Source of the DNA: Cycas panzhihuaensis
Lineage: Eukaryota > Plantae > Cycadophyta
Direction: 5' to 3'
Assembly (NCBI GenBank): GCA_023213395.1
Contig: CM041465.1
Location: forward strand, 126,363,741-126,427,740
DNA length: 64,000 nucleotides
Below are positions 1 through 64,000 of the stretch, piece after piece. How positions within the stretch are numbered: the first letter of the stretch is position 1; the number at the start of each line of letters is the position of its first letter. Below the pieces are notes generated by a model, which saw only the letters and a list, made by a program, of their open reading frames with translations, was not told where the DNA came from and did not search any database. Position numbers and translations under genes: made by a program.

Positions 1-2150
1 CATTTTCCTTTGAAATATATTTATATTCCATGCATCCAAAGATTTGCAGTACTATCGATGGTTTCTGACCTGACCAAACTTCTTCAAGAGTAATATTCCT
101 AACTGCAATTCTAGGACTTATGTTGGTTAGGTAAGTAGTTATGGTTGTGGCATCAACCCAAGATCTGGTGGTAAGATTTGCAACACTAAGCATGGCTTCT
201 CCTTTATTTATCAATGTCTAATTCATTCTTTTGACTACACCATTTTGTTGAGGTGTGTGAGGAGTTGGGAGGCGATGTTGGATGCCATGTTCTCTGCCCA
301 AAATGTTGAACTGATTAGAACTATACTCTAAGCCACCATTATCAGATTTAAGGAGCTTGATTATCATTCTACTTTTCTTTTTTATGGCAGCTTTGAACTC
401 TTTGAATTTATTTAGGGTTTTATACTTTTTTCTCAGGAGATAGACCTACATTTTCCTTGAGAAGTCATCTATGAATGTGATGAAATGCCAGCTTTTATTG
501 AGTGGTTAGACAGGTACCGATCTGCGAATTTCTGGGTGGACCGTCTCTAACGGCGCTGAGGATCTCCATGCGTTCTTAGAAGGAAAAATTTCTCTTTAGT
601 GCTTTTCTATTAGGCAAGCCTCACATATGTTGTTGTACCTCTTAATTTTATGTAAACCATGTACCATTTGGAGCTTAAACATGAGGTCCAAGCTTTGCAT
701 GTTTAAATGACTTAGGCATTAATTCCATAGGTGTACTTTGGAGCTATTTGAGATGATAATTTCCTTTCAATATGAGAATTCACCTGGTTCTTATATACAG
801 GGGGACTCTTCATTAATGACTTCATTTACCTTATCAATTTGAGCTATGTTGGGAATTGAACAAGCTTCATTTTATGGAGTAGTTGTAAGGGGGATACCAC
901 CCAACCTATATAGGCCACCATCTTCATATCTTATGGCCACAAGCTTGCACGTTGCATGATCTGCGATTCTACTAATGCCCTAGACAAAGAGGACATCTAA
1001 ATTATGTTTGTTTATTTCATTGATATAGGGCAAGTTCATCTCCATTTTCGGTGCAAGGAATATATTATTGATGTGGTGCCTCATATTGGAGTCCTTCAAA
1101 GCTATTGGAGCCCTACCAATTTTGGTATTATCGTAAGTCAAATTATCCCCAAATGTGATAGTTTAAGTATCGACTGGGCGGGTCTCTTCTAATATTTTTT
1201 CTAATCCGATCATATATCTCGTTGCACTTGACTCAAGAAGCCATGCATCCTCATCAAGTTGTGCAGAAAGAGCTGTAAAAAATAGGTGATGGAAGGAGGA
1301 ATCCTAATTATGTACCACATTACTTCCATATTATTTATTATTATGATGGTTTCTTTAATTTTTTATAGTGAATTGTAGCTTATTTTGAGGGCTTTCTCCT
1401 TGGCGGTCTCGATTCAATTGTGTTGGTAGAATTGGCCTTGTGGTTGGAATGATGACCCTTCTTATTGTTGAATAAGGCCTCTTCATTGGAAATATAGGCC
1501 TCCTTGTTACAAAATAAGACCTCGCTATTATGGAAGCAGGGCTCTTTGTAGAAGGCACGATCCTCCTTAGTAATATCCTTGTCTCTATTAAGGTAACTAG
1601 GACCTCCTTGTTGATATGAGGGTGGTCCTTATTAGTAGATTAGGCCTAATCGTTGATAATAAGTGGTAGCTTATTAGGAGCGAGGCCTATATGATTAGCT
1701 CAATTGATTTTACAAGAGTTGTGAATCAACTTGTCCTCACTTGCATTAACAGAAGTGCCTTTTTTTATCATAGTAGAGGCAACTGACATATGGTCTAACC
1801 TATTAATTCTTTTAAAGTTGTGCATATGGCTGGTATTGAGGCTAGCGATGCGATGAGTTAGATGGGAGGAGGAGGTGTTAATTGGTTATTACTTCTCTTA
1901 GGTTGGTTGTTGATATGGCTCTTGGGATATGGTCAGAGAATCCAAGTGTTGAGTTAGATCTTGGTGTTGACTAAAATTTGTTGAGTTGATCTATTAATAG
2001 TCTTACGCTTTTATGAGTTATGAAATTTGTAAAGGTAGGAGCGGGGTTAGATATACATGTCGCCCCAAGTCAATCAGTTGAGTATATTCTCCTCTTATAA
2101 CAAGAGTTCCTCACAGGTCGTGAAGTCTATTTTGGAATAATTACCATTTA
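1..2150 (-). mobile_element. Decayed Copia integrase/protease/gag remnant (subunit copy)
   Basis: Homologous to ~11835-14000. Confidence 0.65.
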
Positions 2151-3732
2151 ATTTGGAAACAAAGGAGTTATATTCTATAGAGATTAAATCATGGTTTGAA
2201 AGTGGCTCGTTAAGGATTATAGGTTAGTTCGATTATTTTGACTTTAATCAAGTGGTGTGCATTTGCCAAAAGCGTATACCTTTATCAAAGCGTTATGAAC
2301 TTAAAGAAGATAAGTCATGAAAATAAGATTAATTTTAGATTCACCTATTCATTATAGGGTGTACCCTATGCTTGGCACAAATAATTATACCCAACTAAGA
2401 CATGGGAGAATATTATGAAGTAATTTAAGGAGATATTGTAAAAGTTTTTAAGTAATGAGGTAGTGGAGTTATCTCTCAAGGAAATGAGATAAAGGCTAGT
2501 AGAATTACTTTTAATACGTATATGAAAAATAAATATTAAAGTTGTAAGTATTATGAATGGAGAAAAAATCATGGATTATAAGAAGAGAAACTATTTTACA
2601 AATGGGCTAAATTCCATTTCACACATGAGTTGGTATTACACTTTGAGAAAGAGATGGGCATTTAAAAGGCGACCATAAACCTTATTATTTAGATCACAAG
2701 ATAAAATGTAATAATTAAGAAGCCAAAATATAAATAAACCTTGCTATTAAGTAACAAAAATAAAGGAGACCTCAAAAGTAGAAGCCTTTAAAAAGGAAGT
2801 CACAAGATTAAAGTTATAAAGAAAGAAACCTAAACTTACTAAGGAGAAGAAGAACAAAAAAATATAGGGGTATGACTGTAATTAAAGAAGTGGTGTCACA
2901 TTTGTGATAATAATTCATATTCTAGTAAAAAATGTGACCTAAATGATTGGAATAATATGGTAAAAAAGTAAAGTACATGGTGTTATATTTGTGATATGGA
3001 TAACCATAATATGAATAAACACTATTTTAATATATGTAAAACAAACCAATACGGTACAAGTTATGGAAGAAGGAACGACTTAACCATGATGCAATATACT
3101 AATGGCGCAGGAAGGCATGTGAAAAAATAATAATGCATGAAGAGAGAGTAAAGGAAATGTACTAAACTAACTAAAATAATAGAGATAAAATTGATCTATC
3201 CTCATAGAAAATACCTATAGAGAGATCAAACATCACCTAATAAGAAGAAATTTGTCAAAATCTAAGAGGTCCACTAGAGCATATATGCCTAAACTATTGA
3301 GAAAAGTATGTGCTTGGCCTATTGCAGATACCCTTTATAAAGGAGAATATCCTATCCTAACCCAGACTCTTAAATATACCTAAAACACTAGACTCAATCT
3401 TAAAATATGAGAAGGGACTAACTAGAGTAAGAGGCCTAAAGGAGTTAAGACCACAGGATCCACATGATCATTAGGTAGGTTCTTGGAAAATTATCAATTG
3501 CAGTGACTCATCTCACATAAGTTTGAGATAGGCTAATAATAGTACATGCATTTAACTCCAACTGGCATCAAGCTCTAATAGGTAAAATAAAAAGATGACT
3601 TTGCTCCTAATAAGATGCATAGAGTTCACTTTCGGTTGTTGAGGCGCACATATAAGCGCATAGTGGCGTAGATGCCCACCATTAGGCCATTCAGAATATG
3701 AATCGTAAGACTCTTCTCACATAAGGCCAAAA

Positions 3733-4228
3733 GATCACCTCTCTCATCTAATGGTTAAATCTAGGTTCAAAGAAAGTGATCTACCTTATTTGTAAAAGAA
3801 TAAGTACTTTGAGATATTATGTATCTTGATGTATTTTGTATATGCAAGAAGATAATTTATATCTTCTTGTTGTTTAGGAGATTAAAGTCAAATAATTATT
3901 GTTGAACTAATTTCTAGGTGTGATGTTGATGTACTCTAAAGTAAATAAATGGCAATTCATTATTTTGAATCAAATAAGAAAACCAATGACAAAAAGAGTT
4001 AAATTTAAGAATCGAAATGTTTACTAGGCGAATAAAGGCGTAGAAAATTGTTTTCTTTCATTGTGTTTGGGCGTTACTAATATTGACAACACAAGCGTAG
4101 ATGGCCTATCAGGAGCGAATGATTCCCAGGGATTACATCTACGTTCATTTTAGTTTGTAGAAATGGTGCTTCAAAGCTTCCTTAGCTGAAAGACGTTCCC
4201 TTGGGTCAAACTTCAACAAACCTAGAAG
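3733..4228 (-). pseudogene. Truncated kinase 3' fragment (last ~28 codons + ~410 bp of 3' flank)
   Basis: Aligns with 5933-6421, then switches to Copia RT sequence at '...gaag|atgggg'. Confidence 0.85.
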
Positions 4229-5932
4229 ATGGGGTGTTGTTTGAAGAAAACCTCTTCTTTAAGGTCTCTATTGAGGAAAGTACCCTTCACATCCATTTGT
4301 TAAATATCTTGGAATTAAATTAGATTGCTAAGGACATAACCAAATGGAATGTGATCACATTGGCTATCGGTGCAAAGGTCTTGTCATAATCAATCCCCTC
4401 TTGTTATTTAAAACCTCTTGCTATAAGGCGAGCTTTGCGAGTGTCATACTTTGTAAGGCCTTTTAGTAGTTATGGGAGGAGGAACATCCATTAATAATTA
4501 TTATACCCATTAGGATGTAGTTGAATGCTAGTGGCTTCCACCTGAAGTTCATCAACTAAAATTGGAGCTAAAGTTATACTTTCTTGAGTTGTTGATGTAG
4601 ATGCTACTGGAATCGATGAAGGAGCTGGAGTGTAGGAGGAGGTTAGTTTTGGTGGCTCCACAATTTGTCCAAGAATCACTTAACATACACAAACTACTTC
4701 TACTTCTGTAATATAAGGTTGAGGTGAAGGTAGGTCCTATGAATCTTCTATAAATATTATATCCAGGTGTTGCGTAAACTTGGTTACCAACTATGTCAAA
4801 CACTTTATAGGCTTTACAACCAAGTACATAGCTAAAGAAGATGCATTTCAGTCTCTTGTCATCAAGCTTCTTTTTGTTTTCCTTTGAAATATATTTATAT
4901 TCCATGCATCCAAAGATGCACTTGCAGTACTATCGATGGTTTCTGACCTGACCAAACTTCTTCAAGAGTAATATTCCTGACTGCAATTCTAGGACTTATG
5001 TTGGTTAGATAAGTAGTTATGGTTGTGGCATCAACCCAAGATCTGGTGGTCGGATTTGCAACACTAAGCACGGCTTTTCCTTTATTTATCAATGTCTAAT
5101 TCATTCTTTTGACTACACCATTTTGTTGAGGTGTGTGGGGAGCTGGGAATTGATGTTGGATGCCATGTTCCTTGCCCAAAATGTTGGACTGATTAGAAAT
5201 ATACTCAAAGCCACCATTATCAGATCTAAGGGGCTTGATTATCATTCTACTTTCCTTTTCTATGGCAGCTTTGAACTGTTTGAATTTATTTGGGGTTTTA
5301 TACTCATTTCTCAGGAAATAGACCTACATTTTCCTTGAGAAGTCATCTATGAATGTGATGAAATGCGAGTTCGTATTGAGTGGTTAGACAGGTACCAACC
5401 TGTAAATTTCTGGATGGACCATCTCTAGCATTTGAGGGATCTCCATGTGTTCTTAGAAGGAAAATTTTCTCGTTAGTGCTTTTCTGTTAGGCATATGTTG
5501 TTGTACCTCTTAATTTTATGTAAACCATGTACCATTTGGAGCTTAAATATGAGGTCCAAGATTTGCATGTTTTAAATGACTCAGGCATTAATTCCATAGG
5601 TATACTTTGTGGAGCTATCTGAGATGACATTTTCCTTTCAATATGAGAATTCACCCGGTTCTTATATACAAAGGGATTCTTCATTAACGACTTCATTTAC
5701 CTTATCAATTTGAGCTATGTTGGGCATTGAACAAGCTTCATTTTATGGAGTAGTTGTAATGGGGATACCACCGAGCCTATATAGGCCACCATCTTCATGT
5801 CTTGTGGCGGAGGTTTGCATGTTGCATGATCTGCGATTCTACTAATGACCTAGCCAAAGAGGATATCTAAATGATGTTTGTTTATTTCCTTGATAGAGAG
5901 CAAGTTCGTCTCCATTTCGGGTGCAAGGAAAT
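4229..5932 (-). mobile_element. Decayed Copia RT(part)/integrase remnant, truncated at 5932
   Basis: KLDDKRLKCIFFSY motif; homologous to 11192-12890. Confidence 0.7.
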
Positions 5933-6337
5933 GATCACCTCTCTAATCTAATGATTAAATCTAGGTTCGAAAAAAGTGATCTGCGTTGTTTGTAAAAGAA
6001 TAAGGACCTTGTCATATTATGTATCTTGATTTATTTTGTATATGCAAGAAAATAATTTATATCTTTTTGTCGTTTAGGAGATTAGAGTCAAATAATTATT
6101 GTTCAACTAATTTCTAGGCGTGGCGTTGATGTACTCTAAAGGCAATTCATTATTTTGAATCAAATAAGAAAAATCATGACAAAAAACAATTAAATTTAAG
6201 AGACGAAATGTTTACCAGACGAATAAAGAGCGTAGAAGCCGTTTTCTTTCATTGCGTTTGGACGTCACTAATATTGACAACACAACGTAGACGACGCACT
6301 ATCAGGAGCGAATGATTCCCAGGGATTACATCTACGT

Positions 6338-7509
6338 TCATTTTAGTTTGAAGAAGTGGTGGTTCAAAGCTTCGTTAGCGGAAAGACGCTCCCTTGGGTC
6401 AAACTTCAACAAACCACGAAGCAAATCAATGAGGGCTTCTGATGAGGTATCCCCATTTTGATTGACAAGATTCCGCAGGCGAGGCAATCTCTGGACTAGT
6501 CGAACTCTGTCTCTGGATGCAGCCCCCCGTGGCCAGTTGAGTTCCCTACCATTTCTAATGTACTCCCTTCCACAATCAGCAGCCCATTTTATCATATGTT
6601 GAGGAATTGGTCCCAATACCCGTTGCATCATTGCAAGGTGTTCCAAATCATCATCGGTCTGAAAAGGGCATTTCCACAGAATAATTCCGCCAAAACGCAC
6701 CCAACACTCCACAAATCGATAGGATAACTCCATCCAACACCCATTACCACCTCAGGTGCTCGGTAACCTCTCGTGGTAACTACCTTGCGATGGTATTGGT
6801 TCTGGAATGTGGCATTACCAAAATCTATGAGTTTAATTGCACTCGACGAGGGAATGCACTTATAACGATTCTTACGATCCGAAGAATTCTTGTCATATTC
6901 CGAGGAGACGAGAAGAATGTTATCAGGCTTTAGATCAGTATGTGAGAGAGTGAGCTCATGAATGAATGCAACAGCCTCCAACAGCTGACGTGCGAATTCC
7001 CGAATCAGAACAACAGACAAGGGCCGGTGATTGTTTCTACGTAATAAATCGTATAAACTCGGTCCAAGCTTTTCACAAACAATGCACACATGGGCACCAA
7101 AATGAAACCAAGTCTTCAATTTCAGGCAGCCCCGGGATCCATTGGTATCAAACTCTGCTATCCTGCGAAGAATGTCAATTTCAGTCATAGCTGCAACACC
7201 ATATTGCCATTCACTGCGGATAACCTTGATGGCTACATGCTCTTGCTTTTCACCGTCCCAACAATCTAAAACTCTACCAAAAGTTCCTTCGCCCAGTTTG
7301 CTAATAATCCTGTACCGAGATGTTATGTTTTCTCCAACCTCAAACACGTAGTGCCCATCTTTGTTATCCGGTCGCCATGGATGGGACGCAACAGCATGTA
7401 CATGGTTAGATCTCATCTCATCACGCTCCTTTTTCTTCCCGTGATTGGACCGTGACTCTTTAATACGACGACTTGTGGAAGGTTGTTTATAATAAACTGC
7501 GCTCTCCAT
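6338..7509 (-). CDS. Intronless LAMMER/CLK-family (AFC-like) dual-specificity protein kinase, ~390 aa; one 1-bp frameshift at ~6662 (A4 versus A5 in copy 2)
   Basis: Motifs PWRPDNKDGHYVF, GEGTFG, VAIK, HTDLKPDN, LIDFG, YRAPEV, DLWSVG and EHLAMMQRVLG. The two ORF pieces span 1172 bp and join into 391 codons if one A is restored. Confidence 0.9.
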
Positions 7510-7960
7510 ACCAAAACCTCTTCCAAGAGATCAACCGAGCGATTATTTCAGCGTGTGTATCGAATTATTTTCGATCCTAGATACTTTGCAGAAATTATTG
7601 AACCGCACAATAACAGTACACACAAGTTAAAGCGCCTCCACACACAATCGAATTGTGATGTCTTACCGTACAGCTTCCTACTTACTATATATGGATTCAG
7701 GTATGCGTGCGGCCGACTTATAGCTGAGGCGGCCCACAACACACAGAGACACCATAGGCATGTCCTTATTCAGCACGTCTCTCTGCTCAGAACTCCTCCC
7801 CGTCCTCTTCCCTTAGGGAAGGATAGCATGGAGTAATTTTATTGGACGGCTATGCCCTTGCCAATACCTCTCGTCATCCCAAAAACTAGAACACTTTACA
7901 AAGAATCGCATCAAGGACACGACTAAGGAAACCGTCATAGCGCATGTGAAACCGAGTCAA
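7510..7960 (-). promoter_or_regulatory. Putative kinase promoter/5' UTR (CpG-retaining, TATA-like ATATATAG about 180 bp upstream of the ATG); duplicated at ~29129-29580
   Basis: CpG-rich compared with the flanking decayed repeats. TATA-like motif at about 7684-7692. Confidence 0.35.
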
Positions 7961-8379
7961 CTCATTATCTTCTAAAGACGCTTCATACCATTAATGCTCT
8001 CATTTACTTAGAATAACGGTTCATACTCCACCTTGCTCTGGAACCTTATCTTAAATCCTACCACCGTGTCTTCATTTCACAATTGTTGAAGGCACTTATT
8101 TCTAAAGGACATCCGATGTTGCCACTAGAATGTATCTATGATGATGGAAATGTAAGATAGAAGCCACAGCCAATAACGTGGTATCAAATGATAGCTTGCA
8201 TACTCAAAATTAAGGCTCTCTCAAACATTATTAATGGAAATTAGAAAAGACTTGAAAAGTGCGTTAACGACAAGAACTCAAGCACAAACAAACCATAATA
8301 AATACGAATAATGGAAAATAGAAAGAACTCAATCTATGGTTATTTGGAAATGCCATTTATGGATACAACGTTTGAGATG

Positions 8380-8800
8380 GGTTATGCTAGAAGGATTACA
8401 GTGGGGTTTATCAGAGATGATGGAAACATGATATGAACCGTCATGAACAACCTCAATTACTGCAAAAGTACCGTGCCAACAAGAATGAAATTTATCGATG
8501 CAAATTCATCATTAACTTTGTCAAAAAGAAAAATGAGTCCAATGGGGTAAAATAAAGAAAGAAAAACAGTTTGATCATATTTTAAATTAGGTTGCATTTT
8601 GATATCTTCTAGATTGTTTAAGTAACGCAGGCTATCTTCACCAACCTTTTCTAGCTTAATGAGCCAAGTCTCAAATGCTATGCAATTCAAAAGTTGGTTG
8701 CAAATATTTGAATAAAGGGAATGAATTTTACTTTTAATGGGAATTATAGATTCTAGACCATAAACTAGAGAAGATGTGACAAATCCATTAGCTATCATGA
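8380..8800 (-). pseudogene. Old Ty3/Gypsy integrase C-terminal remnant (second copy at ~30000-30399 is split by the Gypsy insertion)
   Basis: TSSLVYGLESIIPI resembles the Gypsy integrase motif TPFxLVYGxEAVIP. Otherwise heavily decayed. Confidence 0.45.
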
Positions 8801-9664
8801 CAATGGATCAATTGAGATATAAGGATGGATAAATTTAACAATGCTAATAATTTTTGTATTAAGTGAATGATAGTTTTCAAGAGTGATAATCAAGAGAAGG
8901 GTGATACGAGACAATGTGAAAGGTAAGGTAGATACACGTGTTATATTTGGCAATGGAGCTATAAATGTTGAATATATTGTCATATAAATATGAGATGAGA
9001 ATAATTGGTAGGGAAACAAGTTGGGGATGAGAAGTATATGGGCGGTGTAAGTGAACGCAATGAATGTGGGCACTTTAGAAATAGAGTCATGGAGTATTAA
9101 TTCAATGAGTATTAAGGGTTTTTCATAAATATGATGATCTCGATCATAGTAGTGATTGTCTAGATGATGGTAAAAGAAATAATGTTAGGAGGTTAACCAT
9201 AATCAAAGGTTATAAGAGAGTTAAATTCAAGAATGGTACGGACTTGTATATAATAATGGTTATTAAAATTGACATCTATAAAGACTAAACAAAATGACAA
9301 CTATTAGGTAATACAAGGTAATATGGTAGTCAGTAGCTAGGTGTGTGTAATGTTACTAGCAAGCGTAACATTATGGGAAGTAAAAGTGATAAGCATGATG
9401 CAATGGTGCTATTTTAAGGCATTTACTTAGATACATACAATTACCTCATAATTCTATGGGGTTGGTAGGGAGTTAATGAACGATTGCATTGTAAGATCTC
9501 CATCAACGTGACTTAAACAATTTGCATAAACTTTTCACTATTTATATACACACATAAGCAAGGAAGTTAATAGAGATTACCTAAGAGTTATCAAAGTACA
9601 AAAACCTTTGCATGGGTCAAGGTTTAGAAATTGTTAAGGAACTCCTTGCAAAGGATGTCTCTAG

Positions 9665-12600
9665 TGTTGAATACTTCAGAATCTAAGAAATCATGTGCTT
9701 TGATCAATATATTAAGTAAAATAATATAACTATGCAATAAAACGTGTGAAATAAATAAGCATAACTCAGATGGACAAAATACGGGTGGATTTGCCACCAC
9801 ATAGAGCTCTATTTGGGAGGATCTTCTACATTAATCATAATCCAATGTATAACACAATGGTGCGAGTCTTAATTTATAGTCAACTTGCCAATACTTGAAA
9901 GATGCAATAGGCTCACTAAGCAACAAATAAGGCGGATCTGACTAGTTTATATAATAACATTAAATTATAACAAAGGGTCGCCTTAATATTATACAATGTG
10001 CACAAATTATATGAAGTACAAGAAATGATGGGTGTTATTACATGGTTTTAACACCATCCCTTAATAGGAGCTTCATTTCTTACGTCTGAGGTCATGTCTA
10101 AACCGTTTAAACTTTGATTTACTAAGAGCTTTGGTGAAGATGTCCACAACCTGGTCCTCAGTTGGATGATAGACGAAATTAGCTTCTCCGTTCTAGACAT
10201 GTTCATGGATGAAGTGATGATGGATCTCAATGTATTCGGCTCTATCATGAAATCTGATTCCATCTACGATACACTTTGATTGTGTGTCGAGGATGATGGG
10301 TGCATGTCATTGAAGTCCAAGTTCAGTAAGAATGCTTTTAAGATAAATCAACTCAGTTGTATGATGGACAACTGCTTTATATTCTATTTTGATGGAGGAA
10401 ATAGAAACACTTGGCTGCTTATTATAGCTCCACGAGATTACAACTAAATTTACGTCAAAATAATAACCTGAAGTTGAGTCGTGAGTATCTTGGCAACTTG
10501 CCCAGTCAGCATCTATATGTCCTTTTAGTATAGGGGGATTAGATTAGTTATAGTTAGCATGGTGATGTGTGCCATGGATATATCTGAGAATCCTAGTATA
10601 GGCTTTCTAATGATATACTTTTGGTTATGACATGTACCTAGAATAGATCTCTACTACATATAAAATATCCATACGAGTGTGGGTGAAATAGATGAGGTTT
10701 CCAACTAATTGTCGGTACAAAGTGGGATCAAAAGGCTTTCCTTGTTTATCTAGGTTTGGGTTAGTTCCTTTCTCCATAGGAATTTATGTTGTTTTATATA
10801 TTGTCATCCTAAATTTTTCTAAAAGCTCATTGGCATACTTTGTTTGAGTCAGGAAGATGTGTCTTAGTTCTTGTCAAACATAATGTTCAAGGAAGTAGTG
10901 GAGTAACCTACGATCTGTCATCTCAAAGTTACCTCTCAATTATGATTGAAGCCAAGCAAGGCCATCTGTGTCATTGTCAATGATTGCAAGATCATTTACA
11001 TAGAGAACAACGATTGCGGTCAAATTATCTCTAGCCAGAATGTAGAGATCTAGGTCATAGGGTGAACAATTGAATCCGTGCTAGTTAAGGACATCATCAA
11101 TCTTTATACACCAGGTACATTGTGCTTGTTTCAGTCTATAGATGGATTTTTCGAGTCTACATACTGAGTATTCTTATCTTGGACTAGTATAGATGGGGTG
11201 TTGTTTGAAGAAAACCTATTCTTTAAGGTCTCTATTGAGGAAAGTACTCTTCACATCTATTTGCTAAATACGCCAATTAAATTAGATTGCTAAGGACATA
11301 ACCAAATGGAGTGTGATCACATTAGCTACCAGTGCAAAGGTCTTGTCATAATCAATCCCCTCTTATTATTTAAAACCACTTGCTATAAGGCGAGCTTTGC
11401 GAGTGTCATATTTTGTAAGGCCTTTTAGCAATTATGGGAGGAGGAACATCTATTAATAATTGTTATACCCATTAGGATTTAGTTGAATGCTAGTGGCTTC
11501 CACCTGAAGGTCATCAACTAAAATTAGAGGTAAAGTTATACTTTCTTGAGTTGTTGATGTAGATGCTACTGGAATCGATGAAGCAGCTGGAGTGTACGAG
11601 GAGGCTAGTATTGGTGGCTCCACAATTTGTCCAAGAGTCACTTAAGATGCATGAACTTCTTCTACTGCTATAATATAAGGTTGAGGTGGAGGTAGGTCCT
11701 ATGAATCTTCTATAAATATTATATCCCGTGTTGCGTAAACTTGGTTCCCAACCATGTCAAACACTTTATAGGCTTTCCAACCAAGTACATAATTAAGGAA
11801 GATGCATTTCAGACTCTTGTCATCAAGCTTGTGTTTGTTTTCCTTTGAAATATGTTTATATTCCATGCATCCAAAGATCTTCACGGGGGCTACCAATGGT
11901 TTCTGACATGACCAAACTTCTTCAAGAGTAATATTCCTAACTACAATTATGGGACTTATGTTGGTTAGATAAATAGTTATGGTTGTGGCATCAACCCAGG
12001 ATCTGGTGGTAAGATTTGCAGCACTGAGCATTGCTTTTCCTTTATTTATCAATGCCTAATTCATTCTTTTAACCACACCATTTGGTTGAGGTGTGTGGGG
12101 AGGTGAGAAGTGATGTTGGATGCCATGTTCCTTGCCCAAAATGTTGGACTGATTAGAAATATACTCGCCACCATTATCAGATCTAAGGAGCTTGATTATC
12201 ATTCTACTTTTCTTTTCTATGGCAGCTTTGAACTCTTTGAATTTATTTAGGGTTTTATACTTATTTCTCAGGAGATAAACCTACATTTTCCTTGAGAAGT
12301 CATCTATGAATGTGATGAAATGCCAGCTTTTATTGAGTGGTTAGACAGGTACCAACTTGAATTTCTGGGTGGACCATCTCTAACGGCGCTGAGGATCTCC
12401 ATGCGTTCTTAGAAGGAAAATTTTCTCATTAGTGCTTTTCTATTAGGCAAGCCTCACATATGTTGTTGTACCTCTTAATTTTATGTAAACCATGTACCAT
12501 TTGGAGCTTAAACATGAGGTCCAAGCTTTGCATGTTTAAATGACTTAGGCATTAATTCCATAGGTATACTTTGGAGCCATTTGAGATGATAATTTCCTTT

Positions 12601-14000
12601 TAATATGAGAATTCACCTGGTTCTTATATACAGGGGGACTCTTCATTAATGACTTCATTTACCTCATCAATTTGAGCTGTGTTGGGAATTGAACAAGCTT
12701 CATTTTATGGAGTAGTTGTAAGGGGGATACCACCCAACCTATATAGGCCACCATCTTCATATCTTATGGCCACAAGCTTGCACGTTGCATGATCTGCGAT
12801 TCTACTAATGCCCTAGACAAAGAGGACATCTAAATTCTATTTGTTTATTTCATTGATAGAGAGCAAGTTCATCTCCATTTCAGGTGCAAGGAATATATTA
12901 TTGATGTGGTGCCTCATATTGGAGTCCTTCAAAGCTATTGGAGCCCTACCAATTTTGGTCATTATCGTAAGCCAAATTATCCCCAAATGTGATAGTTTGA
13001 GTATCATTGGCGAGTCTCTTCTAACATTTTTCTAATCCGATCATATATCTCCTTGCACTGACTCGAAGCCATGCATCCTCATCAAGTTGTGCGAAAAATT
13101 TGTAAAAAATAGGTGATGGAAGGAGGAATCCTAATTGTGTACCACATTACTTCTGTATTATTTATTATTATGCTGGTTTCTTTAATTTTTGATAGTGAAT
13201 TACTGCTTATTTTGAGGTCTTTCTCCTTGGCGGTCTCGATTCCAATTATGTTGGTAGAATTGGCCTTGTGGTTGGAATGATGACCCTTCTTATTGTTGAA
13301 TAAGGCCTCTTTATTGGAAATATGGGCCTCCTTGTTACAAAATAAGACCTCGCTATTATGGAAACAGGGCTCTTTGTAGAAGGCACGATCCTCCTTAGTA
13401 ATATCCTTGTCTCTATTAAGAGTAACTAGGACCTCTTTATTGATATGAGGGTGGTCCTTATTAGTAGGTTAGGCCTAATCGTTGATAATAAGAGGTAGCT
13501 TATTAGAAGCGAGGCCCATATGATTGACTCAATTGATTTTACAAGAGTTGTGAATCAACTTGTCCTCACTTGCATTAACAGAAGTGTCTTTTTTTATCAT
13601 AGTAGAGGCAACTGACATCTGGTCTAACCTATTAATTCTTTTAAAGTTGTGCATATGGCTGGTATTGAGACTGGAGTGCGATGAGTTAGACGGGAGGAGG
13701 AGGTGTTAATTGGTTATTACTTCTTTTAGGTTGGTTGTTGATATGGCTCTTGGGATATGGTCAGAGAATCTAAGTGTTGAGTTAGATCTTGGTGTTGACT
13801 AAGTTGTTGAGTTGATCTATTGATAGTCTTACGCTTTTCTGAGTTATGAAATTTGTAAAGGTAGGAGCGGGGTTAGATATACATGTCGCCCCAAGTCAGT
13901 CAGTTGAGTATATTCTCCTCTTATAACAAGAGTTCCTCACAGGTTGTGAAGTCTATTTTGGAATAATTACCATTTAATTTGGAAACAAAGGAGTTATATT
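9665..14000 (-). mobile_element. Decayed Ty1/Copia element (candidate 3' LTR 9665-10053, PPT, RNase H, RT, integrase, protease/gag remnants; no 5' LTR seen)
   Basis: Minus-strand remnants: KLDDKSLKCIFLNY...KAYKVFD (post-integrase), a WLLESGAT-like protease motif in sister copies, and RNase H tail sequence. PPT AAGGGATGG abuts TGTTAA at 10053, and a matching terminus tgttga lies at 9665. The right boundary is approximate. Confidence 0.75.
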
Positions 14001-15588
14001 CTATAGGTAGGATGTCAATGATGCTAGAGATTAAATCATGGTTTGAAAGTGGTTCATTAAGGATTATAAGTTAGTTCCTAGTTATTTTGATTTTAATCAA
14101 GTGGTGTGCTGTGCCAGAAAATGTATACTTTTATCAAAACGTTATGAACTTAAAGAAGATAAGTCATGAAAATAAGATTAATTTTAGATTCACGTATTCA
14201 TTATAGGGTGTACCCTATGCTTGGCACAAATAATTATACCCAACTAAGACATGGGAGAATATTATGAAGTAATTTAAGGAGATATTGTAAAAGTTTTTAA
14301 GTAATGAGGTAGTGGAGTTATCTCTCAAGGAAATGAGATAAAGGCTAGTAGAATTACTTTTAATACGTATATGAAAAATAAATATTAAAGTTGTAAGTAT
14401 TATGAATGGAGAAAAAATCATGGATTATAATAAGAGAAACTATTTTATAAATGGGCTAAATTCTAAAGTAAGGGCCATAATGGTGATTCATTCCTTGAAA
14501 TGCTTCCATTTCACACATGAGTTGGTATTACACTTTGAGAAAGAGATGGGCATTCACTCACAAGATAAAATGTAATAATTTAGAAGCCAAAATATAAATA
14601 AACCTTGCTATTAAGAAACAAAAATAAAGGAGACCTCAAAAGTAGAAGCCTTTAAAAAGGAAGTCACAAGATTAAAGTTATAAAGAAAGAAACATCAGCT
14701 TACTAAGGAGAAGAAGAATAAAAAATTATAAGGGTATGATAGTAATTGAAGAAGTGGTGTCACATTTGTGATAATAATTCATATTCTAGTAAAAAATGTG
14801 ACCTAAATGAGAGGAATAATATGGTAAAAGAGTAAAGTACATGGTGTTATATTTATGATATGTATAACCATAATATGAATAAACACTATTTTAATATATG
14901 TAAAACAAACCAATACGGTACAAGTTATGGAAGAAGGAACAACTTAACCATGATGCAATATACTAATGACGCAGGAAGGCATGTGAAAAAATAATAATGC
15001 ATGAAGAGAGAGTAAAGGAAATGTACTAAACTAACTAAAATAATAGAGATAAAATTGATCTATCCTCATAGAAAATACCTATAGAGATCAAACATCACCT
15101 AATAAGAATTTATTAAAATCTAAGAGGTCCACTAGAGCATATATGCCTAAACTATTGAGAAAAGTATGTGCTTGGCCTATTGCAGATACCCTTTATAAAG
15201 AAGAATATCCTATCTAACCCAGACTCTTAAATATACCTAAAACACTAGACTCAATCTTAAAATATGAGAAGGGACTAACTAGAGTAAGAGGCCTAAAGGA
15301 GTTAAGACCACATGATCCATATGATCATTAGGTAGGTTCTTGGAAAATTATCAATAGCAGTGACTCATCTCACATAAGTTTGAGATAGGCTAACAGTACA
15401 TGCATTTAACTCCAACTAGCATCAAGCTCTAATAGGTAAAATAAAAAGAGGCCATTGCTCTCAATAAGATGCATAGAGTTCACTTTCGGTTGTTGAGGCC
15501 ACACATATAAATGCATAGTGAGGGTAGATGCCCACCATTAGGCCAATCAGAATATGAATCGTAAGACTCTTCTCACATAAGGCCAAAA

Positions 15589-16071
15589 GATCACCTCTCT
15601 CATCTAATGGTTAAATCTAGGTTCAAAGAAAGTGATCTACCTTATTTGTAAAAGAATAAGTACTTTGAGATATTATGTATCTTGATGTATTTTGTATATG
15701 CAAGAAGATAATTTATATCTTCTTGTTGTTTAGAGGAGTAAAGTCAAATAATTATTGTTGAACTAATTTCTAGGTGTGATGTTGATGTACTCTAAAGTAA
15801 ATAAATGGCAATTCATTATTTTGAATCAAATAAGAAAACCAATGACAAAAAAGAGTTAAATTTAAGATTCGAAATGTTTATTAGATGAATAAAGAGCGTA
15901 GAAGTTATTTTCTTTCATTGCATTTAGACGTTACTAATATTGACAACACAATGTAGATGATGCACTATAAGGAGATTACATCTGCATTCATTTTAGTTTG
16001 TAGAAATGGTGCTTCAAAGCTTCGTTAGCTGAAAGACATTCCCTTGGGTCAAACTTCAGTAAATCTCGAAG
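15589..16071 (-). pseudogene. Truncated kinase 3' fragment
   Basis: Aligns with 5933-6421; more diverged, with a small deletion near 15970. Confidence 0.85.
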
Positions 16072-18870
16072 ATGGGGTGTTGTTTGAAGAAAACCTCTTC
16101 TTTAAGGTCTCTATTGAGGAAAGTACCCTTCACATCCATTTGCTAAATATTTCGATTAAATTAGATTGCTAAGGACATAACCAAACGGAATGTGATCACA
16201 TTGGCTACCGGTGCAAAGGTCTTGTGATAATCAATCCCCTCTTGTTATTTAAAACCTCCCGCTATAAGGCGAGCTTTGCGAGTGTCATACTTTCTAAGGC
16301 CTTTTAACATTTATGGGAGGAGGAACATCCATTAATAATTGTTATACCCATTAGGATTTAGTTGAATGCTAGTGGCTTCCACCTGAAGTTCATAAACTAA
16401 AATTGGATGTAAAGTTATACTTTCTTGAGTTGTTGATGTAGATACTCTTTGGAATCGATGAAGGAGCTGGAGTGTAGGAGGAGGCTAGTTTTGGTGGCTC
16501 GACAATTTGTCCAAGAGTCACTTAAGATACAAAACCTACTTCTACTGCTATAATATAAGGTTGAGGTGGAGGTAGGTCCTATAAATCTTCTATAAATATT
16601 ATATCCAGTGTTACGTAAACTTGGTTACCAACTATGTCAAACACTTTATAGGCTTTACAACAAAGTACATAGCTAAGGAAGATGCATTTCAGGCTCTTGT
16701 CATCAAGCTTCTTTTTGTTTTCCTTTGAAATATATTTATATTCCATGCATCCAAAGATCTTCACGAGTACTACCGATGGTTTCTGACTTGACTAAACTTC
16801 TTCAAGAGTAATATTCCTAACTACAATTCTGGGACTTATGTTGGTTAGATAAGTAGTTATGGTTGTGGCATCAACCTAAGATCTGGTGGTAAGATTTGCA
16901 GGACTAACCATTCCTTTTCCTTTATTTATCAATCTCTAATTCATTCTTTTCACTACGATTTTGTTGAGTTGTGTGGGGAGATGGGAACTGATGTTGGATG
17001 CCATGTCCCTTGCCCAAAATGTTGAGCTGATTAGAAATATACTCACCACCATTATCAGATCTAAGGAGCTTGATTATCATTCTACTTTTCTTTTCTATGG
17101 CAGCTTTGAACTCTTTGAATTTATTTAGGGTTTTATACTTATTTCTTAGGAAATAGACCTACATTTTCCTTGAGATGTCATCTATGAATGTGATGAAATG
17201 CCAGTTTTTATTGAGTGGTTAGGCGGTATCAACAAGTAAATTTACGGGTGGACCATCTTTAGCATTTGAGGGATCTCCATGCGTTCTTAGAAGGAAAATT
17301 TTCTCGTTAGTACTTTTCTATTAGGCAAGCATGACATATGTTGTTGTACCTCTTAATTTTATGTAAGCAGGTATGCGCTTTGGAGCTTAAACGTGAGGTC
17401 CAAGCTTTGCATGTTTAAATGGCTTAGTCATTAAATCCATAGATATACTTTGGAGCTATTTAAGATGACAATTTCCTTTCAATATGAGAATTGACCTGGT
17501 TCTTATATACAAGGAGACTCTTCATTAATGACTTCATTTACCTTATCAGTTGGGTTGTGTTGGGAATTGAACAAGCTTTATTTTATAGAGTAGTTGTAAG
17601 GGGGATACCACCAAACCTATATAGGCCACCATCTTCATGTCTTTTGGCCACAGGTTTGCATGTTGCATGATCTGCGATTCTAGTAATGCCCTAGCTAAAG
17701 AGGACATCTAAATTCGGTTTATTTATTTCATTGATAGAGAGCAAGTTCATCTCCATTTCGGGTGCAAGGAATATATTATTGATGTGGTGCCTCGTATTGG
17801 AGTCCTTCAAAGCTATTGGAGCACTATCGATTTTGGTTATTATCGTAAGTCAAATTATCCCCAAATGTGAAAGTTTGAGTATGGATTGCGCGGGTCTCTT
17901 CTAACATTTTTTCTAATCCGATCATATATCTCGTTACAACTGTCTCAAGGAGCCATGCATCCTCATCAAGTTGTGAAGAAACAGCTGCAAAGAATAGGTT
18001 ATGGAAGGAGGAATCCTAATTGTCTACCACATTACTTCCCTATTATTTATTATTATGCTGGTTCCTTTAATTTTTGATAGTGAATTGCTGCTTATTTTGA
18101 GGTCTTTCTCCTTGGCGGTCTCAGATTCGAATTGTGTTGGTAGAATTAGCCTTGTGGTTGGAATGATGACCCTTCGTATTATTGAATAAGGCCTCTTTAT
18201 TAGAAATATCAGCCTCCTTGTTACAAAATAAGACCTCGCTATTATGGAAACAAGGCTCTCTGTAGAAGGCACGATCCTTCTTAGTAATATCCTTGTCTCT
18301 ATTAAGAGTAACTAAGACCTCCTTGTTGATATGAGGGTGGTTCTTATTAGTAGATTAGGCCTAATCGTTGATAATAAGAGGTAGCTTATTAGAAGCGAGG
18401 CCCATATGATTGGCTCAATTGATTTTACAAGAGCTGTAAATCAACTTGTCCTCACTTGCATTAACTAAGTGTCTTTTCTAATTATAGTAGAGGCAATTGA
18501 CATTTGGTCTCACCTATTAATTCTTTTAAAGTTGTGCATATGGATGGTATTGAGATTGCTGATGCCAATGAGTTAGACGGGAGGATGAGGTGTTAATTGG
18601 TTATTACTTCTCTTAGGTTGGATGTTGATATGGCTCTTGGGATGTGGTCAGAGAATCCAATTGTTGAGTTAGATCTTGGTGTTGACTAAGCTGTTGAGTT
18701 GATCTATTGATAGTCTTACGCTTTTATGAGTTATGGGCTGTAAAGGTAGGAGCGGGGTTTGATATACATGTCGCCCTAAGTCAGTTGAGTATATTCTCCT
18801 CTTATAACAAGAGTTCCTCACAGGTCGTGAAGTCTATTTTGGAATAATTACCATGTAATTCGGAAACAAA
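16072..18870 (-). mobile_element. Decayed Copia remnant (subunit copy)
   Basis: Homologous to 11192-14000. Confidence 0.7.
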
Positions 18871-20469
18871 GGAGTTATATTATATAGATAGGATGTCAGT
18901 GATGCTAGAGATTAAATCATGGTTTAAAAGTAGTTCATTAAGGATTATAAGTTAGTTCCTAGTTATTTTGACTTTAATCAAGTGGCGTGCAACACTGCCA
19001 AAAAAGGTATACCTTTATTAAAACTTTATGAACTTAAAGAAGATAAGTTATGAAAATAAGATTAATTTTAGATTCACGTATTTATTATAGGGTGTACCCT
19101 ATGCTTGGCACAAATAATTACACCCAACTAAGACATGGGAGAATATTATGAAGTAATTTAAGGAGATATTGTAAAAGTTTTTAAGTAATGAGGTAGTGGA
19201 GTTATCTCTCAAGGAAATGAGATAAAGGCTAATAGAATTACTATTAATACGTATATAAAAAATAAATATTAAAGTTGTAAGTATTATGAATGGAGAAAAA
19301 ATCATGGATTATAATAAGAGAAACTATTTTATAAATGGGCTAAATTCTAAAGTAAGGGCCACAATGGTGACTCATTCCTTGAAATGCTTCTATTTCACAC
19401 ATGAGTTGGTATGCAACCATAAACCTTATTATTTAGACCACGAGACAAAATGTAATAATTAATAAGCCAAAATATAAATAAACCTTGCTATTAAGTAACA
19501 AAAGTAAAGGAGACCTCAAAAGTAGAAGCCTTTAAAAAGGAAGTCATAAGGTTAAAGTTATAAAGAAAGAAACCTCAACTTACTAAGGAGAAGAAGAACA
19601 AAAAAATATAGGGGTATGAGCAGTAATTGAAGAAGTGGTGTCACATTTGTGATAATAATTCATATTACGGTAAAAATGTGACCTAAATGAGAGGAATAAT
19701 ATGGTAAAAAAGTAAAGTATATGGTGTTATATTTGTGATTTGGATAACCATAAAATGAATAAACACTATTTTAATATATGTAAAATAAACCAATACGGTA
19801 CAAGTTATGGAAGAAGGAACAACTGAACCATGATGCAATATACTAATGAAGCAGGAAGGCATGTGAAAAAGTAATAATGCATGAAGAGAGAGTAAAGGAA
19901 ATGTACTAAACTAACTAAAATAATAGAGATAAAATTAATCTATCCTCATAGAAAATACCTATAGAGATCAAACATCACGTAATAAGAAGGCTGTCAAAAT
20001 CTAAGAGGCCCACTAGAGCATATATGCCCAAACTATTGAGAAAAGTATGTGCTTGGCCTATTGTAGATACCCTTTATAAAGAAGAATGTCCTATCCTAAC
20101 CCAGACTCTTAAATATACCTAAAACACTAGACTCAATCTTAAAATATGAGAAGGGACTAACTAGAGCAAGAGGCCTAAAGGAGTTAAGACCATAGGATCC
20201 ATATGATCATTAGGTAGGTTCTTGGAAAATTATCAATAGTAGTGACTCATCTCACATAAGTTTGAGATAGGCTAATAGTACATGCATTTAACTCCAACTA
20301 GCATCAAGCTCTAATAGGTAAAATAAAAAGAGGCCCTTTGCTCTCAATAAGATGCATAGAGTTCACTTTCGGTTGTTGAGGCCACACATATAAGCATAGT
20401 GAGGGTAGATGCCCACCATTAGGCCAATCAGAATATGAATCGTAAGACTCTTCTCACATAAGGTCAAAA

Positions 20470-20969
20470 GATCACCTCTCTCATCTAATGGTTAAATCTA
20501 GGTTCAAAGAAAGTGATCTACCTTATTTGTAAAAGAATAAGTACTTTGAGATATTATGTATCTTGATGTATTTTGTATATGCAAGAAGATAATTTATATC
20601 TTCTTGTTGTTTAGGAGATTAAAGTCAAATAATTATTGTTGAACTAATTTCTAGGTGTGATGTTGATGTACTCTAAAGTAAATAAATAGGAATTCATTAT
20701 TTTGAATCAAATAAGAAAACCAATGACAAAAAAGAGTTAAATTTAAGAATCGAAATGTTTACTAGGCGAATAAAGGGCGTAGAAACATTGTTTTCTTTCA
20801 TTGTGTTTGGGCGTTACTAATATTGACAACACAATGTAGATGATGCACTATCGAAGCGAATGATTCCCAGGGATTACATCTACCTTCATTTTAGTTTGTA
20901 GAAATGGTGCTTCAAAGCTTCCTTAGTAGAAAGACGTTCCCTTGGGTCAAACTTCAACAAACCTCGAAG
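20470..20969 (-). pseudogene. Truncated kinase 3' fragment
   Basis: Aligns with 5933-6421; same fusion junction. Confidence 0.85.
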
Positions 20970-23790
20970 ATGGGGTGTTGTTTGAAGAAAACGTCTTCTT
21001 TAAGGTCTCTGTTGAGGAAAGTACCCTTCACATCTATTTGCTAAATATGTCGATTAAATTAGATTGCTAAGGACATAACCAAATGGAATGTGATCACATT
21101 GGCTATCGGTGCAAAGGTCTTATCATAATCAATCCCCTCTTGTTATTTAAAAGCTCTTGTTATAAGGCGAGCTTTGCGAGTGTCATACTTTGTAAGGCCT
21201 TTTAGCAGTTATGGGAGGAGGAACATCCATTAATAATTGTTATACCCATTAGGATTTAGTTGAATGCTAGTGGCTTCCACCTGAAGTTCATCAACTAAAA
21301 TTGGAGGTAAAGTTATACTTTCTTGAGTTGTTGATGTAGATGCTCTTTGGAATCGATGAAGGAGAATTTGTAGGAGGAGACTAGTTTTGATGGCTCCACA
21401 ATTTGTCCAAGAGTCACTTAAGATACATAAACTACTTCTACTACTATAATATAAGGTTGAGGTGAAGGTAGGTCCTATGAATCTTCTATAAATATTATAT
21501 CTCGTGTTGCGTAAACTTGGTTACCAACTATGTCAAACACTTTATAGGCTTTACAACCAAGTACATAGCTAAAGAAGATGCATTTTAGGCTCTTGTCATC
21601 AAGCTTCTTTTCATTTTCCTTTGAAATATATTTATATTCCATGCATCCAAAGAATTGCAGTACTATCGATGGTTTCGACTGACCAAACTTCTTCAAGAGT
21701 AATATTCCTAAGTGCAATTCTAGGACTTATGTTGGTTAGGTAAGTAGTTATGGTTGTGGCATCAACCCAAGATCTAGTGGTAAGATTTGCAACACTAAGC
21801 ATGGCTTCTCCTTTATTTATCAATGTCTAATTCATTCTTTTGACTACACCATTTTGTTGAGGTGTGTGAGGAGTTGGGAGGCGATGTTGGATGCCATGTT
21901 CTCTTGCCCAAAATGTTGAACTGATTAGAACTATACTCTAAGCCACCATTATCAGATTTAAGGAGCTTGATTATCATTCTACTTTTCTTTTTTATGGCAG
22001 CTTTGAACTCTTTGAATTTATTTAGGGTTTTATACTTTTTTCTCAGGAGATAGACCTACATTTTCCTTGAGAAGTCATCTATGAATGTGATGAAATGCCA
22101 GCTTTTATTGAGTGGTTAGGCAGTCTGCCGATCTGCGAATTTCTGGGTGGACCGTCTCTAACGGCGTTGAGGATCTCCATGCGTTCTTAGAAGGAAAAAT
22201 TTCTCTTTAGTGCTTTTCTATTAGGCAAGCCTCACATATGTTGTTGTACCTCTTAATTTTATGTAAACCATGTACCATTTGGAGCTTAAACATGAGGTCC
22301 AAGCTTTGCATGTTTAAATGACTTAGGCATTAATTCCATAGGTGTACTTTGGAGCTATTTGAGATGATAATTTCCTTTCAATATGAGAATTCACCTGGTT
22401 CTTATATCTGAGACTCTTCATTAATGACTTCATTTACCTTATCAATTTGAGCTATGTTGGGAATTGAACAAGCTTCATTTTATGGAGTAGTTGTAAGGGG
22501 GATACCACCCAACCTATATAGGCCACCATCTTCATATCTTATGGCCACAAGCTTGCACGTTGCATGATCTGCGATTCTACTAATGTCCTAGACAAAGAGG
22601 ACATCTAAATTCTGTTTGTTTATTTCATTGATATAGGGCAAGTTCATCTCCATTTCAGGTGCAAGGAATATATTATTGATGTGGTGCCTCATATTGGAGT
22701 CCTTCAAAGCTATTGGAGCCCTACCAATTTTGGTATTATCGTAAGTCAAATTATCCCCAAATGTGATAGTTTAAGTATCGACTGGGCGGGTCTCTTCTAA
22801 TATTTTTTCTAATCCGATCATATATCTCGTTGCACCTGACTCAAGGAGCCATGCATCCTCATCAAGTTGTGAAGAAAGAGCTGCAAAGAATAGGTGATGG
22901 AAGGAGGAATCCTAATTGTCTACCACATTACTTTCCTATTATTTATTATTATCTTTGGTTTCTTTAATTTTTGATAGTGAATTGTAGCTTATTTTGAGGT
23001 CTTTCTCCTTGAGCAGGTCTCTGATTCCAATTGTGTTGGTAGAATTGGCCTTGTGGTTGGAATGATGACCCTTCTTATTGTTGAATAAGGCCTCTTCATT
23101 GGAAATATAGGCCTCCTTGTTACAAAATAAGACCTCGCTATTATGGAAACGGGGCTCTTTGTAGAAGGCACGATCCTCCTTAGTAATATCCTTGTCTCTA
23201 TTAAGAGTAACTAGGACCTCCTTGTTGATATGAGGGTGGTCCTTATTAGTAGATTAGGCCTAATGGTTGATAATAAGAGGTAGCTTATTAGAAGTGAGGC
23301 CTATATGATTGGCTCAATTGATTTTACAAGAGTTGTGAATCAACTTGTCCTCACTTGCATTAACAGAAGTGCCTTTTTTTATCATAGTAGAGGCAACTGA
23401 CATATGGTCTAACCTATTAATTCTTTTAAAGTTGTGCATATGGCTGGTATTGAGGCTAGCGATGCCCGATGAGTTAGGCAGGAGGAGGAGGAGGTGTTAA
23501 TTGGTTATTACTTCTCTTAGGTTGGTTGTTGATATGGCTCTTGGGATATGGTCAGAGAATCCAAGTGTTGAGTTAGATCTTGGTGTTGACTAAGCTGTTG
23601 AGTTGATCTATTAATAGTCTTACGCTTTTATGAGTTATGAAATTTGTAAAGGTAGGAGCGGGGTTAGATATACATGTCGCCCCAAGTCAGTCAGTTGAGT
23701 ATATTCTCCTCTTATAACAAGAGTTCCTCACAGGTCGTGAAGTCTATTTTGGAATAATTACCATTTAATTTGGAAACAAAGGAGTTATAT
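20970..23790 (-). mobile_element. Decayed Copia remnant (subunit copy)
   Basis: Homologous to 11192-14000. Protease-like AWLLESGATRYM at about 22820-22855. Confidence 0.7.
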
Positions 23791-25345
23791 TCTATAGAGA
23801 TTAAATCATGGTTTGAAAGTGGCTCGTTAAGGATTATAGGTTAGTTGGGAGTTATTTTGAGTTTAATGAAGTGGTGTGCTGTTGCCAGCGTATACCTTTA
23901 TCAAAACGTTATGAACTTAAAGAAGATAAGTCATGAAAATAAGATTAATTTTAGATTCACCTATTCATTATAGGGTGTACCCTATGCTTGGCACAAATAA
24001 TTATACCCAACTAAGACATGGGAGAATATTATGAAGTAATTTAAGGAGATATTGTAAAAGTTTTTAAGTAATGAGGTAGTGGAGTTATCTCTCAAGGAAA
24101 TGAGATAAAGGCTAGTAGAATTACTTTTAATACGTATATGAAAAATAAATATTAAAGTTGTAAGTATTATGAATGGAGAAAAAATCATGGATTATAAGAA
24201 GAGAAACTATTTTACAAATGGGCTAAATTCCATTTCACACATGAGTTGGTATTACACTTTGAGAAAGAGATGGGCATTTAAAAGGGCGGCCATAAACCTT
24301 ATTATTTAGATCACAAGATAAAATGTAATAATTAAGAAGCCAAAATATAAATAAACCTTGCTATTAAGTAACAAAAATAAAGGAGACCTCAAAAGTAGAA
24401 GCCTTTAAAAAGGAAGTCACAAGATTAAAGTTATAAAGAAAGAAACCTAAACTTACTAAGGAGAAGAAGAACAAAAAAATATAGGGGTAACGAACTGTAA
24501 TTAAAGAAGTGGTGTCACATTTGTGATAATAATTCATATTCTAGTAAAAAATGTGACCTAAATGAGAGGAATAATATGGTAAAAAAGTAAAGTACATGGT
24601 GTTATATTTGTGATATGGATAACCATAATATGAATAAACACTATTTTAATATATATAAAACAAACCAATACGGTACAAGTTATGGAAGAAGGAACGACTT
24701 AACCATGATGCAATATACTAATGGCGCAGGAAGGCATGTGAAAAAATAATAATGCATGAAGAGAGAGTAAAGGAAATGTACTAAACTAACTAAAATAATA
24801 GAGATAAAATTGATCTATCCTCATAGAAAATACCTATAGAGATCAAACATCACCTAATAAGAAGGCTGTCAAAATCTAAGAGGTCCACTAGAGCATATAT
24901 GCCTAAACTATTGAGAAAAGTATGTGCTTGGCCTATTGCAGATACCCTTTATAAAGGAGAATATCCTATCCTAACCCAGACTCTTAAATATACCTAAAAC
25001 ACTAGACTCAATCTTAAAATATGAGAAGGGACTAACTAGAGTAAGAGGCCTAAAGGAGTTAAGACCACAGGATCCACATGATCATTAGGTAGGTTCTTGG
25101 AAAATTATCAATTGCAGTGACTCATCTCACATAAGTTTGAGATAGGCTAATAATAGTACATGCATTTAACTCCAACTGGCATCAAGCTCTAATAGGTAAA
25201 ATAAAAGAGGCCCTTTGCTCTCAATAAGATGCATAGAGTTCACTTTCGGTTGTTGAGGCCGCACATATAAGCATAGTGGCGTAGATGCCGACGATTAGGC
25301 CATTAAGAATATGAATCGTAAGACTCTTCTCACATAAGGCCAAAA

Positions 25346-25841
25346 GATCACCTCTCTCATCTAATGGTTAAATCTAGGTTCAAAGAAAGTGATCTACCTT
25401 ATTTGTAAAAGAATAAGTACTTTGAGATATTATGTATCTTGATGTATTTTGTATATGCAAGAAGATAATTTATATCTTCTTGTTGTTTAGGAAGATTAAA
25501 GTCAAATAATTATTGTTGAACTAATTTCTAGGTGTGATGTTGATGTACTCTAAAGTAAATAAATGGCAATTCATTATTTTGAATCAAATAAGAAAACCAA
25601 TGACAAAAAGAGTTAAATTTAAGAATCGAAATGTTTACTAGGCGAATAAAAGGCGTAGAAGTTGTTTTCTTTCATTGTGTTTGGGCGTTACTAATATTGA
25701 CAACACAAGCGTAGATGGCCTTTTCTCGAGGCGAATGATTCCGGGGATTACATCTCGTTCATTTTAGTTTGTAGAAATGGTGCTTCAAAGCTTCCTTAGG
25801 TGAAGACGTTCCCTTGGGTCAAACTTCAACAAACCTAGAAG
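25346..25841 (-). pseudogene. Truncated kinase 3' fragment
   Basis: Aligns with 5933-6421; same fusion junction. Confidence 0.85.
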
Positions 25842-27551
25842 ATGGGGTGTTGTTTGAAGAAAACCTCTTCTTTAAGGTCTCTATTGAGGAAAGTACCCTT
25901 CACATCCATTTGTTAAATATCTTGGATTAAATTAGATTGCTAAGGACATAACCAAATGGAATGTGATCACATTGGCTACCGGTGCAAAGGTCTTGTCATA
26001 ATCAATCCCCTCTTGTTATTTAAAACCTCTTGCTATAAGGCGAGCTTTGCGAGTGTCATACTTTGTAAGGCCTTTTAGTAGTTATGGGAGGAGGAACATC
26101 CATTAATAATTATTATACCCATTAGGATGTAGTTGAATGCTAGTGGCTTCCACCTGAAGTTCATCAACTAAAATTGGAGCTAAAGTTATACTTTCTTGAG
26201 TTGTTGATGTAGATGCTACTGGAATCGATGAAGGAGCTGGAGTGTAGGAGGAGGTTAGTTTTGGTGGCTCCACAATTTGTCCAAGAATCACTTAACATAC
26301 ACAAACTACTTCTACTGCTGTAATATAAGGTTGAGGTGAAGGTAGGTCCTATGAATCTTCTATAAATATTATATCCTGTGTTGCGTAAACTTGGTTACCA
26401 ACTATGTCAAACACTTTATAGGCTTTACAACCAAGTACATAGCTAAAGAAGATGCATTTCAGTCTCTTGTCATCAAGCTTCTTTTTGTTTTCCTTTGAAA
26501 TATATTTATATTCCATGCATCCAAAGATCTGCACGAGTACTATCGATGGTTTCTGACCTGACCAAACTTCTTCAAGAGTAATATTCCTGACTGCAATTCT
26601 AGGACTTATGTTGGTTAGATAAGTAGTTATGGTTGTGGCATCAACCCAAGATCTGGTGGTCAGATTTGCAACACTAAGCACGGCTTTTCCTTTATTTATC
26701 AATGTCTAATTCATTCTTTTGACTACACCATTTTGTTGAGGTGTGTGGGGAGCTGGGAATTGATGTTGGATGCCATGTTCCTTGCCCAAAATGTTGGACT
26801 GATTAGAAATATACTCAAAGCCACCATTATCAGATCTAAGGGGCTTGATTATCATTCTACTTTCCTTTTCTATGGCAGCTTTGAACTGTTTGAATTTATT
26901 TGGGGTTTTATACTCATTTCTCAGGAAATAGACCTACATTTTCCTTGAGAAGTCATCTATGAATGTGATGAAATGCGAGTTCGTATTGAGTGGTTAGACA
27001 GGTACCAACCTGTAAATTTCTGGATGGACCATCTCTAACGGCGCTGGGGATCTCCATGTGTTCTTAGAAGGAAAATTTTCTCGTTAGTGCTTTTCTGTTA
27101 GGCAAGCCCCACATATGTTGTTGTACCTCTTAATTTTATGTAAACCATGTACCATTTGGAGCTTAAATATGAGGTCCAAGATTTGCATGTTTTAAATGAC
27201 TCAGGCATTAATTCCATAGGTATACTTTGTGGAGCTATCTGAGATGACATTTTCCTTTCAATATGAGAATTCACCCGGTTCTTATATACAAGGGGATTCT
27301 TCATTAACGACTTCATTTACCTTATCAATTTGAGCTATGTTGGGCATTGAACAAGCTTCATTTTATGGAGTAGTTGTAATGGGGATACCACCCGACCTAT
27401 ATAGGCCACCATCTTCATGTCTTGTGGCCAGAGGTTTGCATGTTGCATGATCTGCGATTCTACTAATGCCCTAGCCAAAGAGGATATCTAAATGATGTTT
27501 GTTTATTTCCTTGATAGAGCAAGTTCGTCTCCATTTCGGGTGCAAGGAAAT
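25842..27551 (-). mobile_element. Decayed Copia remnant, truncated
   Basis: Copy of 4229-5932. Confidence 0.7.
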
Positions 27552-27956
27552 GATCACCTCTCTAATCTAATGATTAAATCTAGGTTCGAAAAAAGTGATC
27601 TGCGTTGTTTGTAAAAGAATAAGGACCTTGACATATTATGTATCTTGATTTATTTTGTATATGCAAGAAAATAATTTATATCCTTTTGTCGTTTAGGAGA
27701 TTAGAGTCAAATAATTATTGTTCAACTAATTTCTAGGCGTGGCGTTGATGTACTCTAAAGGCAATTCATTATTTTGAATCAAATAAGAAAAATCATGACA
27801 AAAAACAATTAAATTTAAGAGACGAAATGTTTACCAGACGAATAAAGAGCGTAGAAGCCGTTTTCTTTCATTGCGTTTGGACGTCACTAATATTGACAAC
27901 ACAACGTAGACGACGCACTATCAGGAGCGAATGATTCCCAGGGATTACATCTACGT

Positions 27957-29128
27957 TCATTTTAGTTTGAAGAAGTGGTGGTTCAAAGCTTCGTTAGCGG
28001 AAAGACGCTCCCTTGGGTCAAACTTCAACAAACCACGAAGCAAATCAATGAGGGCTTCTGATGAGAGATCCCCATTTTGATTGACAAGATTCCGCAGGCG
28101 AGGCAATCTCTGGACTAGTCGAACTCTGTCTCTGGATGCAGCCCCCCGTGGCCAGTTGAGTTCCCTACCATTTCTAATGTACTCCCTTCCACAATCAGCA
28201 GCCCATTTTATCATATGTTGAGGAATTGGTCCCAATACCCGTTGCATCATTGCAAGGTGTTCCAAATCATCATCGGTCTGAAAAAGGGCATTTCCACAGA
28301 ATAATTCCGCCAAAACGCACCCAACACTCCACAAATCGATAGGATAACTCCATCCAACACCCATTACCACCTCAGGTGCTCGGTAACCTCTCGTGGTAAC
28401 TACCTTGCGATGGTATTGGTTCTGGAATGTGGCATTACCAAAATCTATGAGTTTAATTGCACTCGACGAGGGAATGCACTTATAACGATTCTTACGATCC
28501 GAAGAATTCTTGTCATATTCCGAGGAGACGAGAAGAATGTTATCAGGCTTTAGATCAGTATGTGAGAGAGTGAGCTCATGAATGAATGCAACAGCCTCCA
28601 ACAGCTGACGTGCGAATTCCCGAATCAGAACAACAGACAAGGGCCGGTGATTGTTTCTACGTAATAAATCGTATAAACTCGGTCCAAGCTTTTCACAAAC
28701 AATGCACACATGGGCACCAAAATGAAACCAAGTCTTCAATTTCAGGCAGCCTCGGGATCCATTGGTATCAAACTCTGCTATCCTGCGAAGAATGTCAATT
28801 TCAGTCATAGCTGCAACACCATATTGCCATTCACTGCGGATAACCTTGATGGCTACATGCTCTTGCTTTTCACCGTCCCAACAATCTAAAACTCTACCAA
28901 AAGTTCCTTCGCCCGGTTGCTAATAATCCTGTACCGAGATGTTATGTTTTCTCCAACCTCAAACACGTAGTGCCCATCTTTGTTATCCGGTCGCCATGGA
29001 TGGGACGCAACAGCATGTACATGGTTAGATCTCATCTCATCACGCTCCTTTTTCTTCCCGTGATTGGACCGTGACTCTTTAATACGACGACTTGTGGAAG
29101 GTTGTTTATAATAAACTGCGCTCTCCAT
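27957..29128 (-). CDS. Second, near-identical copy of the intronless LAMMER/CLK kinase; one 1-bp frameshift at ~28915
   Basis: Same motifs. This copy reads 'gcccggttgc' where copy 1 reads 'gcccagtttgc'. Restoring the base gives the same 390-aa ORF. Confidence 0.9.
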
Positions 29129-30399
29129 ACCAAAACCTCTTCCAAGAGATCAACCGAGCGATTATTTCAGCGTGTGTATCGAATTATTTTCGATCCTAGA
29201 TACTTTGCAGAAATTATTGAACCGCACAATAACAGTACACACAAGTTAAAGCGCCTCCACACACAATCGAATTGTGATGTCTTACCGTACAACTTCCTAC
29301 TTACTATATATGGATTCAGGTATGCGTGCGGCCGACTTATAGCTGAGGCGGCCCACAACACACAGAGACACCATAGGCATGTCCTTATTCAGCACGTCTC
29401 TCTGCTCAGAACTCCTCCCCGTCCTCTTCCCTTAGGGAAGGATAGCATGGAGTAATTTTATTGGACGGCTATGCCCTTGCCAATACCTCTCGTCATCCCA
29501 AAAACTAGAACACTTTACAAAGAATCGCATCAAGGACACGACTAAGGAAACCGTCATAGCGCATGTGAAACCGAGTCAACTCATTATCTTCTAAAGACGC
29601 TTCATACCATTAATGCTCTCATTTACTTAGAATAACGGTTCATACTCCACCTTGCTCTGGAACCTTATCTTAAATCCTACCACCGTGTCTTCATTTCACA
29701 ATTGTTGAAGGCACTTATTTCTAAAGGACATCCGATGTTGCCACTAGAATGTATCTATGATGATGGAAATGTAAGATAGAAGCCACAGCCAATAACGTGG
29801 TATCAAATGATAGCTTGCATACTCAAAATTAAGGCTCTCTTAAACATTATTAATGGAAATTAGAAAAGACTTGAAAAGTGCGTTAACGACAAGAACTCAA
29901 GCACAAACAAACCATAATAAATACGAATAATGGAAAATAGAAAGAACTCAATCTATGGTTATTTGGAAATGCCATTTATGGATACAACGTTTGAGATGGG
30001 TTATGCTAGAAGGATTACAGTGGGGTTTATCAGAGATGATGGAAACATGATATGAACCGTCATGAACAACCTCAATTACTGCAAAAGTACCGTGCCAACA
30101 AGAATGAAATTTATCGATGCAAATTCATCATTAACTTTGTCAAAAAGAAAAATGAGTCCAATGGGGTAAAATAAAGAAAGAAAAACAGTTTGATCATATT
30201 TTAAATTAGGTTGCATTTTGATATCTTCTAGATTGTTTAAGTCACGCAGGCTATCTTCACCAACCTTTTCTAGCTTAATGAGCCAAGTCTCAAATGCTAT
30301 GCAATTCAAAAGTTGGTTGCAAATATCTGAATAAAGGGAATGAATTTTACTTTTAATGGGAATTATAGATTCTAGACCATAAACTAGAGAAGATGTGAC

Positions 30400-32962
30400 T
30401 GTTTCCCAGCTATTGGGAATGGACTCGAGACGCATCGACACAGGTGGGTGCAGGTATATGCTTTTACTTTGCTTGCTTACGATTGCTGAAGTAATCTAGG
30501 ATGGTTTGATTGACATGTGCCTGCCTACATGCATTTGTTTGATTGCCTGTTCATAATGCATGTGCCTAACGGCACCTCTTAGCCTATGACGACTCACAGC
30601 GGGGGCATTCATTAGCGAATGCGACACCCCGTATGGCGTACGACCACTCATGATGTCTCCATGGTCTTTTGGGATGCTTTTGCCAGCCTGTTTATTCGTG
30701 CTACCACATGCCACTTATGTTGCAAACCCTTCCTAAGCCCGGTTTGACCCTTAGTTAGGACTCTTTGCACCGTTTGAGTACTTGCCTATGGCCTAAACCT
30801 GCTTTTAATTAATGCATTTCAATTTTAACTTATGATTTTACCCTAAAAACTGGATTTCCTATATTATTTTTCTGTTTTTCTGAGTTTCGGGTCCGCATCA
30901 TGATAAACTAAGCGATCTGGAGTTTCCAGTGATCGCTGAAGTTTGTGATTTGATCGCTTAAAATTCGAAAAAGAGAAGCCGCTGACAATGGCGTTTCTTG
31001 TGGCTGCTGCGTGGCTCCCAACCGTTGGAGGCGCCCGAGGGCCCCCAACGTTTACTTGCTTTGCTCAAGGCATAAAAGCCCTTTTCTTACTCATTTGTGA
31101 TAATTCTCTACTTCATTTTTTGGACTCTCTACTTCACTCTCTCAAGTTTTCTAGAGCATTTCTTCATAAAAGAAAAAGACCAAGAAGCATTGACAAGAGG
31201 CATCCTTCCACAACTGCGGGACAGAGGTACCAAGGGCTGCTATAGCTGGAGTTGCAGGGCCGTTGCCGCCTCCTACGGAGCTCCAATACAAGCACTCTTC
31301 CTCCTCATACACACCCAAGGTTTTCAAGGGGATTTCTCATCAAAAACAAAAAACACTACAAAGAGCCATTCCCAGGCTCTCAACTTGCATGAGGCTTTAC
31401 CACCCTATTCTCTTGCAAGGGACATGCAACACCACCTCATAGGCATCGTTTGGACCGCTGCTCCAAGTTGCCAAGTGCCTACATGCACTCATTCTTCACC
31501 GTTCGAGGTATTTAGTGTCTCTTGTTGAGTGGTTTTTTTTGCTTGTTTTTTATTGTTTATTTGCAAATCTTTTCCTACCTTTGCACATGCATTTCCTTGA
31601 GTTTCCTTCGGTCATTTGATGCACAGAACCGTAGCAATTGTGGCCTATTGGAGTGTTGCCCTAGACTAGGCCCAGTTTCTCACTTTTCCCTAAACTCATC
31701 CTTTTCCTCCAACCCCTCTCTTTCACCATTTCCTAGGCTAGCCGGCATAAAGGGTTACACGAGGATTCGAGGGAGGTAGGCGGGGTTCCGTCCCCCATTG
31801 CCGTCCTACTCCCCAAGGGTTCCGTCCCTTATCCTCTCCCCCTTTATCTCCCACACTCGCTTAGGAAACGGGGCTAGAGAAGCTTTGCAGAGTCAGTTTG
31901 AGTACCCGTCTTGGCATAGGCTACCCGTTGCTACACGAACCGTTCTGTTACATGCTAGCACCGCTTCCCTATACCTTGTGGAGACCTCTCGTGGGTGAGT
32001 TAGCCATCCCGAGGCTACACTCAGTCCCATTTGGTGCATTCGTGGTGTATGACAGTTGCATAGTTGTCGTGTGACTTCGTTTCTTTTTCGTTGCATGCTA
32101 GTGCTGAACTATATTTCCCTAGCTTAGTCAGTTTCATTTACGGCATATACATATATATATATTTCCGTGTTTCGTAGCCTCTCTCCCGAGAGGAGGGTAT
32201 TCTGTTTGATTGTTCGCAGGAGCGCTCGGGAGGAAGGGGCGCAGGAGATCGACCCGTTGCCGGTCGACGCTTGCATGGTACGCTTCCCTTCGTTTATGCT
32301 GTTTTGAGTTTTACTGCATTATTTCAGTTTAGCTAGTCCTTGCTTGCTTTTGGGGAGGTAAGTGGACCCCTTTTATTGCCTTCGACCGACGTCATATACG
32401 AGGAGGACGGCGGGAGGAAGCGCAACCGTGGAGGGAAACCTGCGTCTCTGCCCAAACGCCGGATCCAGGTATTTCCCGCGTATCTTTCATACTCTCTTTT
32501 GTGCTCTTACGTTTCTTGCATTTATTTTAATAGTTAAAGGAACATAAAAGAAAAAGAAAGAATCATTTACTTTACGCTTGCTTTTCCTGTACATTTGCTT
32601 TACTTGCACCTTTTTTATTATACGCCGCATACCATAGTGCTCGGAGACCCTTTGATCGGTCCCCCTTGGCCATCTTTACCCTGTACCTGTGACACGTTTG
32701 GTTGATTGCCCCCCTCGTCGCCTTCTCATTGCCTTGATAAGCTGCGACGTGCGAGGTTCCTTTTCCCTTCCCGGCCATCCGAAGGGTAGGAAGGCCTCGC
32801 CTTGCACGCCACTGGGAGCAACCAGCACCTCGATCCGTGCACTCCGCTCCGGCCAAGACGGACGTCCTGCGAGGTATGATCCTCGCTTTCTAGCTTGCTT
32901 AGCATATTATTTTATGCCCTTCCCGCTAGACGTTGGGTCATTGCCCCGTGGAGAGCGTTTCA
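30400..32962 (+). repeat. 5' LTR of the Gypsy element (2563 bp)
   Basis: TGTTTCCCAG...GAGCGTTTCA; direct repeat of 41481-43984. Confidence 0.95.
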
Positions 32963-32963
32963 C

Positions 32964-32981
32964 TGGCGACCATACTGGGGA
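32964..32981 (+). promoter_or_regulatory. Primer-binding site, tRNA-Arg-like
   Basis: TGGCGACCATACTGGGGA lies 1 bp after the LTR and resembles the Tat/Ogre PBS TGGCGACTCCACTGGGGA. Confidence 0.7.
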
Positions 32982-33143
32982 CTGCCAGTAAGGGAGCTAA
33001 ATCTGCTTCCCCTTCTTGTTGGTGTTCTTGCCTCTAGGTAGGTTCGCATTTCGTGTTTTCGGTTGGGCAACCCCCAACGCATTTGCATTACTTTTTCTTC
33101 TTTCCCTGCTCGCTTCTTCTAACGCCGCTCGTAAGGGCGTTGC

Positions 33144-35528
33144 ATGCGACGTTTCTCGCGTCGCCTGCGAGGCTTGCCGCCGTTGTCGGAAGACCGAGCT
33201 TCTCGCCCCTCTCCATCGTCGAATCCCGATTCGACCATGGAAGGTTATCCTTCTGATTGGGCATATCGTCCCATGGCTTCAGGAACTCAGGAGTTCCCCT
33301 CATCCGTTCCGGAATCCACCCATGAGGGCGATGATTCCATTTACTACCTGGATGACCATTTCCACCCGGATGACTTTCGGCCTTCCGCTCAAGCAGCGGA
33401 TGATTCGGACCCTCACGAGACTCACCACCCTGCTGGTGAGCCTTACGAGGGGCGCCCCGAAGGATCCCCTACTTTCGAAGTCCCTTCGACCTCGTACGGC
33501 TATGAGGATACCCCTCCCGCTGATGCGATCGAGGCGTTTAGCGAGTGCTTTCGCGCAGCTCGCCGCCAGCCGCCTCCTAGATGGTTCGCGGAGATGCTAC
33601 GCAACGTAGCATCTTCTTCGTCCATGCCCGCATCATCTACGACAATTGACGCCCCTACCCGCGCGTACACTTCCTATGCCGTGTCCACCCCGGCTCCGAA
33701 GGCAAGTGTTACGCCTCCTGTTTCCTGTTGTGGCCCTACTTCCTCGGGGCCCATTCGTGGTGTGTCTTTTCCTCAACTTGGGGTTAGCATGCCATGCCTT
33801 AGTCAAACGCACGCGCCACCTTCGAACGTGACGCATGCGTTCCCTAGTAGGCCTCGTGGTCCTTCTAGTGCTGCCACCGCTAGCCATGTAGGACCCACTC
33901 CTACATATGGCCAGAACCCGACTGGTGGTCCTTCTCTTTACGTACCCCCAGGCTACACCGCTCAACCTTGGGGGCAGGGCAAGGGGAGCCATCTCCCTGT
34001 TTATGGGGTGGATCCGTTGCACCCATATGGGGTTGCGCCACCTACGGGTGGCCCATATGGGCAAAACCCGGTCTCTCATCCTCTGTTTCCGTCGTCCAGC
34101 AGAGCTCCCATCGCCGCGTCATCGCAAGGGAGCGTGCCCCTTTTCCAAAGCTTTTACCCGCAGCCCCCTTTCCAACAAGGGGCCTTTTCCCAAGGAGGGA
34201 TGGGTTTGCCACCCCCATCCATTCCTTTACCGGTTGTCGACCCGTTAGCCCAAGCAAGGACACGTCCTTTCGTGGACTATAGGTCGACGCCATTGTCTAT
34301 AGAGGCGCTAAGGACTAACCTGCCGCCTCACCCTCCTGAAGTTCCCAAATTCGACGGGACTTCGTCGCAAGACCCAACCGAGCATGTGCGCAGCTTCTCT
34401 ATGGCGTGCATCGATTATTGGGCTTACGACCATATACTCATGAAGCTCTTCCCGCGGTCCTTGCAGGGCGATGCCCTCAAGTGGTTTTACCGCCTTCCTG
34501 CCCATTCGATCTCCTCATTCCAGCAGCTAGTGGACGAGTTCGTCAACTATTTTGACGTGGCTCGCCCATTCGAGAGCGGAATGAAGGTGCTTCTGTCGCT
34601 CAAACAAGGTCACGATGAGATGAATCGTGATTTTGTGCGACGTTTTCACGATCTCCTTCACTCCACCAAGGCTACGTTGCCTGAGGAGTTGAAGAGAGAC
34701 CTTTTTGTCAATGCACTTCGCCCCGAAGTGCATGTGGAAGTCCTCAAGATGGGGGCGACCACGTGTGACTCCGCCATCTCGAGGTGTTTAGCTTTGGAGG
34801 CCATTGAGATCCAAGCAGGACTCAAGAAACCTCCCAAGCCCTCGCAACGTCGCGAGGCGCCTCCTCCGGTGAAGGAGACCACACCTTCGCAACCTGCTAG
34901 GTCCACCTCTCATCCGACTGAGAGGACCCTAGATCCCCTTACTTCTGCTATTCGCTCATTCGAGCGCGCGATGAAGGAGTTAAAACTCCAACCTCCTTCA
35001 TCGCCAACCTCCCATAAACCTGTCCAGCAGACTTCTCGTGCGATGCCCCCCAAAGGGGGCAACACCCAACCTTCTCAAGCAAGGAGGATTGACCCTCCCC
35101 TTGAGAAGAGGTGGTGTTCTATCCACGGGGAGTGCTTCCATGACGATTCGCGTTGCCGGGCACAGCACCCATACAATGCCCCGCCGCGCGACTCGTCCCC
35201 TAGGCGGACATCGAGGCCTAACCTCGATCAGCCCATTCATAGAGACTCGTTCCCCAAACATGGGGAACGTGGTCGCGATGTCCAGCGAAGGAACAGCTGG
35301 AATCGGGATAGGTCTCCCGATTCCCGCCCTTCGCATGGTAGAGGGAAGGGTGTGCGAAGGTCGCCTTCCCCTTCGCGCTCCCCTAACCGCCGTGCTCCTT
35401 CGCCTTCGCAGTCCCGCTACAAGGGAAAGAAGGTTGTCCAATTGCTTGAGACCACCCCGTTATATGCCTTAACCCGGTCCCAAGCTGCTAAAGAGCGATG
35501 GTGCCTCTTCATCCACATCTCACCTTGA
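33144..35528 (+). CDS. gag: Gag of the Gypsy element (Pro-rich N-terminus, Retrotrans_gag core, CxxH..H..C knuckle, RS-rich tail); probably continuous with protease before indels
   Basis: Motifs PKFDG..DPTEHV, LFPRSLQGDALKWF, LKQG..E..RDFVRRF and WCSIHGECFHDDSRC. Confidence 0.85.
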   Translation: MRRFSRRLRGLPPLSEDRASRPSPSSNPDSTMEGYPSDWAYRPMASGTQEFPSSVPESTHEGDDSIYYLDDHFHPDDFRPSAQAADDSDPHETHHPAGEPYEGRPEGSPTFEVPSTSYGYEDTPPADAIEAFSECFRAARRQPPPRWFAEMLRNVASSSSMPASSTTIDAPTRAYTSYAVSTPAPKASVTPPVSCCGPTSSGPIRGVSFPQLGVSMPCLSQTHAPPSNVTHAFPSRPRGPSSAATASHVGPTPTYGQNPTGGPSLYVPPGYTAQPWGQGKGSHLPVYGVDPLHPYGVAPPTGGPYGQNPVSHPLFPSSSRAPIAASSQGSVPLFQSFYPQPPFQQGAFSQGGMGLPPPSIPLPVVDPLAQARTRPFVDYRSTPLSIEALRTNLPPHPPEVPKFDGTSSQDPTEHVRSFSMACIDYWAYDHILMKLFPRSLQGDALKWFYRLPAHSISSFQQLVDEFVNYFDVARPFESGMKVLLSLKQGHDEMNRDFVRRFHDLLHSTKATLPEELKRDLFVNALRPEVHVEVLKMGATTCDSAISRCLALEAIEIQAGLKKPPKPSQRREAPPPVKETTPSQPARSTSHPTERTLDPLTSAIRSFERAMKELKLQPPSSPTSHKPVQQTSRAMPPKGGNTQPSQARRIDPPLEKRWCSIHGECFHDDSRCRAQHPYNAPPRDSSPRRTSRPNLDQPIHRDSFPKHGERGRDVQRRNSWNRDRSPDSRPSHGRGKGVRRSPSPSRSPNRRAPSPSQSRYKGKKVVQLLETTPLYALTRSQAAKERWCLFIHISP

Positions 35529-35849
35529 TCCTCCTCCGGAAGCTATTCCTCTGGAGATTCCTGCGCTTCCCAAGACTATTCCCGTCCGCCCCGGTAGATT
35601 CGACTTTAGAATGGCGCTTACCCAACCCACAGGGAAGGGTAAGCCCTTTTCTATCGTTGACGAGCTCTACACCGTCGCCGCGGGAATGTCCTTGATGGAC
35701 GTCTTCGCCCCGAGCAACGTGCTCTTCTTCTTGAAGCTCTTGGCCAACAAGATGCTTCCATCCAGGCGATAGGTGCTACCTCTCATGGACCACCTATAAT
35801 TTCATTTGATCCCAGAGATCTCCTATCTCCCAGCAAGCGGGAGAAGCTT

Positions 35850-36374
35850 TTGCATTACCCATTCATCATTACCATTGACACTCCTAATTGTATCATAAAG
35901 AGGACCGTTGTAGATAATGGCTCCTCGGTTAATGCTATGCCTGTGCGTATGCTCAAGGAGCTAGGCATAGTAGCTCTTGAGTCTGTCCCTTGCAAATGCC
36001 AAGGGTATGATGGGACTGCGAAGTCCCCTCTACGGGCAGTCTCCCTTTCCCTCACCTTAGGAGGGAAAACTGTTTCTGTCGAAGTTGCTGTACTCGATGT
36101 CGATGTGGAGTACAACCTCTTGTTGGGCCGACCATGGCTCGACCAGATGGGAGCAGTCTGCTCCACGCAATGGGGGCAACTTAAATTTGTCCATGAAGGA
36201 CGAGTTAAAGTTGTCGCCCGTGAGCCAATGCCGTCTCACACCTCTCATCCACCGCCAGTTGTTTCGATGATGAAGATAGTGATCCTGAGGAGGCTACCCC
36301 TTCTGCGGGACCTTTGTTTCAGGAGACCGACCTTCATCAGTCGGACCCTATGCCGTGCCATGAGCCAAACCTAA
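35850..36374 (+). CDS. Retropepsin-type aspartic protease fragment
   Basis: Catalytic motif VVDNGSSVN and YNLLLGRPWL. Confidence 0.85.
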   Translation: MHYPFIITIDTPNCIIKRTVVDNGSSVNAMPVRMLKELGIVALESVPCKCQGYDGTAKSPLRAVSLSLTLGGKTVSVEVAVLDVDVEYNLLLGRPWLDQMGAVCSTQWGQLKFVHEGRVKVVAREPMPSHTSHPPPVVSMMKIVILRRLPLLRDLCFRRPTFISRTLCRAMSQT

Positions 36375-36876
36375 TTATGTTTGCCCCTATCGGCGTAGGT
36401 GGTTACGGTTGCTTGCCCATCACAGGTGATTCTGATTCGGATAGCGAGGGTTATGGGCCCTCTCCTCGACGCGTCACCCTGGTTTCGCAAGCACCTAGGG
36501 GAATATCTCGATCGGATATTCCCGCTCTTCCTCATTCTACATTGGCTTTCCGAGTCACCGGTCTTAAACCAGCCATTTATTTTACCTTCTCGGCCTCCTC
36601 GAGCGGTTTCATGTAAGCGCCCACGTCGACGAGCCACTCGTAGAGGCACTTCTTCTTCACGCTCTAGATCCTTACCTCGGACTAAAGCCACTCTTACTCG
36701 TATGCAACCCTGCCACGAGATCCGTCGTGTGCCAGGTCCGTTGCGCTCATCTAGTTCTATCCATAGTAAGTTTACTAGTATGCTTAGCGATACTGGACCT
36801 ACTCTTCGTCACCTATCTCCTACCCTGCGTGTGACTACCCCTACCTTTATGGGGTCTAGGCATACCTCTTCCTCTC

Positions 36877-37046
36877 TTCTTGCTCCGAAACGAGCCTAAA
36901 CTACCATTTTAAATTATTTCCATTCCTCCCAACCATGGGTTGAATGGCAGTTTAAGATGGATTCTTGCTCCGAAACGAGCTTAAACTACCATTTTAAATT
37001 GTCTCCATTCTTCCCAATCCTGAGTAGAATGGCAATTTAAGATGGG
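36877..37046. repeat. Two tandem 85-bp repeats, each able to form stem-loops
   Basis: 'ttcttgctccgaaacgagc' occurs at 36877 and 36962. CCATTTTAAATT..CCATTC can pair with GAATGGCA(G/A)TTTAAGATGG. Confidence 0.8.
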
Positions 37047-37730
37047 TTTTCAGTTTTCTTAGGTTCCTCATGGAACCCGCGTTCCCGTACTCTTGGGAAC
37101 CTTTGTCTTCCTACTTTGGGCATTCCTCAACCTAGGACGACGCTGCGGAGTATCGTTACTCCCCTCTTCATGCTTGTCGTTTCCCTCGCATATTCCGCTA
37201 TGCTCCCCTGTGGACGTGCATGCCGCCCTATCTTCTAACCTCATGCCTCTCGATCACCTCTGCTCACGGTGGATACGTGTGCTCCTGTTAGACGTATGGC
37301 CATGCACAGAAGGAAACGCCTGGATATTTACAAAATTTTACAACAAAACATATACATTTACACATTCACATATTTACATATTAACATTTACAACATAAAA
37401 TTATTCATTTACAAAATAAGCCATACATACTATCTCTCTCATACATGGTATGCACCAGCTCATGTCAAAATGGGGCTCCAATTGCCCCGTATGTGTATAT
37501 ATCAAAAATGTCATAGTACATCGTGTATGTGGGAAGCCGGGATCCTTGCAGGGGGAGTACAATCATGTGAGTCTACATATGACCCCCTGGAGGCCCGTGC
37601 TTTCCCGCCAAAATCATACATATGTGCGTCCTCGGGTCTACTACTGTTGTCCGGACCCGGGGGTCCCATCTCCTGGCCTGTGTGATCCCTCTCCTGGGGA
37701 CTACATCCCTGCGAGGCTCCTCCACAGGCC

Positions 37731-40007
37731 TCATGAGCCTGCCTCGCTCTCCTCGTCCCGTGGCCGTCTCGGGGTCGTAGCCGCTGTGTGGGTTTGTGTC
37801 CGGCTCCTGCTCGACCTCGAGACCATCTCGGCCACCAGCTGGTCGTAGCGGACCTGGATGCGGTCCCTCTCGCCCCGTAGTCCCTCCTCGACGATTCTCG
37901 CTCTATCCTCCAACGCCTTAAGGCGCTCCTCTAGGACTGCGAGGCGAGTGCTGATCCCTGCGTCCCCTCCTGCTCCGCTCTGGCTCCTCGAAGCCTGGGC
38001 CTCTGCAACCCAGATGTCTCGCACCCTCACCAGTGGGGCGAATGCCCGCATGTAGGCTCCCGTCGATCTAGGCGCATCCTTTGCCTGGATAGGCGGTTGT
38101 CCCTCTGCGTAGACCTGAGGGAACAACTCCCTCATCGCAGCCTCGACCAGTCTCTGAACCTCCGCTACGCCTGCCAATGCAACATGCAGTGTGTCAGTGT
38201 GTATCCTCGATGTGTATAAAGCAAAATCAGAATCAAATCTCTGTCTAGATGTCAAACGACTAGGGGAACGGTTAGGTCTCACCTGCCGTGGCCGCCGGAC
38301 TCCCTGCTCGGGCGACATCTCCCTCTCCTGGCTCCCCGCCAGCTGCCGGTGCCTCATCCTCAGGCACATCCTCTGCCTCTGCCTCGTCTCTAGCAGGGAT
38401 TGGCTCAACTCTCGCCCCTCCGGATCTCCTCACGATCCGGAGCCTGCGCCCCCTGGTCCCTGTAGCCCTGCTCACCTCCGCAGCTCCTGATGGGCCTGCC
38501 CCTCCTGTGGTAGCCCCAGATGATCCTGCTGCACCTCCCGACGGCTGTGACGGACCTGCCTCTCCTGCAGGTCGTGATGGGCCGGCCCCATCTCACCCGT
38601 CGTCACTGTCGTCGCCCCCATCGCCCCCATCGGCGCCATCATCGTCGCTATCCTCGATGGGTGCTCCTCCCTCTGCTGGGTCATCGCTCGCCCACCTCAC
38701 CGCCCTGTATGGATCCGCCACGTAATCTGTCAGGGTGAGGAGGTCGAGCGATGTCGCGTCGACCGACCGGCGGACATGAGGCTGATCCTCTGTCCCTCTG
38801 AACCTCGTCTGCCACCTGTGGACCATCGGGGCCCACCTCGCTATGGGGAATGGCCCCCCTGCTGGCGCCACTACCGCAAAGTGATCAAAGAACCAGCACT
38901 GCAGTAATGTGCTGTATGAGAGTCCGCCTCTCCCCGATCTCCTGATAGCGTCTAGTTGGGCGATAAGGTTCGCCGCAACCAGGGTCGCCCAATCCATCCT
39001 CTCGCCGGCCTCACCTGCCGTCCTGGCCCACCCATCCTCCGAGGATCTCCTCAGAGTTACATTCCGGGAGATCCGGAACAGAATGCATAGTAGTATGAGC
39101 TTCCTCACCCGAGGAATCCCCGACATAAGTACTGTCTGGAGGGGAGCTCCCCTCCGCTGCCACCTAGCTCCCCCCGTGAGGAACTGAGCTGCCTCCGTGT
39201 GTGCTGCCTCATTGCTAGGCAGCGCCCTCAGTCTCACGGGTCTCCCCGTCGCCGGCACCCCCAGGATCCGCCTGACATCCTCCGGAGTGACGGTGACATC
39301 CCCTATCTGGGGCAAGTGAAATACGTGTCTCCTCCTATCCCAGTGCGACACTATGTCCACCAGGAGCCTCTGATCCGATGCGAACTGGGGGGTCTTCAGG
39401 GCCTTGTACAGCCCGCATCTCTTCAAGACCGCTCTATCATCCTCCGTCGACATCTCCAAATAGCTCAGGATGGGCATGCCGACGTTCTCGCGGTTATCTA
39501 CCGCGGTGACTACCTGTAACCAGTAAAAGCCAGCCAAAGTTAGTCTCCTAGCAGTCACCTAGGCTCCTAGCTATCCTGTCAGTTGTTTTCTCTGCTTTTG
39601 GGAGCTATTTGGGCCCCCGTTTCTTGTTTTACGATTTCCTGCCTGCGTACCGCTCCAAATTTAGCGGTACCGCTAAATTCAGAGCGGGCCCCGCGGCAAT
39701 CAATACATCAGCAAAGATCGCGGTGCCGCGATCTTTCTGCAGATCACGTGACATTCTAAAAAGGGGTTTTTGCCCCCGAAAATCAAATTTTTTTGTGGTG
39801 GACCCCACGTGGGGCCCAAGGACCGTGGTCGCCTAATGCCTGTGTCCCGCCTCTTGCCGAGTCCGATTCAGACTCCGAGGGGCTTCTAACCGCCCATAAG
39901 GGGCGTAAAAAGCATTAAAATTGAAGCTAAAAGCAATGAACTTCAAATTGTGAAATGACTAGGTTTTCGTTGGATCCACTCACCGGATCCGGTCTGACGG
40001 TCGCCAT
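37731..40007 (-). CDS. Antisense three-exon plant mobile domain (PMD, aminotransferase-like) gene; exons 40007-39984, 39513-38283, 38170-37731; one in-frame TGA at 38593-38595
   Basis: PMD motif IVSHWDRRRHVFHLPQIGDVTVTPEDVRRILGVP. Donors CCG|GTGAGT and CAG|GTGAGA; acceptors CTAAC..TTACAG| and CTGAC..GGCAG|. Both splices preserve the frame (565 codons). Confidence 0.8.
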
Positions 40008-40167
40008 GGGGTCTCCGGGATCGTGGCAACTGTCTCCTCGCGTAGATCCAATGGTCGGATCGTCCTCGGTGTGCCTCTGAAGTCGGGTAGCGCTCCGCGT
40101 CGTAAGGAAAAGGCTCTGGTTTCGTACGAGAGCCGGTGAAAATGAATCCGGTTTTCATTGATTTTCC

Positions 40168-40174
40168 TTATATA
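40168..40174 (-). promoter_or_regulatory. Putative TATA box (TATATAA) for the antisense PMD gene
   Basis: CCTATATAAGG on the minus strand, about 160 bp upstream of the exon-1 ATG, in a GC-rich context. Confidence 0.5.
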
Positions 40175-40705
40175 GGCGGGGGCCCCGGCGGGCACTTCTC
40201 CCGTTTTTGGCTTCGTGACAGTCGTTGGGACCGTCTCGTCGCGCTGATTACCTTTGCCTTCTGGCCCTGCCGCCCATTGCGTTCCATGGATGCCCTTCTC
40301 GTTTTCCTTTACGAAGGCATTTATGGCGCCTCATTATGGCGCTCTTGGCAGGGCCCTTTTGCACCGTTTTGCGCGCTGCTCCCGAGCATGCCCAAGTTTA
40401 TACTTGTTTGGCTCGTTTCGCTGCCCTGGACTCATTTTTGCGGCCTTTTCTTGCCCCTGAGGCTCCCAAAAGAAATGCTCCCCTGTCTGGGGGCATGTGT
40501 TGCTTCCCGGAGCAACTTTTGGGGACTCTAGGGCGCCCTTTTTCTGCCTACTCTCAGTCAGTGCCCTGATGGCTTGCTCTCGTTCTTGGGTAACCTCATT
40601 GCTAGGTCCTCCTACCCTTCGCGGCCCGCTCCGCGCCTGCTATTCGAGTCTTTGTGTTGCTTACATTACTATTTGTGATTGTTTACCAGAGTTTAGCATT
40701 CGACC

Positions 40706-41128
40706 ATGTCTCTCCTTATTTTCACCGATGGTGGGAGTCGCGGCAACCCCGGACCTTCCGCCGCTGCGTGGATTCTCCACAGCCCCTCCGGACACGACTA
40801 CCTGCGTTCCGGAGTCTTCCTTCCCGAGGCCACCAATAACGAAGCCGAGTACACGGCCATTATTGACGCCCTTACCGATGCTCTTCGTTTCCATCACGGT
40901 TCTATTGTGCTGTTCTGCGATTCTCAGGTTGTGGTGTCCCATCTCACCCAGGTTTATCAGGTGCGATGCCCTCACCTGAGAACCCTCGCGTCTGCCGCCA
41001 GGTCTCTCTTGGCTTGTTTCTCATCGGTGGATATTCAGCATATCCCCAGGCACCTCAACGCTGAGGCCGACAGCCTCGTCCGCCTCATCCTTGAGCGTCG
41101 CCTCCCTCTTCTTGATGACCGCCGCTGA
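40706..41128 (+). CDS. Stand-alone RNase HI (archaeal-type 'aRH' of Tat retrotransposons)
   Basis: FTDGGSRGNPG, ATNNEAEY, CDS and HIPRHLNAEAD: all four acidic catalytic residues are present. The ORF has its own ATG and stop. Confidence 0.9.
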   Translation: MSLLIFTDGGSRGNPGPSAAAWILHSPSGHDYLRSGVFLPEATNNEAEYTAIIDALTDALRFHHGSIVLFCDSQVVVSHLTQVYQVRCPHLRTLASAARSLLACFSSVDIQHIPRHLNAEADSLVRLILERRLPLLDDRR

Positions 41129-41480
41129 GGCTTGCCTGGCCAGCCCGTGCCCAAGTCTCCAGTTGCGGGCTAGTTAGATGTGCTTGCCCTGTTTGCCGGA
41201 TGCCCTCCTGCTTCACATTGCACCATGGTAACGGGGGCATCCCGTTCTTCTTGCTTGCTTGATTTAGATTCGATGATTAGGCAGCGTGGCGACCACTACG
41301 TTGTCCTCGTCTCTGTCTCCCTTGTCCACGCGTTCCGCCACGACACTTGCCTACGCCCTTGGACCACGTGCTGCTCTTTATTGTTTATATATATGCATGT
41401 GCTACTCATGTTTCTTGGTTGACAGCATTCGCCATCACATTACGCTTCCGAGCAGTGAGGCTCTACTGCCAAGGGGCCAG

Positions 41481-43984
41481 TGTTTCCCAGCTATTGGGAA
41501 TGGACTCGAGACGCATCGACACAGGTGGGTGCAGGTATATGCTCTTACTTTGCTTGCTTACGATTGCTGAAGTAATCTAGGATGGTTTGATTGACATGTG
41601 CCTGCCTACATGCATTTGTTTGATTGCCTGTTCATAATGCATGTACTAGCGGCACCTCTTAGCCTATGACGACTCACGGTGAGGCATTCATTAGCGAATG
41701 CGACACCCCGTATGGCGTACGACCACTCATGATGTCTCCATGGTCTTTTGGGATGCTTTTGCCAGCCTGTTTATTCGTGCTACCACATGCCACTTATGTT
41801 GCAAACCCTTCCTAAGCCCGGTTTGACCCTTAGTTAGGACTCTTTGCACCGTTTGAGTACTTGCCTATGGCCTAAACCTGCTTTTAATTAATGCATTTCA
41901 ATTTTAACTTATGATTTTACCCTAAAAACTGGATTTCCTATATTATTTTTCTGTTTTTCTGAGTTTCGTCTGGTAGTAGTAAACTAAGCGATCAGCGGAG
42001 TTTCCAGTGATGCCAAGTTTCTTGTGACGATCTGCTTAAAATTCGAAAAAGAGAAGCCTGACGGTGACGCGTTTTTGCGCGGAACTGCCTCGTGGCTCCC
42101 AACCGTTGGAGGCGCCCGAGGGCCCCCAACGTTCACTTGCTTTGCTCAAGGCATAAAAGCCCTTTTCTTACTCATTTGTGATAATTCTCTACTTCATTTT
42201 TTGGACTCTCTACTTCACTCTCTCAAGTTTTCTAGAGCATTTCTTCATAAAAGAAAAAGACCAAGAAGCATTGACAAGAGGCATCCTTCCACAACTGCGG
42301 GACAGAGGTAACAAGGGCTGCTATAGCTGGAGTTGCAGGGCCGTTGCCGCCTCCTACGGAGCTCCAATACAAGCACTCTTCCTCCTCATACACACCCAAG
42401 GTTTTCAAGGGGATTTCTCATCAAGAAAAAAAAACACTACAAAGAGCCATTCCCAGGCTCTCAACTTGCATGAGGCTTTACCACCCTATTCTCTTGCAAG
42501 GGACATGCAACACCACCTCATAGGCATCGTTTGGACCGCTGCTCCAAGTTGCCAAGCGCCTACATGCACTCATTCTTCACCGTTCGAGGTATTTAGTGTC
42601 TCTTGTTGAGTGGTTCTTTTTGCTTGTTTTTTTATTTGTTTATTTGCAAATCTTTTCCTACCTTTGCACATGCATTTCCTTGAGTTTCCTTCGGTCATTT
42701 GATGCACAGAACCGTAGCGATTGTGGCCTATTGGAGTGTTGCCCTAGGCTAGGCCCAGTTTCTCACTTTTCCCTAAACTCATCCTTTTCCTCCAACCCCT
42801 CTCTTTCACCATTTCCTAGGCTAGCCGGCATAAAGGGTTACACGAGGATTCGAGGGAGGTAGGCGGGGTTCCGTCCCCCATTGACGTCCTACTCCCCAAG
42901 GGTTCCGTCCCTTATCCTCTCCCCCTTTATCTCACTTTTCGCTTAGGAAACGGGGCTAGAGAAGCTTTGGAGAGTCAGTTTGAGTACCCGTCTTGGCATA
43001 GGCTACCCGTTGCTACACGAACCGTTCTGTTACATGCTAGCACCGCTTCCCTATACCTTGTGGAGACCTCTCGTGGGTGAGTTAGCCATCCCGAGGCTAC
43101 ACTCAGTCCCATTTGGTGCATTCGTGGTGTATGACAGTTGCATAGTTGTCGTGTGACTTTGTTTCTTTTTCGTTGCATGCTAGTGCTGAACTATGTTTCC
43201 CTACCTTAGTCAGTTTCATTTACGGCATATACATATATATATATTTCCGTGTTTCGTAGCCTCTCTCCCGAGAGGAGGGTATTCTGTTTGATTGTTCACA
43301 GGAGCGCTCGAGAGGAAGGGGCGCAGGAGATCGACCCGTTGCCGGTCGACGCTTGCATGGTACGCTTCCCTTCGTTTATGCTGTTTTGAGTTTTACTTTC
43401 TGTTATTTCAGTTTAGCTAGTCCTTGCTTGCTTTTGGGGAGGTAAGTGGACCCCTTTTATCGCCTTCGACCGACGTCATATACGAGGAGGACGGCGGGAG
43501 GAAGCGCAACCGTGGAGGGAAACCTGCGTCTCTGCCCAAACGCCGGATCTGTATTTCACGTATCTTTCATACTCTCTTTTATGCTCTTACATTTCTTGCA
43601 TTTATTTTAATAGTTAAAGGAACATAAAAGAAAAAGAAAGAATCATTTACTTTACGCTTGCTTTTCCTGTACATTTGCTTTACTTGCACCTTTTTTATTA
43701 TACCCCGCATACCATAGTGTTCGGAGACCCTTTGATCGGTCCCCCTTGGCCATTGCCTTGAGAAGCTGCGACGTGCGAGGTTCCTTTTCCCTTCCCGGCC
43801 ATCCGAAGGGTAGGAAGGCCTCGCCTTGCGGCCACTGGAGCAACCAGGGCACCTTGCGATCCGTGCAGCGCTCGCGCAAGCGGACGTCCTGCGAGGTATG
43901 ATCCTCGCTTTCTAGCTTGCTTAGCATATTACTTTATGCCCTTCCCGCTAGACGTTGGGTCATTGCCCCGCGGAGAGCGTTTCA
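41481..43984 (+). repeat. 3' LTR of the Gypsy element (2504 bp; lacks 56 bp relative to the 5' LTR)
   Basis: Same termini; preceded by a purine tract (aaggggccag). Confidence 0.95.
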
Positions 43985-44875
43985 GTGACAAATCCATTAG
44001 CTATCATGACAATGGATCAATTGAGATATAAGGATGGATAAATTTAACAATGCTAATAATTTTTGTATTCGTGAATGATAGTTTTCAAGAGTGATAATCA
44101 AGAGAAGGGTGATACGAGACAATGTGAAAGGTAAGGTAGATACACGTGTTATATTTGGCAATGGAGCTATAAATGTTGAATATATTGTCATATAAATATG
44201 AGATGAGAATAATTGGTAGGGAAACAAGTTGGGGATGAGAAGTATATGGGCGGTGTAAGTGAACGCAATGAATGTGGGCACTTTAGAAATAGAGTCATGG
44301 AGTATTAATTCAATGAGTATTAAAGGTTTTTTCATAAATATGATGATCTCGATACGCAAGTAGTGATTGTCTAGATGATGGTAAAAGAAATAATGTTAGG
44401 AGGTTAACCATAATCAAAGGTTATAAGAGAGTTAAATTCAAGAATGGTACGAACTTGTATATAATAATGGTTATTAAAATTGACATCTATAAAGACTAAA
44501 CAAAATGACAACCATTAGGTAATACAAGGTAATATGGTAGTCAGTAGCTAGGTGTGTGTAATGTTACTAGCAAGCGTAACATTATGGGAAGTAAAAGTGA
44601 TAAGCATGATGCAATGGTGCTATTTTAAGGCATTTACTTAGATACATACAATTACCTCATAATTCTATGGGGTTGGTAGGGAGTTAATGAACGATTGCAT
44701 TGTAAGATCTCCATCAACGTGACTTAAACAATTTGCATAAACTTTTCACTATTTATATACACACATAAGCAAGGAAGTTAATAGAGATTACCTAAGAGTT
44801 ATCAAAGTACAAAAACCTTTGCATGGGTCAAGGTTTAGAAATTGTTAAGGAACTCCTTGCAAAGGATGTCTCTAG

Positions 44876-47800
44876 TGTTGAATACTTCAGAATCTAAGAA
44901 ATCATGTGCTTTGATCAATATATTAAGTAAAATAATATAACTATGCAATAAAACGTGTGAAATAAATAAGCATAACTCAGATGGACAAAGTACGGGTGGA
45001 TTTGCCACCACATAGAGCTCTATTTGGGAGGATCTTCTACATTAATCATAATCCAATGTATAACACAATGGTGCGAGTCTTAATTTATAGTCAACTTGCC
45101 AATACTTGAAAGATGCAATAGGCTCACTAAGCAACAAATAAGGCGGATCTGACTAGTTTATATAATAACATTAAATTATAACAAAGGGTCGCCTTAATAT
45201 TATACAATGTGCACAAATTATATGAAGTACAAGAAATGATGGGTGTTATTACATGGTTTTAACACCATCCCTTAGTAGGAGCTTCATTTCTTCTGATACC
45301 GAGGTCATGTCTAAACCGTTTAAACTTTGATTTACTAAGAGCTTTGGTGAAGATGTCCACAACCTGGTCCTCAGTTGGATGATAGACGAAATTAGCTTCT
45401 CCGTTCTAGACATGTTCATGGATGAAGTGATGATGGATCTCAATGTATTCGGCTCTATCATGAAATACAGGATTCCATCTCTGATACACTTTGATTGTGG
45501 TAATCGAGGATGATGGGTGCATGTCATTGAAGTCCAAGTTCAGTAAGAATGCTTTTAAGATAAATCAACTCAGTTGTATGATGGACAACTGCTTTATATT
45601 CTATTTTGATGGAGGAAATAGAAACACTTGGCTGCTTATTATAGCTCCACGAGATTACAACTAAATTTACGTCAAAATAATAACCTGAAGTTGAGTCGTG
45701 AGTATCTTGGCAACTTGCCCAGTCAGCATCTATATGTCCTTTTAGTATAGGGGGATTAGATTAGTTATAGTTAACGCCAAACTGATGTGTGCCATGGATA
45801 TATCTGAGAATCCTAGTATAGGCTTTCTAATGATATACTTTTGGTTATGACATGTACCTAGAATAGATCTCTACTACATATAAAATATCCATACGAGTGT
45901 GGGTGAAATAGATGAGGTTTCCAACTAATTGTCGGTACAAAGTGGGATCAAAAGGCTTTCCTTGTTTATCTAGGTTTGGGTTAGTTCCTTTCTCCATAGG
46001 AATTTATGCTGTTTTATATATTGTCATCCTAAATTTTTCTAAAAGCTCATTGGCATACTTTGTTTGAGTCAGGAAGATGTGTCTTAGTTCTTGTCAAACA
46101 TAATGTTCAAGGAAGTAGTGGAGTAACCTACGATCTGTCATCTCAAAGTTACCTCTCAATTATGATTGAAGCCAAGCAAGGCCATCTGTGTCATTGTCAA
46201 TGATTGCAAGATCATTTACATAGAGAACAACGATTGCGGTCAAATTATCTCTAGCCCGAATGTAGAGATCTAGGTCATAGGGTGAACAATTGAATCCGTG
46301 CTAGTTAAGGACATCATCAATCTTTATACACCAGGTACATTGTGCTTGTTTCAGTCTATAGATGGATTTTTCGAGTCTACATACTGAGTATTCTTATCTT
46401 GGACTAGTATAGATGGGGTGTTGTTTGAAGAAAACCTATTCTTTAAGGTCTCTATTGAGGAAAGTACTCTTCACATCTATTTGCTAAATACGCCAATTAA
46501 ATTAGATTGCTAAGGACATAACCAAATGGAGTGTGATCACATTAGCTACCAGTGCAAAGGTCTTGTCATAATCAATCCCCTCTTATTATTTAAAACCACT
46601 TGCTATAAGGCGAGCTTTGCGAGTGTCATATTTTGTAAGGCCTTTTAGCAATTATGGGAGGAGGAACATCTATTAATAATTGTTATACCCATTAGGATTT
46701 AGTTGAATGCTAGTGGCTTCCACCTGAAGGTCATCAACTAAAATTAGAGGTAAAGTTATACTTTCTTGAGTTGTTGATGTAGATGCTACTGGAATCGATG
46801 AAGCAGCTGGAGTGTACGAGGAGGCTAGTATTGGTGGCTCCACAATTTGTCCAAGAGTCACTTAAGATGCATGAACTTCTTCTACTGCTATAATATAAGG
46901 TTGAGGTGGAGGTAGGTCCTATGAATCTTCTATAAATATTATATCCCGTGTTGCGTAAACTTGGTTCCCAACCATGTCAAACACTTTATAGGCTTTCCAA
47001 CCAAGTACATAATTAAGGAAGATGCATTTCAGACTCTTGTCATCAAGCTTGTGTTTGTTTTCCTTTGAAATATGTTTATATTCCATGCATCCAAAGATCT
47101 TCACGGGGGCTACCAATGGTTTCTGACATGACCAAACTTCTTCAAGAGTAATATTCCTAACTACAATTCTGGGACTTATGTTGGTTAGATAAATAGTTAT
47201 GGTTGTGGCATCAACCCAGGATCTGGTGGTAAGATTTGCAGCACTGAGCATTGCTTTTCCTTTATTTATCAATGCCTAATTCATTCTTTTAACCACACCA
47301 TTTGGTTGAGGTGTGTGGGGAGCTGAGAACTGATGTTGGATGCCATGTTCCTTGCCCAAAATGTTGGACTGATTAGAAATATACTCGCCACCATTATCAG
47401 GTCTAAGGAGCTTGATTATCATTCTACTTTTCTTTTCTATGGCAGCTTTGAACTCTTTGAATTTATTTAGGGTTTTATACTTATTTCTCAGGAGATAAAC
47501 CTACATTTTCCTTGAGAAGTCATCTATGAATGTGATGAAATGCCAGCTTTTATTGAGTGGTTAGACAGGTACCAACCCGCGAATTTCTGGGTGGACCATC
47601 TCTAACGGCGCTGAGGATCTCCATGCGTTCTTAGAAGGAAAATTTTCTCGTTAGTGCTTTTCTATTAGGCAAGCCTCACATATGTTGTTGTACCTCTTAA
47701 TTTTATGTAAACCATGTACCATTTGGAGCTTAAACATGAGGTCCAAGCTTTGCATGTTTAAATGACTTAGGCATTAATTCCATAGGTATACTTTGGAGCC

Positions 47801-49230
47801 ATTTGAGATGATAATTTCCTTTTAATATGAGAATTCACCTGGTTCTTATATACAGGGGGACTCTTCATTAATGACTTCATTTACCTCATCAATTTGAGCT
47901 GTGTTGGGAATTGAACAAGCTTCATTTTATGGAGTAGTTGTAAGGGGGATACCACCCAACCTATATAGGCCACCATCTTCATATCTTATGGCCACAAGCT
48001 TGCACGTTGCATGATCTGCGATTCTACTAATGCCCTAGACAAAGAGGACATCTAAATTCTGTTTGTTTATTTCATTGATAGAGAGCAAGTTCATCTCCAT
48101 TTCAGGTGCAAGGAATATATTATTGATGTGGTGCCTCATATTGGAGTCCTTCAAAGCTATTGGAGCCCTACCAATTTTGGTCATTATCGTAAGCCAAATT
48201 ATCCCCAAATGTGATAGTTTGAGTATCGACTGGGCGAGTCTCTTCTAACATTTTTTCTAATCCGATCATATATCTCCTTGCACCTGACTCAAGAAGCCAT
48301 GCATCCTCATCAAGTTGTGCAGAAAGAGCTGTAAAAAATAGGTGATGGAAGGAGGAATCCTAATTGTGTACCACATTACTTCCGTATTATTTATTATTAT
48401 GCTGGTTTCTTTAATTTTTGATAGTGAATTACTGCTTATTTTGAGGTCTTTCTCCTTGAGCAGGTCTCAGATTCCAATTATGTTGGTAGAATTGGCCTTG
48501 TGGTTGGAATGATGACCCTTCTTATTGTTGAATAAGGCCTCTTTATTGGAAATATGGGCCTCCTTGTTACAAAATAAGACCTCGCTATTATGGAAACGGG
48601 GCTCTTTGTAGAAGGCACGATCCTCCTTAGTAATATCCTTGTCTCTATTAAGAGTAACTAGGACCTCTTTATTGATATGAGGGTGGTCCTTATTAGTAGG
48701 TTAGGCCTAATCGTTGATAATAAGAGGTAGCTTATTAGAAGCGAGGCCCATATGATTGACTCAATTGATTTTACAAGAGTTGTGAATCAACTTGTCCTCA
48801 CTTGCATTAACAGAAGTGTCTTTTTTTATCATAGTAGAGGCAACTGACATCTGGTCTAACCTATTAATTCTTTTAAAGTTGTGCATATGGCTGGTATTGA
48901 GACTGCTGATGCCAATGAGTTAGACGGGAGGAGGAGGTGTTAATTGGTTATTACTTCTTTTAGGTTGGTTGTTGATATGGCTCTTGGGATATGGTCAGAG
49001 AATCTAAGTGTTGAGTTAGATCTTGGTGTTGACTAAGTTGTTGAGTTGATCTATTGATAGTCTTACGCTTTTCTGAGTTATGGGCTGTAAAGGTAGGAGC
49101 GGGGTTAGATATACATGTCGCCCCAAGTCAGTCAGTTGAGTATATTCTCCTCTTATAACAAGAGTTCCTCGCAGGTTGTGAAGTCTATTTTGGAATAATT
49201 ACCATTTAATTTGGAAACAAAGGAGTTATA
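44876..49230 (-). mobile_element. Decayed Ty1/Copia element, HOR copy of 9665-14000 (candidate LTR 44876-45264)
   Basis: Near-identical to 9665-14000. Confidence 0.75.
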
Positions 49231-50855
49231 TTCTATAGGTAGGATGTCAATGATGCTAGAGATTAAATCATGGTTTGAAAGTGGTTCATTAAGGATTATA
49301 AGTTAGTTCCTAGTTATTTTGATTTTAATCAAGTGGTGTGCAACGCTGCCAAAAAATGTATACTTTTATCAAAACGTTATGAACTTAAAGAAGATAAGTC
49401 ATGAAAATAAGATTAATTTTAGATTCACGTATTCATTATAGGGTGTACCCTATGCTTGGCACAAATAATTATACCCAACTAAGACATGGGAGAATATTAT
49501 GAAGTAATTTAAGGAGATATTGTAAAAGTTTTTAAGTAATGAGGTAGTGGAGTTATCTCTCAAGGAAATGAGATAAAGGCTAGTAGAATTACTTTTAATA
49601 CGTATATGAAAAATAAATATTAAAGTTGTAAGTATTATGAATGGAGAAAAAATCATGGATTATAATAAGAGAAACTATTTTATAAATGGGCTAAATTCTA
49701 AAGTAAGGGCCATAATGGTGATTCATTCCTTGAAATGCTTCCATTTCACACATGAGTTGGTATTACACTTTGAGAAAGAGATGGGCATTTAAAAGGGCAG
49801 CCATAAACCTTATTATTTAGATCACAAGATAAAATGTAATAATTTAGAAGCCAAAATATAAATAAACCTTGCTATTAAGAAACAAAATTAAGGAGACCTC
49901 AAAAGTAGAAGCCTTTAAAAAGGAAGTCACAAGATTAAAGTTATAAAGAAAGAAACATCAGCTTACTAAGGAGAAGAAGAATAAAAATATATAAGGGTAA
50001 CGAATCGTAATTGAAGAAGTGGTGTCACATTTGTGATAATAATTCATATTCTAGTAAAAAATGTGACCTAAATGAGAGGAATAATATGGTAAAAGAGTAA
50101 AGTACATGGTGTTATATTTGTGATATGTATAACCATAATATGAATAAACACTATTTTAATATATGTAAAACAAACCAATACGGTACAAGTTATGGAAGAA
50201 GGAACAACTTAACCATGATGCAATATACTAATGACGCAGGAAGGCATGTGAAAAAATAATAATGCATGAAGAGAGAGTAAAGGAAATGTACTAAACTAAC
50301 TAAAATAATAGAGATAAAATTGATCTATCCTCATAGAAAATACCTATAGAGAGATCAAACATCACCTAATAAGAAGGCTGTTAAAATCTAAGAGGTCCAC
50401 TAGAGCATATATGCCTAAACTATTGAGAAAAGTATGTGCTTGGCCTATTGCAGATACCCTTTATAAAGAAGAATATCCTATCCTAACCCAGACTCTTAAA
50501 TATACCTAAAACACTAGACTCAATCTTAAAATATGAGAAGGGACTAACTAGAGTAAGAGGCCTAAAGGAGTTAAGACCACATGATCCATATGATCATTAG
50601 GTAGGTTCTTGGAAAATTATCAATAACAGTGACTCATCTCACATAAGTTTGAGATAGGCTAACAATACATGCATTTAACTCCAACTAGCATCAAGCTGTA
50701 ATAGGTAAAATAAAAAGAGGCCACTGCTCTCAATAAGATGCATAGAGTTCACTCAGTTGTTGAGGCCACACATATAAACGCATAGTGAGGGTAGATGCCC
50801 ACCATTAGGCCAATCAGAATATGAATCGTAAGACTCTTCTCACATAAGGGCAAAA

Positions 50856-51353
50856 GATCACCTCTCTCATCTAATGGTTAAATCTAGGTTCAAAGAAAGT
50901 GATCTACCTTATTTGTAAAAGAATAAGTACTTTGAGATATTATGTATCTTGATGTATTTTGTATATGCAAGAAGATAATTTATATCTTCTTGTTGTTTAG
51001 AGATTAAAGTCAAATAATTATTGTTGAACTAATTTCTAGGTGTGATGTTGATGTACTCTAAAGTAAATAAATAGGAATTCATTATTTTGAATCAAATAAG
51101 AAAACCAATGACAAAAAAGAGTTAAATTTAAGAATCGAAATGTTTACTAGACGAATAAAGAGCGTAGAAGCTGTTTTCTTTCATTGTGTTTGGACGTTAC
51201 TAATATTGACAACACAATGTAGATGATGCACTATCAAGAGCGAATGATTCCCAGGGATTACATCTACCTTCATTTTAGTTTGTAGAAATGGTGCTTCAAA
51301 GCTTCCTTAGTAGAAAGACGTTCCCTTGGGTCAAACTTCAACAAACCTCGAAG
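50856..51353 (-). pseudogene. Truncated kinase 3' fragment
   Basis: Aligns with 5933-6421; same fusion junction. Confidence 0.85.
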
Positions 51354-54160
51354 ATGGGGTGTTGTTTGAAGAAAACGTCTTCTTTAAGGTCTCTGTTGAG
51401 GAAAGTACCCTTCACATCCATTTGCTAAATATTTCGATTAAATTAGATTGCTAAGGACATAACCAAACGGAATGTGATCACATTGGCTACCGGTGCAAAG
51501 GTCTTGTGATAATCAATCCCCTCTTGTTATTTAAAACCTCCCGCTATAAGGCGAGCTTTGCGAGTGTCATACTTTCTAAGGCCTTTTAACATTTATGGGA
51601 GGAGGAACATCCATTAATAATTGTTATACCCATTAGGATTTAGTTGAATGCTAGTGGCTTCCACCTGAAGTTCATAAACTAAAATTGGATGTAAAGTTAT
51701 ACTTTCTTGAGTTGTTGATGTAGATGCTACTGGAATCGATGAAGGAGCTGGAGTGTAGGAGGAGGCTAGTTTTGGTGGCTCGACAATTTGTCCAAGAGTC
51801 ACTTAAGATACAAAACCTACTTCTACTGCTATAATATAAGGTTGAGGTGGAGGTAGGTCCTATAAATCTTCTATAAATATTATATCCCGTGTTACGTAAA
51901 CTTGGTTACCAACTATGTCAAACACTTTATAGGCTTTACAACAAAGTACATAGCTAAGGAAGATGCATTTCAGGCTCTTGTCATCAAGCTTCTTTTTGTT
52001 TTCCTTTGAAATATATTTATATTCCATGCATCCAAAGATCTTCACGAGTACTACCGATGGTTTCTGACCTGACTAAACTTCTTCAAGAGTAATATTCCTA
52101 ACTACAATTATGGGAATTATGTTGGTTAGATAAGTAGTTATGGTTGTGGCATCAACCTAAGATCTGGTGGTAAGATTTGCAGGACTAAGCATTGCTTTTC
52201 CTTTATTTATCAATGTCTAATTCATTCTTTTGACTACACGATTTTGTTGAGTTGTGTGGGGAGATGGGAACTGATGTTGGATGCCATGTCCCTTGCCCAA
52301 AATGTTGAACTGATTAGAAATATACTCGCCACCATTATCAGATCTAAGGAGCTTGATTATCATTCTACTTTTCTTTTCTATGGCAGCTTTGAACTCTTTG
52401 AATTTATTTAGGGTTTTATACTTATTTCTTAGGAAATAGACCTATATTTTCCTTGAGATGTCATCTATGAATGTGATGAAATGCCAGTTTTTATTGAGTG
52501 GTTAGACAGGTATCAACCCGTAAATTTCTGGGTGGACCATCTTTAACGGCGCTGGGGATCTCCATGCGTTCTTAGAAGGAAAATTTTCTCGTTAGTACTT
52601 TTCTATTAGGCAAGCCTGACATATGTTGTTGTACCTCTTAATTTTATGTAAACCGTGTACGCTTTGGAGCTTAAACATGAGGTCCAAGCTTTGCATGTTT
52701 AAATGGCTTAGTCATTAAATCCATAGATATACTTTGGAGCTATTTAAGATGACAATTTCCTTTCAATATGAGAATTGACCTGGTTCTTATATACAAGGAG
52801 ACTCTTCATTAATGACTTCATTTACCTTATCAGTTGGGCTGTGTTGGGAATTGAACAAGCTTTATTTTATAGAGTAGTTGTAAGGGGGATACCACCAAAC
52901 CTATATAGGCCACCATCTTCATGTCTTTTGGCCACAGGTTTGCATGTTGCATGATCTGCGATTCTAGTAATGCCCTAGCTAAAGAGGACATCTAAATTCG
53001 GTTTATTTATTTCATTGATAGAGAGCAAGTTCATCTCCATTTCGGGTGCAAGGAATATATTATTGATGTGGTGCCTCGTATTGGAGTCCTTCAAAGCTAT
53101 TGGAGCACTACCGATTTTGGTTATTATCGTAAGTCAAATTATCCCCAAATGTGAAAGTTTGAGTATGGATTGCGCGGGTCTCTTCTAACATTTTTTCTAA
53201 TCCGATCATATATCTCGTTACAACTGTCTCAAGGAGCCATGCATCCTCATCAAGTTGTGAAGAAACAGCTGCAAAGAATAGGTTATGGAAGGAGGAATCC
53301 TAATTGTCTACCACATTACTTCCCTATTATTTATTATTATGCTGGTTCCTTTAATTTTTGATAGTGAATTGCTGCTTATTTTGAGGTCTTTCTCCTTGAG
53401 CAGGTCTCAGATTCCAATTGTGTTGGTAGAATTAGCCTTGTGGTTGGAATGATGACCCTTCGTATTATTGAATAAGGCCTCTTTATTAGAAATATCAGCC
53501 TCCTTGTTACAAAATAAGACCTCGCTATTATGGAAACAAGGCTCTCTGTAGAAGGCACGATCCTTCTTAGTAATATCCTTGTCTCTATTAAGAGTAACTA
53601 AGACCTCCTTGTTGATATGAGGGTGGTTCTTATTAGTAGATTAGGCCTAATCGTTGATAATAAGAGGTAGCTTATTAGAAGCGAGGCCCATATGATTGGC
53701 TCAATTGATTTTACAAGAGCTGTAAATCAACTTGTCCTCACTTGCATTAACTAAGTGTCTTTTCTAATTATAGTAGAGGCAACTGACATTTGGTCTCACC
53801 TATTAATTCTTTTAAAGTTGTGCATATGGCTGGTATTGAGATTGCTGATGCCAATGAGTTAAACGGGAGGATGAGGTGTTAATTGGTTATTACTTCTCTT
53901 AGGTTGGATGTTGATATGGCTCTTGGGATGTGGTTAGAGAATCCAATTGTTGAGTTAGATCTTGGTGTTGACTAAGCTGTTGAGTTGATCTATTGATAGT
54001 CTTACGCTTTTATGAGTTATGGGCTGTAAAGGTAGGAGCGGGGTTAGATATACATGTCGCCCTAAGTCAGTTGAGTATATTCTCCTCTTATAACAAGAGT
54101 TCCTCACAGGTCGTGAAGTCTATTTTGGAATAATTACCATGTAATTCGGAAACAAAGGAG
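51354..54160 (-). mobile_element. Decayed Copia remnant (subunit copy)
   Basis: Copy of 16072-18870. Confidence 0.7.
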
Positions 54161-54361
54161 TTATATTATATAGATAGGATGTCAGTGATGCTAGAGATTA
54201 AATCATGGTTTAAAAGTAGTTCATTAAGGATTATAAGTTAGTTCCTAGTTATTTTGACTTTAATCAAGTGGCGTGCAACACTGCCAAAAAAGGTATACCT
54301 TTATTAAAACTTTATGAACTTAAAGAAGATAAGTTATGAAAATAAGATTAATTTTAGATTC

Positions 54362-54581
54362 TGTTAAGATATAATGTTTTATCTAGGTCAGAAAAGGGGG
54401 TCATATTAGACCAACCCTTAAATGCTCTCATGAGATCATGCCACTTGGCAATATCTGAGTGATTGGTTACATTAGTGGTTGTAACCAACTCATGACTCTT
54501 GTATACTTAAGCAAATTGAATCTCAATAGAAAATCATCTCATTCCTTTCCCAGTTTGTTTCTGATCTGCGTTTTTTCAACA
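54362..54581 (+). repeat. 5' LTR of the Copia element
   Basis: TGTTAAG...TTCAACA, followed by PBS tggtatcgagg. Confidence 0.95.
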
Positions 54582-55218
54582 TGGTATCGAGGCAGGTGCT
54601 CAACTGACATCTCTTGAGGAGAATTCTTTTGTCAGTCAATTCCACCAAGTGCTGAAGGAAGATTTATCAACAAACGTCATTAAATCTTCATCGTGCGAAA
54701 TTATGCGGGCTATGCGGACTTATGCGGATGGCGTTTTCAGCGATGTCGGCTCGAGACGAAATTTTGCAGGGAGATAGATCGAGGCACGCCGAACACATCT
54801 CTCTTCTGGAGCGAAGCGTTTTGAGGCCGTTTTCAAGGCCAAATCAGCCCCTAACCAGTCCGCGCGTTTTTAGAGAAACCATAGGCGAAATCTCTTCGAT
54901 TTTCAAAAAATTCCAGGTATTTCTGGTCCGAAATCCTCCTCACTATAAATACGATTCATTTGCATCCAAAATAGAGGGTTTATTTTGAGATTTTCCAGTG
55001 TTTTTTCTCAAAAGCAATTTACGCCCTAATGCCGTTTTCCTTTCTGGAGCCGATTTCTCTCATTTGAAAAGCAGTTTTGAAAAACTGACTTCAGATCCAC
55101 ATAGGTGACTTGAATACCTACATTTTGAGGTACACTTCATTTTTTGGCTGTACATTAGGGTTTGTACGAAACCAAATGCATGCATCGGACCTAAATCAGA
55201 CCTTTCAATTTGAAAATC

Positions 55219-58200
55219 ATGTCTTCTTCCATCATTACTCTGTCTGAACCTGAAAAACTCACCAGTTCAAATTATCATGTGTGGAAAATCAAAATGGAGA
55301 CTATTCTAATAATGAAAGATGCCTGGGAAATTGCTGAGGGAAAGGAAACCCGTCCTCCTGCCGGTGATGACAAATTGAAGAGTTGGATTGAAAGAAATAA
55401 CATGGGTAGTCTCACTGAAAAATGTCTATTTCAGATTCAGACTTGTTTATGTTGAAAACCCGAACCAGCCTCCAACTGGAAATGTTTAGAAAATCTATAT
55501 GGTCAAAAGAATAAAGCAAGGATAATCACACTCAAAGAAGAGTTGTATAAACTCCATATGAAAGAAAACGAAGCAGTGGAAGAATTTATGCATAAAATCA
55601 TCACTGTGAGAAATAATCTCCTGAGTGCTGGAGGAATGATATCAGAACAAGACCTTGTAGAAATAGTAATGCAAGGTGCCCAAATCTTTGATACCATTGT
55701 TAACACTATCACCGATAGTGACGGAGTTAGATAAATTAACTCTTGATGAATTGGCGGAATTGCTATTAAGGCGGAGGCGGAGAAACAAAAGGTACGAAAA
55801 TACGATGAGCTAGAAGATGCTTTTGCATCCAGGTTGAATCTCGGACAAAGAGGAAGACAACAATTTCGTGCACCTAGCGGTATCGATTCAGGTCGAGGAC
55901 GCCGGTCAAATTCAGGAGGACTAGGACGCCAGAGAAAAGCAGAATATGCTACAAGCGTGGACGAATCTGGACACTTGCAAACAATTGCGGGATCTTGACA
56001 TATCTCGCTACTGCGGACAAAGTGGACACTATCCCTATCAGTGTCCTCAAAGACGAAGTGAAATCTACAAAGGAAAAAGACCTATTGGCGGATACAGCAA
56101 AGAAAAAGATGAAGAAGAAGAAGAAGAGGAAGAGGAGACTGCTTTCATCACAGCGTTGGTCACGGGAATGAAAGACAAAGACATTTGGTACATAGATTCA
56201 GGAGCCTCTAAACACATGACGAGTCGAGAAGACTGGTTCCAAATCATAAATCCATACAATATGGACAAGTCCGTGGAGTTGGGTGACAAGTACTCCCTTA
56301 ACATCAAAGGGATTGGAACCATTTGATAAATCTGAATGGAAATGAAAGAAAAATTGGTAATGTTCTCTATGTACGGACACGAAGATGAATCTTCTTTCAG
56401 TCTCTCAACTGAGCAAAAAAGGGCTGAGGACCATTTTTGATGAAGAAGGGAATTGTCACATTCTGGATATGAAAAAAGATGAGAAAATTGTTGGAAAAGG
56501 GATCAGATGCAATGATCTCTACAAACTCCTGTCAAATCCTGTACTTCCTTGTTTGGAAGAAAAAGCATCTTGCTCTTAAATCTGATAATAAAGTTTGGCA
56601 TTTAAGGTATGGACGTCTTCCAATTGACACACTTAAACAAATGGAAAAGTCAGAAATGGTAAAAGGTTTACCCAATATCTCTTCAGATACATTTGTTTGT
56701 AAAGGTTGTCAACTCGGAAAACAGCATAGGTTTCCATTTAAAGAAAGCACTTGGAAATCTAAATCCAAATTAGATCTGATACACACTGATATTTGTGGCC
56801 CTATTTCACCATTGTCAATAAACGAATGCAGATATTTCCTAACCTTCATTGATGATTTCACTCAAAAAGTTTGGGTATATTTCTTACATAATAAATCTGA
56901 GGTCTTTGAAGCATTTAAAGAATTTAAGGCAGAAGTTGAGCTAGAATCAGGAATGAAAATCAAGTGTATCAGGTCAGATGGAGGAGGAGAATATATGTCG
57001 AACGAATTTCTAAATTACTGTAAATATAGAGGAATTCGTAGACAAATAACAACTCCCTATACTCCTCAGTCAAATGGAGTCGCCGAAAGAAAGAATAGGA
57101 CCTTGATGGAGATGGCTCGAAGCATGATGCATGGAACAAAGATATCAAAGACATACTGGGCGAGCGATCAAGACATGTTACTTAATAAGCAAAGTCCAAC
57201 CAGATCTTGAAGACATCACTCGGAGGAAGCTTGGACGGGTTTGAAACGATGTAAGTTCCCTCAAGGTTTTTGGTAGTCAAGCATTTGTGCATATTCACGA
57301 TAAAAAGGGTCCAAATTAGATGCAAAAAGCATAGAATGTGTTTTGATAGGATATAGTAAAAATTCAAAGGCATATAAGTGCATAGATCCTAGAACAAATA
57401 GAATCTATGTGAGTAGAGACGTCGTGTTTAATGAAGATACCTCAGAAGAGTCCTCACAAATCAAAATAATAGAAAGTGAAAAGGAATTGGGAACTACCAG
57501 ATACAGAATAGTGCAGGAAGACGAGGAAGAAGATCAGTCGGGCATTACTTCAGAAAATGAAGAAACTAGAGAGGAAAACGGGCTGGAAGAAGGACAAGTC
57601 GATTCGTCATCAACAACAGGTCAGGGAGACAACATCGAAGGGTCATCATCACCAACTGATCGGGGAGACATTCCACAGAAGCAAAAAAAACTGCCGAAAT
57701 GGTATATCAAAACTGTTGAAGAGGGAAATATATTAGAACAAAAGACTCGAGGGCAAAGGTCAAGAGCTCTCCTAAGCAAGGTTGAACCACGGAATTTTGA
57801 TGAAGCAAAAGATCATCCAGAATGGAGAGAAGCAATGGACAATGAAATAAACTCAATCAAGAAAAATCAAGCGTGGGAATTAGTAGAACTACACGCTAAT
57901 AAATCTATTATGCGCAAATGGGTTTACAAAACAAAGAAAGGAGTTGATGGCCAAATTGAAAAACACAAGGCAAGGTTAGTTGCAAAGGATATACTCAAGC
58001 TGCGGTATAGATTATGATGAGACTTTCTCTCGATGTGAAAGATGAACACGATAAGACGGTGATAGCCTTAGGCTGCCAAGGTTGGGGAATCTCTCGGATG
58101 GACGTAAAAAGTGCCTTCCTAAGCGGTGGCTGGAAGAAGAAGTTTATATGCAACAACCGAGATGGATACAGGCAGGGAAAAGAAAATCTAGTCTGCAAAT

Positions 58201-59270
58201 TAAAAAAGGCCTTGTATGGTCTAAAACAAGCACCACGTGCCTGGTATGCAAAACTAGATCACTTTCTTGAAGAAAATAAGTTCATTCGGTGTGACTCAGA
58301 TTCCAGTCTGTACATAAGGAAAACAAACAACAAGATAACAATAATTGTTGTTTATGTGGATGATATCTCTTCTTGGGAATGATGTAGAAGGAATCAAGTG
58401 GATCAAAAGTCAACTTGAGAAGTTTGAAATATGATTTAGGTTCACTAAATTATTACTTGGGACTGGAAATAGTTCAACATCAAAACTATGTAACTTTGTC
58501 CCAAAGTAACTACATCAAAAGTCTACTTGTTCGATTTAGGATGGAAAAGCGCAATCCATGCACCACTCCCATGGAGACAAATTGCAATCTAACGATGAGA
58601 CAATATGGAAAAAGATGCCATGCTACTCTATCTGAGGCAAATGATTGGAAGCCCGATCTACAGCGACCACCGGACAGACATATCCTACTCGGTAGGATTA
58701 ATATCAAGGTATATCACGAGAATCCAAAGTTAAGACAACGGCGGCAAAAAAATTACGAGATATCTCAAAAGAACAACGGATCTCAAGTTAGTTTATTCAA
58801 AGGGGCATCGATCAAAATCACGGATCTGCGATTGAGGTGGCGGCGACAAAGAACAAAGGAAATCAACAAGTGGTTTTGTTTTTCTTGGGAGATTCGGCAA
58901 TCTCATGGTGCAAGAAAAATAAGCCACGGTGGCTCTCTCCTCTCTGAGCGAGAATATAAAGCGACCACATCAAGAACTTTGTGAAGCCATCCGGTTAAGA
59001 CAACTCTTGCTTGATTTAAATCAACAACGAGAAAGAAGCAACTTCTTTAAAGTGTGACAATCAAAGTGCCATCAAGTGACCAAAAATCCAGTGCATGCAA
59101 GAACAAAACATATTGAAGTTCATCATCACTTTATAAGAGGAAGAGTACAGAACAAAGAAATAGTCTTGGACTCCTGGCCGACATCCGAACAAGTTGAGAC
59201 CTTGACAAAACCTCTTGGGAGAAAGACTCGAGATATTTGAGAGACAAGATTGGACTTATAGAGATAAAAC
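55219..59270 (+). pseudogene. Copia gag-pol polyprotein (gag, Zn knuckle, protease, integrase, RT, RNase H), broken by many frameshifts
   Basis: Motifs NYHVWKIKM, YCGQSGHYPYQC, WYIDSGASKHM, IHTDICGP, IRSDGGGEY, PQSNGVAERKN, KARLVAK, LYGLKQAPRAW, YVDD and RTKHIEV. Confidence 0.9.
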
Positions 59271-59282
59271 ATTAAGAGGGGG

Positions 59283-59502
59283 TGTTAAGATATAATGTTT
59301 TATCTAGGTCAGAAAAGGGGGTCATATTAGACCAACCCTTAAATGCTCTCATGAGATCATGCCACTTGGCAATATCTGAGTGATTGGTTACATTAGTGGT
59401 TGTAACCAACTCATGACTCTTGTATACTTAAGCAAATTGAATCTCAATAGAAAATCATCTCATTCCTTTCCCAGTTTGTTTCTGATCTGCGTTTTTTCAA
59501 CA
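59283..59502 (+). repeat. 3' LTR of the Copia element
   Basis: Base-for-base match to the 5' LTR by eye; preceded by the PPT. Confidence 0.95.
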
Positions 59503-60901
59503 GATTCACGTATTTATTATAGGGTGTACCCTATGCTTGGCACAAATAATTACACCCAACTAAGACATGGGAGAATATTATGAAGTAATTTAAGGAGATA
59601 TTGCAAAAGTTTTTAAGTGATGAGGTAGTGGAGTTATCTCTCAAGGAAATGAGATAAAGGCTAGTAGAATTACTATTAATACATATATAAAAAATAAATA
59701 TTAAAGTTGTAAGTATTATGAATGGAGAAAAAATCATGGATTATAATAAGAGAAACTATTTATAAATGGGCTAAATTCTAAAGTAAGGGCCACAGTGGTG
59801 ACTCATTCCTTGAAATGCTTCTATTTCACACATGAGTTGGTATGCAACCATAAACCTTATTATTTAGATCACGAGACAAAATGTAATAATTAATAAGCCA
59901 AAATATAAATAAACCTTGCTATTAAGTAACAAAAGTAAAGGAGACCTCAAAAGTAGAAGCCTTTAAAAAGGAAGTCATAAGGTTAAAGTTATAAAGAAAG
60001 AAACCTCAACTTACTAAGGAGAAGAAGAACAAAAAAATATAGGGGTAACGAACGGTAATTGAAGAAGTGGTGTCACATTTGTGATAATAATTCATATTCT
60101 GGTAAAAAATGTGACCTAAATGAGAGGAATAATATGGTAAAAAAGTAAAGTATATGGTGTTATATTTGTGATTTGGATAACCATAAAATGAATAAACACT
60201 ATTTTAATATATGTAAAATAAACCAATACGGTACAAGTTATGGAAGAAGGAACAACTGAACCATGATGCAATATACTAATGAAGCAGGAAGGCATGTGAA
60301 AAAGTAATAATGCATGAAGAGAGTAAAGGAAATGTACTAAACTAACTAAAATAATAGAGATAAAATTAATCTATCCTCATAGAAAATACCTATAGAGAGA
60401 TCAAACATCACGTAATAAGAAGGCTGTCAAAATCTAAGAGGCCCACTAGAGCGTATATGCCCAAACTATTGAGAAAAGTATGTGCTTGGCCTATTGTAGA
60501 TACCCTTTATAAAGAAGAATGTCCTATCCTAACCCAGACTCTTAAATATACCTAAAACACTAGACTCAATCTTAAAATATGAGAAGGGACTAACTAGAGC
60601 AAGAGGCCTAAAGGAGTTAAGACCATAGGATCCATATGATCATTAGGTAGGTTCTTGGAAAATTATCAATAGTAGTGACTCATCTCACATAAGTTTGAGA
60701 TAGGCTAATAGTACATGCATTTAACTCCAACTAGCATCAAGCTCTAATAGGTAAAATAAAAAGAGGCCACTGCTCTCAATAAGATGCATAGAGTTCACTC
60801 AGTTGTTGAGGCCACACATATAAACGCATAGTGAGGGTAGATGCCCACCATTAGGCCAATCAGAATATGAATCGTAAGACTCTTCTCACATAAGGCCAAA
60901 A

Positions 60902-61400
60902 GATCACCTCTCTCATCTAATGGTTAAATCTAGGTTCAAAGAAAGTGATCTACCTTATTTGTAAAAGAATAAGTACTTTGAGATATTATGTATCTTGATG
61001 TATTTTGTATATGCAAGAAGATAATTTATATCTTCTTGTTGTTTAGGAGATTAAAGTCAAATAATTATTGTTGAACTAATTTCTAGGTGTGATGTTGATG
61101 TACTCTAAAGTAAATAAATAGGAATTCATTATTTTGAATCAAATAAGAAAACCAATGACAAAAAAGAGTTAAATTTAAGAATCGAAATGTTTACTAGACG
61201 AATAAAGAGCGTAGAAGCTGTTTTCTTTCATTGTGTTTGGACGTTACTAATATTGACAACACAATGTAGATGATGCACTATCAAGAGCGAATGATTCCCA
61301 GGGATTACATCTACCTTCATTTTAGTTTGTAGAAATGGTGCTTCAAAGCTTCCTTAGTAGAAAGACGTTCCCTTGGGTCAAACTTCAACAAACCTCGAAG
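60902..61400 (-). pseudogene. Truncated kinase 3' fragment
   Basis: Aligns with 5933-6421; same fusion junction. Confidence 0.85.
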
Positions 61401-64000
61401 ATGGGGTGTTGTTTGAAGAAAACGTCTTCTTTAAGGTCTCTGTTGAGGAAAGTACCCTTCACATCTGTTTGCTAAATATGTCGATTAAATTAGATTGCTA
61501 AGGACATAACCAAATGGAATGTGATCACATTGGCTACCGGTGCAAAGGTCTTATCATAATCAATCCCCTCTTGTTATTTAAAAGCTCTTGTTATAAGGCG
61601 AGCTTTGCGAGTGTCATACTTTGTAAGGCCTTTTAGCAGTTATGGGAGGAGGAACATCCATTAATAATTGTTATACCCATTAGGATTTAGTTGAATGCTA
61701 GTGGCTTCCACCTGAAGTTCATCAACTAAAATTGGAGGTAAAGTTATACTTTCTTGAGTTGTTGATGTAGATGCTACTGGAATCGATGAAGGAAATTTGG
61801 TGTAGGAGGAGACTAGTTTTGATGGCTCCACAATTTGTCCAAGAGTCACTTAAGATACATAAACTACTTCTACTACTATAATATAAGGTTGAGGTGAAGG
61901 TAGGTCCTATGAATCTTCTATAAATATTATATCTCGTGTTGCGTAAACTTGGTTACCAACTATGTCAAACACTTTATAGGCTTTACAACCAAGTACATAG
62001 CTAAAGAAGATGCATTTCAGTCTCTTGTCATCAAGCTTCTTTTCATTTTCCTTTGAAATATATTTATATTCCATGCATCCAAAGATTTGCACGAGTACTA
62101 TCGATGGTTTCTGACCTGACCAAACTTCTTCAAGAGTAATATTCCTAAGTGCAATTCTAGGACTTATGTTGGTTAGGTAAGTAGTTATGGTTGTGGCATC
62201 AACCCAAGATCTGGTGGTAAGATTTGCAACACTAAGCATGGCTTCTCCTTTATTTATCAATGTCTAATTCATTCTTTTGACTACACCATTTTGTTGAGGT
62301 GTGTGAGGAGTTGGGAACTGATGTTGGATGCCATGTTCTTTGCCCAAAATGTTGAACTGATTAGAACTATACTCTAAGCCACCATTATCAGATTTAAGGA
62401 GCTTGATTATCATTCTACTTTTCTTTTTTATGGCAACTTTGAACTCTTTGAATTTATTTAGGGTTTTATACTTTTTTCTCAGGAGATAGACCTACATTTT
62501 CCTTGAGAAGTCATCTATGAATGTGATGAAATGCCAGCTTTTATTGAGTGGTTAGACAGGTACCGATCCGCGAATTTCTGGGTGGACCGTCTCTAACGGC
62601 GCTGAGGATCTCCATGCATTCTTAGAAGGAAAAATTTCTCTTTAGTGCTTTTCTATTAGGCAAGCCTCACATATGTTGTTGTACCTCTTAATTTTATGTA
62701 AACCATGTACCATTTGGAGCTTAAACATGAGGTCCAAGCTTTGCATGTTTAAATGACTTAGGCATTAATTCCATAGGTGTACTTTGGAGCTATTTGAGAT
62801 GATAATTTCCTTTCAATATGAGAATTCACCTGGTTCTTATATACAGGGGGACTCTTCATTAATGACTTCATTTACCTTATCAATTTGAGCTATGTTGGGA
62901 ATTGAACAAGCTTCATTTTATGGAGTAGTTGTAAGGGGGATACCACCCAACCTATATAGGCCACCATCTTCATATCTTATGGCCACAAGCTTGCACGTTG
63001 CATGATCTGCGATTCTACTAATGCCCTAGACAAAGAGGACATCTAAATTCTGTTTGTTTATTTCATTGATATAGGGCAAGTTCATCTCCATTTCAGGTGC
63101 AAGGAATATATTATTGATGTGGTGCCTCATATTGGAGTCCTTCAAAGCTATTGGAGCCCTACCAATTTTGGTATTATCGTAAGTCAAATTATCCCCAAAT
63201 GTGATAGTTTAAGTATCATTGAAGGTCTCTTCTAATATTTTTCTAATCCGATCATATATCTCGTTGCACGACTCGAAGCCATGCATCCTCATCAAGTTGT
63301 GCAGAAAGAGCTGTAAAAAATAGGTGATGGAAGGAGGAATCCTAATTGTGTACCACATTACTTCCGTATTATTTATTATTATGCTGGTTTCTTTAATTTT
63401 TGATAGTGAATTGTAGCTTATTTTGAGGTCTTTCTCCTTGAGCAGGTCTCAGATTCCAATTGTGTTGGTAGAATTGGCCTTGTGGTTGGAATGATGACCC
63501 TTCTTATTGTTGAATAAGGCCTTTTTATTGGAAATATAGGCCTCCTTGTTACAAAATAAGACCTCGCTATTATGGAAACGGGGCTCTTTGTAGAAGGCAC
63601 GATCCTCCTTAGTAATATCCTTGTCTCTATTAAGAGTAACTAGGACCTCCTTGTTGATATGAGGGTGGTCCTTATTAGTAGATTAGGCCTAATCGTTGAT
63701 AATAAGAGATAGCTTATTAGAAGCGAGGCCTATATGATTGGCTCAATTGATTTTACAAGAGTTGTGAATCAACTTGTCCTCACTTGCATTAACAGAAGTG
63801 CCTTTTTTTATCATAGTAGAGGCAATTGACATCTGGTCTAACCTATTAATTCTTTTAAAGTTGTGCATATGGCTGGTATTGAGACTGCTGATGCCAATGA
63901 GTTAGATGGGAGGAGGAGGTGTTAATTGGTTATTACTTCTCTTAGGTTGGTTGTTGATATGGCTCTTGGGATATGGTCAGAGAATCCAAGTGTTGAGTTA
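61401..64000 (-). mobile_element. Decayed Copia remnant (subunit copy; runs off the window)
   Basis: Copy of 20970-23590. Confidence 0.7.

Follow-up and report, generated by a model that had tools for sequence, protein, structure and literature searches.

Plant LAMMER kinases are described as a small family, with one to four genes per genome, that sets splicing by temperature. A P+1-loop histidine is reported to underlie thermosensing in CLK and in AFC2/AFC3; for AFC1, a His-to-Gln mutant is described as having little effect on the temperature response. The family signature lies in helix αG, with a Trp packing on it, according to PMC2667211, and activation-segment changes after duplication can, as PMC12795684 describes, precede pseudogenisation. 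The closest parallel for amplification of such a kinase, Drosophila Lhk, has been linked to sex-chromosome conflict; PMC8794474 describes its concerted evolution and, in one subfamily, a burst of protein change followed by purifying selection. For plants, PMC10821269 calls such extreme gene copy number very rare, and we found no report of such an amplified kinase array in the literature. The 64,000-nucleotide stretch of DNA analyzed here (the window), likely from a conifer or an allied seed plant, probably belongs to one: judged from its sequence, its intronless LAMMER kinase is an old member of a gymnosperm-only clade, open in seven species labels and likely present in tens to a few hundred tandem copies; it probably encodes an active SR-protein kinase whose high dose is under selection and whose temperature switch is predicted to be lost.

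The window contains two periods of a repeat plus about 2 kb, with 62044–64000 matching 1–1956 at 1.6% substitutions (Table 1). Each 21.6-kb period comprises a 6.96-kb kinase unit and three 4.9-kb monomers, and each monomer joins a decayed Ty1/copia gag–protease–integrase–RT-start segment to ~500 bp from the 3′ end of the kinase. Matching segments of the two periods differ by 0.3–1.9% substitutions and different monomers by 4.4–6.2%; the periods are thus more alike than the monomers within them, and the higher-order period proposed by the first-pass annotation is borne out. Its further proposal, that both window ends lie inside additional repeat copies, depends on the cut point; the expectation of many more copies stands because run depth is high, window content not being the basis. 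Numerous one-base indels between the repeats suggest a noisy consensus. An Rfam scan of the window returned 0 matches, and TRF returned three short repeats only, none relevant.

Table 1. Features of the window, with positions counted from its first nucleotide
Feature	Position	Strand	Remark
6.96-kb kinase unit	4228–11190	.	Kinase block between copia protease–integrase part and copia RT/RNaseH end
3′ flank of copy A	5930–6337	-	Joins directly into the middle of decayed copia
LAMMER/AFC kinase copy A	6338–7509	-	390 codons when open
Upstream block of copy A	7510–8780	-	Candidate promoter and 5′ UTR (promoter role putative)
Three 4.9-kb monomers	11191–16069, 16070–20967, 20968–25840	.	Together 11191–25840
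Kinase 3′ fragment	15585–16071	-	Last ~27 codons and 3′ flank; 9–12% diverged from gene
Further kinase 3′ fragments	3729–4228, 20466–20969, 25342–25841, 50852–51353, 60898–61400		
Kinase unit, second copy	25841–30399 plus 43985–46410	.	Split by Ty3/gypsy insertion
3′ flank of copy B	27549–27956	-	Counterpart of copy A flank
LAMMER/AFC kinase copy B	27957–29128	-	One base missing near 28918 in assembly
Upstream block of copy B	29129–30399	-	0.3% from that of copy A
Ty3/gypsy element, 13.6 kb	30400–43984	+	Non-autonomous, in period 2
Second-period monomers	46411–51351; 51352–54361 plus 59503–61398; 61399 onward	.	Within 46411–64000
Ty1/copia element, 5.1 kb	54362–59502	+	In period 2

The two kinase copies are full-length, intronless and 21,619 bp apart, both on the minus strand. 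Over 1171 columns, 4 substitutions and 2 one-base indels separate them, confirming the near-identity noted in the first pass, but neither frame is open as assembled. Each carries its own 1-bp deletion (near 6661–6665 in copy A). Contigs from public runs are open at both sites and match the open frame of copy A at the copy B break; they represent the majority form, with rare broken copies dropped, and do not prove the window frameshifts to be sequencing errors. TATA-like words occur at 7722 and 7691 in the upstream block of copy A.

Two transposons interrupt the second period. The Ty3/gypsy element (LTRs 30400–32962 and 41481–43984, 5-bp target duplication) carries gag, an antisense PMD frame and RNase H; neither RT nor integrase was found in it. 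The Ty1/copia element has identical 220-bp LTRs, a 5-bp target duplication and frames broken in the assembly. The Ty3/gypsy LTRs are 2.1% apart versus 0.35% for the flanking kinase blocks. This would be expected if the array had been homogenised once the element was in place, but assembly noise, rich in indels, and a higher mutation rate in LTRs confound it.

The gene was found in 20 of the 24 runs listed, covering 10 organism labels plus air samples and 11 studies; no RNA dataset appeared among them, which has no bearing on expression. X24 (label F) and X21–X23 had next to none of its sequence words and were set aside. Contigs of eight runs were examined. Seven of these (X1, X2, X3, X10, X14, X17 and X20), representing seven species labels, have an open 390-codon frame with no listed stop or frameshift; the eighth, X6, has a contig hole at the break site. 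A single 2975-bp contig spans the gene in X2. On the open frame in run contigs, a pseudogene pair is rejected as the general state.

Contig depth was high in all eight runs. Flank contigs in X6 reached 599–717, against 4–13 for stray diverged contigs; the ratio of 45–167 is rough, and depth is not a proper copy number, but it suggests roughly 50–170 gene copies. The depth of monomer-type fragments relative to the gene was 2.8–3.1 in X1, in agreement with three monomers per gene in the window, and 0.9–2.1 in other labels. Two window copies 0.3% apart, taken with the X6 depth, amount to many near-identical tandem copies, and the frames are open and under selection; the ampliconic-type amplification first proposed is upheld by high depth in all eight runs, the open frame in seven labels and purifying selection. 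Misassembly of a single-copy gene into duplicates, which the one-base indels might suggest, is largely refuted and carries almost no weight with us: depth is high in 8 of 8 runs, the 3:1 ratio in X1 fits the period, and the transposon insertions are copy-specific, with target duplications.

Between species, the coding region is about fourfold less different than the upstream flank. Relative to the window, X3 differs at 6/1172 coding and up to 34/1691 upstream positions (P = 0.0005), and X2 at 5/1172 and 31/1730 (P = 0.0009). Among the seven labels, 7 of the 14 listed variable coding sites are silent (expected share 0.22–0.28), corresponding to ω of about 0.3 (P = 0.02–0.07); within the kinase domain the count is 6 of 10 (P = 0.01–0.03). 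This test uses the 14 listed sites, from related species, the sites for labels A–C may be incomplete, and the silent excess over the whole frame is marginal (P up to 0.07). Against the Pinaceae-type gene L001, dS is 0.97, dN 0.21–0.23 and ω 0.22–0.24; the dN/dS near 1 that would have counted against the first-pass reading was not found. The low coding divergence relative to the flank, together with the silent half of the listed changes, indicates that the kinase coding region is under purifying selection. Flank divergence estimated from word shares had the same direction as the direct counts but came out roughly twice as high as these for labels B and C, and we did not rely on it.

These comparisons bear on whether the gene is merely a passenger, a neighbor swept up by a copia-derived satellite, with only one or a few copies that matter or with the gene decaying. 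Decayed copia or other non-gene DNA makes up about 87% of each period, there are more truncated 3′ fragments than genes, transposon insertions interrupt the array, each assembled copy carries a frameshift, and retrotransposon-derived satellites are, as PMC7004042 describes, common in plants. Yet the majority array sequence is open in seven labels, its coding region has diverged far less than its own flank, and of all segments the kinase block varies least from one period to the other (0.35% vs. about 1.1%, P = 6e-5). We consider such a passenger unlikely; the array gene is likely a working gene at high dose, not debris.

The encoded protein has the CMGC hallmarks: catalytic Lys, αC Glu, HTD loop, DFG and APE. 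The LAMMER signature reads EHLAMMQRVLG (vs. EHLAMMERILG) in helix αG, with the packing Trp in NWP, and the β-hairpin and MAPK-like insertions are present by alignment, the hairpin lacking about 5 residues relative to that of Ginkgo. Its best PDB matches are CLK4/2/1/3 (E about 1e-80 to 1e-75). Near-invariant columns are preferentially kept (116/136 vs. 102/181 of the others, P = 2e-8), although 20/136 are changed, against 1/136 in each of four clade relatives. The activation loop reads TTRG where 120/120 homologues have STRH, THEN has become TDDD, and PEN has become PDN. The thermosensor position (P+1-loop His, CLK1 H344) is Gly at codon 248, 6766–6768 in copy A, with no listed contig difference among the runs examined. 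The predicted consequences are absence of the His-dependent shut-off at warm temperature and, from the His-to-Asp change and more acidic residues before the LAMMER helix, altered substrate preference; given the weak effect of the AFC1 His-to-Gln mutant, however, the temperature switch may persist without this His.

So many changes at otherwise invariant residues could instead mark a non-catalytic product, either a decoy protein or, with repeated 3′ fragments inside copia DNA feeding silencing, a small-RNA source tuning the ordinary AFC genes. Every catalytic motif is kept, however, the DNA, only 74% identical to that of the Pinaceae-type gene, is poorly suited to RNA targeting, and amino acids are what selection acts on, which makes this reading very unlikely.

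Phylogenetically, the gene grouped at 100/100 in a gymnosperm-only clade (Ginkgo, Pinaceae, Welwitschia), a placement to be read with its long branch in mind: 1.18 against a median of 0.14, eight times the median. The members, at 63–68% identity, are Ginkgo Gb_36852, the Picea-containing cluster P0002, cluster P0003 and Welwitschia P0009. Searches of a 5.8-billion-protein set yielded no protein above 68% identity to the window kinase, and the family thus appears unannotated there. A search of shorter proteins gave no close fragment (best, 75% identity over 18% of the query), a search of representatives gave no closer relative (best full-length, 57%), and the window kinase, scanned against JGI metagenomes, gave 75 pattern matches and 0 relatives. 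A gag search, meant to place the host lineage, had no hit.

The first-pass annotation took the gene for a retrocopy that had acquired a promoter. Intron loss relative to genomic relatives holds: the frame is continuous here, and 21 of 26 fetched homologous loci are split into 3–9 pieces, the 5 continuous ones possibly being transcripts. Its youth and a promoter gained here do not hold. Neither a poly(A) tail nor a target duplication marks the gene as a retrogene; no run of at least 6 A occurs within 408 bp downstream, although its loss is expected at such an age. A second multi-copy gene in the reads, a sister paralogue, has the start context in common with it, along with parts of the 1.25-kb upstream block. 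The dS of 0.97 to L001, the nearest clade member with DNA at hand, rules out a young retrocopy, and this dS, the absent poly(A) and the shared upstream pieces together argue against a locally gained promoter.

The sister paralogue invites a reading in terms of genetic conflict, with the kinase array and its sister as driver and suppressor in haploid or reproductive cells, or carried on a sex chromosome, like Drosophila Lhk. The depth ratio of the two families swings from 0.2 to 3.0 across labels, the protein branch is very long, and substrate-facing residues have changed; in Drosophila, two amplified families are described with 36–146 Y-linked copies, and Lhk, which has two subfamilies, is one of these. 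Recent divergence among species has nevertheless been slow and under purifying, not positive, selection, and the added runs of studies P4 and P6 have the gene at a similar share. We regard such a conflict as rather unlikely. In its fullest form, which we hold as doubtful to the same degree, two sister LAMMER families would have been amplified together throughout a gymnosperm genus, to tens or hundreds of copies, losing the temperature switch and acquiring a rebuilt substrate groove; they would work in pollen or the haploid gametophyte, and their shifting copy ratio would record a drive–suppressor contest.

Retrotransposon-derived repeats with kilobase monomers occur at potato centromeres. For the selected high-dose kinase that we favor, the array would have begun when a kinase gene adjoined a decayed copia element; tandem duplication with breaks in the copia RT and in the last 27 kinase codons may then have produced the 4.9-kb monomer. 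Unequal exchange would have multiplied gene and monomers as one unit, the monomers per gene numbering from about 1 to 3 by species; inter-copy exchange would homogenise the array and selection would purge damaging coding changes. The predicted role is splicing-factor phosphorylation in some restricted tissue. If true, a kinase at likely 50–170 copies, its sensor His replaced, would offer over a species radiation a natural test of residue and dose, and a retrotransposon-derived repeat would have served as vehicle for a selected host gene. Arrays of this type collapse or are repeat-masked in giant genomes.

Compared with Arabidopsis AFC1–3 and human CLK1–4, the window gene shares the Pkinase domain, HTD loop, β-hairpin insertion and LAMMER helix, but is intronless, multi-copy and long-branched, with TTRG/PDN/TDDD for STRH/PEN/THEN. 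Its four clade relatives share common short stretches with it but retain STRH and THEN. Lhk of the Drosophila simulans clade, as PMC8794474 describes it, is likewise an SR-protein kinase at tens or hundreds of copies, with two subfamilies and open frames; it is an animal SRPK, Y-linked and testis-expressed, all of it shown, whereas the present gene is a plant CLK-type kinase, intronless and in a copia-derived higher-order repeat. Spruce beta-glu-1, Mimulus RLG1a and Amaranthus EPSPS are protein genes that also reach up to hundreds of copies, as described in PMC10821269, but they are enzymes with copy number varying within species; the present amplification concerns a regulatory kinase, in a defined repeat unit and in at least 7 species labels. 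The retrotransposon-derived satellites described in PMC7004042 likewise draw their monomer from LTR-retrotransposon DNA; unlike them, the present repeat carries an intact, selected host gene, part of which is built into the monomer.

The window carries a higher-order tandem repeat: self-comparison gives a 21.6-kb period, as the first-pass annotation had proposed. Its two full-length kinase copies, 21,619 bp apart, proved near-identical as described there, with four substitutions and two one-base indels between them. Both window ends had also been placed inside further copies; the window's content is two periods plus ~2 kb (62044–64000 matches 1–1956 at 1.6% substitutions), and that placement therefore varies with the point taken as the start of a period.

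Features of the array, in window positions
Feature	Position	Strand	Remarks
LAMMER kinase copy A	6338–7509	minus	base missing near 6661–6665 as assembled
LAMMER kinase copy B	27957–29128	minus	base missing near 28918 as assembled
Period match	1–8780 = 21612–30399		self-comparison
Period match	8776–19075 = 43985–54361		self-comparison
Period match	19070–23575 = 59502–64000		self-comparison
Gypsy element, non-autonomous	30400–43984		2.5-kb LTRs; gag, antisense PMD-domain frame 38593–39477, RNase H frame beside 3′ LTR
Copia element	54362–59502		identical 220-bp LTRs, broken frames

Each period comprises a 6.96-kb kinase unit and three ~4.9-kb monomers, in which a decayed Ty1/copia stretch ends at the start of reverse transcriptase (RT) and is followed by a 500-bp kinase piece (the last 27 codons plus 3′ flank). 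Pfam matches in five of the 11 fragments comprise gag, protease, pre-integrase, integrase, and SH3, with only SH3 above the curated cut-off. Each monomer also includes ~1.4 kb of AT-rich DNA (14200–15584) with no match to either the kinase or the copia 3′ end (8781–10050). The monomer predates the period, because monomers differ from one another by 4.4–6.2% and their kinase pieces from the gene by 9–12%, whereas matching segments of the two periods differ by 0.3–1.9%. The monomer junction suggests a tandem duplication with breaks in copia RT and the kinase 3′ end.

Period 2 contains two later insertions, one gypsy and one copia, each with a 5-bp target duplication. No RT or integrase was found in the gypsy element, whose layout we take to be Tat-like. 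Its LTRs (30400–32962 and 41481–43984) differ by 2.1%, more than the 0.35% between the kinase blocks that flank the insertion; homogenisation after the element arrived may explain this excess, although assembly noise confounds the comparison. The copia element is a very recent insertion, and its frame breaks may therefore show the assembly's indel error rate.

Neither kinase copy has an open frame as assembled. The gene and 0.8 kb of upstream DNA are present in 20 of the 24 public sequencing runs listed (10 organism labels plus air samples; 11 studies), and contigs of eight (X1, X2, X3, X6, X10, X14, X17, and X20) were compared with the window. In seven of these (X1, X2, X3, X10, X14, X17, and X20), contigs contain the base missing from copy A and carry copy A sequence at copy B's break; X6 contigs have a hole at the break. 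Among the variants listed for these seven labels (for X1–X3 a subset of the rows), none is a stop or frameshift within the gene. A single 2975-bp X2 contig, 6299 to 9200, covers both the gene and the gypsy insertion site, which is empty there. Flank contigs of X6, a deep run, reach a depth of 599–717 and stray diverged contigs 4–13, a ratio of 45–167 to be read as an order of magnitude only, contig depth not being copy number. High depth and an open frame in contigs of related species' runs uphold the amplification first claimed for the gene; an assembly artefact is extremely improbable. The depth of a monomer-type fragment relative to the gene is 2.8–3.1 in X1, the closest run, as for the window's three per period, and 0.9–2.1 in other labels; the gene unit is therefore common to the labels and the monomer count is not.

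X6 and X3 also contain intronless contigs at 6451–6747 and 7175–7325 (depth 2–5), ~86–88% identical to the gene, which represent low-copy relatives of older origin within these genomes. In X1, X10, X14, X17, and X20, other contigs match the gene over 7331–7391 and diverge beyond it; four of these five rejoin it at the start-codon context (7497–7521). The divergent X1 contig, 8356 bp long and at depth 40, has further matches at 7567–7600 and 8595–8754, and the loose end of the X10 contig reads DDDKGGSHGL in frame, resembling a DD.KG stretch that is absent from the window gene but present in the Ginkgo and Pinaceae proteins. Their depth relative to the gene is 3.0 in X1 and 0.2–0.5 in the other four. 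These contig pieces point to a second multi-copy, diverged LAMMER paralogue with a common start context and upstream pieces.

The coding region is under purifying selection. Differences between X3 and the window number 6 in 1172 coding positions against up to 34 in 1691 upstream (P = 0.0005), and those of X2 number 5 in 1172 against 31 in 1730 (P = 0.0009). Contigs of seven labels vary at at least 14 coding sites, seven silent and seven not, omitting 6448 and 7443 (where the window alone differs) and counting a silent difference at 6664; 173 variant rows lie outside the list, which may therefore lack sites for labels A–C, a shortfall bounded by the per-contig counts for X1 and, up to 7357, for X3. 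With an expected silent share of 0.22–0.28, whole-frame omega is ~0.3 (P 0.02–0.07); in the kinase domain, where six of 10 sites are silent, it is ~0.2 (P 0.01–0.03). L001, a contig that encodes a Pinaceae-type relative from the second conifer-like cluster (P0003, below), gives dS 0.97 and dN 0.21–0.23 in comparison with the gene: the two separated long ago, with purifying selection on balance. dN/dS, which the first-pass annotation proposed to take against a parent gene, is not near 1 in these comparisons. Given this constraint, we regard a gene carried as a passenger in a copia-derived satellite as unlikely. Retrotransposons are described as a frequent source of satellites (PMC7004042).

The protein is a Pfam Pkinase with CLK1–4 as best PDB matches and Ginkgo Gb_36852 (68%) as best of 1809 protein matches. 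In a 36-row tree, with 35 rows taken from 120 listed matches, it groups (support 100/100) with Ginkgo (P0001), a Picea sitchensis-containing cluster (P0002), a second conifer-like cluster (P0003), and Welwitschia (P0009); its branch is 1.18 against a median of 0.14, a length that makes its placement less certain. Among the 120 listed matches this clade, apart from AFC1/2 and AFC3, is represented by gymnosperms alone (Ginkgo, Pinaceae, and Welwitschia) and includes no cupressophyte. The grouping makes a gymnosperm host likely, and the multi-gigabase contig sets and air samples would suit a wind-pollinated conifer. Of 26 loci of relatives, 21 split into 3–9 coding pieces, whereas the window gene runs uninterrupted except at its frameshifts. 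Introns were most simply lost at some time by retroposition; the retrocopy claim agrees with this contrast, but no poly(A) run remains at the gene and the dS places the split far back. TATA-like and two splice-donor-like words lie at 7666–7722, ~160–210 bp 5′ of the kinase start, where a 5′ UTR intron is possible.

The glycine loop, catalytic Lys, αC Glu, HTD, DFG, APE, and LAMMER helix are present, and of 136 near-invariant columns 116 are retained, a far larger share than among the other columns (P = 2 × 10−8); alongside this retention, a decoy or small-RNA source is very unlikely. The 20 changed columns compare with one in each of four clade relatives. Among the changes, the activation-loop STRH has become TTRG, PEN has become PDN, and THEN has become TDDD; each of the 120 listed homologues carries STRH, PEN, and TH(E/D)N at these places. 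The lost activation-loop His is CLK1 H344, whose change to Gln is reported to abolish CLK1 temperature sensitivity, with only five independent changes in an 86-species survey (PMC12795684); the same change is described as strongly affecting AFC2 and AFC3, not AFC1 (bioRxiv 10.1101/2024.06.21.600040). The His of THEN is CLK1 His382, modelled to contact the substrate P-2 residue (PMC2667211). We predict from these residues an altered temperature response and substrate choice. Activation-loop changes following duplication can come before gene loss (PMC12795684, JBC).

The ampliconic array is real and conserved, and the LAMMER kinase that it carries is divergent. The array would have arisen by duplication and unequal exchange, its copies being homogenised, with selection for kinase dose; a functional, dose-selected kinase is the reading we lean towards. 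Among the best 20 matches of each literature search, in a library covering few subscription journals, none describes a gymnosperm LAMMER kinase as amplified or intronless; the family may appear in supplements of gymnosperm genome papers. Arabidopsis is described as having three AFC genes (PMC545797), and plant genes in hundreds of copies as known but rare (PMC10821269). A conflict or sex-linked amplicon is doubtful here; the nearest parallel is Drosophila Lhk, an SRPK reported to form two amplified subfamilies on the Y (PMC8794474).

Follow-up and report, generated by a model that had tools for sequence, protein, structure and literature searches.

A Tat-like LTR retrotransposon of Cycas panzhihuaensis that lacks reverse transcriptase and integrase, retains RNase H and PMD genes, and probably belongs to a many-copy family

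The element and its insertion site

The window that we analysed is a stretch of 64,000 nucleotides of the Cycas panzhihuaensis genome. It contains a 13.6-kb LTR element, at positions 30400-43984, whose end coordinates are exact. The features that delimit it are the following:

30395..30399, + strand: left target-site duplication (TSD), GTGAC, 5 bp, from the sequence
30400..32962, + strand: 5' LTR, 2,563 bp, TG..CA
32964..32981, + strand: primer-binding site (PBS), from the sequence, starting one base past the 5' LTR; we take it to be of the tRNA-Arg type
41471..41480, + strand: short, weak purine-rich tract resembling a polypurine tract (PPT), from the sequence, preceding the 3' LTR
41481..43984, + strand: 3' LTR, 2,504 bp, TG..CA
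43985..43989, + strand: right TSD, GTGAC, 5 bp
8776..8780, + strand: empty insertion site in a duplicated host unit, 98.5% over 202 columns

With its TG..CA LTRs, TSD, PBS, gag and protease, the element is an LTR retrotransposon of the Ty3/gypsy type; Rfam has no match within it. A sequence-only reading of this DNA had proposed a recent insertion with a perfect TSD, very similar LTRs and an empty site one higher-order repeat earlier. The TSD is indeed the same 5 bp at both ends, and when the two flanks are joined they align at 98.5% with an empty site at 8681-8882, which lies 21.6 kb upstream within the host duplication. The LTRs are 96% alike, but they differ at 103 of 2,493 aligned sites (K 4.3%) and by 13 indels, and these differences form mosaic tracts, with 30885-31012 and 32815-32870 among them: 82 of the 103 are clustered, against a mean of 57 and a maximum of 76 in 2,000 shuffles. 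Outside the tracts the LTR divergence falls to K 1.3-1.9%, and the duplicated flanks diverge by K 0.9-1.5%, below the overall LTR value. This clustering, together with an LTR divergence above that of the flanks, suggests recombination or conversion. The insertion of this copy, into a tandem array derived from copia, would date back about 2-4 Myr, and the copy has decayed since. "Recent" applies in this sense to the copy but not to the family, which is far older. The decay is visible in four frame breaks after gag and in a stop that ends the PMD frame.

Gag, protease and the missing enzymes

The 5' part of the internal region codes for the structural proteins:

33237..35528, + strand: gag, a 763-codon open frame that starts at its ATG, with a long P/S-rich N-terminal part and an R/S-rich C-terminal tail
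about 34443-34724, + strand: gag capsid domain (Pfam Retrotrans_gag, E 2e-9)
35115-35156, + strand: Cx2Hx4Hx4C motif in gag, presumably the knuckle
35473..35711, + strand: gag-protease linker, in a frame other than gag, with breaks near 35495 and 35706
35712..36251, + strand: aspartic protease (Pfam Asp_protease_2, E 3e-6) with a DNG active-site motif, as in P0002
36252..36878, + strand: low-complexity tail, 628 bp, at the position of reverse transcriptase, RNase H and integrase (RT-RH-INT); no Pfam match; common to divergent copies

The two Pfam domains bear out the proposal that the element encodes gag and protease. The family may also make its own particles, as was proposed; in this copy, the protease does not continue the gag frame. 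Gag, linker, protease and tail occupy different reading frames here, the tail being broken near 36255 and 36549 in addition to the two linker breaks, where many reads of other copies also differ in length. Relatives of the gag show 79-84% identity across the capsid. At 6.5% neutral divergence per lineage, the chance that the 753-codon gag stays free of stops is about 0.014. Within 33 differences listed between copies there is no sign of purifying selection, the synonymous share being 3/8 in gag, 1/7 in the protease, and 4/7 and 1/9 in the two tail frames. The protease has no match in the PDB. Its search among longer proteins gave three distant matches (34-51% identity), none from this family, and none of the 85 pattern matches in JGI metagenomes or the 3 in IMG/VR was confirmed as a related locus.

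No RT or integrase motif had been recognised after the protease, and a profile search for remnants leads to the same result: at E values up to 5, Pfam finds no RT, native RNase H (RH) or integrase family in 15 frame translations, in which stops were replaced by X and which comprise 35500-41500 in all six frames and 32964-35600 in the three plus frames. We rejected a degenerate, hidden RT, because just 628 bp separate the protease from the 3' module. Lacking coding capacity for RT and integrase, the element is a non-autonomous LTR retrotransposon.

The 3' module: a PMD gene and a solo RNase H

The tail is followed by a module with two accessory genes:

36877..37045, + strand: two tandem 85-bp units, the start of the 3' module, which is shared with elements of other upstream sequence, some of it integrase-like
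37731..38429, - strand: antisense ORF in which a stretch looks like a coiled coil on visual inspection and in a crude heptad count
38593..39513, - strand: main exon of the PMD gene (PF10536, E 4e-16 to 5e-16)
39514..39983, - strand: predicted PMD intron, 470 nt, phase 0, with canonical donor, branch point and acceptor
39984..40007, - strand: predicted first coding PMD exon, an ATG followed by 7 codons, whose frame continues in the main exon
40167..40175, - strand: TATA-like site, the sole match in the PMD/RNase H spacer, readable on both strands
40689, + strand: candidate acceptor-like site upstream of the RNase H
40706..41128, + strand: solo archaeal-type RNase H (aRH), 140 aa (RVT_3 1e-20, RNase_H 5e-13)

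Both genes that had been announced are therefore in place, PMD on the minus strand (E about 5e-16) and the RNase H as its RVT_3 domain (1e-20). The label "Tat-like" is upheld by the aRH, an archaeal-type additional RNase H with DEDD, which is a trait of the Tat clade. Its four catalytic acids are all kept in the alignment (D8, E48, D72 and D122), and its closest PDB entries are 4e19, 3u3g and 3hst (E 2e-22 to 2e-15), other RNases HI scoring 1e-6 or weaker. A single-sequence AlphaFold model of the aRH reached a pLDDT of 42 and was left unused.

PMD and aRH are divergently oriented around the TATA-like site. The splice and promoter sites come from crude pattern searches, in which the acceptor of PMD took third rank among 38 and that of the aRH third rank among 67. 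The ORF at 37731..38429 probably represents the C-terminal end of a gene for a PMD-coiled-coil protein; in this copy the stop at 38593 and a frame change split it from the PMD part. The PMD protein had no homologue among 4,089 candidates, and a 26-letter pattern from the module had no match in metagenomes.

Other copies of the family

The proposal of a non-autonomous family depends on whether other copies have the same structure. Part of the element is present in 20 of the 24 listed public runs, which bear 10 organism labels, and in the four contig runs, from three organisms, all 30 bins are covered. Each contig run contributed 125,355-155,091 matching contigs from about half of the run, depths that we do not take as copy numbers. 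In three organisms there are reads and contigs, for the most part 84-95% alike, that extend over the position of RT and across the 3' joint. In run X24, 6,071 raw reads matched, 39 of them at 99% identity or more and 5,689 under 95%; in the RAD run X21, 35 reads matched. The summed X24 depth per 100-bp bin is 34-80 in six tail bins (36219-36824), 33-129 in five protease bins, 222-284 in five capsid bins and 142-381 in the 3' module, with no hole in any bin from the protease to the module. Sixteen bp to the left of the joint, at 36863, X24 has 83 reads, against 28 at 36784; 70 of these 83 carry one common alternative letter and have about 35 start points. This depth, made up mostly of a single variant, indicates that reads cross the joint from the right. 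A contig of a further organism (C) spans the joint from 36799 to 36916 and differs at 15 of 118 letters (87% alike).

The RT-less structure has thus multiplied, as far as short pieces can tell: 97% of the matched X24 reads run on unlike the element for 20 or more letters, and the contig pieces shown bridge 331 of the 638 tail positions with 31 or more letters on each side, or 422 of 638 with variant spans included. Loose ends in X24 are listed only for sets of at least 86 reads, a size below which exits toward RT inside the tail would not show. With this proviso, the non-autonomous family and the presence of its tail-module joint in other copies are both corroborated, and a one-off deletion is, judged from these sequences, a very unlikely origin of the structure.

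A wider form of the same objection is that RT-RH-INT was lost in this copy or in a few sisters, by a rarely repeated deletion, and that the tail is nothing but the spacer that separates protease and RT in complete elements. The tail does resemble the acidic protease-RT spacer found, for example, in P0002, the displayed pieces bridge only part of it, and most reads at the joint have another upstream sequence (see below). The 83 reads at 36863 with their common variant, the joint-spanning contig of another organism and the unbroken depth from protease to module all go against this explanation, which we regard as improbable. Still harder to credit is an assembly artefact in which pieces of a high-copy family were joined. 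The family is extremely repetitive, with the contig counts given above, and the element sits in a tandem array, but the perfect TSD, the empty paralogous site and independent reads across the internal joint speak for a real structure.

At the joint, 239 X24 reads and 6 X21 reads carry unrelated sequence before 36879-36881, so that about three quarters of the X24 joint reads (239 vs 83) have another upstream sequence. The 239-read set is mixed (agreement 0.56). The six X21 reads, possibly from one locus, contain a short frame ending in a stop and patterned like the ends of the integrase-bearing polyproteins P0175 and P0215. Since the upstream sequence at the joint is mostly foreign and includes these integrase-like ends, complete partners likely have the 3' module in common with the RT-less family, to judge from read sequences.

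Relation to the TatIII lineage

The earlier reading did not recognise the architecture as that of a described family. It corresponds, however, to the published layout of TatIII, the Tat H-I "post-integrase" elements (structure 3), minus RT-RH-INT. In the published accounts (PMC4408406, PMC10508981, PMC6317226, PMC13468544), TatIII elements have a solo aRH ORF after the integrase, an antisense PMD eORF, a 5-bp TSD and a size of 12.7-17.3 kb; they occur in Pinaceae, Ginkgo and Cycas, and their PBS matches tRNA-Arg in 64% of elements and tRNA-His in 15%. Our element shares with them the separate aRH ORF at the 3' end, past the position of the integrase that is absent here, the antisense PMD, the 5-bp TSD, the large size and the gymnosperm host, and its 13.6 kb plus about 3 kb of lost pol falls within their size range. 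It differs by the absence of RT, native RH and integrase, and by the coiled-coil-like ORF that follows PMD. We conclude that the RT-less family likely derives from the gymnosperm TatIII lineage, a comparison made on published layout rather than on an RT tree. Because TatIII surveys classify elements by RT, RT-less copies are missing from them.

A parent in another Tat lineage would require that the aRH moved to the 3' end during the deletion. PMD-coiled-coil (PMD-CC) eORFs are published for Tat, and lineage V, an angiosperm lineage, has an antisense PMD with a coiled coil while lineage III is described with PMD only; moreover, the TatIII likeness is one of layout and not of reference domains. 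Yet the aRH has its own ATG at 40706, beyond PMD and 3.8 kb past the joint where the integrase-like ends meet the module, as a solo post-integrase ORF does. The host kinase copy in the window also groups with gymnosperm sequences, namely a Ginkgo-style identifier and a Picea-containing cluster (100/100), on a long branch; of the 14 residues derived in the Picea-containing cluster and its sister clusters it has 0, and of the 11 that are Ginkgo-derived likewise 0. We find such a parent quite improbable.

How the family may be maintained

On balance we think it probable that this is an RT-less family of many copies, likely derived from TatIII, that is likely copied and inserted by the enzymes of complete relatives. 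A deletion in an ancestor would have removed some 3 kb of pol, from the protease spacer up to the integrase stop. The RNA of the element would keep the LTRs, PBS and PPT and be packaged together with the RNA and Pol of complete partners that have the 3' module in common with it, in a putative trans-complementation. Gag would be produced in cis, as would the protease of intact members, which we propose would favour the packaging of the element's own RNA. PMD and aRH may have survived because they lie outside pol; they would be expressed separately, head-to-head around the TATA-like site, with PMD predicted to be spliced. The aRH could act in reverse transcription as a free protein, a proposal prompted by the degenerate native RH of Tat elements with aRH, and PMD could act on chromatin at the element.

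A stronger version is a bipartite system. In it, the RT-less TatIII family, abundant and common to related species, would be under selection to contribute Gag, protease, a PMD chromatin factor and a free, active RNase H to particles, while RT and integrase would come from a partner whose native RNase H is degenerate. We hold this to be rather unlikely. As a tentative alternative, the family may be mobilised in trans with aRH, PMD and perhaps the protease as mere passengers, kept open by repeated swaps of module and gag from complete partners during co-packaged reverse transcription. The clustered LTR differences (K 4.3% against 0.9-1.5% in the flanks), the 3' module common to other element types and the breaks around protease and PMD in this copy are in line with such swaps, as is the recombination between autonomous and non-autonomous Tat elements of soybean cited in PMC4408406. 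Open aRH and PMD frames are in any case expected by chance even at 6.5% divergence, given probabilities of 0.58 and 0.17. Against passengers stand the long gag that remains open and the predicted PMD intron: it overlaps bin 39625-39999, the lowest-depth internal bin in all four contig runs, with better-covered flanks, in a depth that pools all copies, complete ones included.

Comparison with other elements lacking RT

The kind of loss is known from ATHILA and Fatima; here it occurs in a TatIII-type layout with aRH and PMD retained. Non-autonomous ATHILA elements, of a sister lineage, have a deletion of about 3 kb of RT-RH-INT in 934 of 2,322 elements, shared across species (bioRxiv 10.64898/2026.03.20.713144, citing Wlodzimierz et al. 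2023). In these elements gag and protease are kept and RT, RNase H and integrase are cleanly lost, as here, whereas ATHILA has neither aRH nor PMD and our element keeps a catalytically complete RNase H without RT. In wheat, Fatima has subfamilies with gag and protease only, for which a sharing of labour with an RT/INT-bearing subfamily was proposed; this is an angiosperm family, with no solo aRH or PMD in the excerpts of the report (PMC6097303). TR-GAG and GAG/PROT "semi-autonomous" LTR elements have gag with or without protease and no enzymes, as described in PMC13570524. Our element is 13.6 kb long and has two further genes, one of them an intact gene for a reverse-transcription enzyme, which sets it outside the TR-GAG definition; in other respects it likely works like a TR-GAG. 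Our literature search, which covered few subscription journals, returned no description of an RT-less TatIII family or of an RT-less derivative keeping aRH.

A family with aRH and no RT separates RNase H from RT. In the account of Biryukov and Ustyantsev (PMC10508981), the way in which an RNase H outside pol can work is left open; should the aRH of RT-less copies be expressed and under purifying selection, it acts as a free, shared protein, and if the bipartite reading is true, selection maintains an enzyme of reverse transcription in an element that has no reverse transcriptase. The PMD genes of retrotransposons are of unknown function and related to host chromatin regulators (PMC5418596; bioRxiv 10.1101/2024.09.27.615353), and comparing RT-less with complete copies bears on whether PMD benefits the element. 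As surveys based on RT miss such copies, much of a gymnosperm genome may have escaped classification. The clean loss of RT-RH-INT also extends from ATHILA to another lineage, a question raised by the ATHILAfinder preprint.

Finally, Retand and Grande resemble our element in having an antisense accessory gene between the pol position and the 3' LTR, with its own promoter in Grande, and include defective yet recently active families (PMC7264820, PMC11963269); there, however, the gene is TRP28 and not PMD, and 10 of 63 defective clusters lacked GAG, AP, RH or INT, another set of losses.

Structure and gene content of the element

The element in Cycas panzhihuaensis is real, and it has neither reverse transcriptase (RT) nor integrase.

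30400-43984, element, 13,585 bp
30400-32962, 5' LTR, TG..CA
41481-43984, 3' LTR, TG..CA

A perfect 5-bp target duplication lies on both sides. When the flanks are joined, they match at 98.5% an empty site 21.6 kb upstream (8681-8882), which bears out the insertion signature described in the sequence-only reading. With Pfam, we identified a gag capsid, an aspartic protease, a PMD gene on the minus strand and an RNase H. The claimed absence of RT and integrase also held: no RT, native RNase H (RH) or integrase family was found at E up to 5 in 15 frame translations, with stops as X, comprising the six frames of 35500-41500 and the three plus frames of 32964-35600. Between the protease and the 3' non-coding module there are only 628 bp, so a hidden pol is implausible. 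The closest solved structures to the RNase H are 4e19, 3u3g and 3hst (E 2e-22 to 2e-15), and its residues D8, E48, D72 and D122 match the catalytic acids in the alignment. Judged by its sequence, it is of the archaeal type (aRH).

Lineage and known relatives

Set beside published descriptions of the gymnosperm Tat lineage III (TatIII), the element is best read as a TatIII element minus RT, RH and integrase. This lineage carries an aRH past the integrase and an antisense PMD eORF at the 3' side (Ustyantsev et al. 2015, PMC4408406), and the REXdb entry gives a 5-bp duplication, a primer binding site mostly for tRNA-Arg and lengths of 12.7-17.3 kb (PMC6317226). In conifers, Ginkgo and Cycas the aRH can lie in its own ORF (structure 3), an arrangement that makes up 68% of the Tat elements of C. 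panzhihuaensis; the native RH is degraded in every aRH-bearing structure, and the question was raised of how a separate-ORF aRH could function (Biryukov and Ustyantsev 2023, PMC10508981). Its position is given there as "upstream of pol", but as post-integrase and solo in a 2026 follow-up (PMC13468544).

The sequence-only reading did not recognize this architecture as a described one, which stands only in part, since the layout is that of TatIII minus RT-RH-INT and this loss is already known in sister lineages. Among the ATHILA elements of six Brassicaceae, 934 of 2,322 have gag and protease only, with a loss of about 3 kb of RT/RNase H/integrase (bioRxiv 10.64898/2026.03.20.713144). In wheat, some Fatima subfamilies have gag plus protease and are proposed to divide labour with a subfamily bearing RT/INT (PMC6097303). 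Non-autonomous GAG/PROT families number 29 in sugar beet (PMC13570524), and Retand has defective, recently active clusters (PMC11963269). By analogy, our element would function like these types, but it belongs to another lineage and retains aRH and PMD. What is new is a complete RNase H retained without RT. In the openly available papers and preprint main texts searched, two Cycas genome papers among them, we found no description of an RT-less TatIII family.

A family trait rather than a single deletion

The internal region is partly present in 20 of the 24 listed public runs (10 organism labels, 12 studies; best share 0.53), and all 30 bins are covered in four contig runs from three organisms, with 125,355-155,091 matching contigs per run, from about half of each run. 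In the raw reads of one run (X24), 6,071 reads match the element, 39 of them at 99% identity or more and 5,689 under 95%; 97% run on into sequence unlike the internal region, and departures from the element are those listed, with at least 86 reads each. Summed depth is 222-284 in five capsid bins, 33-129 in five protease bins, 34-80 in six bins of the low-complexity tail that occupies the usual RT-RH-INT place, and 142-381 in five module bins, with no depth hole in these bins.

At 36863, immediately left of the border between tail and module (the joint), 83 X24 reads are found vs 28 at 36784, and 70 of the 83 carry one common different letter, from about 35 starts. A contig of a further organism covers 36799-36916 and differs at 15 of 118 letters. 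In the contig pieces displayed, 331 of 638 tail positions are spanned by 31 or more letters (422 with variant spans). As these reads and this contig cross the joint, the sequences indicate that RT-less copies about 13% diverged are present in more than one organism and that the RT-less lineage long predates this insertion. On this sequence evidence, the absence of RT and integrase is a family trait and not damage to a single copy, in agreement with the non-autonomous family proposed earlier.

A candidate partner sharing the 3' module

Where the module opens with its 85-bp repeat, 239 X24 reads carry upstream sequence matching nowhere in the element, of mixed origin (agreement 0.56). At the same joint, six reads of another run, X21, have foreign upstream sequence with agreement 1, perhaps from one locus. 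They translate as a short frame ending in a stop, with a pattern resembling the extreme C-terminal end of two polyproteins with Pfam integrase domains, P0175 and P0215, the two among 13 long gag matches examined with that ending. By this resemblance, integrase-bearing elements are probably connected to this 3' module too, at the repeat start, and the right edge of the loss would therefore lie just 3' of the integrase stop. The element's own tail accounts for 83 of 322 joint reads, roughly a quarter; the remainder could come from complete elements or from RT-less elements that are more distantly related. The 85-bp tandem unit (36877-37045) starts where the lost region ends on its 3' side, and its copy number differs between family members (joints skip or go back 86 bp).

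Age and decay of this copy

Of 2,493 sites compared, 103 differ between the two LTRs (K 4.3%), and these differences are clustered (82 of 103, vs a shuffle mean of 57 and a maximum of 76 in 2,000 shuffles). K falls to 1.9% without two large tracts and to 1.3% without all seven, masked by eye; the duplicated flanks show 0.9-1.5% divergence. At 30885-31012, 32682-32737 and 32815-32870, the 5' LTR departs from the 3' LTR by dense tracts and a 56-bp indel, and the remainder is 98-99% alike. The tracts are likely due to recombination or conversion, their pattern suggesting template switching or gene conversion; a date from the LTRs overall would be overstated. At 2.2e-9 per site per year, the rate in the Cycas genome paper (PMC9023351), it is 9.7 Myr, vs 3-4 Myr; on all these figures, the insertion is about 2-4 Myr old.

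In this copy, gag is open over 763 codons, and four frame breaks follow 3' of it, near 35495, 35706, 36255 and 36549. X24 reads from other copies that have another length at these breaks number 22 of 67, 20 of 23, 22-41 of 55-66 and 17 of 36, so probably only this copy or its near sisters carry the breaks. A stop at 38593 closes the PMD frame; beyond it lies another antisense ORF, which contains a stretch resembling a coiled coil.

Possible use of the retained genes

If the element became RT-less before its insertion, its clean target duplication means that integrase came from elsewhere. Its RNA would be co-packaged with a complete partner, its own Gag would favour the packaging of its own RNA, and PMD and aRH would survive as separate genes outside pol. 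The sequence agrees with this picture, the predicted PMD gene reading as follows.

40175-40167, minus strand, TATA-like site
40007, minus strand, ATG
39983, minus strand, canonical donor, followed by a branch point
39514, minus strand, acceptor

The predicted exons are in frame after splicing of the 470-nt intron, which overlaps the lowest-depth internal bin in all four runs. An acceptor-like site (rank 3 of 67) lies 16 nt 5' of the aRH start codon. In 39514-40706, PMD and aRH stand head-to-head around a single two-way TATA-like site; the intron of an antisense gene would remain unspliced in sense genomic RNA. Grande has an antisense gene with its own promoter (PMC7264820). PMD proteins of the host take part in silencing and counteract Polycomb; a role against silencing is no more than a hypothesis, and one that concerns the PMD-C proteins of DNA transposons, not retrotransposon PMD-A (PMC5418596; bioRxiv 10.1101/2024.09.27.615353).

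After 6.5% neutral divergence, the chance of a frame staying open is 0.014 for gag, 0.58 for aRH and 0.17 for PMD; chance openness is unlikely for gag and not improbable for the other two. No clear synonymous excess was seen among the listed differences between copies. We regard a selected division of labour, with RT-less copies supplying aRH as a free protein, as a rather doubtful proposition.

The flanking array and its kinase copies

Both flanks (1-30399 and 43985-64000) are built from degenerate copia-like units of roughly 4.85 kb, repeated in tandem and 90-94% alike, with integrase, RT and RNase H remnants recognised by eye in translations. This array is arranged in higher-order blocks, 97.5-98.7% alike. 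A contig over the element's left flank has a depth of 678 in run X2, so the array may be a large retrotransposon-derived satellite.

27957-29149 and 6341-7488, minus strand, intronless LAMMER/AFC-type kinase copy inside the copia-derived array, duplicated along with it
4148-4324, 20889-20999, 51273-51383 and 61320-61430, short kinase fragments

The kinase copy has one open 320-codon frame and a break near the N-terminus; its top match has a Ginkgo-style id (68%). In a tree of 30 of the 120 listed matches, it lies on a long branch beside a sequence with a Ginkgo-style id and a cluster that contains Picea, in a gymnosperm paralogue clade (support 100/100). It has none of 14 residues derived in Picea-side clusters and none of 11 Ginkgo-derived residues. 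This kinase gene was probably retro-captured, and the array would have amplified it.

What the first reader, a model, noticed from the sequence alone, without database searches (positions are those of the whole stretch)
37731..40174. Hidden spliced antisense PMD gene with its own TATA box inside the retrotransposon
Seen: TATATAA at ~40170. Exon 1 encodes MATVRPDP (40007-39984), followed by a 470-nt intron, exon 2 (39513-38283), a 112-nt AT-richer intron and exon 3 (38170-37731). Both junctions are canonical and in frame. The product is about 564 aa: PMD, an acidic/GA-rich linker and a coiled-coil-like end. Established: PMD occurs as an extra ORF in plant Gypsy elements, and host PMD proteins (MAIN/MAIL1) act in TE silencing and gene expression. 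Inference: antisense orientation protects the introns during retrotransposition, and the protein may be a chromatin or anti-silencing factor for the element.
Basis: partly seen in the sequence, partly recalled or inferred. Interest (0 to 1): 0.8.

Follow-up and report, generated by a model that had tools for sequence, protein, structure and literature searches.

The report
Spliced antisense VANC-fold gene in retrotransposon
A plant retrotransposon carries, on its opposite strand, an intron-containing gene whose protein is predicted to fold like a known transposon anti-silencing DNA-binding protein and likely helps the element family escape silencing; such antisense genes are already known in this element group, and this copy is interrupted by a stop codon.

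Summary
The gene lies in a 13.6-kb non-autonomous Tat-type Gypsy element (5-bp target duplication; gag, protease and a stand-alone RNase H; no RT or integrase found), probably from a gymnosperm. Contigs from two putative RNA runs of related copies carry the exon 2-3 joint; the exon 1-2 joint was not seen. An antisense PMD ORF in gymnosperm Tat lineage III, an internal antisense promoter (maize Grande) and the MAIN-VANC fold likeness are all published. Not found in my searches: introns in such a gene, the RNase H sitting head-to-head 3' of it, and a retrotransposon PMD whose model matches only VANC21-DNA (Z 11.5; next 2.5). Best reading: a family accessory gene for a likely DNA-binding, coiled-coil anti-silencing factor; function untested. 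New variant of a known kind.

The parts
30395..30399 (.). Left target-site duplication GTGAC
   Evidence: same 5 bases once at the empty site 8776-8780 of a sister repeat unit
30400..32962 (+). 5' LTR (TG..CA), 2563 bp
   Evidence: K2P 0.043 to the 3' LTR over 2493 columns, differences clustered
32964..32980 (+). Primer-binding site starting TGG, 1 base after the LTR
   Evidence: tRNA type not tested
33135..35528 (+). gag ORF (stop-to-stop 797 aa)
   Evidence: Retrotrans_gag E 1.9e-9
35661..36374 (+). Aspartic protease region, separated from gag by stops; no RT or integrase follows
   Evidence: Asp_protease_2 E 2.7e-6; no RT/INT Pfam hit in three + frames of 35400-37800 or 40200-41500
36877..37045 (.). 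Two copies of an 85-bp tandem repeat where RT-RH-INT would be
37300..37410 (-). Candidate 3' end of the antisense gene: AATGAATAAT at 37409 then a T-rich tract (GC 0.18 at 37350-37399)
   Evidence: inference from sequence
37731..38170 (-). Exon 3: predicted long helix (likely coiled coil) and basic tail, then stop
38171..38282 (-). Intron 2, 112 nt, GT-AG
   Evidence: joined form in contigs of runs X18 and X17
38283..39513 (-). Exon 2: PMD (about 39510-38680) then acidic and Gly/Ala-rich linker
   Evidence: PF10536 E 3.8e-16; model and fold search
38593..38595 (-). In-frame stop, codon 315, in the linker of this copy
   Evidence: relatives P0013 and P0074 read open across it
39015..39065 (-). 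Approximate patch that looks frame-shifted against relatives; frame stays open
   Evidence: by eye
39514..39983 (-). Intron 1, 470 nt, GT-AG; holds a 38-nt palindrome (39650-39687) and 7 GGNCCC motifs
   Evidence: acceptor echoed in relative P0019; joint not seen in RNA contigs
39984..40007 (-). Exon 1 coding part, MATVRPDP, ATG in a CCCATGG context; no upstream ATG in 40140-40008
40168..40174 (-). TATA box TATATAA with a GGGGCCCC element just upstream
   Evidence: diverged DNA contigs keep the core 40162-40198 (loose ends)
40709..41128 (+). Stand-alone RNase H ORF (139 aa), head-to-head with the PMD gene
   Evidence: RVT_3 E 1e-20, RNase_H E 6.7e-13; 'archaeal-type' label is from recalled motifs, no tree
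41455..41480 (+). Candidate polypurine-tract region before the 3' LTR (purine run is short)
41481..43984 (+). 3' LTR (TG..CA)
43985..43989 (.). Right target-site duplication GTGAC

Best explanation
This is an interrupted copy of an antisense, intron-containing PMD accessory gene inside a non-autonomous Tat-type Gypsy retrotransposon, and in open copies its product is likely a VANC-like DNA-binding protein that would keep the element family from being silenced. Shown: the gene anatomy, the PMD, the stop in this copy, the element structure, and the exon 2-3 joint in contigs of related copies. Inferred steps: Pol II starts about 30 nt below the TATA box and reads against the element; two introns are removed; the introns persist through retrotransposition because the genomic RNA carries them in reverse; the PMD binds DNA on a VANC21-like surface; the exon-3 helix forms oligomers; binding to non-coding motifs of the family counters DNA-methylation or Polycomb silencing. 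In this copy the stop lies about 310 nt before the last junction, so any transcript would give at most a 314-aa PMD-only product and would likely be degraded.
For: PMD above cut-off. Model pLDDT 77, pTM 0.76. Of 48,161 chains only VANC21-DNA (9LNK) reaches Z 5 or more: Z 11.5, rmsd 4.4, 245 aligned, next row 2.5; Foldseek rank 1 is the same protein (9LNJ, probability 0.84, TM 0.48). Exon 2-3 joint: X18 contig skips 112 nt (38167->38280), a second X18 contig bridges 38134->38280 with exon-3-like letters, and 3 X17 contigs have a loose end at 38280 that reads as the start of exon 3; a GT-AG intron on the minus strand implies minus-strand transcription. Relatives at 57-78% identity cover exon 2; P0019 matches from the acceptor onwards; P0013 and P0074 are open through the linker. 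8 of 13 listed differences in the PMD are synonymous against 34% expected (a small, non-random subset). Literature passages: antisense PMD ORF in gymnosperm Tat III, PMD plus coiled coil in lineages IV-V (PMC4408406); MAIL1/MAIN counter Polycomb and resemble VANC's DUF1985 (bioRxiv 2024.09.27.615353); VANC binds family-specific motifs and removes methylation (PMC10398659); VANC predicted to oligomerise by coiled coil (PMC13547354).
Against: A shared fold shows no function: identity to VANC21 is 8%, Foldseek E is 0.39, and the tool notes that Z under about 13 can be a common arrangement for helical proteins. The PMD here ends at the DPY..W motif and lacks the C-terminal part of host MAIN-LIKE proteins. 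No VANC-style tandem arrays of short motifs in the element, only one 85-bp duplication. Exon 1-2 joint absent from all 6 joints listed, and a 671-nt X17 contig spans intron 1 unspliced (expected from the sense genomic RNA, but not support). The runs are only guessed to be RNA, are unstranded contigs of other copies and species, and no DNA control was laid on intron 2. Exon 3 (3 of 8) and linker (2 of 6) differences show no synonymous excess. Exon 3 has no significant match to P0007 or P0095. This copy is broken.
Confidence: 0.5

Rival explanations
1. Same gene, other job: the PMD-coiled-coil protein is a replication accessory factor (LTR transactivator, RNA export, nuclear import or integration targeting) with no effect on silencing marks.
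For: Reviews propose retrovirus-like accessory roles for antisense ORFs; Grande GENE23 is nuclear (PMC7264820, parts 1-2 of 3 read). It sits head-to-head with an RNase H ORF. No VANC-like tandem target arrays.
Against: The only structural neighbour is an anti-silencing factor bound to DNA, and the studied host homologues act on chromatin state.
Confidence: 0.25
2. Self-restraint: the antisense transcript or its protein dampens the element (double-stranded RNA and siRNA, or a MAIN-like repressive role), and protein coding is secondary.
For: Antisense transcription can yield siRNA (PMC7264820); tea PMD loci make phased siRNAs (PMC10673657, passages); MAIN/MAIL1 were found as silencing factors (PMC5418596).
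Against: The gene overlaps no sense coding region; splicing, an open frame in relatives and synonymous bias in the PMD point to a protein; MAIL1's TE effect is reported as indirect, through MORC1.
Confidence: 0.13
3. Passenger: a host PMD gene captured with its promoter and introns and now decaying, with no role for the element.
For: Gene-like anatomy; stop and shifted patch in this copy; close protein relatives are all short fragments.
Against: The PMD groups with close relatives and three Cryptomeria PMD proteins (8 rows, 100/98) apart from the 24 other rows, whose named members are angiosperm MAIN-LIKE/PP7L-type proteins (long branches, midpoint root); the stretch is held by 12 coded organism labels; the antisense PMD ORF is a lineage trait (PMC4408406); it was kept while RT and integrase were lost.
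Confidence: 0.08
4. Exon 1 and intron 1 are mis-called: translation starts at the Met inside exon 2 (39477), or another upstream exon or TATA-like site (41393) is used.
For: No exon 1-2 joint; X17 shows a different skip 39517->39635; the exon-2 Met is kept in P0003, P0004 and P0019; a second minus-strand TATAWAW lies at 41393.
Against: Residues before that Met are conserved in relatives up to the acceptor; donor, acceptor, start context and TATA spacing are all the best local candidates. This rival concerns only the 5' end and is compatible with the others.
Confidence: 0.2

Closest known systems
Tat lineage III (TatIII) Gypsy elements of gymnosperms with an antisense PMD eORF (PMC4408406; PMC6317226)
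   Same: Antisense PMD ORF in the 3' half; extra RNase H downstream; 5-bp target duplication; 13.6 kb is inside the 12.7-17.3 kb range of the 39 REXdb elements.
   Different: No RT or integrase here; the RNase H stands alone 3' of the PMD gene, whereas the papers place it at the C-terminus of Pol; a coiled coil follows the PMD (described for lineages IV-V only); introns are not mentioned in the passages read. Figures and the supplement of PMC4408406 were not seen.
Maize Grande gene23 and Retand antisense ORFs (PMC7264820, PMC11963269)
   Same: Antisense accessory gene between pol and the 3' LTR, transcribed from its own internal promoter (Grande).
   Different: Those carry TRP28 or unnamed domains, not PMD; no introns reported in the passages read, and the 2020 review asks for spliced antisense transcripts to be looked for.
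VANC21 of VANDAL21 (MuDR DNA transposon; PDB 9LNK, 9LNJ)
   Same: Predicted fold over 245 residues (Z 11.5); transposon-encoded accessory gene; predicted coiled coil.
   Different: Retrotransposon host, 8% identity, no tandem target arrays seen, activity untested.
Host PMD-C proteins MAIN, MAIL1, MAIL2
   Same: PF10536; 21-28% identity over most of the domain for the best-covered MAIN-LIKE 2 hits.
   Different: Separate branch; C-terminal part of the PMD missing; element-encoded.

Membership tests
LTR retrotransposon, Ty3/Gypsy type | Two LTRs with TG..CA ends, target duplication, PBS | tested here: met
LTR retrotransposon, Ty3/Gypsy type | gag and aspartic protease of Gypsy type | tested here: met
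   (Retrotrans_gag, Asp_protease_2)
Autonomous element | RT, RH and integrase in pol | tested here: not met
   no RT or integrase hit; under 1.4 kb lies between protease and the PMD gene
Tat clade | Additional archaeal-type RNase H | tested here: inconclusive
   RNase H ORF found; archaeal type judged from recalled motifs only, no tree
TatIII | RT/RH/INT phylogeny in the TatIII clade | not testable with these tools
   element has no RT or INT; reference domains not held
TatIII | aRH after INT, at the C-terminus of Pol | tested here: inconclusive
   RNase H is downstream of where INT would be, but as a separate ORF beyond the PMD gene
TatIII | Antisense 3' eORF with PMD; 5-bp TSD; 12.7-17.3 kb | tested here: met
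TatIII | Gymnosperm host; tRNA-Arg PBS | tested here: inconclusive
   nearest named PMD proteins are from Cryptomeria; host labels are coded; PBS type not tested
PMD family (PF10536) | Score above the gathering cut-off | tested here: met
   59.6 bits against 34.9
Host PMD-C (MAIN/MAIL) | Branches with MAIN-LIKE proteins and has the full domain | tested here: not met
   (long-branch caveat)
VANC-type anti-silencing system | VANC21-like fold | tested here: met
   (predicted model)
VANC-type anti-silencing system | Tandem arrays of short target motifs in non-coding regions | tested here: inconclusive
   no such array; GGNCCC is enriched in intron 1, picked after the fact
VANC-type anti-silencing system | Sequence-specific binding and loss of silencing marks | not testable with these tools
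   needs experiments

The most novel reading that the evidence does not exclude
Gymnosperm Tat retrotransposons run their own VANC-type, sequence-specific anti-silencing system from a spliced antisense gene with an internal promoter shared head-to-head with a free RNase H; this would be an anti-silencing protein in an LTR retrotransposon, older than dicot VANC, a candidate root of the VANC/MAIN family and a reason why these elements fill giga-genomes.
Probability: 0.3. Interest if true: 0.8.

Novelty: new variant of a known kind. Interest (0 to 1): 0.47.

Why it matters
The function of antisense extra ORFs in Tat/Ogre retrotransposons is an open question (PMC4408406, PMC7264820). This case gives a concrete gene model (promoter, introns, PMD, coiled coil) and a structural lead to the one solved transposon anti-silencing factor, so the question becomes testable. 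It also shows that ORF-based surveys under-read these genes: the coiled coil sits in a separate exon. The copy in the window is itself broken, and the basic trait is known, which caps the score.

Tried and rejected
No genome is held, so copies could not be counted or compared. The search for homologous proteins with exon 2 residues 1-280 found nothing among 5200 candidates; the profile searches returned mostly angiosperm MAIN-LIKE proteins. No PDB sequence match under E 0.4. ESM Atlas did not run. No run on record as RNA was listed; four are guessed RNA. Depth dips over both introns were rejected as evidence: contig depth cannot rank parts, and the DNA run also dips in intron 1. One search showed 15 of 43 joints and 24 of 474 loose ends; one search showed all 6 joints and 24 of 354 loose ends, so a clipped 24-nt exon 1 joint could be among those not shown. 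A donor-like site at 38596 overlapping the stop was considered as a way round it: joining it to 38170 is out of frame (arithmetic lengths), and X20 contigs run on in acidic-repeat sequence there. Exon 3 against P0007 and P0095: not significant. Over-represented 8-mers in the element gave nothing. That introns explain the low 18% eORF rate in TatIII was rejected: exon 2 alone gives a 321-codon frame. Earlier scan findings: none by sequence or words. Literature: 9 searches found no report of introns in an antisense PMD ORF or of a retrotransposon PMD compared with VANC; Steinbauerova 2011 and Gomez-Orte 2013 were seen only as citations, Tanaka 2026 is not held, and bioRxiv supplements were not seen, so prior description is possible. 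No complex was predicted.

Full report
Observation. Exon lengths are 24, 1231 and 440 nt, introns 470 and 112 nt, both GT-AG, 565 codons in all. TATATAA lies at 40174-40168, 167 nt above the ATG, with no ATG in 40140-40008; it is one of 4 minus-strand TATAWAW matches in the element, the others being in AT-rich tracts at 43243, 41393 and 32161. The intron 1 donor is the best of 20 GT sites and its acceptor has the richest pyrimidine tract of 13. Exon 2 hits PF10536 above cut-off. About 15 codons near 39065-39015 resemble relatives P0002 and P0006 better in another frame (by eye). This copy is therefore interrupted, by decay or by assembly error: the two LTRs differ in clusters, with 61 transitions, 42 transversions and 82 gap columns.

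The element. LTRs span 30400-32962 and 41481-43984 with TG..CA ends, a GTGAC duplication and a TGG primer site; the empty site survives at 8776-8780 in a sister unit of the surrounding tandem array. Inside are gag and a protease, no RT or integrase in any + frame of 35400-37800 or 40200-41500, the antisense gene, and a 139-aa RNase H ORF at 40709-41128 facing away from it. So the element is non-autonomous yet keeps both accessory genes. An extra RNase H marks the Tat clade; gymnosperm TatIII has it after integrase, with 5-bp duplications and 12.7-17.3 kb (PMC6317226 passages and one supplement row). The nearest named PMD proteins are from Cryptomeria japonica, so a gymnosperm host is inferred, not shown.

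Splicing. Twenty runs under 12 coded organism labels hold part of the stretch, none on record as RNA. On four guessed-RNA runs (contigs only), X18 has a contig skipping 112 nt at 38167->38280 and another bridging 38134->38280 with exon-3-like letters; three X17 contigs end loose at 38280 with letters that match the start of exon 3. The only GT-AG placement of that skip is 38282-38171 on the minus strand. Unspliced contigs over intron 2 also occur (X17, X20), as the sense genomic RNA or DNA would give. No DNA control was laid there. For intron 1, none of the 6 joints is 39513/39984; X17 has an unspliced 671-nt contig and a separate skip 39517->39635. Indirect support: relative P0019 matches from the acceptor codon onward and residues before the exon-2 Met are conserved. 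In DNA run X1, diverged contigs match the core 40162-40198 around the TATA box and go loose on either side (66 at the left edge, 166 at the right among rows shown).

Protein. phmmer over 1.84 billion representatives gave 93 hits, 8 under 1e-10; the closest are short unnamed fragments at 57-78%. P0013 and P0074 align across the stop position without one, so the linker is coding in relatives. In a 32-row tree the PMD groups with these fragments, P0005/P0095 and three Cryptomeria proteins (100/98), apart from 24 rows whose named members are angiosperm MAIN-LIKE/PP7L-type proteins; branches are long and the root is a midpoint. The domain stops at DPY..W and lacks the C-terminal part of host proteins. 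Of 27 differences read from the best-supported rows, 8 of 13 in the PMD are synonymous (34% expected), 2 of 6 in the linker and 3 of 8 in exon 3: weak support, PMD only. The PMD model (35 sequences, pLDDT 77, pTM 0.76) has one structural match at Z 5 or more among 48,161 chains: VANC21 bound to target DNA, Z 11.5, rmsd 4.4, 245 residues, 8% identity, next row 2.5; Foldseek also ranks it first, with E 0.39. Exon 3 folds, without alignment, into a 58-residue helix with pLDDT about 80-95 over residues 71-120 and a Leu/Ile heptad.

Mechanism. Inferred: an internal Pol II promoter drives an antisense mRNA ending near the T-rich tract at 37400-37300; introns are kept in new copies because the packaged RNA carries them reversed (established logic; antisense-intron reporters, PMC12786077 passage). 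The product would be a DNA-binding PMD, a disordered acidic linker and an oligomerising helix. VANC21 binds family-specific motifs and strips methylation (PMC10398659 passages); MAIL1/MAIN bind promoter motifs and oppose Polycomb (bioRxiv 2024.09.27.615353 passages). I put family-specific anti-silencing first (0.5 for the whole statement; the anatomy alone is about 0.9), a replication accessory role second, self-restraint and passenger last. Against: fold is not function, and no VANC-like tandem arrays were found.

What is known. Antisense PMD ORFs in gymnosperm Tat III, and PMD plus coiled coil in lineages IV-V (PMC4408406, section 5 and passages; figures and supplement not seen). PMD in 57% of Ogre elements and as the commonest extra Gypsy domain (PMC9289625 passages). 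Gypsy PMD-A clades and a speculated anti-silencing use by MULEs (PMC5418596 passages). An own antisense promoter for Grande gene23, and a call to look for spliced antisense transcripts (PMC7264820, parts 1-2 of 3). MAIN-VANC fold likeness, read as capture of a host gene by VANC (PMC13547354 passages). PMC11963269, PMC7730604, PMC10673657 and PMC13477047 were read as passages. Nine searches found no account of introns in such a gene, of a free RNase H beyond it, or of a retrotransposon PMD set against VANC; three key papers could not be read.

Verdict. A real spliced antisense PMD gene of a known element group, broken in this copy, with three features I did not find in print and a good structural lead. 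New variant of a known kind; interest 0.47.

Noticed in passing
window 40709-41128 +: Stand-alone RNase H ORF with its acidic catalytic motifs apparently intact (recalled motifs), kept in an element without RT or integrase and placed head-to-head with the PMD gene about 535 bp from its TATA box; a shared bidirectional promoter is possible.
   Followed up: partly
P0098 (Cryptomeria XP_057852931) and P0095/P0005 against P0096/P0097: Two PMD relatives are fused behind unrelated host N-termini: a NAC (NAM) domain in P0098, and in P0095 a segment shared with P0096/P0097 up to one point (ALKBH8-like, recalled; no Pfam hit). Suggests that the PMD exon's acceptor traps host transcripts, or gene-model fusions.
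   Followed up: partly
window 1-30399 and 43985-64000: Tandem array of about 4.9-kb units (about 92-98% alike) into which the element inserted; two longer units hold intronless protein-kinase frames at 27957-28919 and 6341-7293 (minus strand), 99% alike, the latter split by a frameshift; shorter units keep only the kinase C-terminal end. LAMMER/CLK-like by recalled motif.
   Followed up: partly
window 55503-58984: Copia-type remnant (gag_pre-integrs, rve, SH3, RVT_2) inserted in a later repeat unit.
   Followed up: no
window 39514-39983 and 40008-40708: GGNCCC motifs: 7 against 0.8 expected in intron 1, 5 against 1.7 in the promoter zone (motif chosen after the fact, mononucleotide shuffles), plus a 38-nt palindrome at 39650-39687; candidates for host TCP sites (recalled) or for targets of the PMD.
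   Followed up: partly
P0099: One PMD hit also carries a precomputed PF09331 match (DUF1985 by recall, the VANC domain), a sequence-level hint of the PMD-VANC link.
   Followed up: no
run X19, joint 37465->41127: A contig skips 3661 nt, removing the whole PMD gene and the RNase H: a further-deleted family member may exist.
   Followed up: no
window 30400-43984: CpG observed/expected is 0.78-0.98 in the element against 0.39-0.52 in the flanks: young insertion or low methylation history.
   Followed up: no
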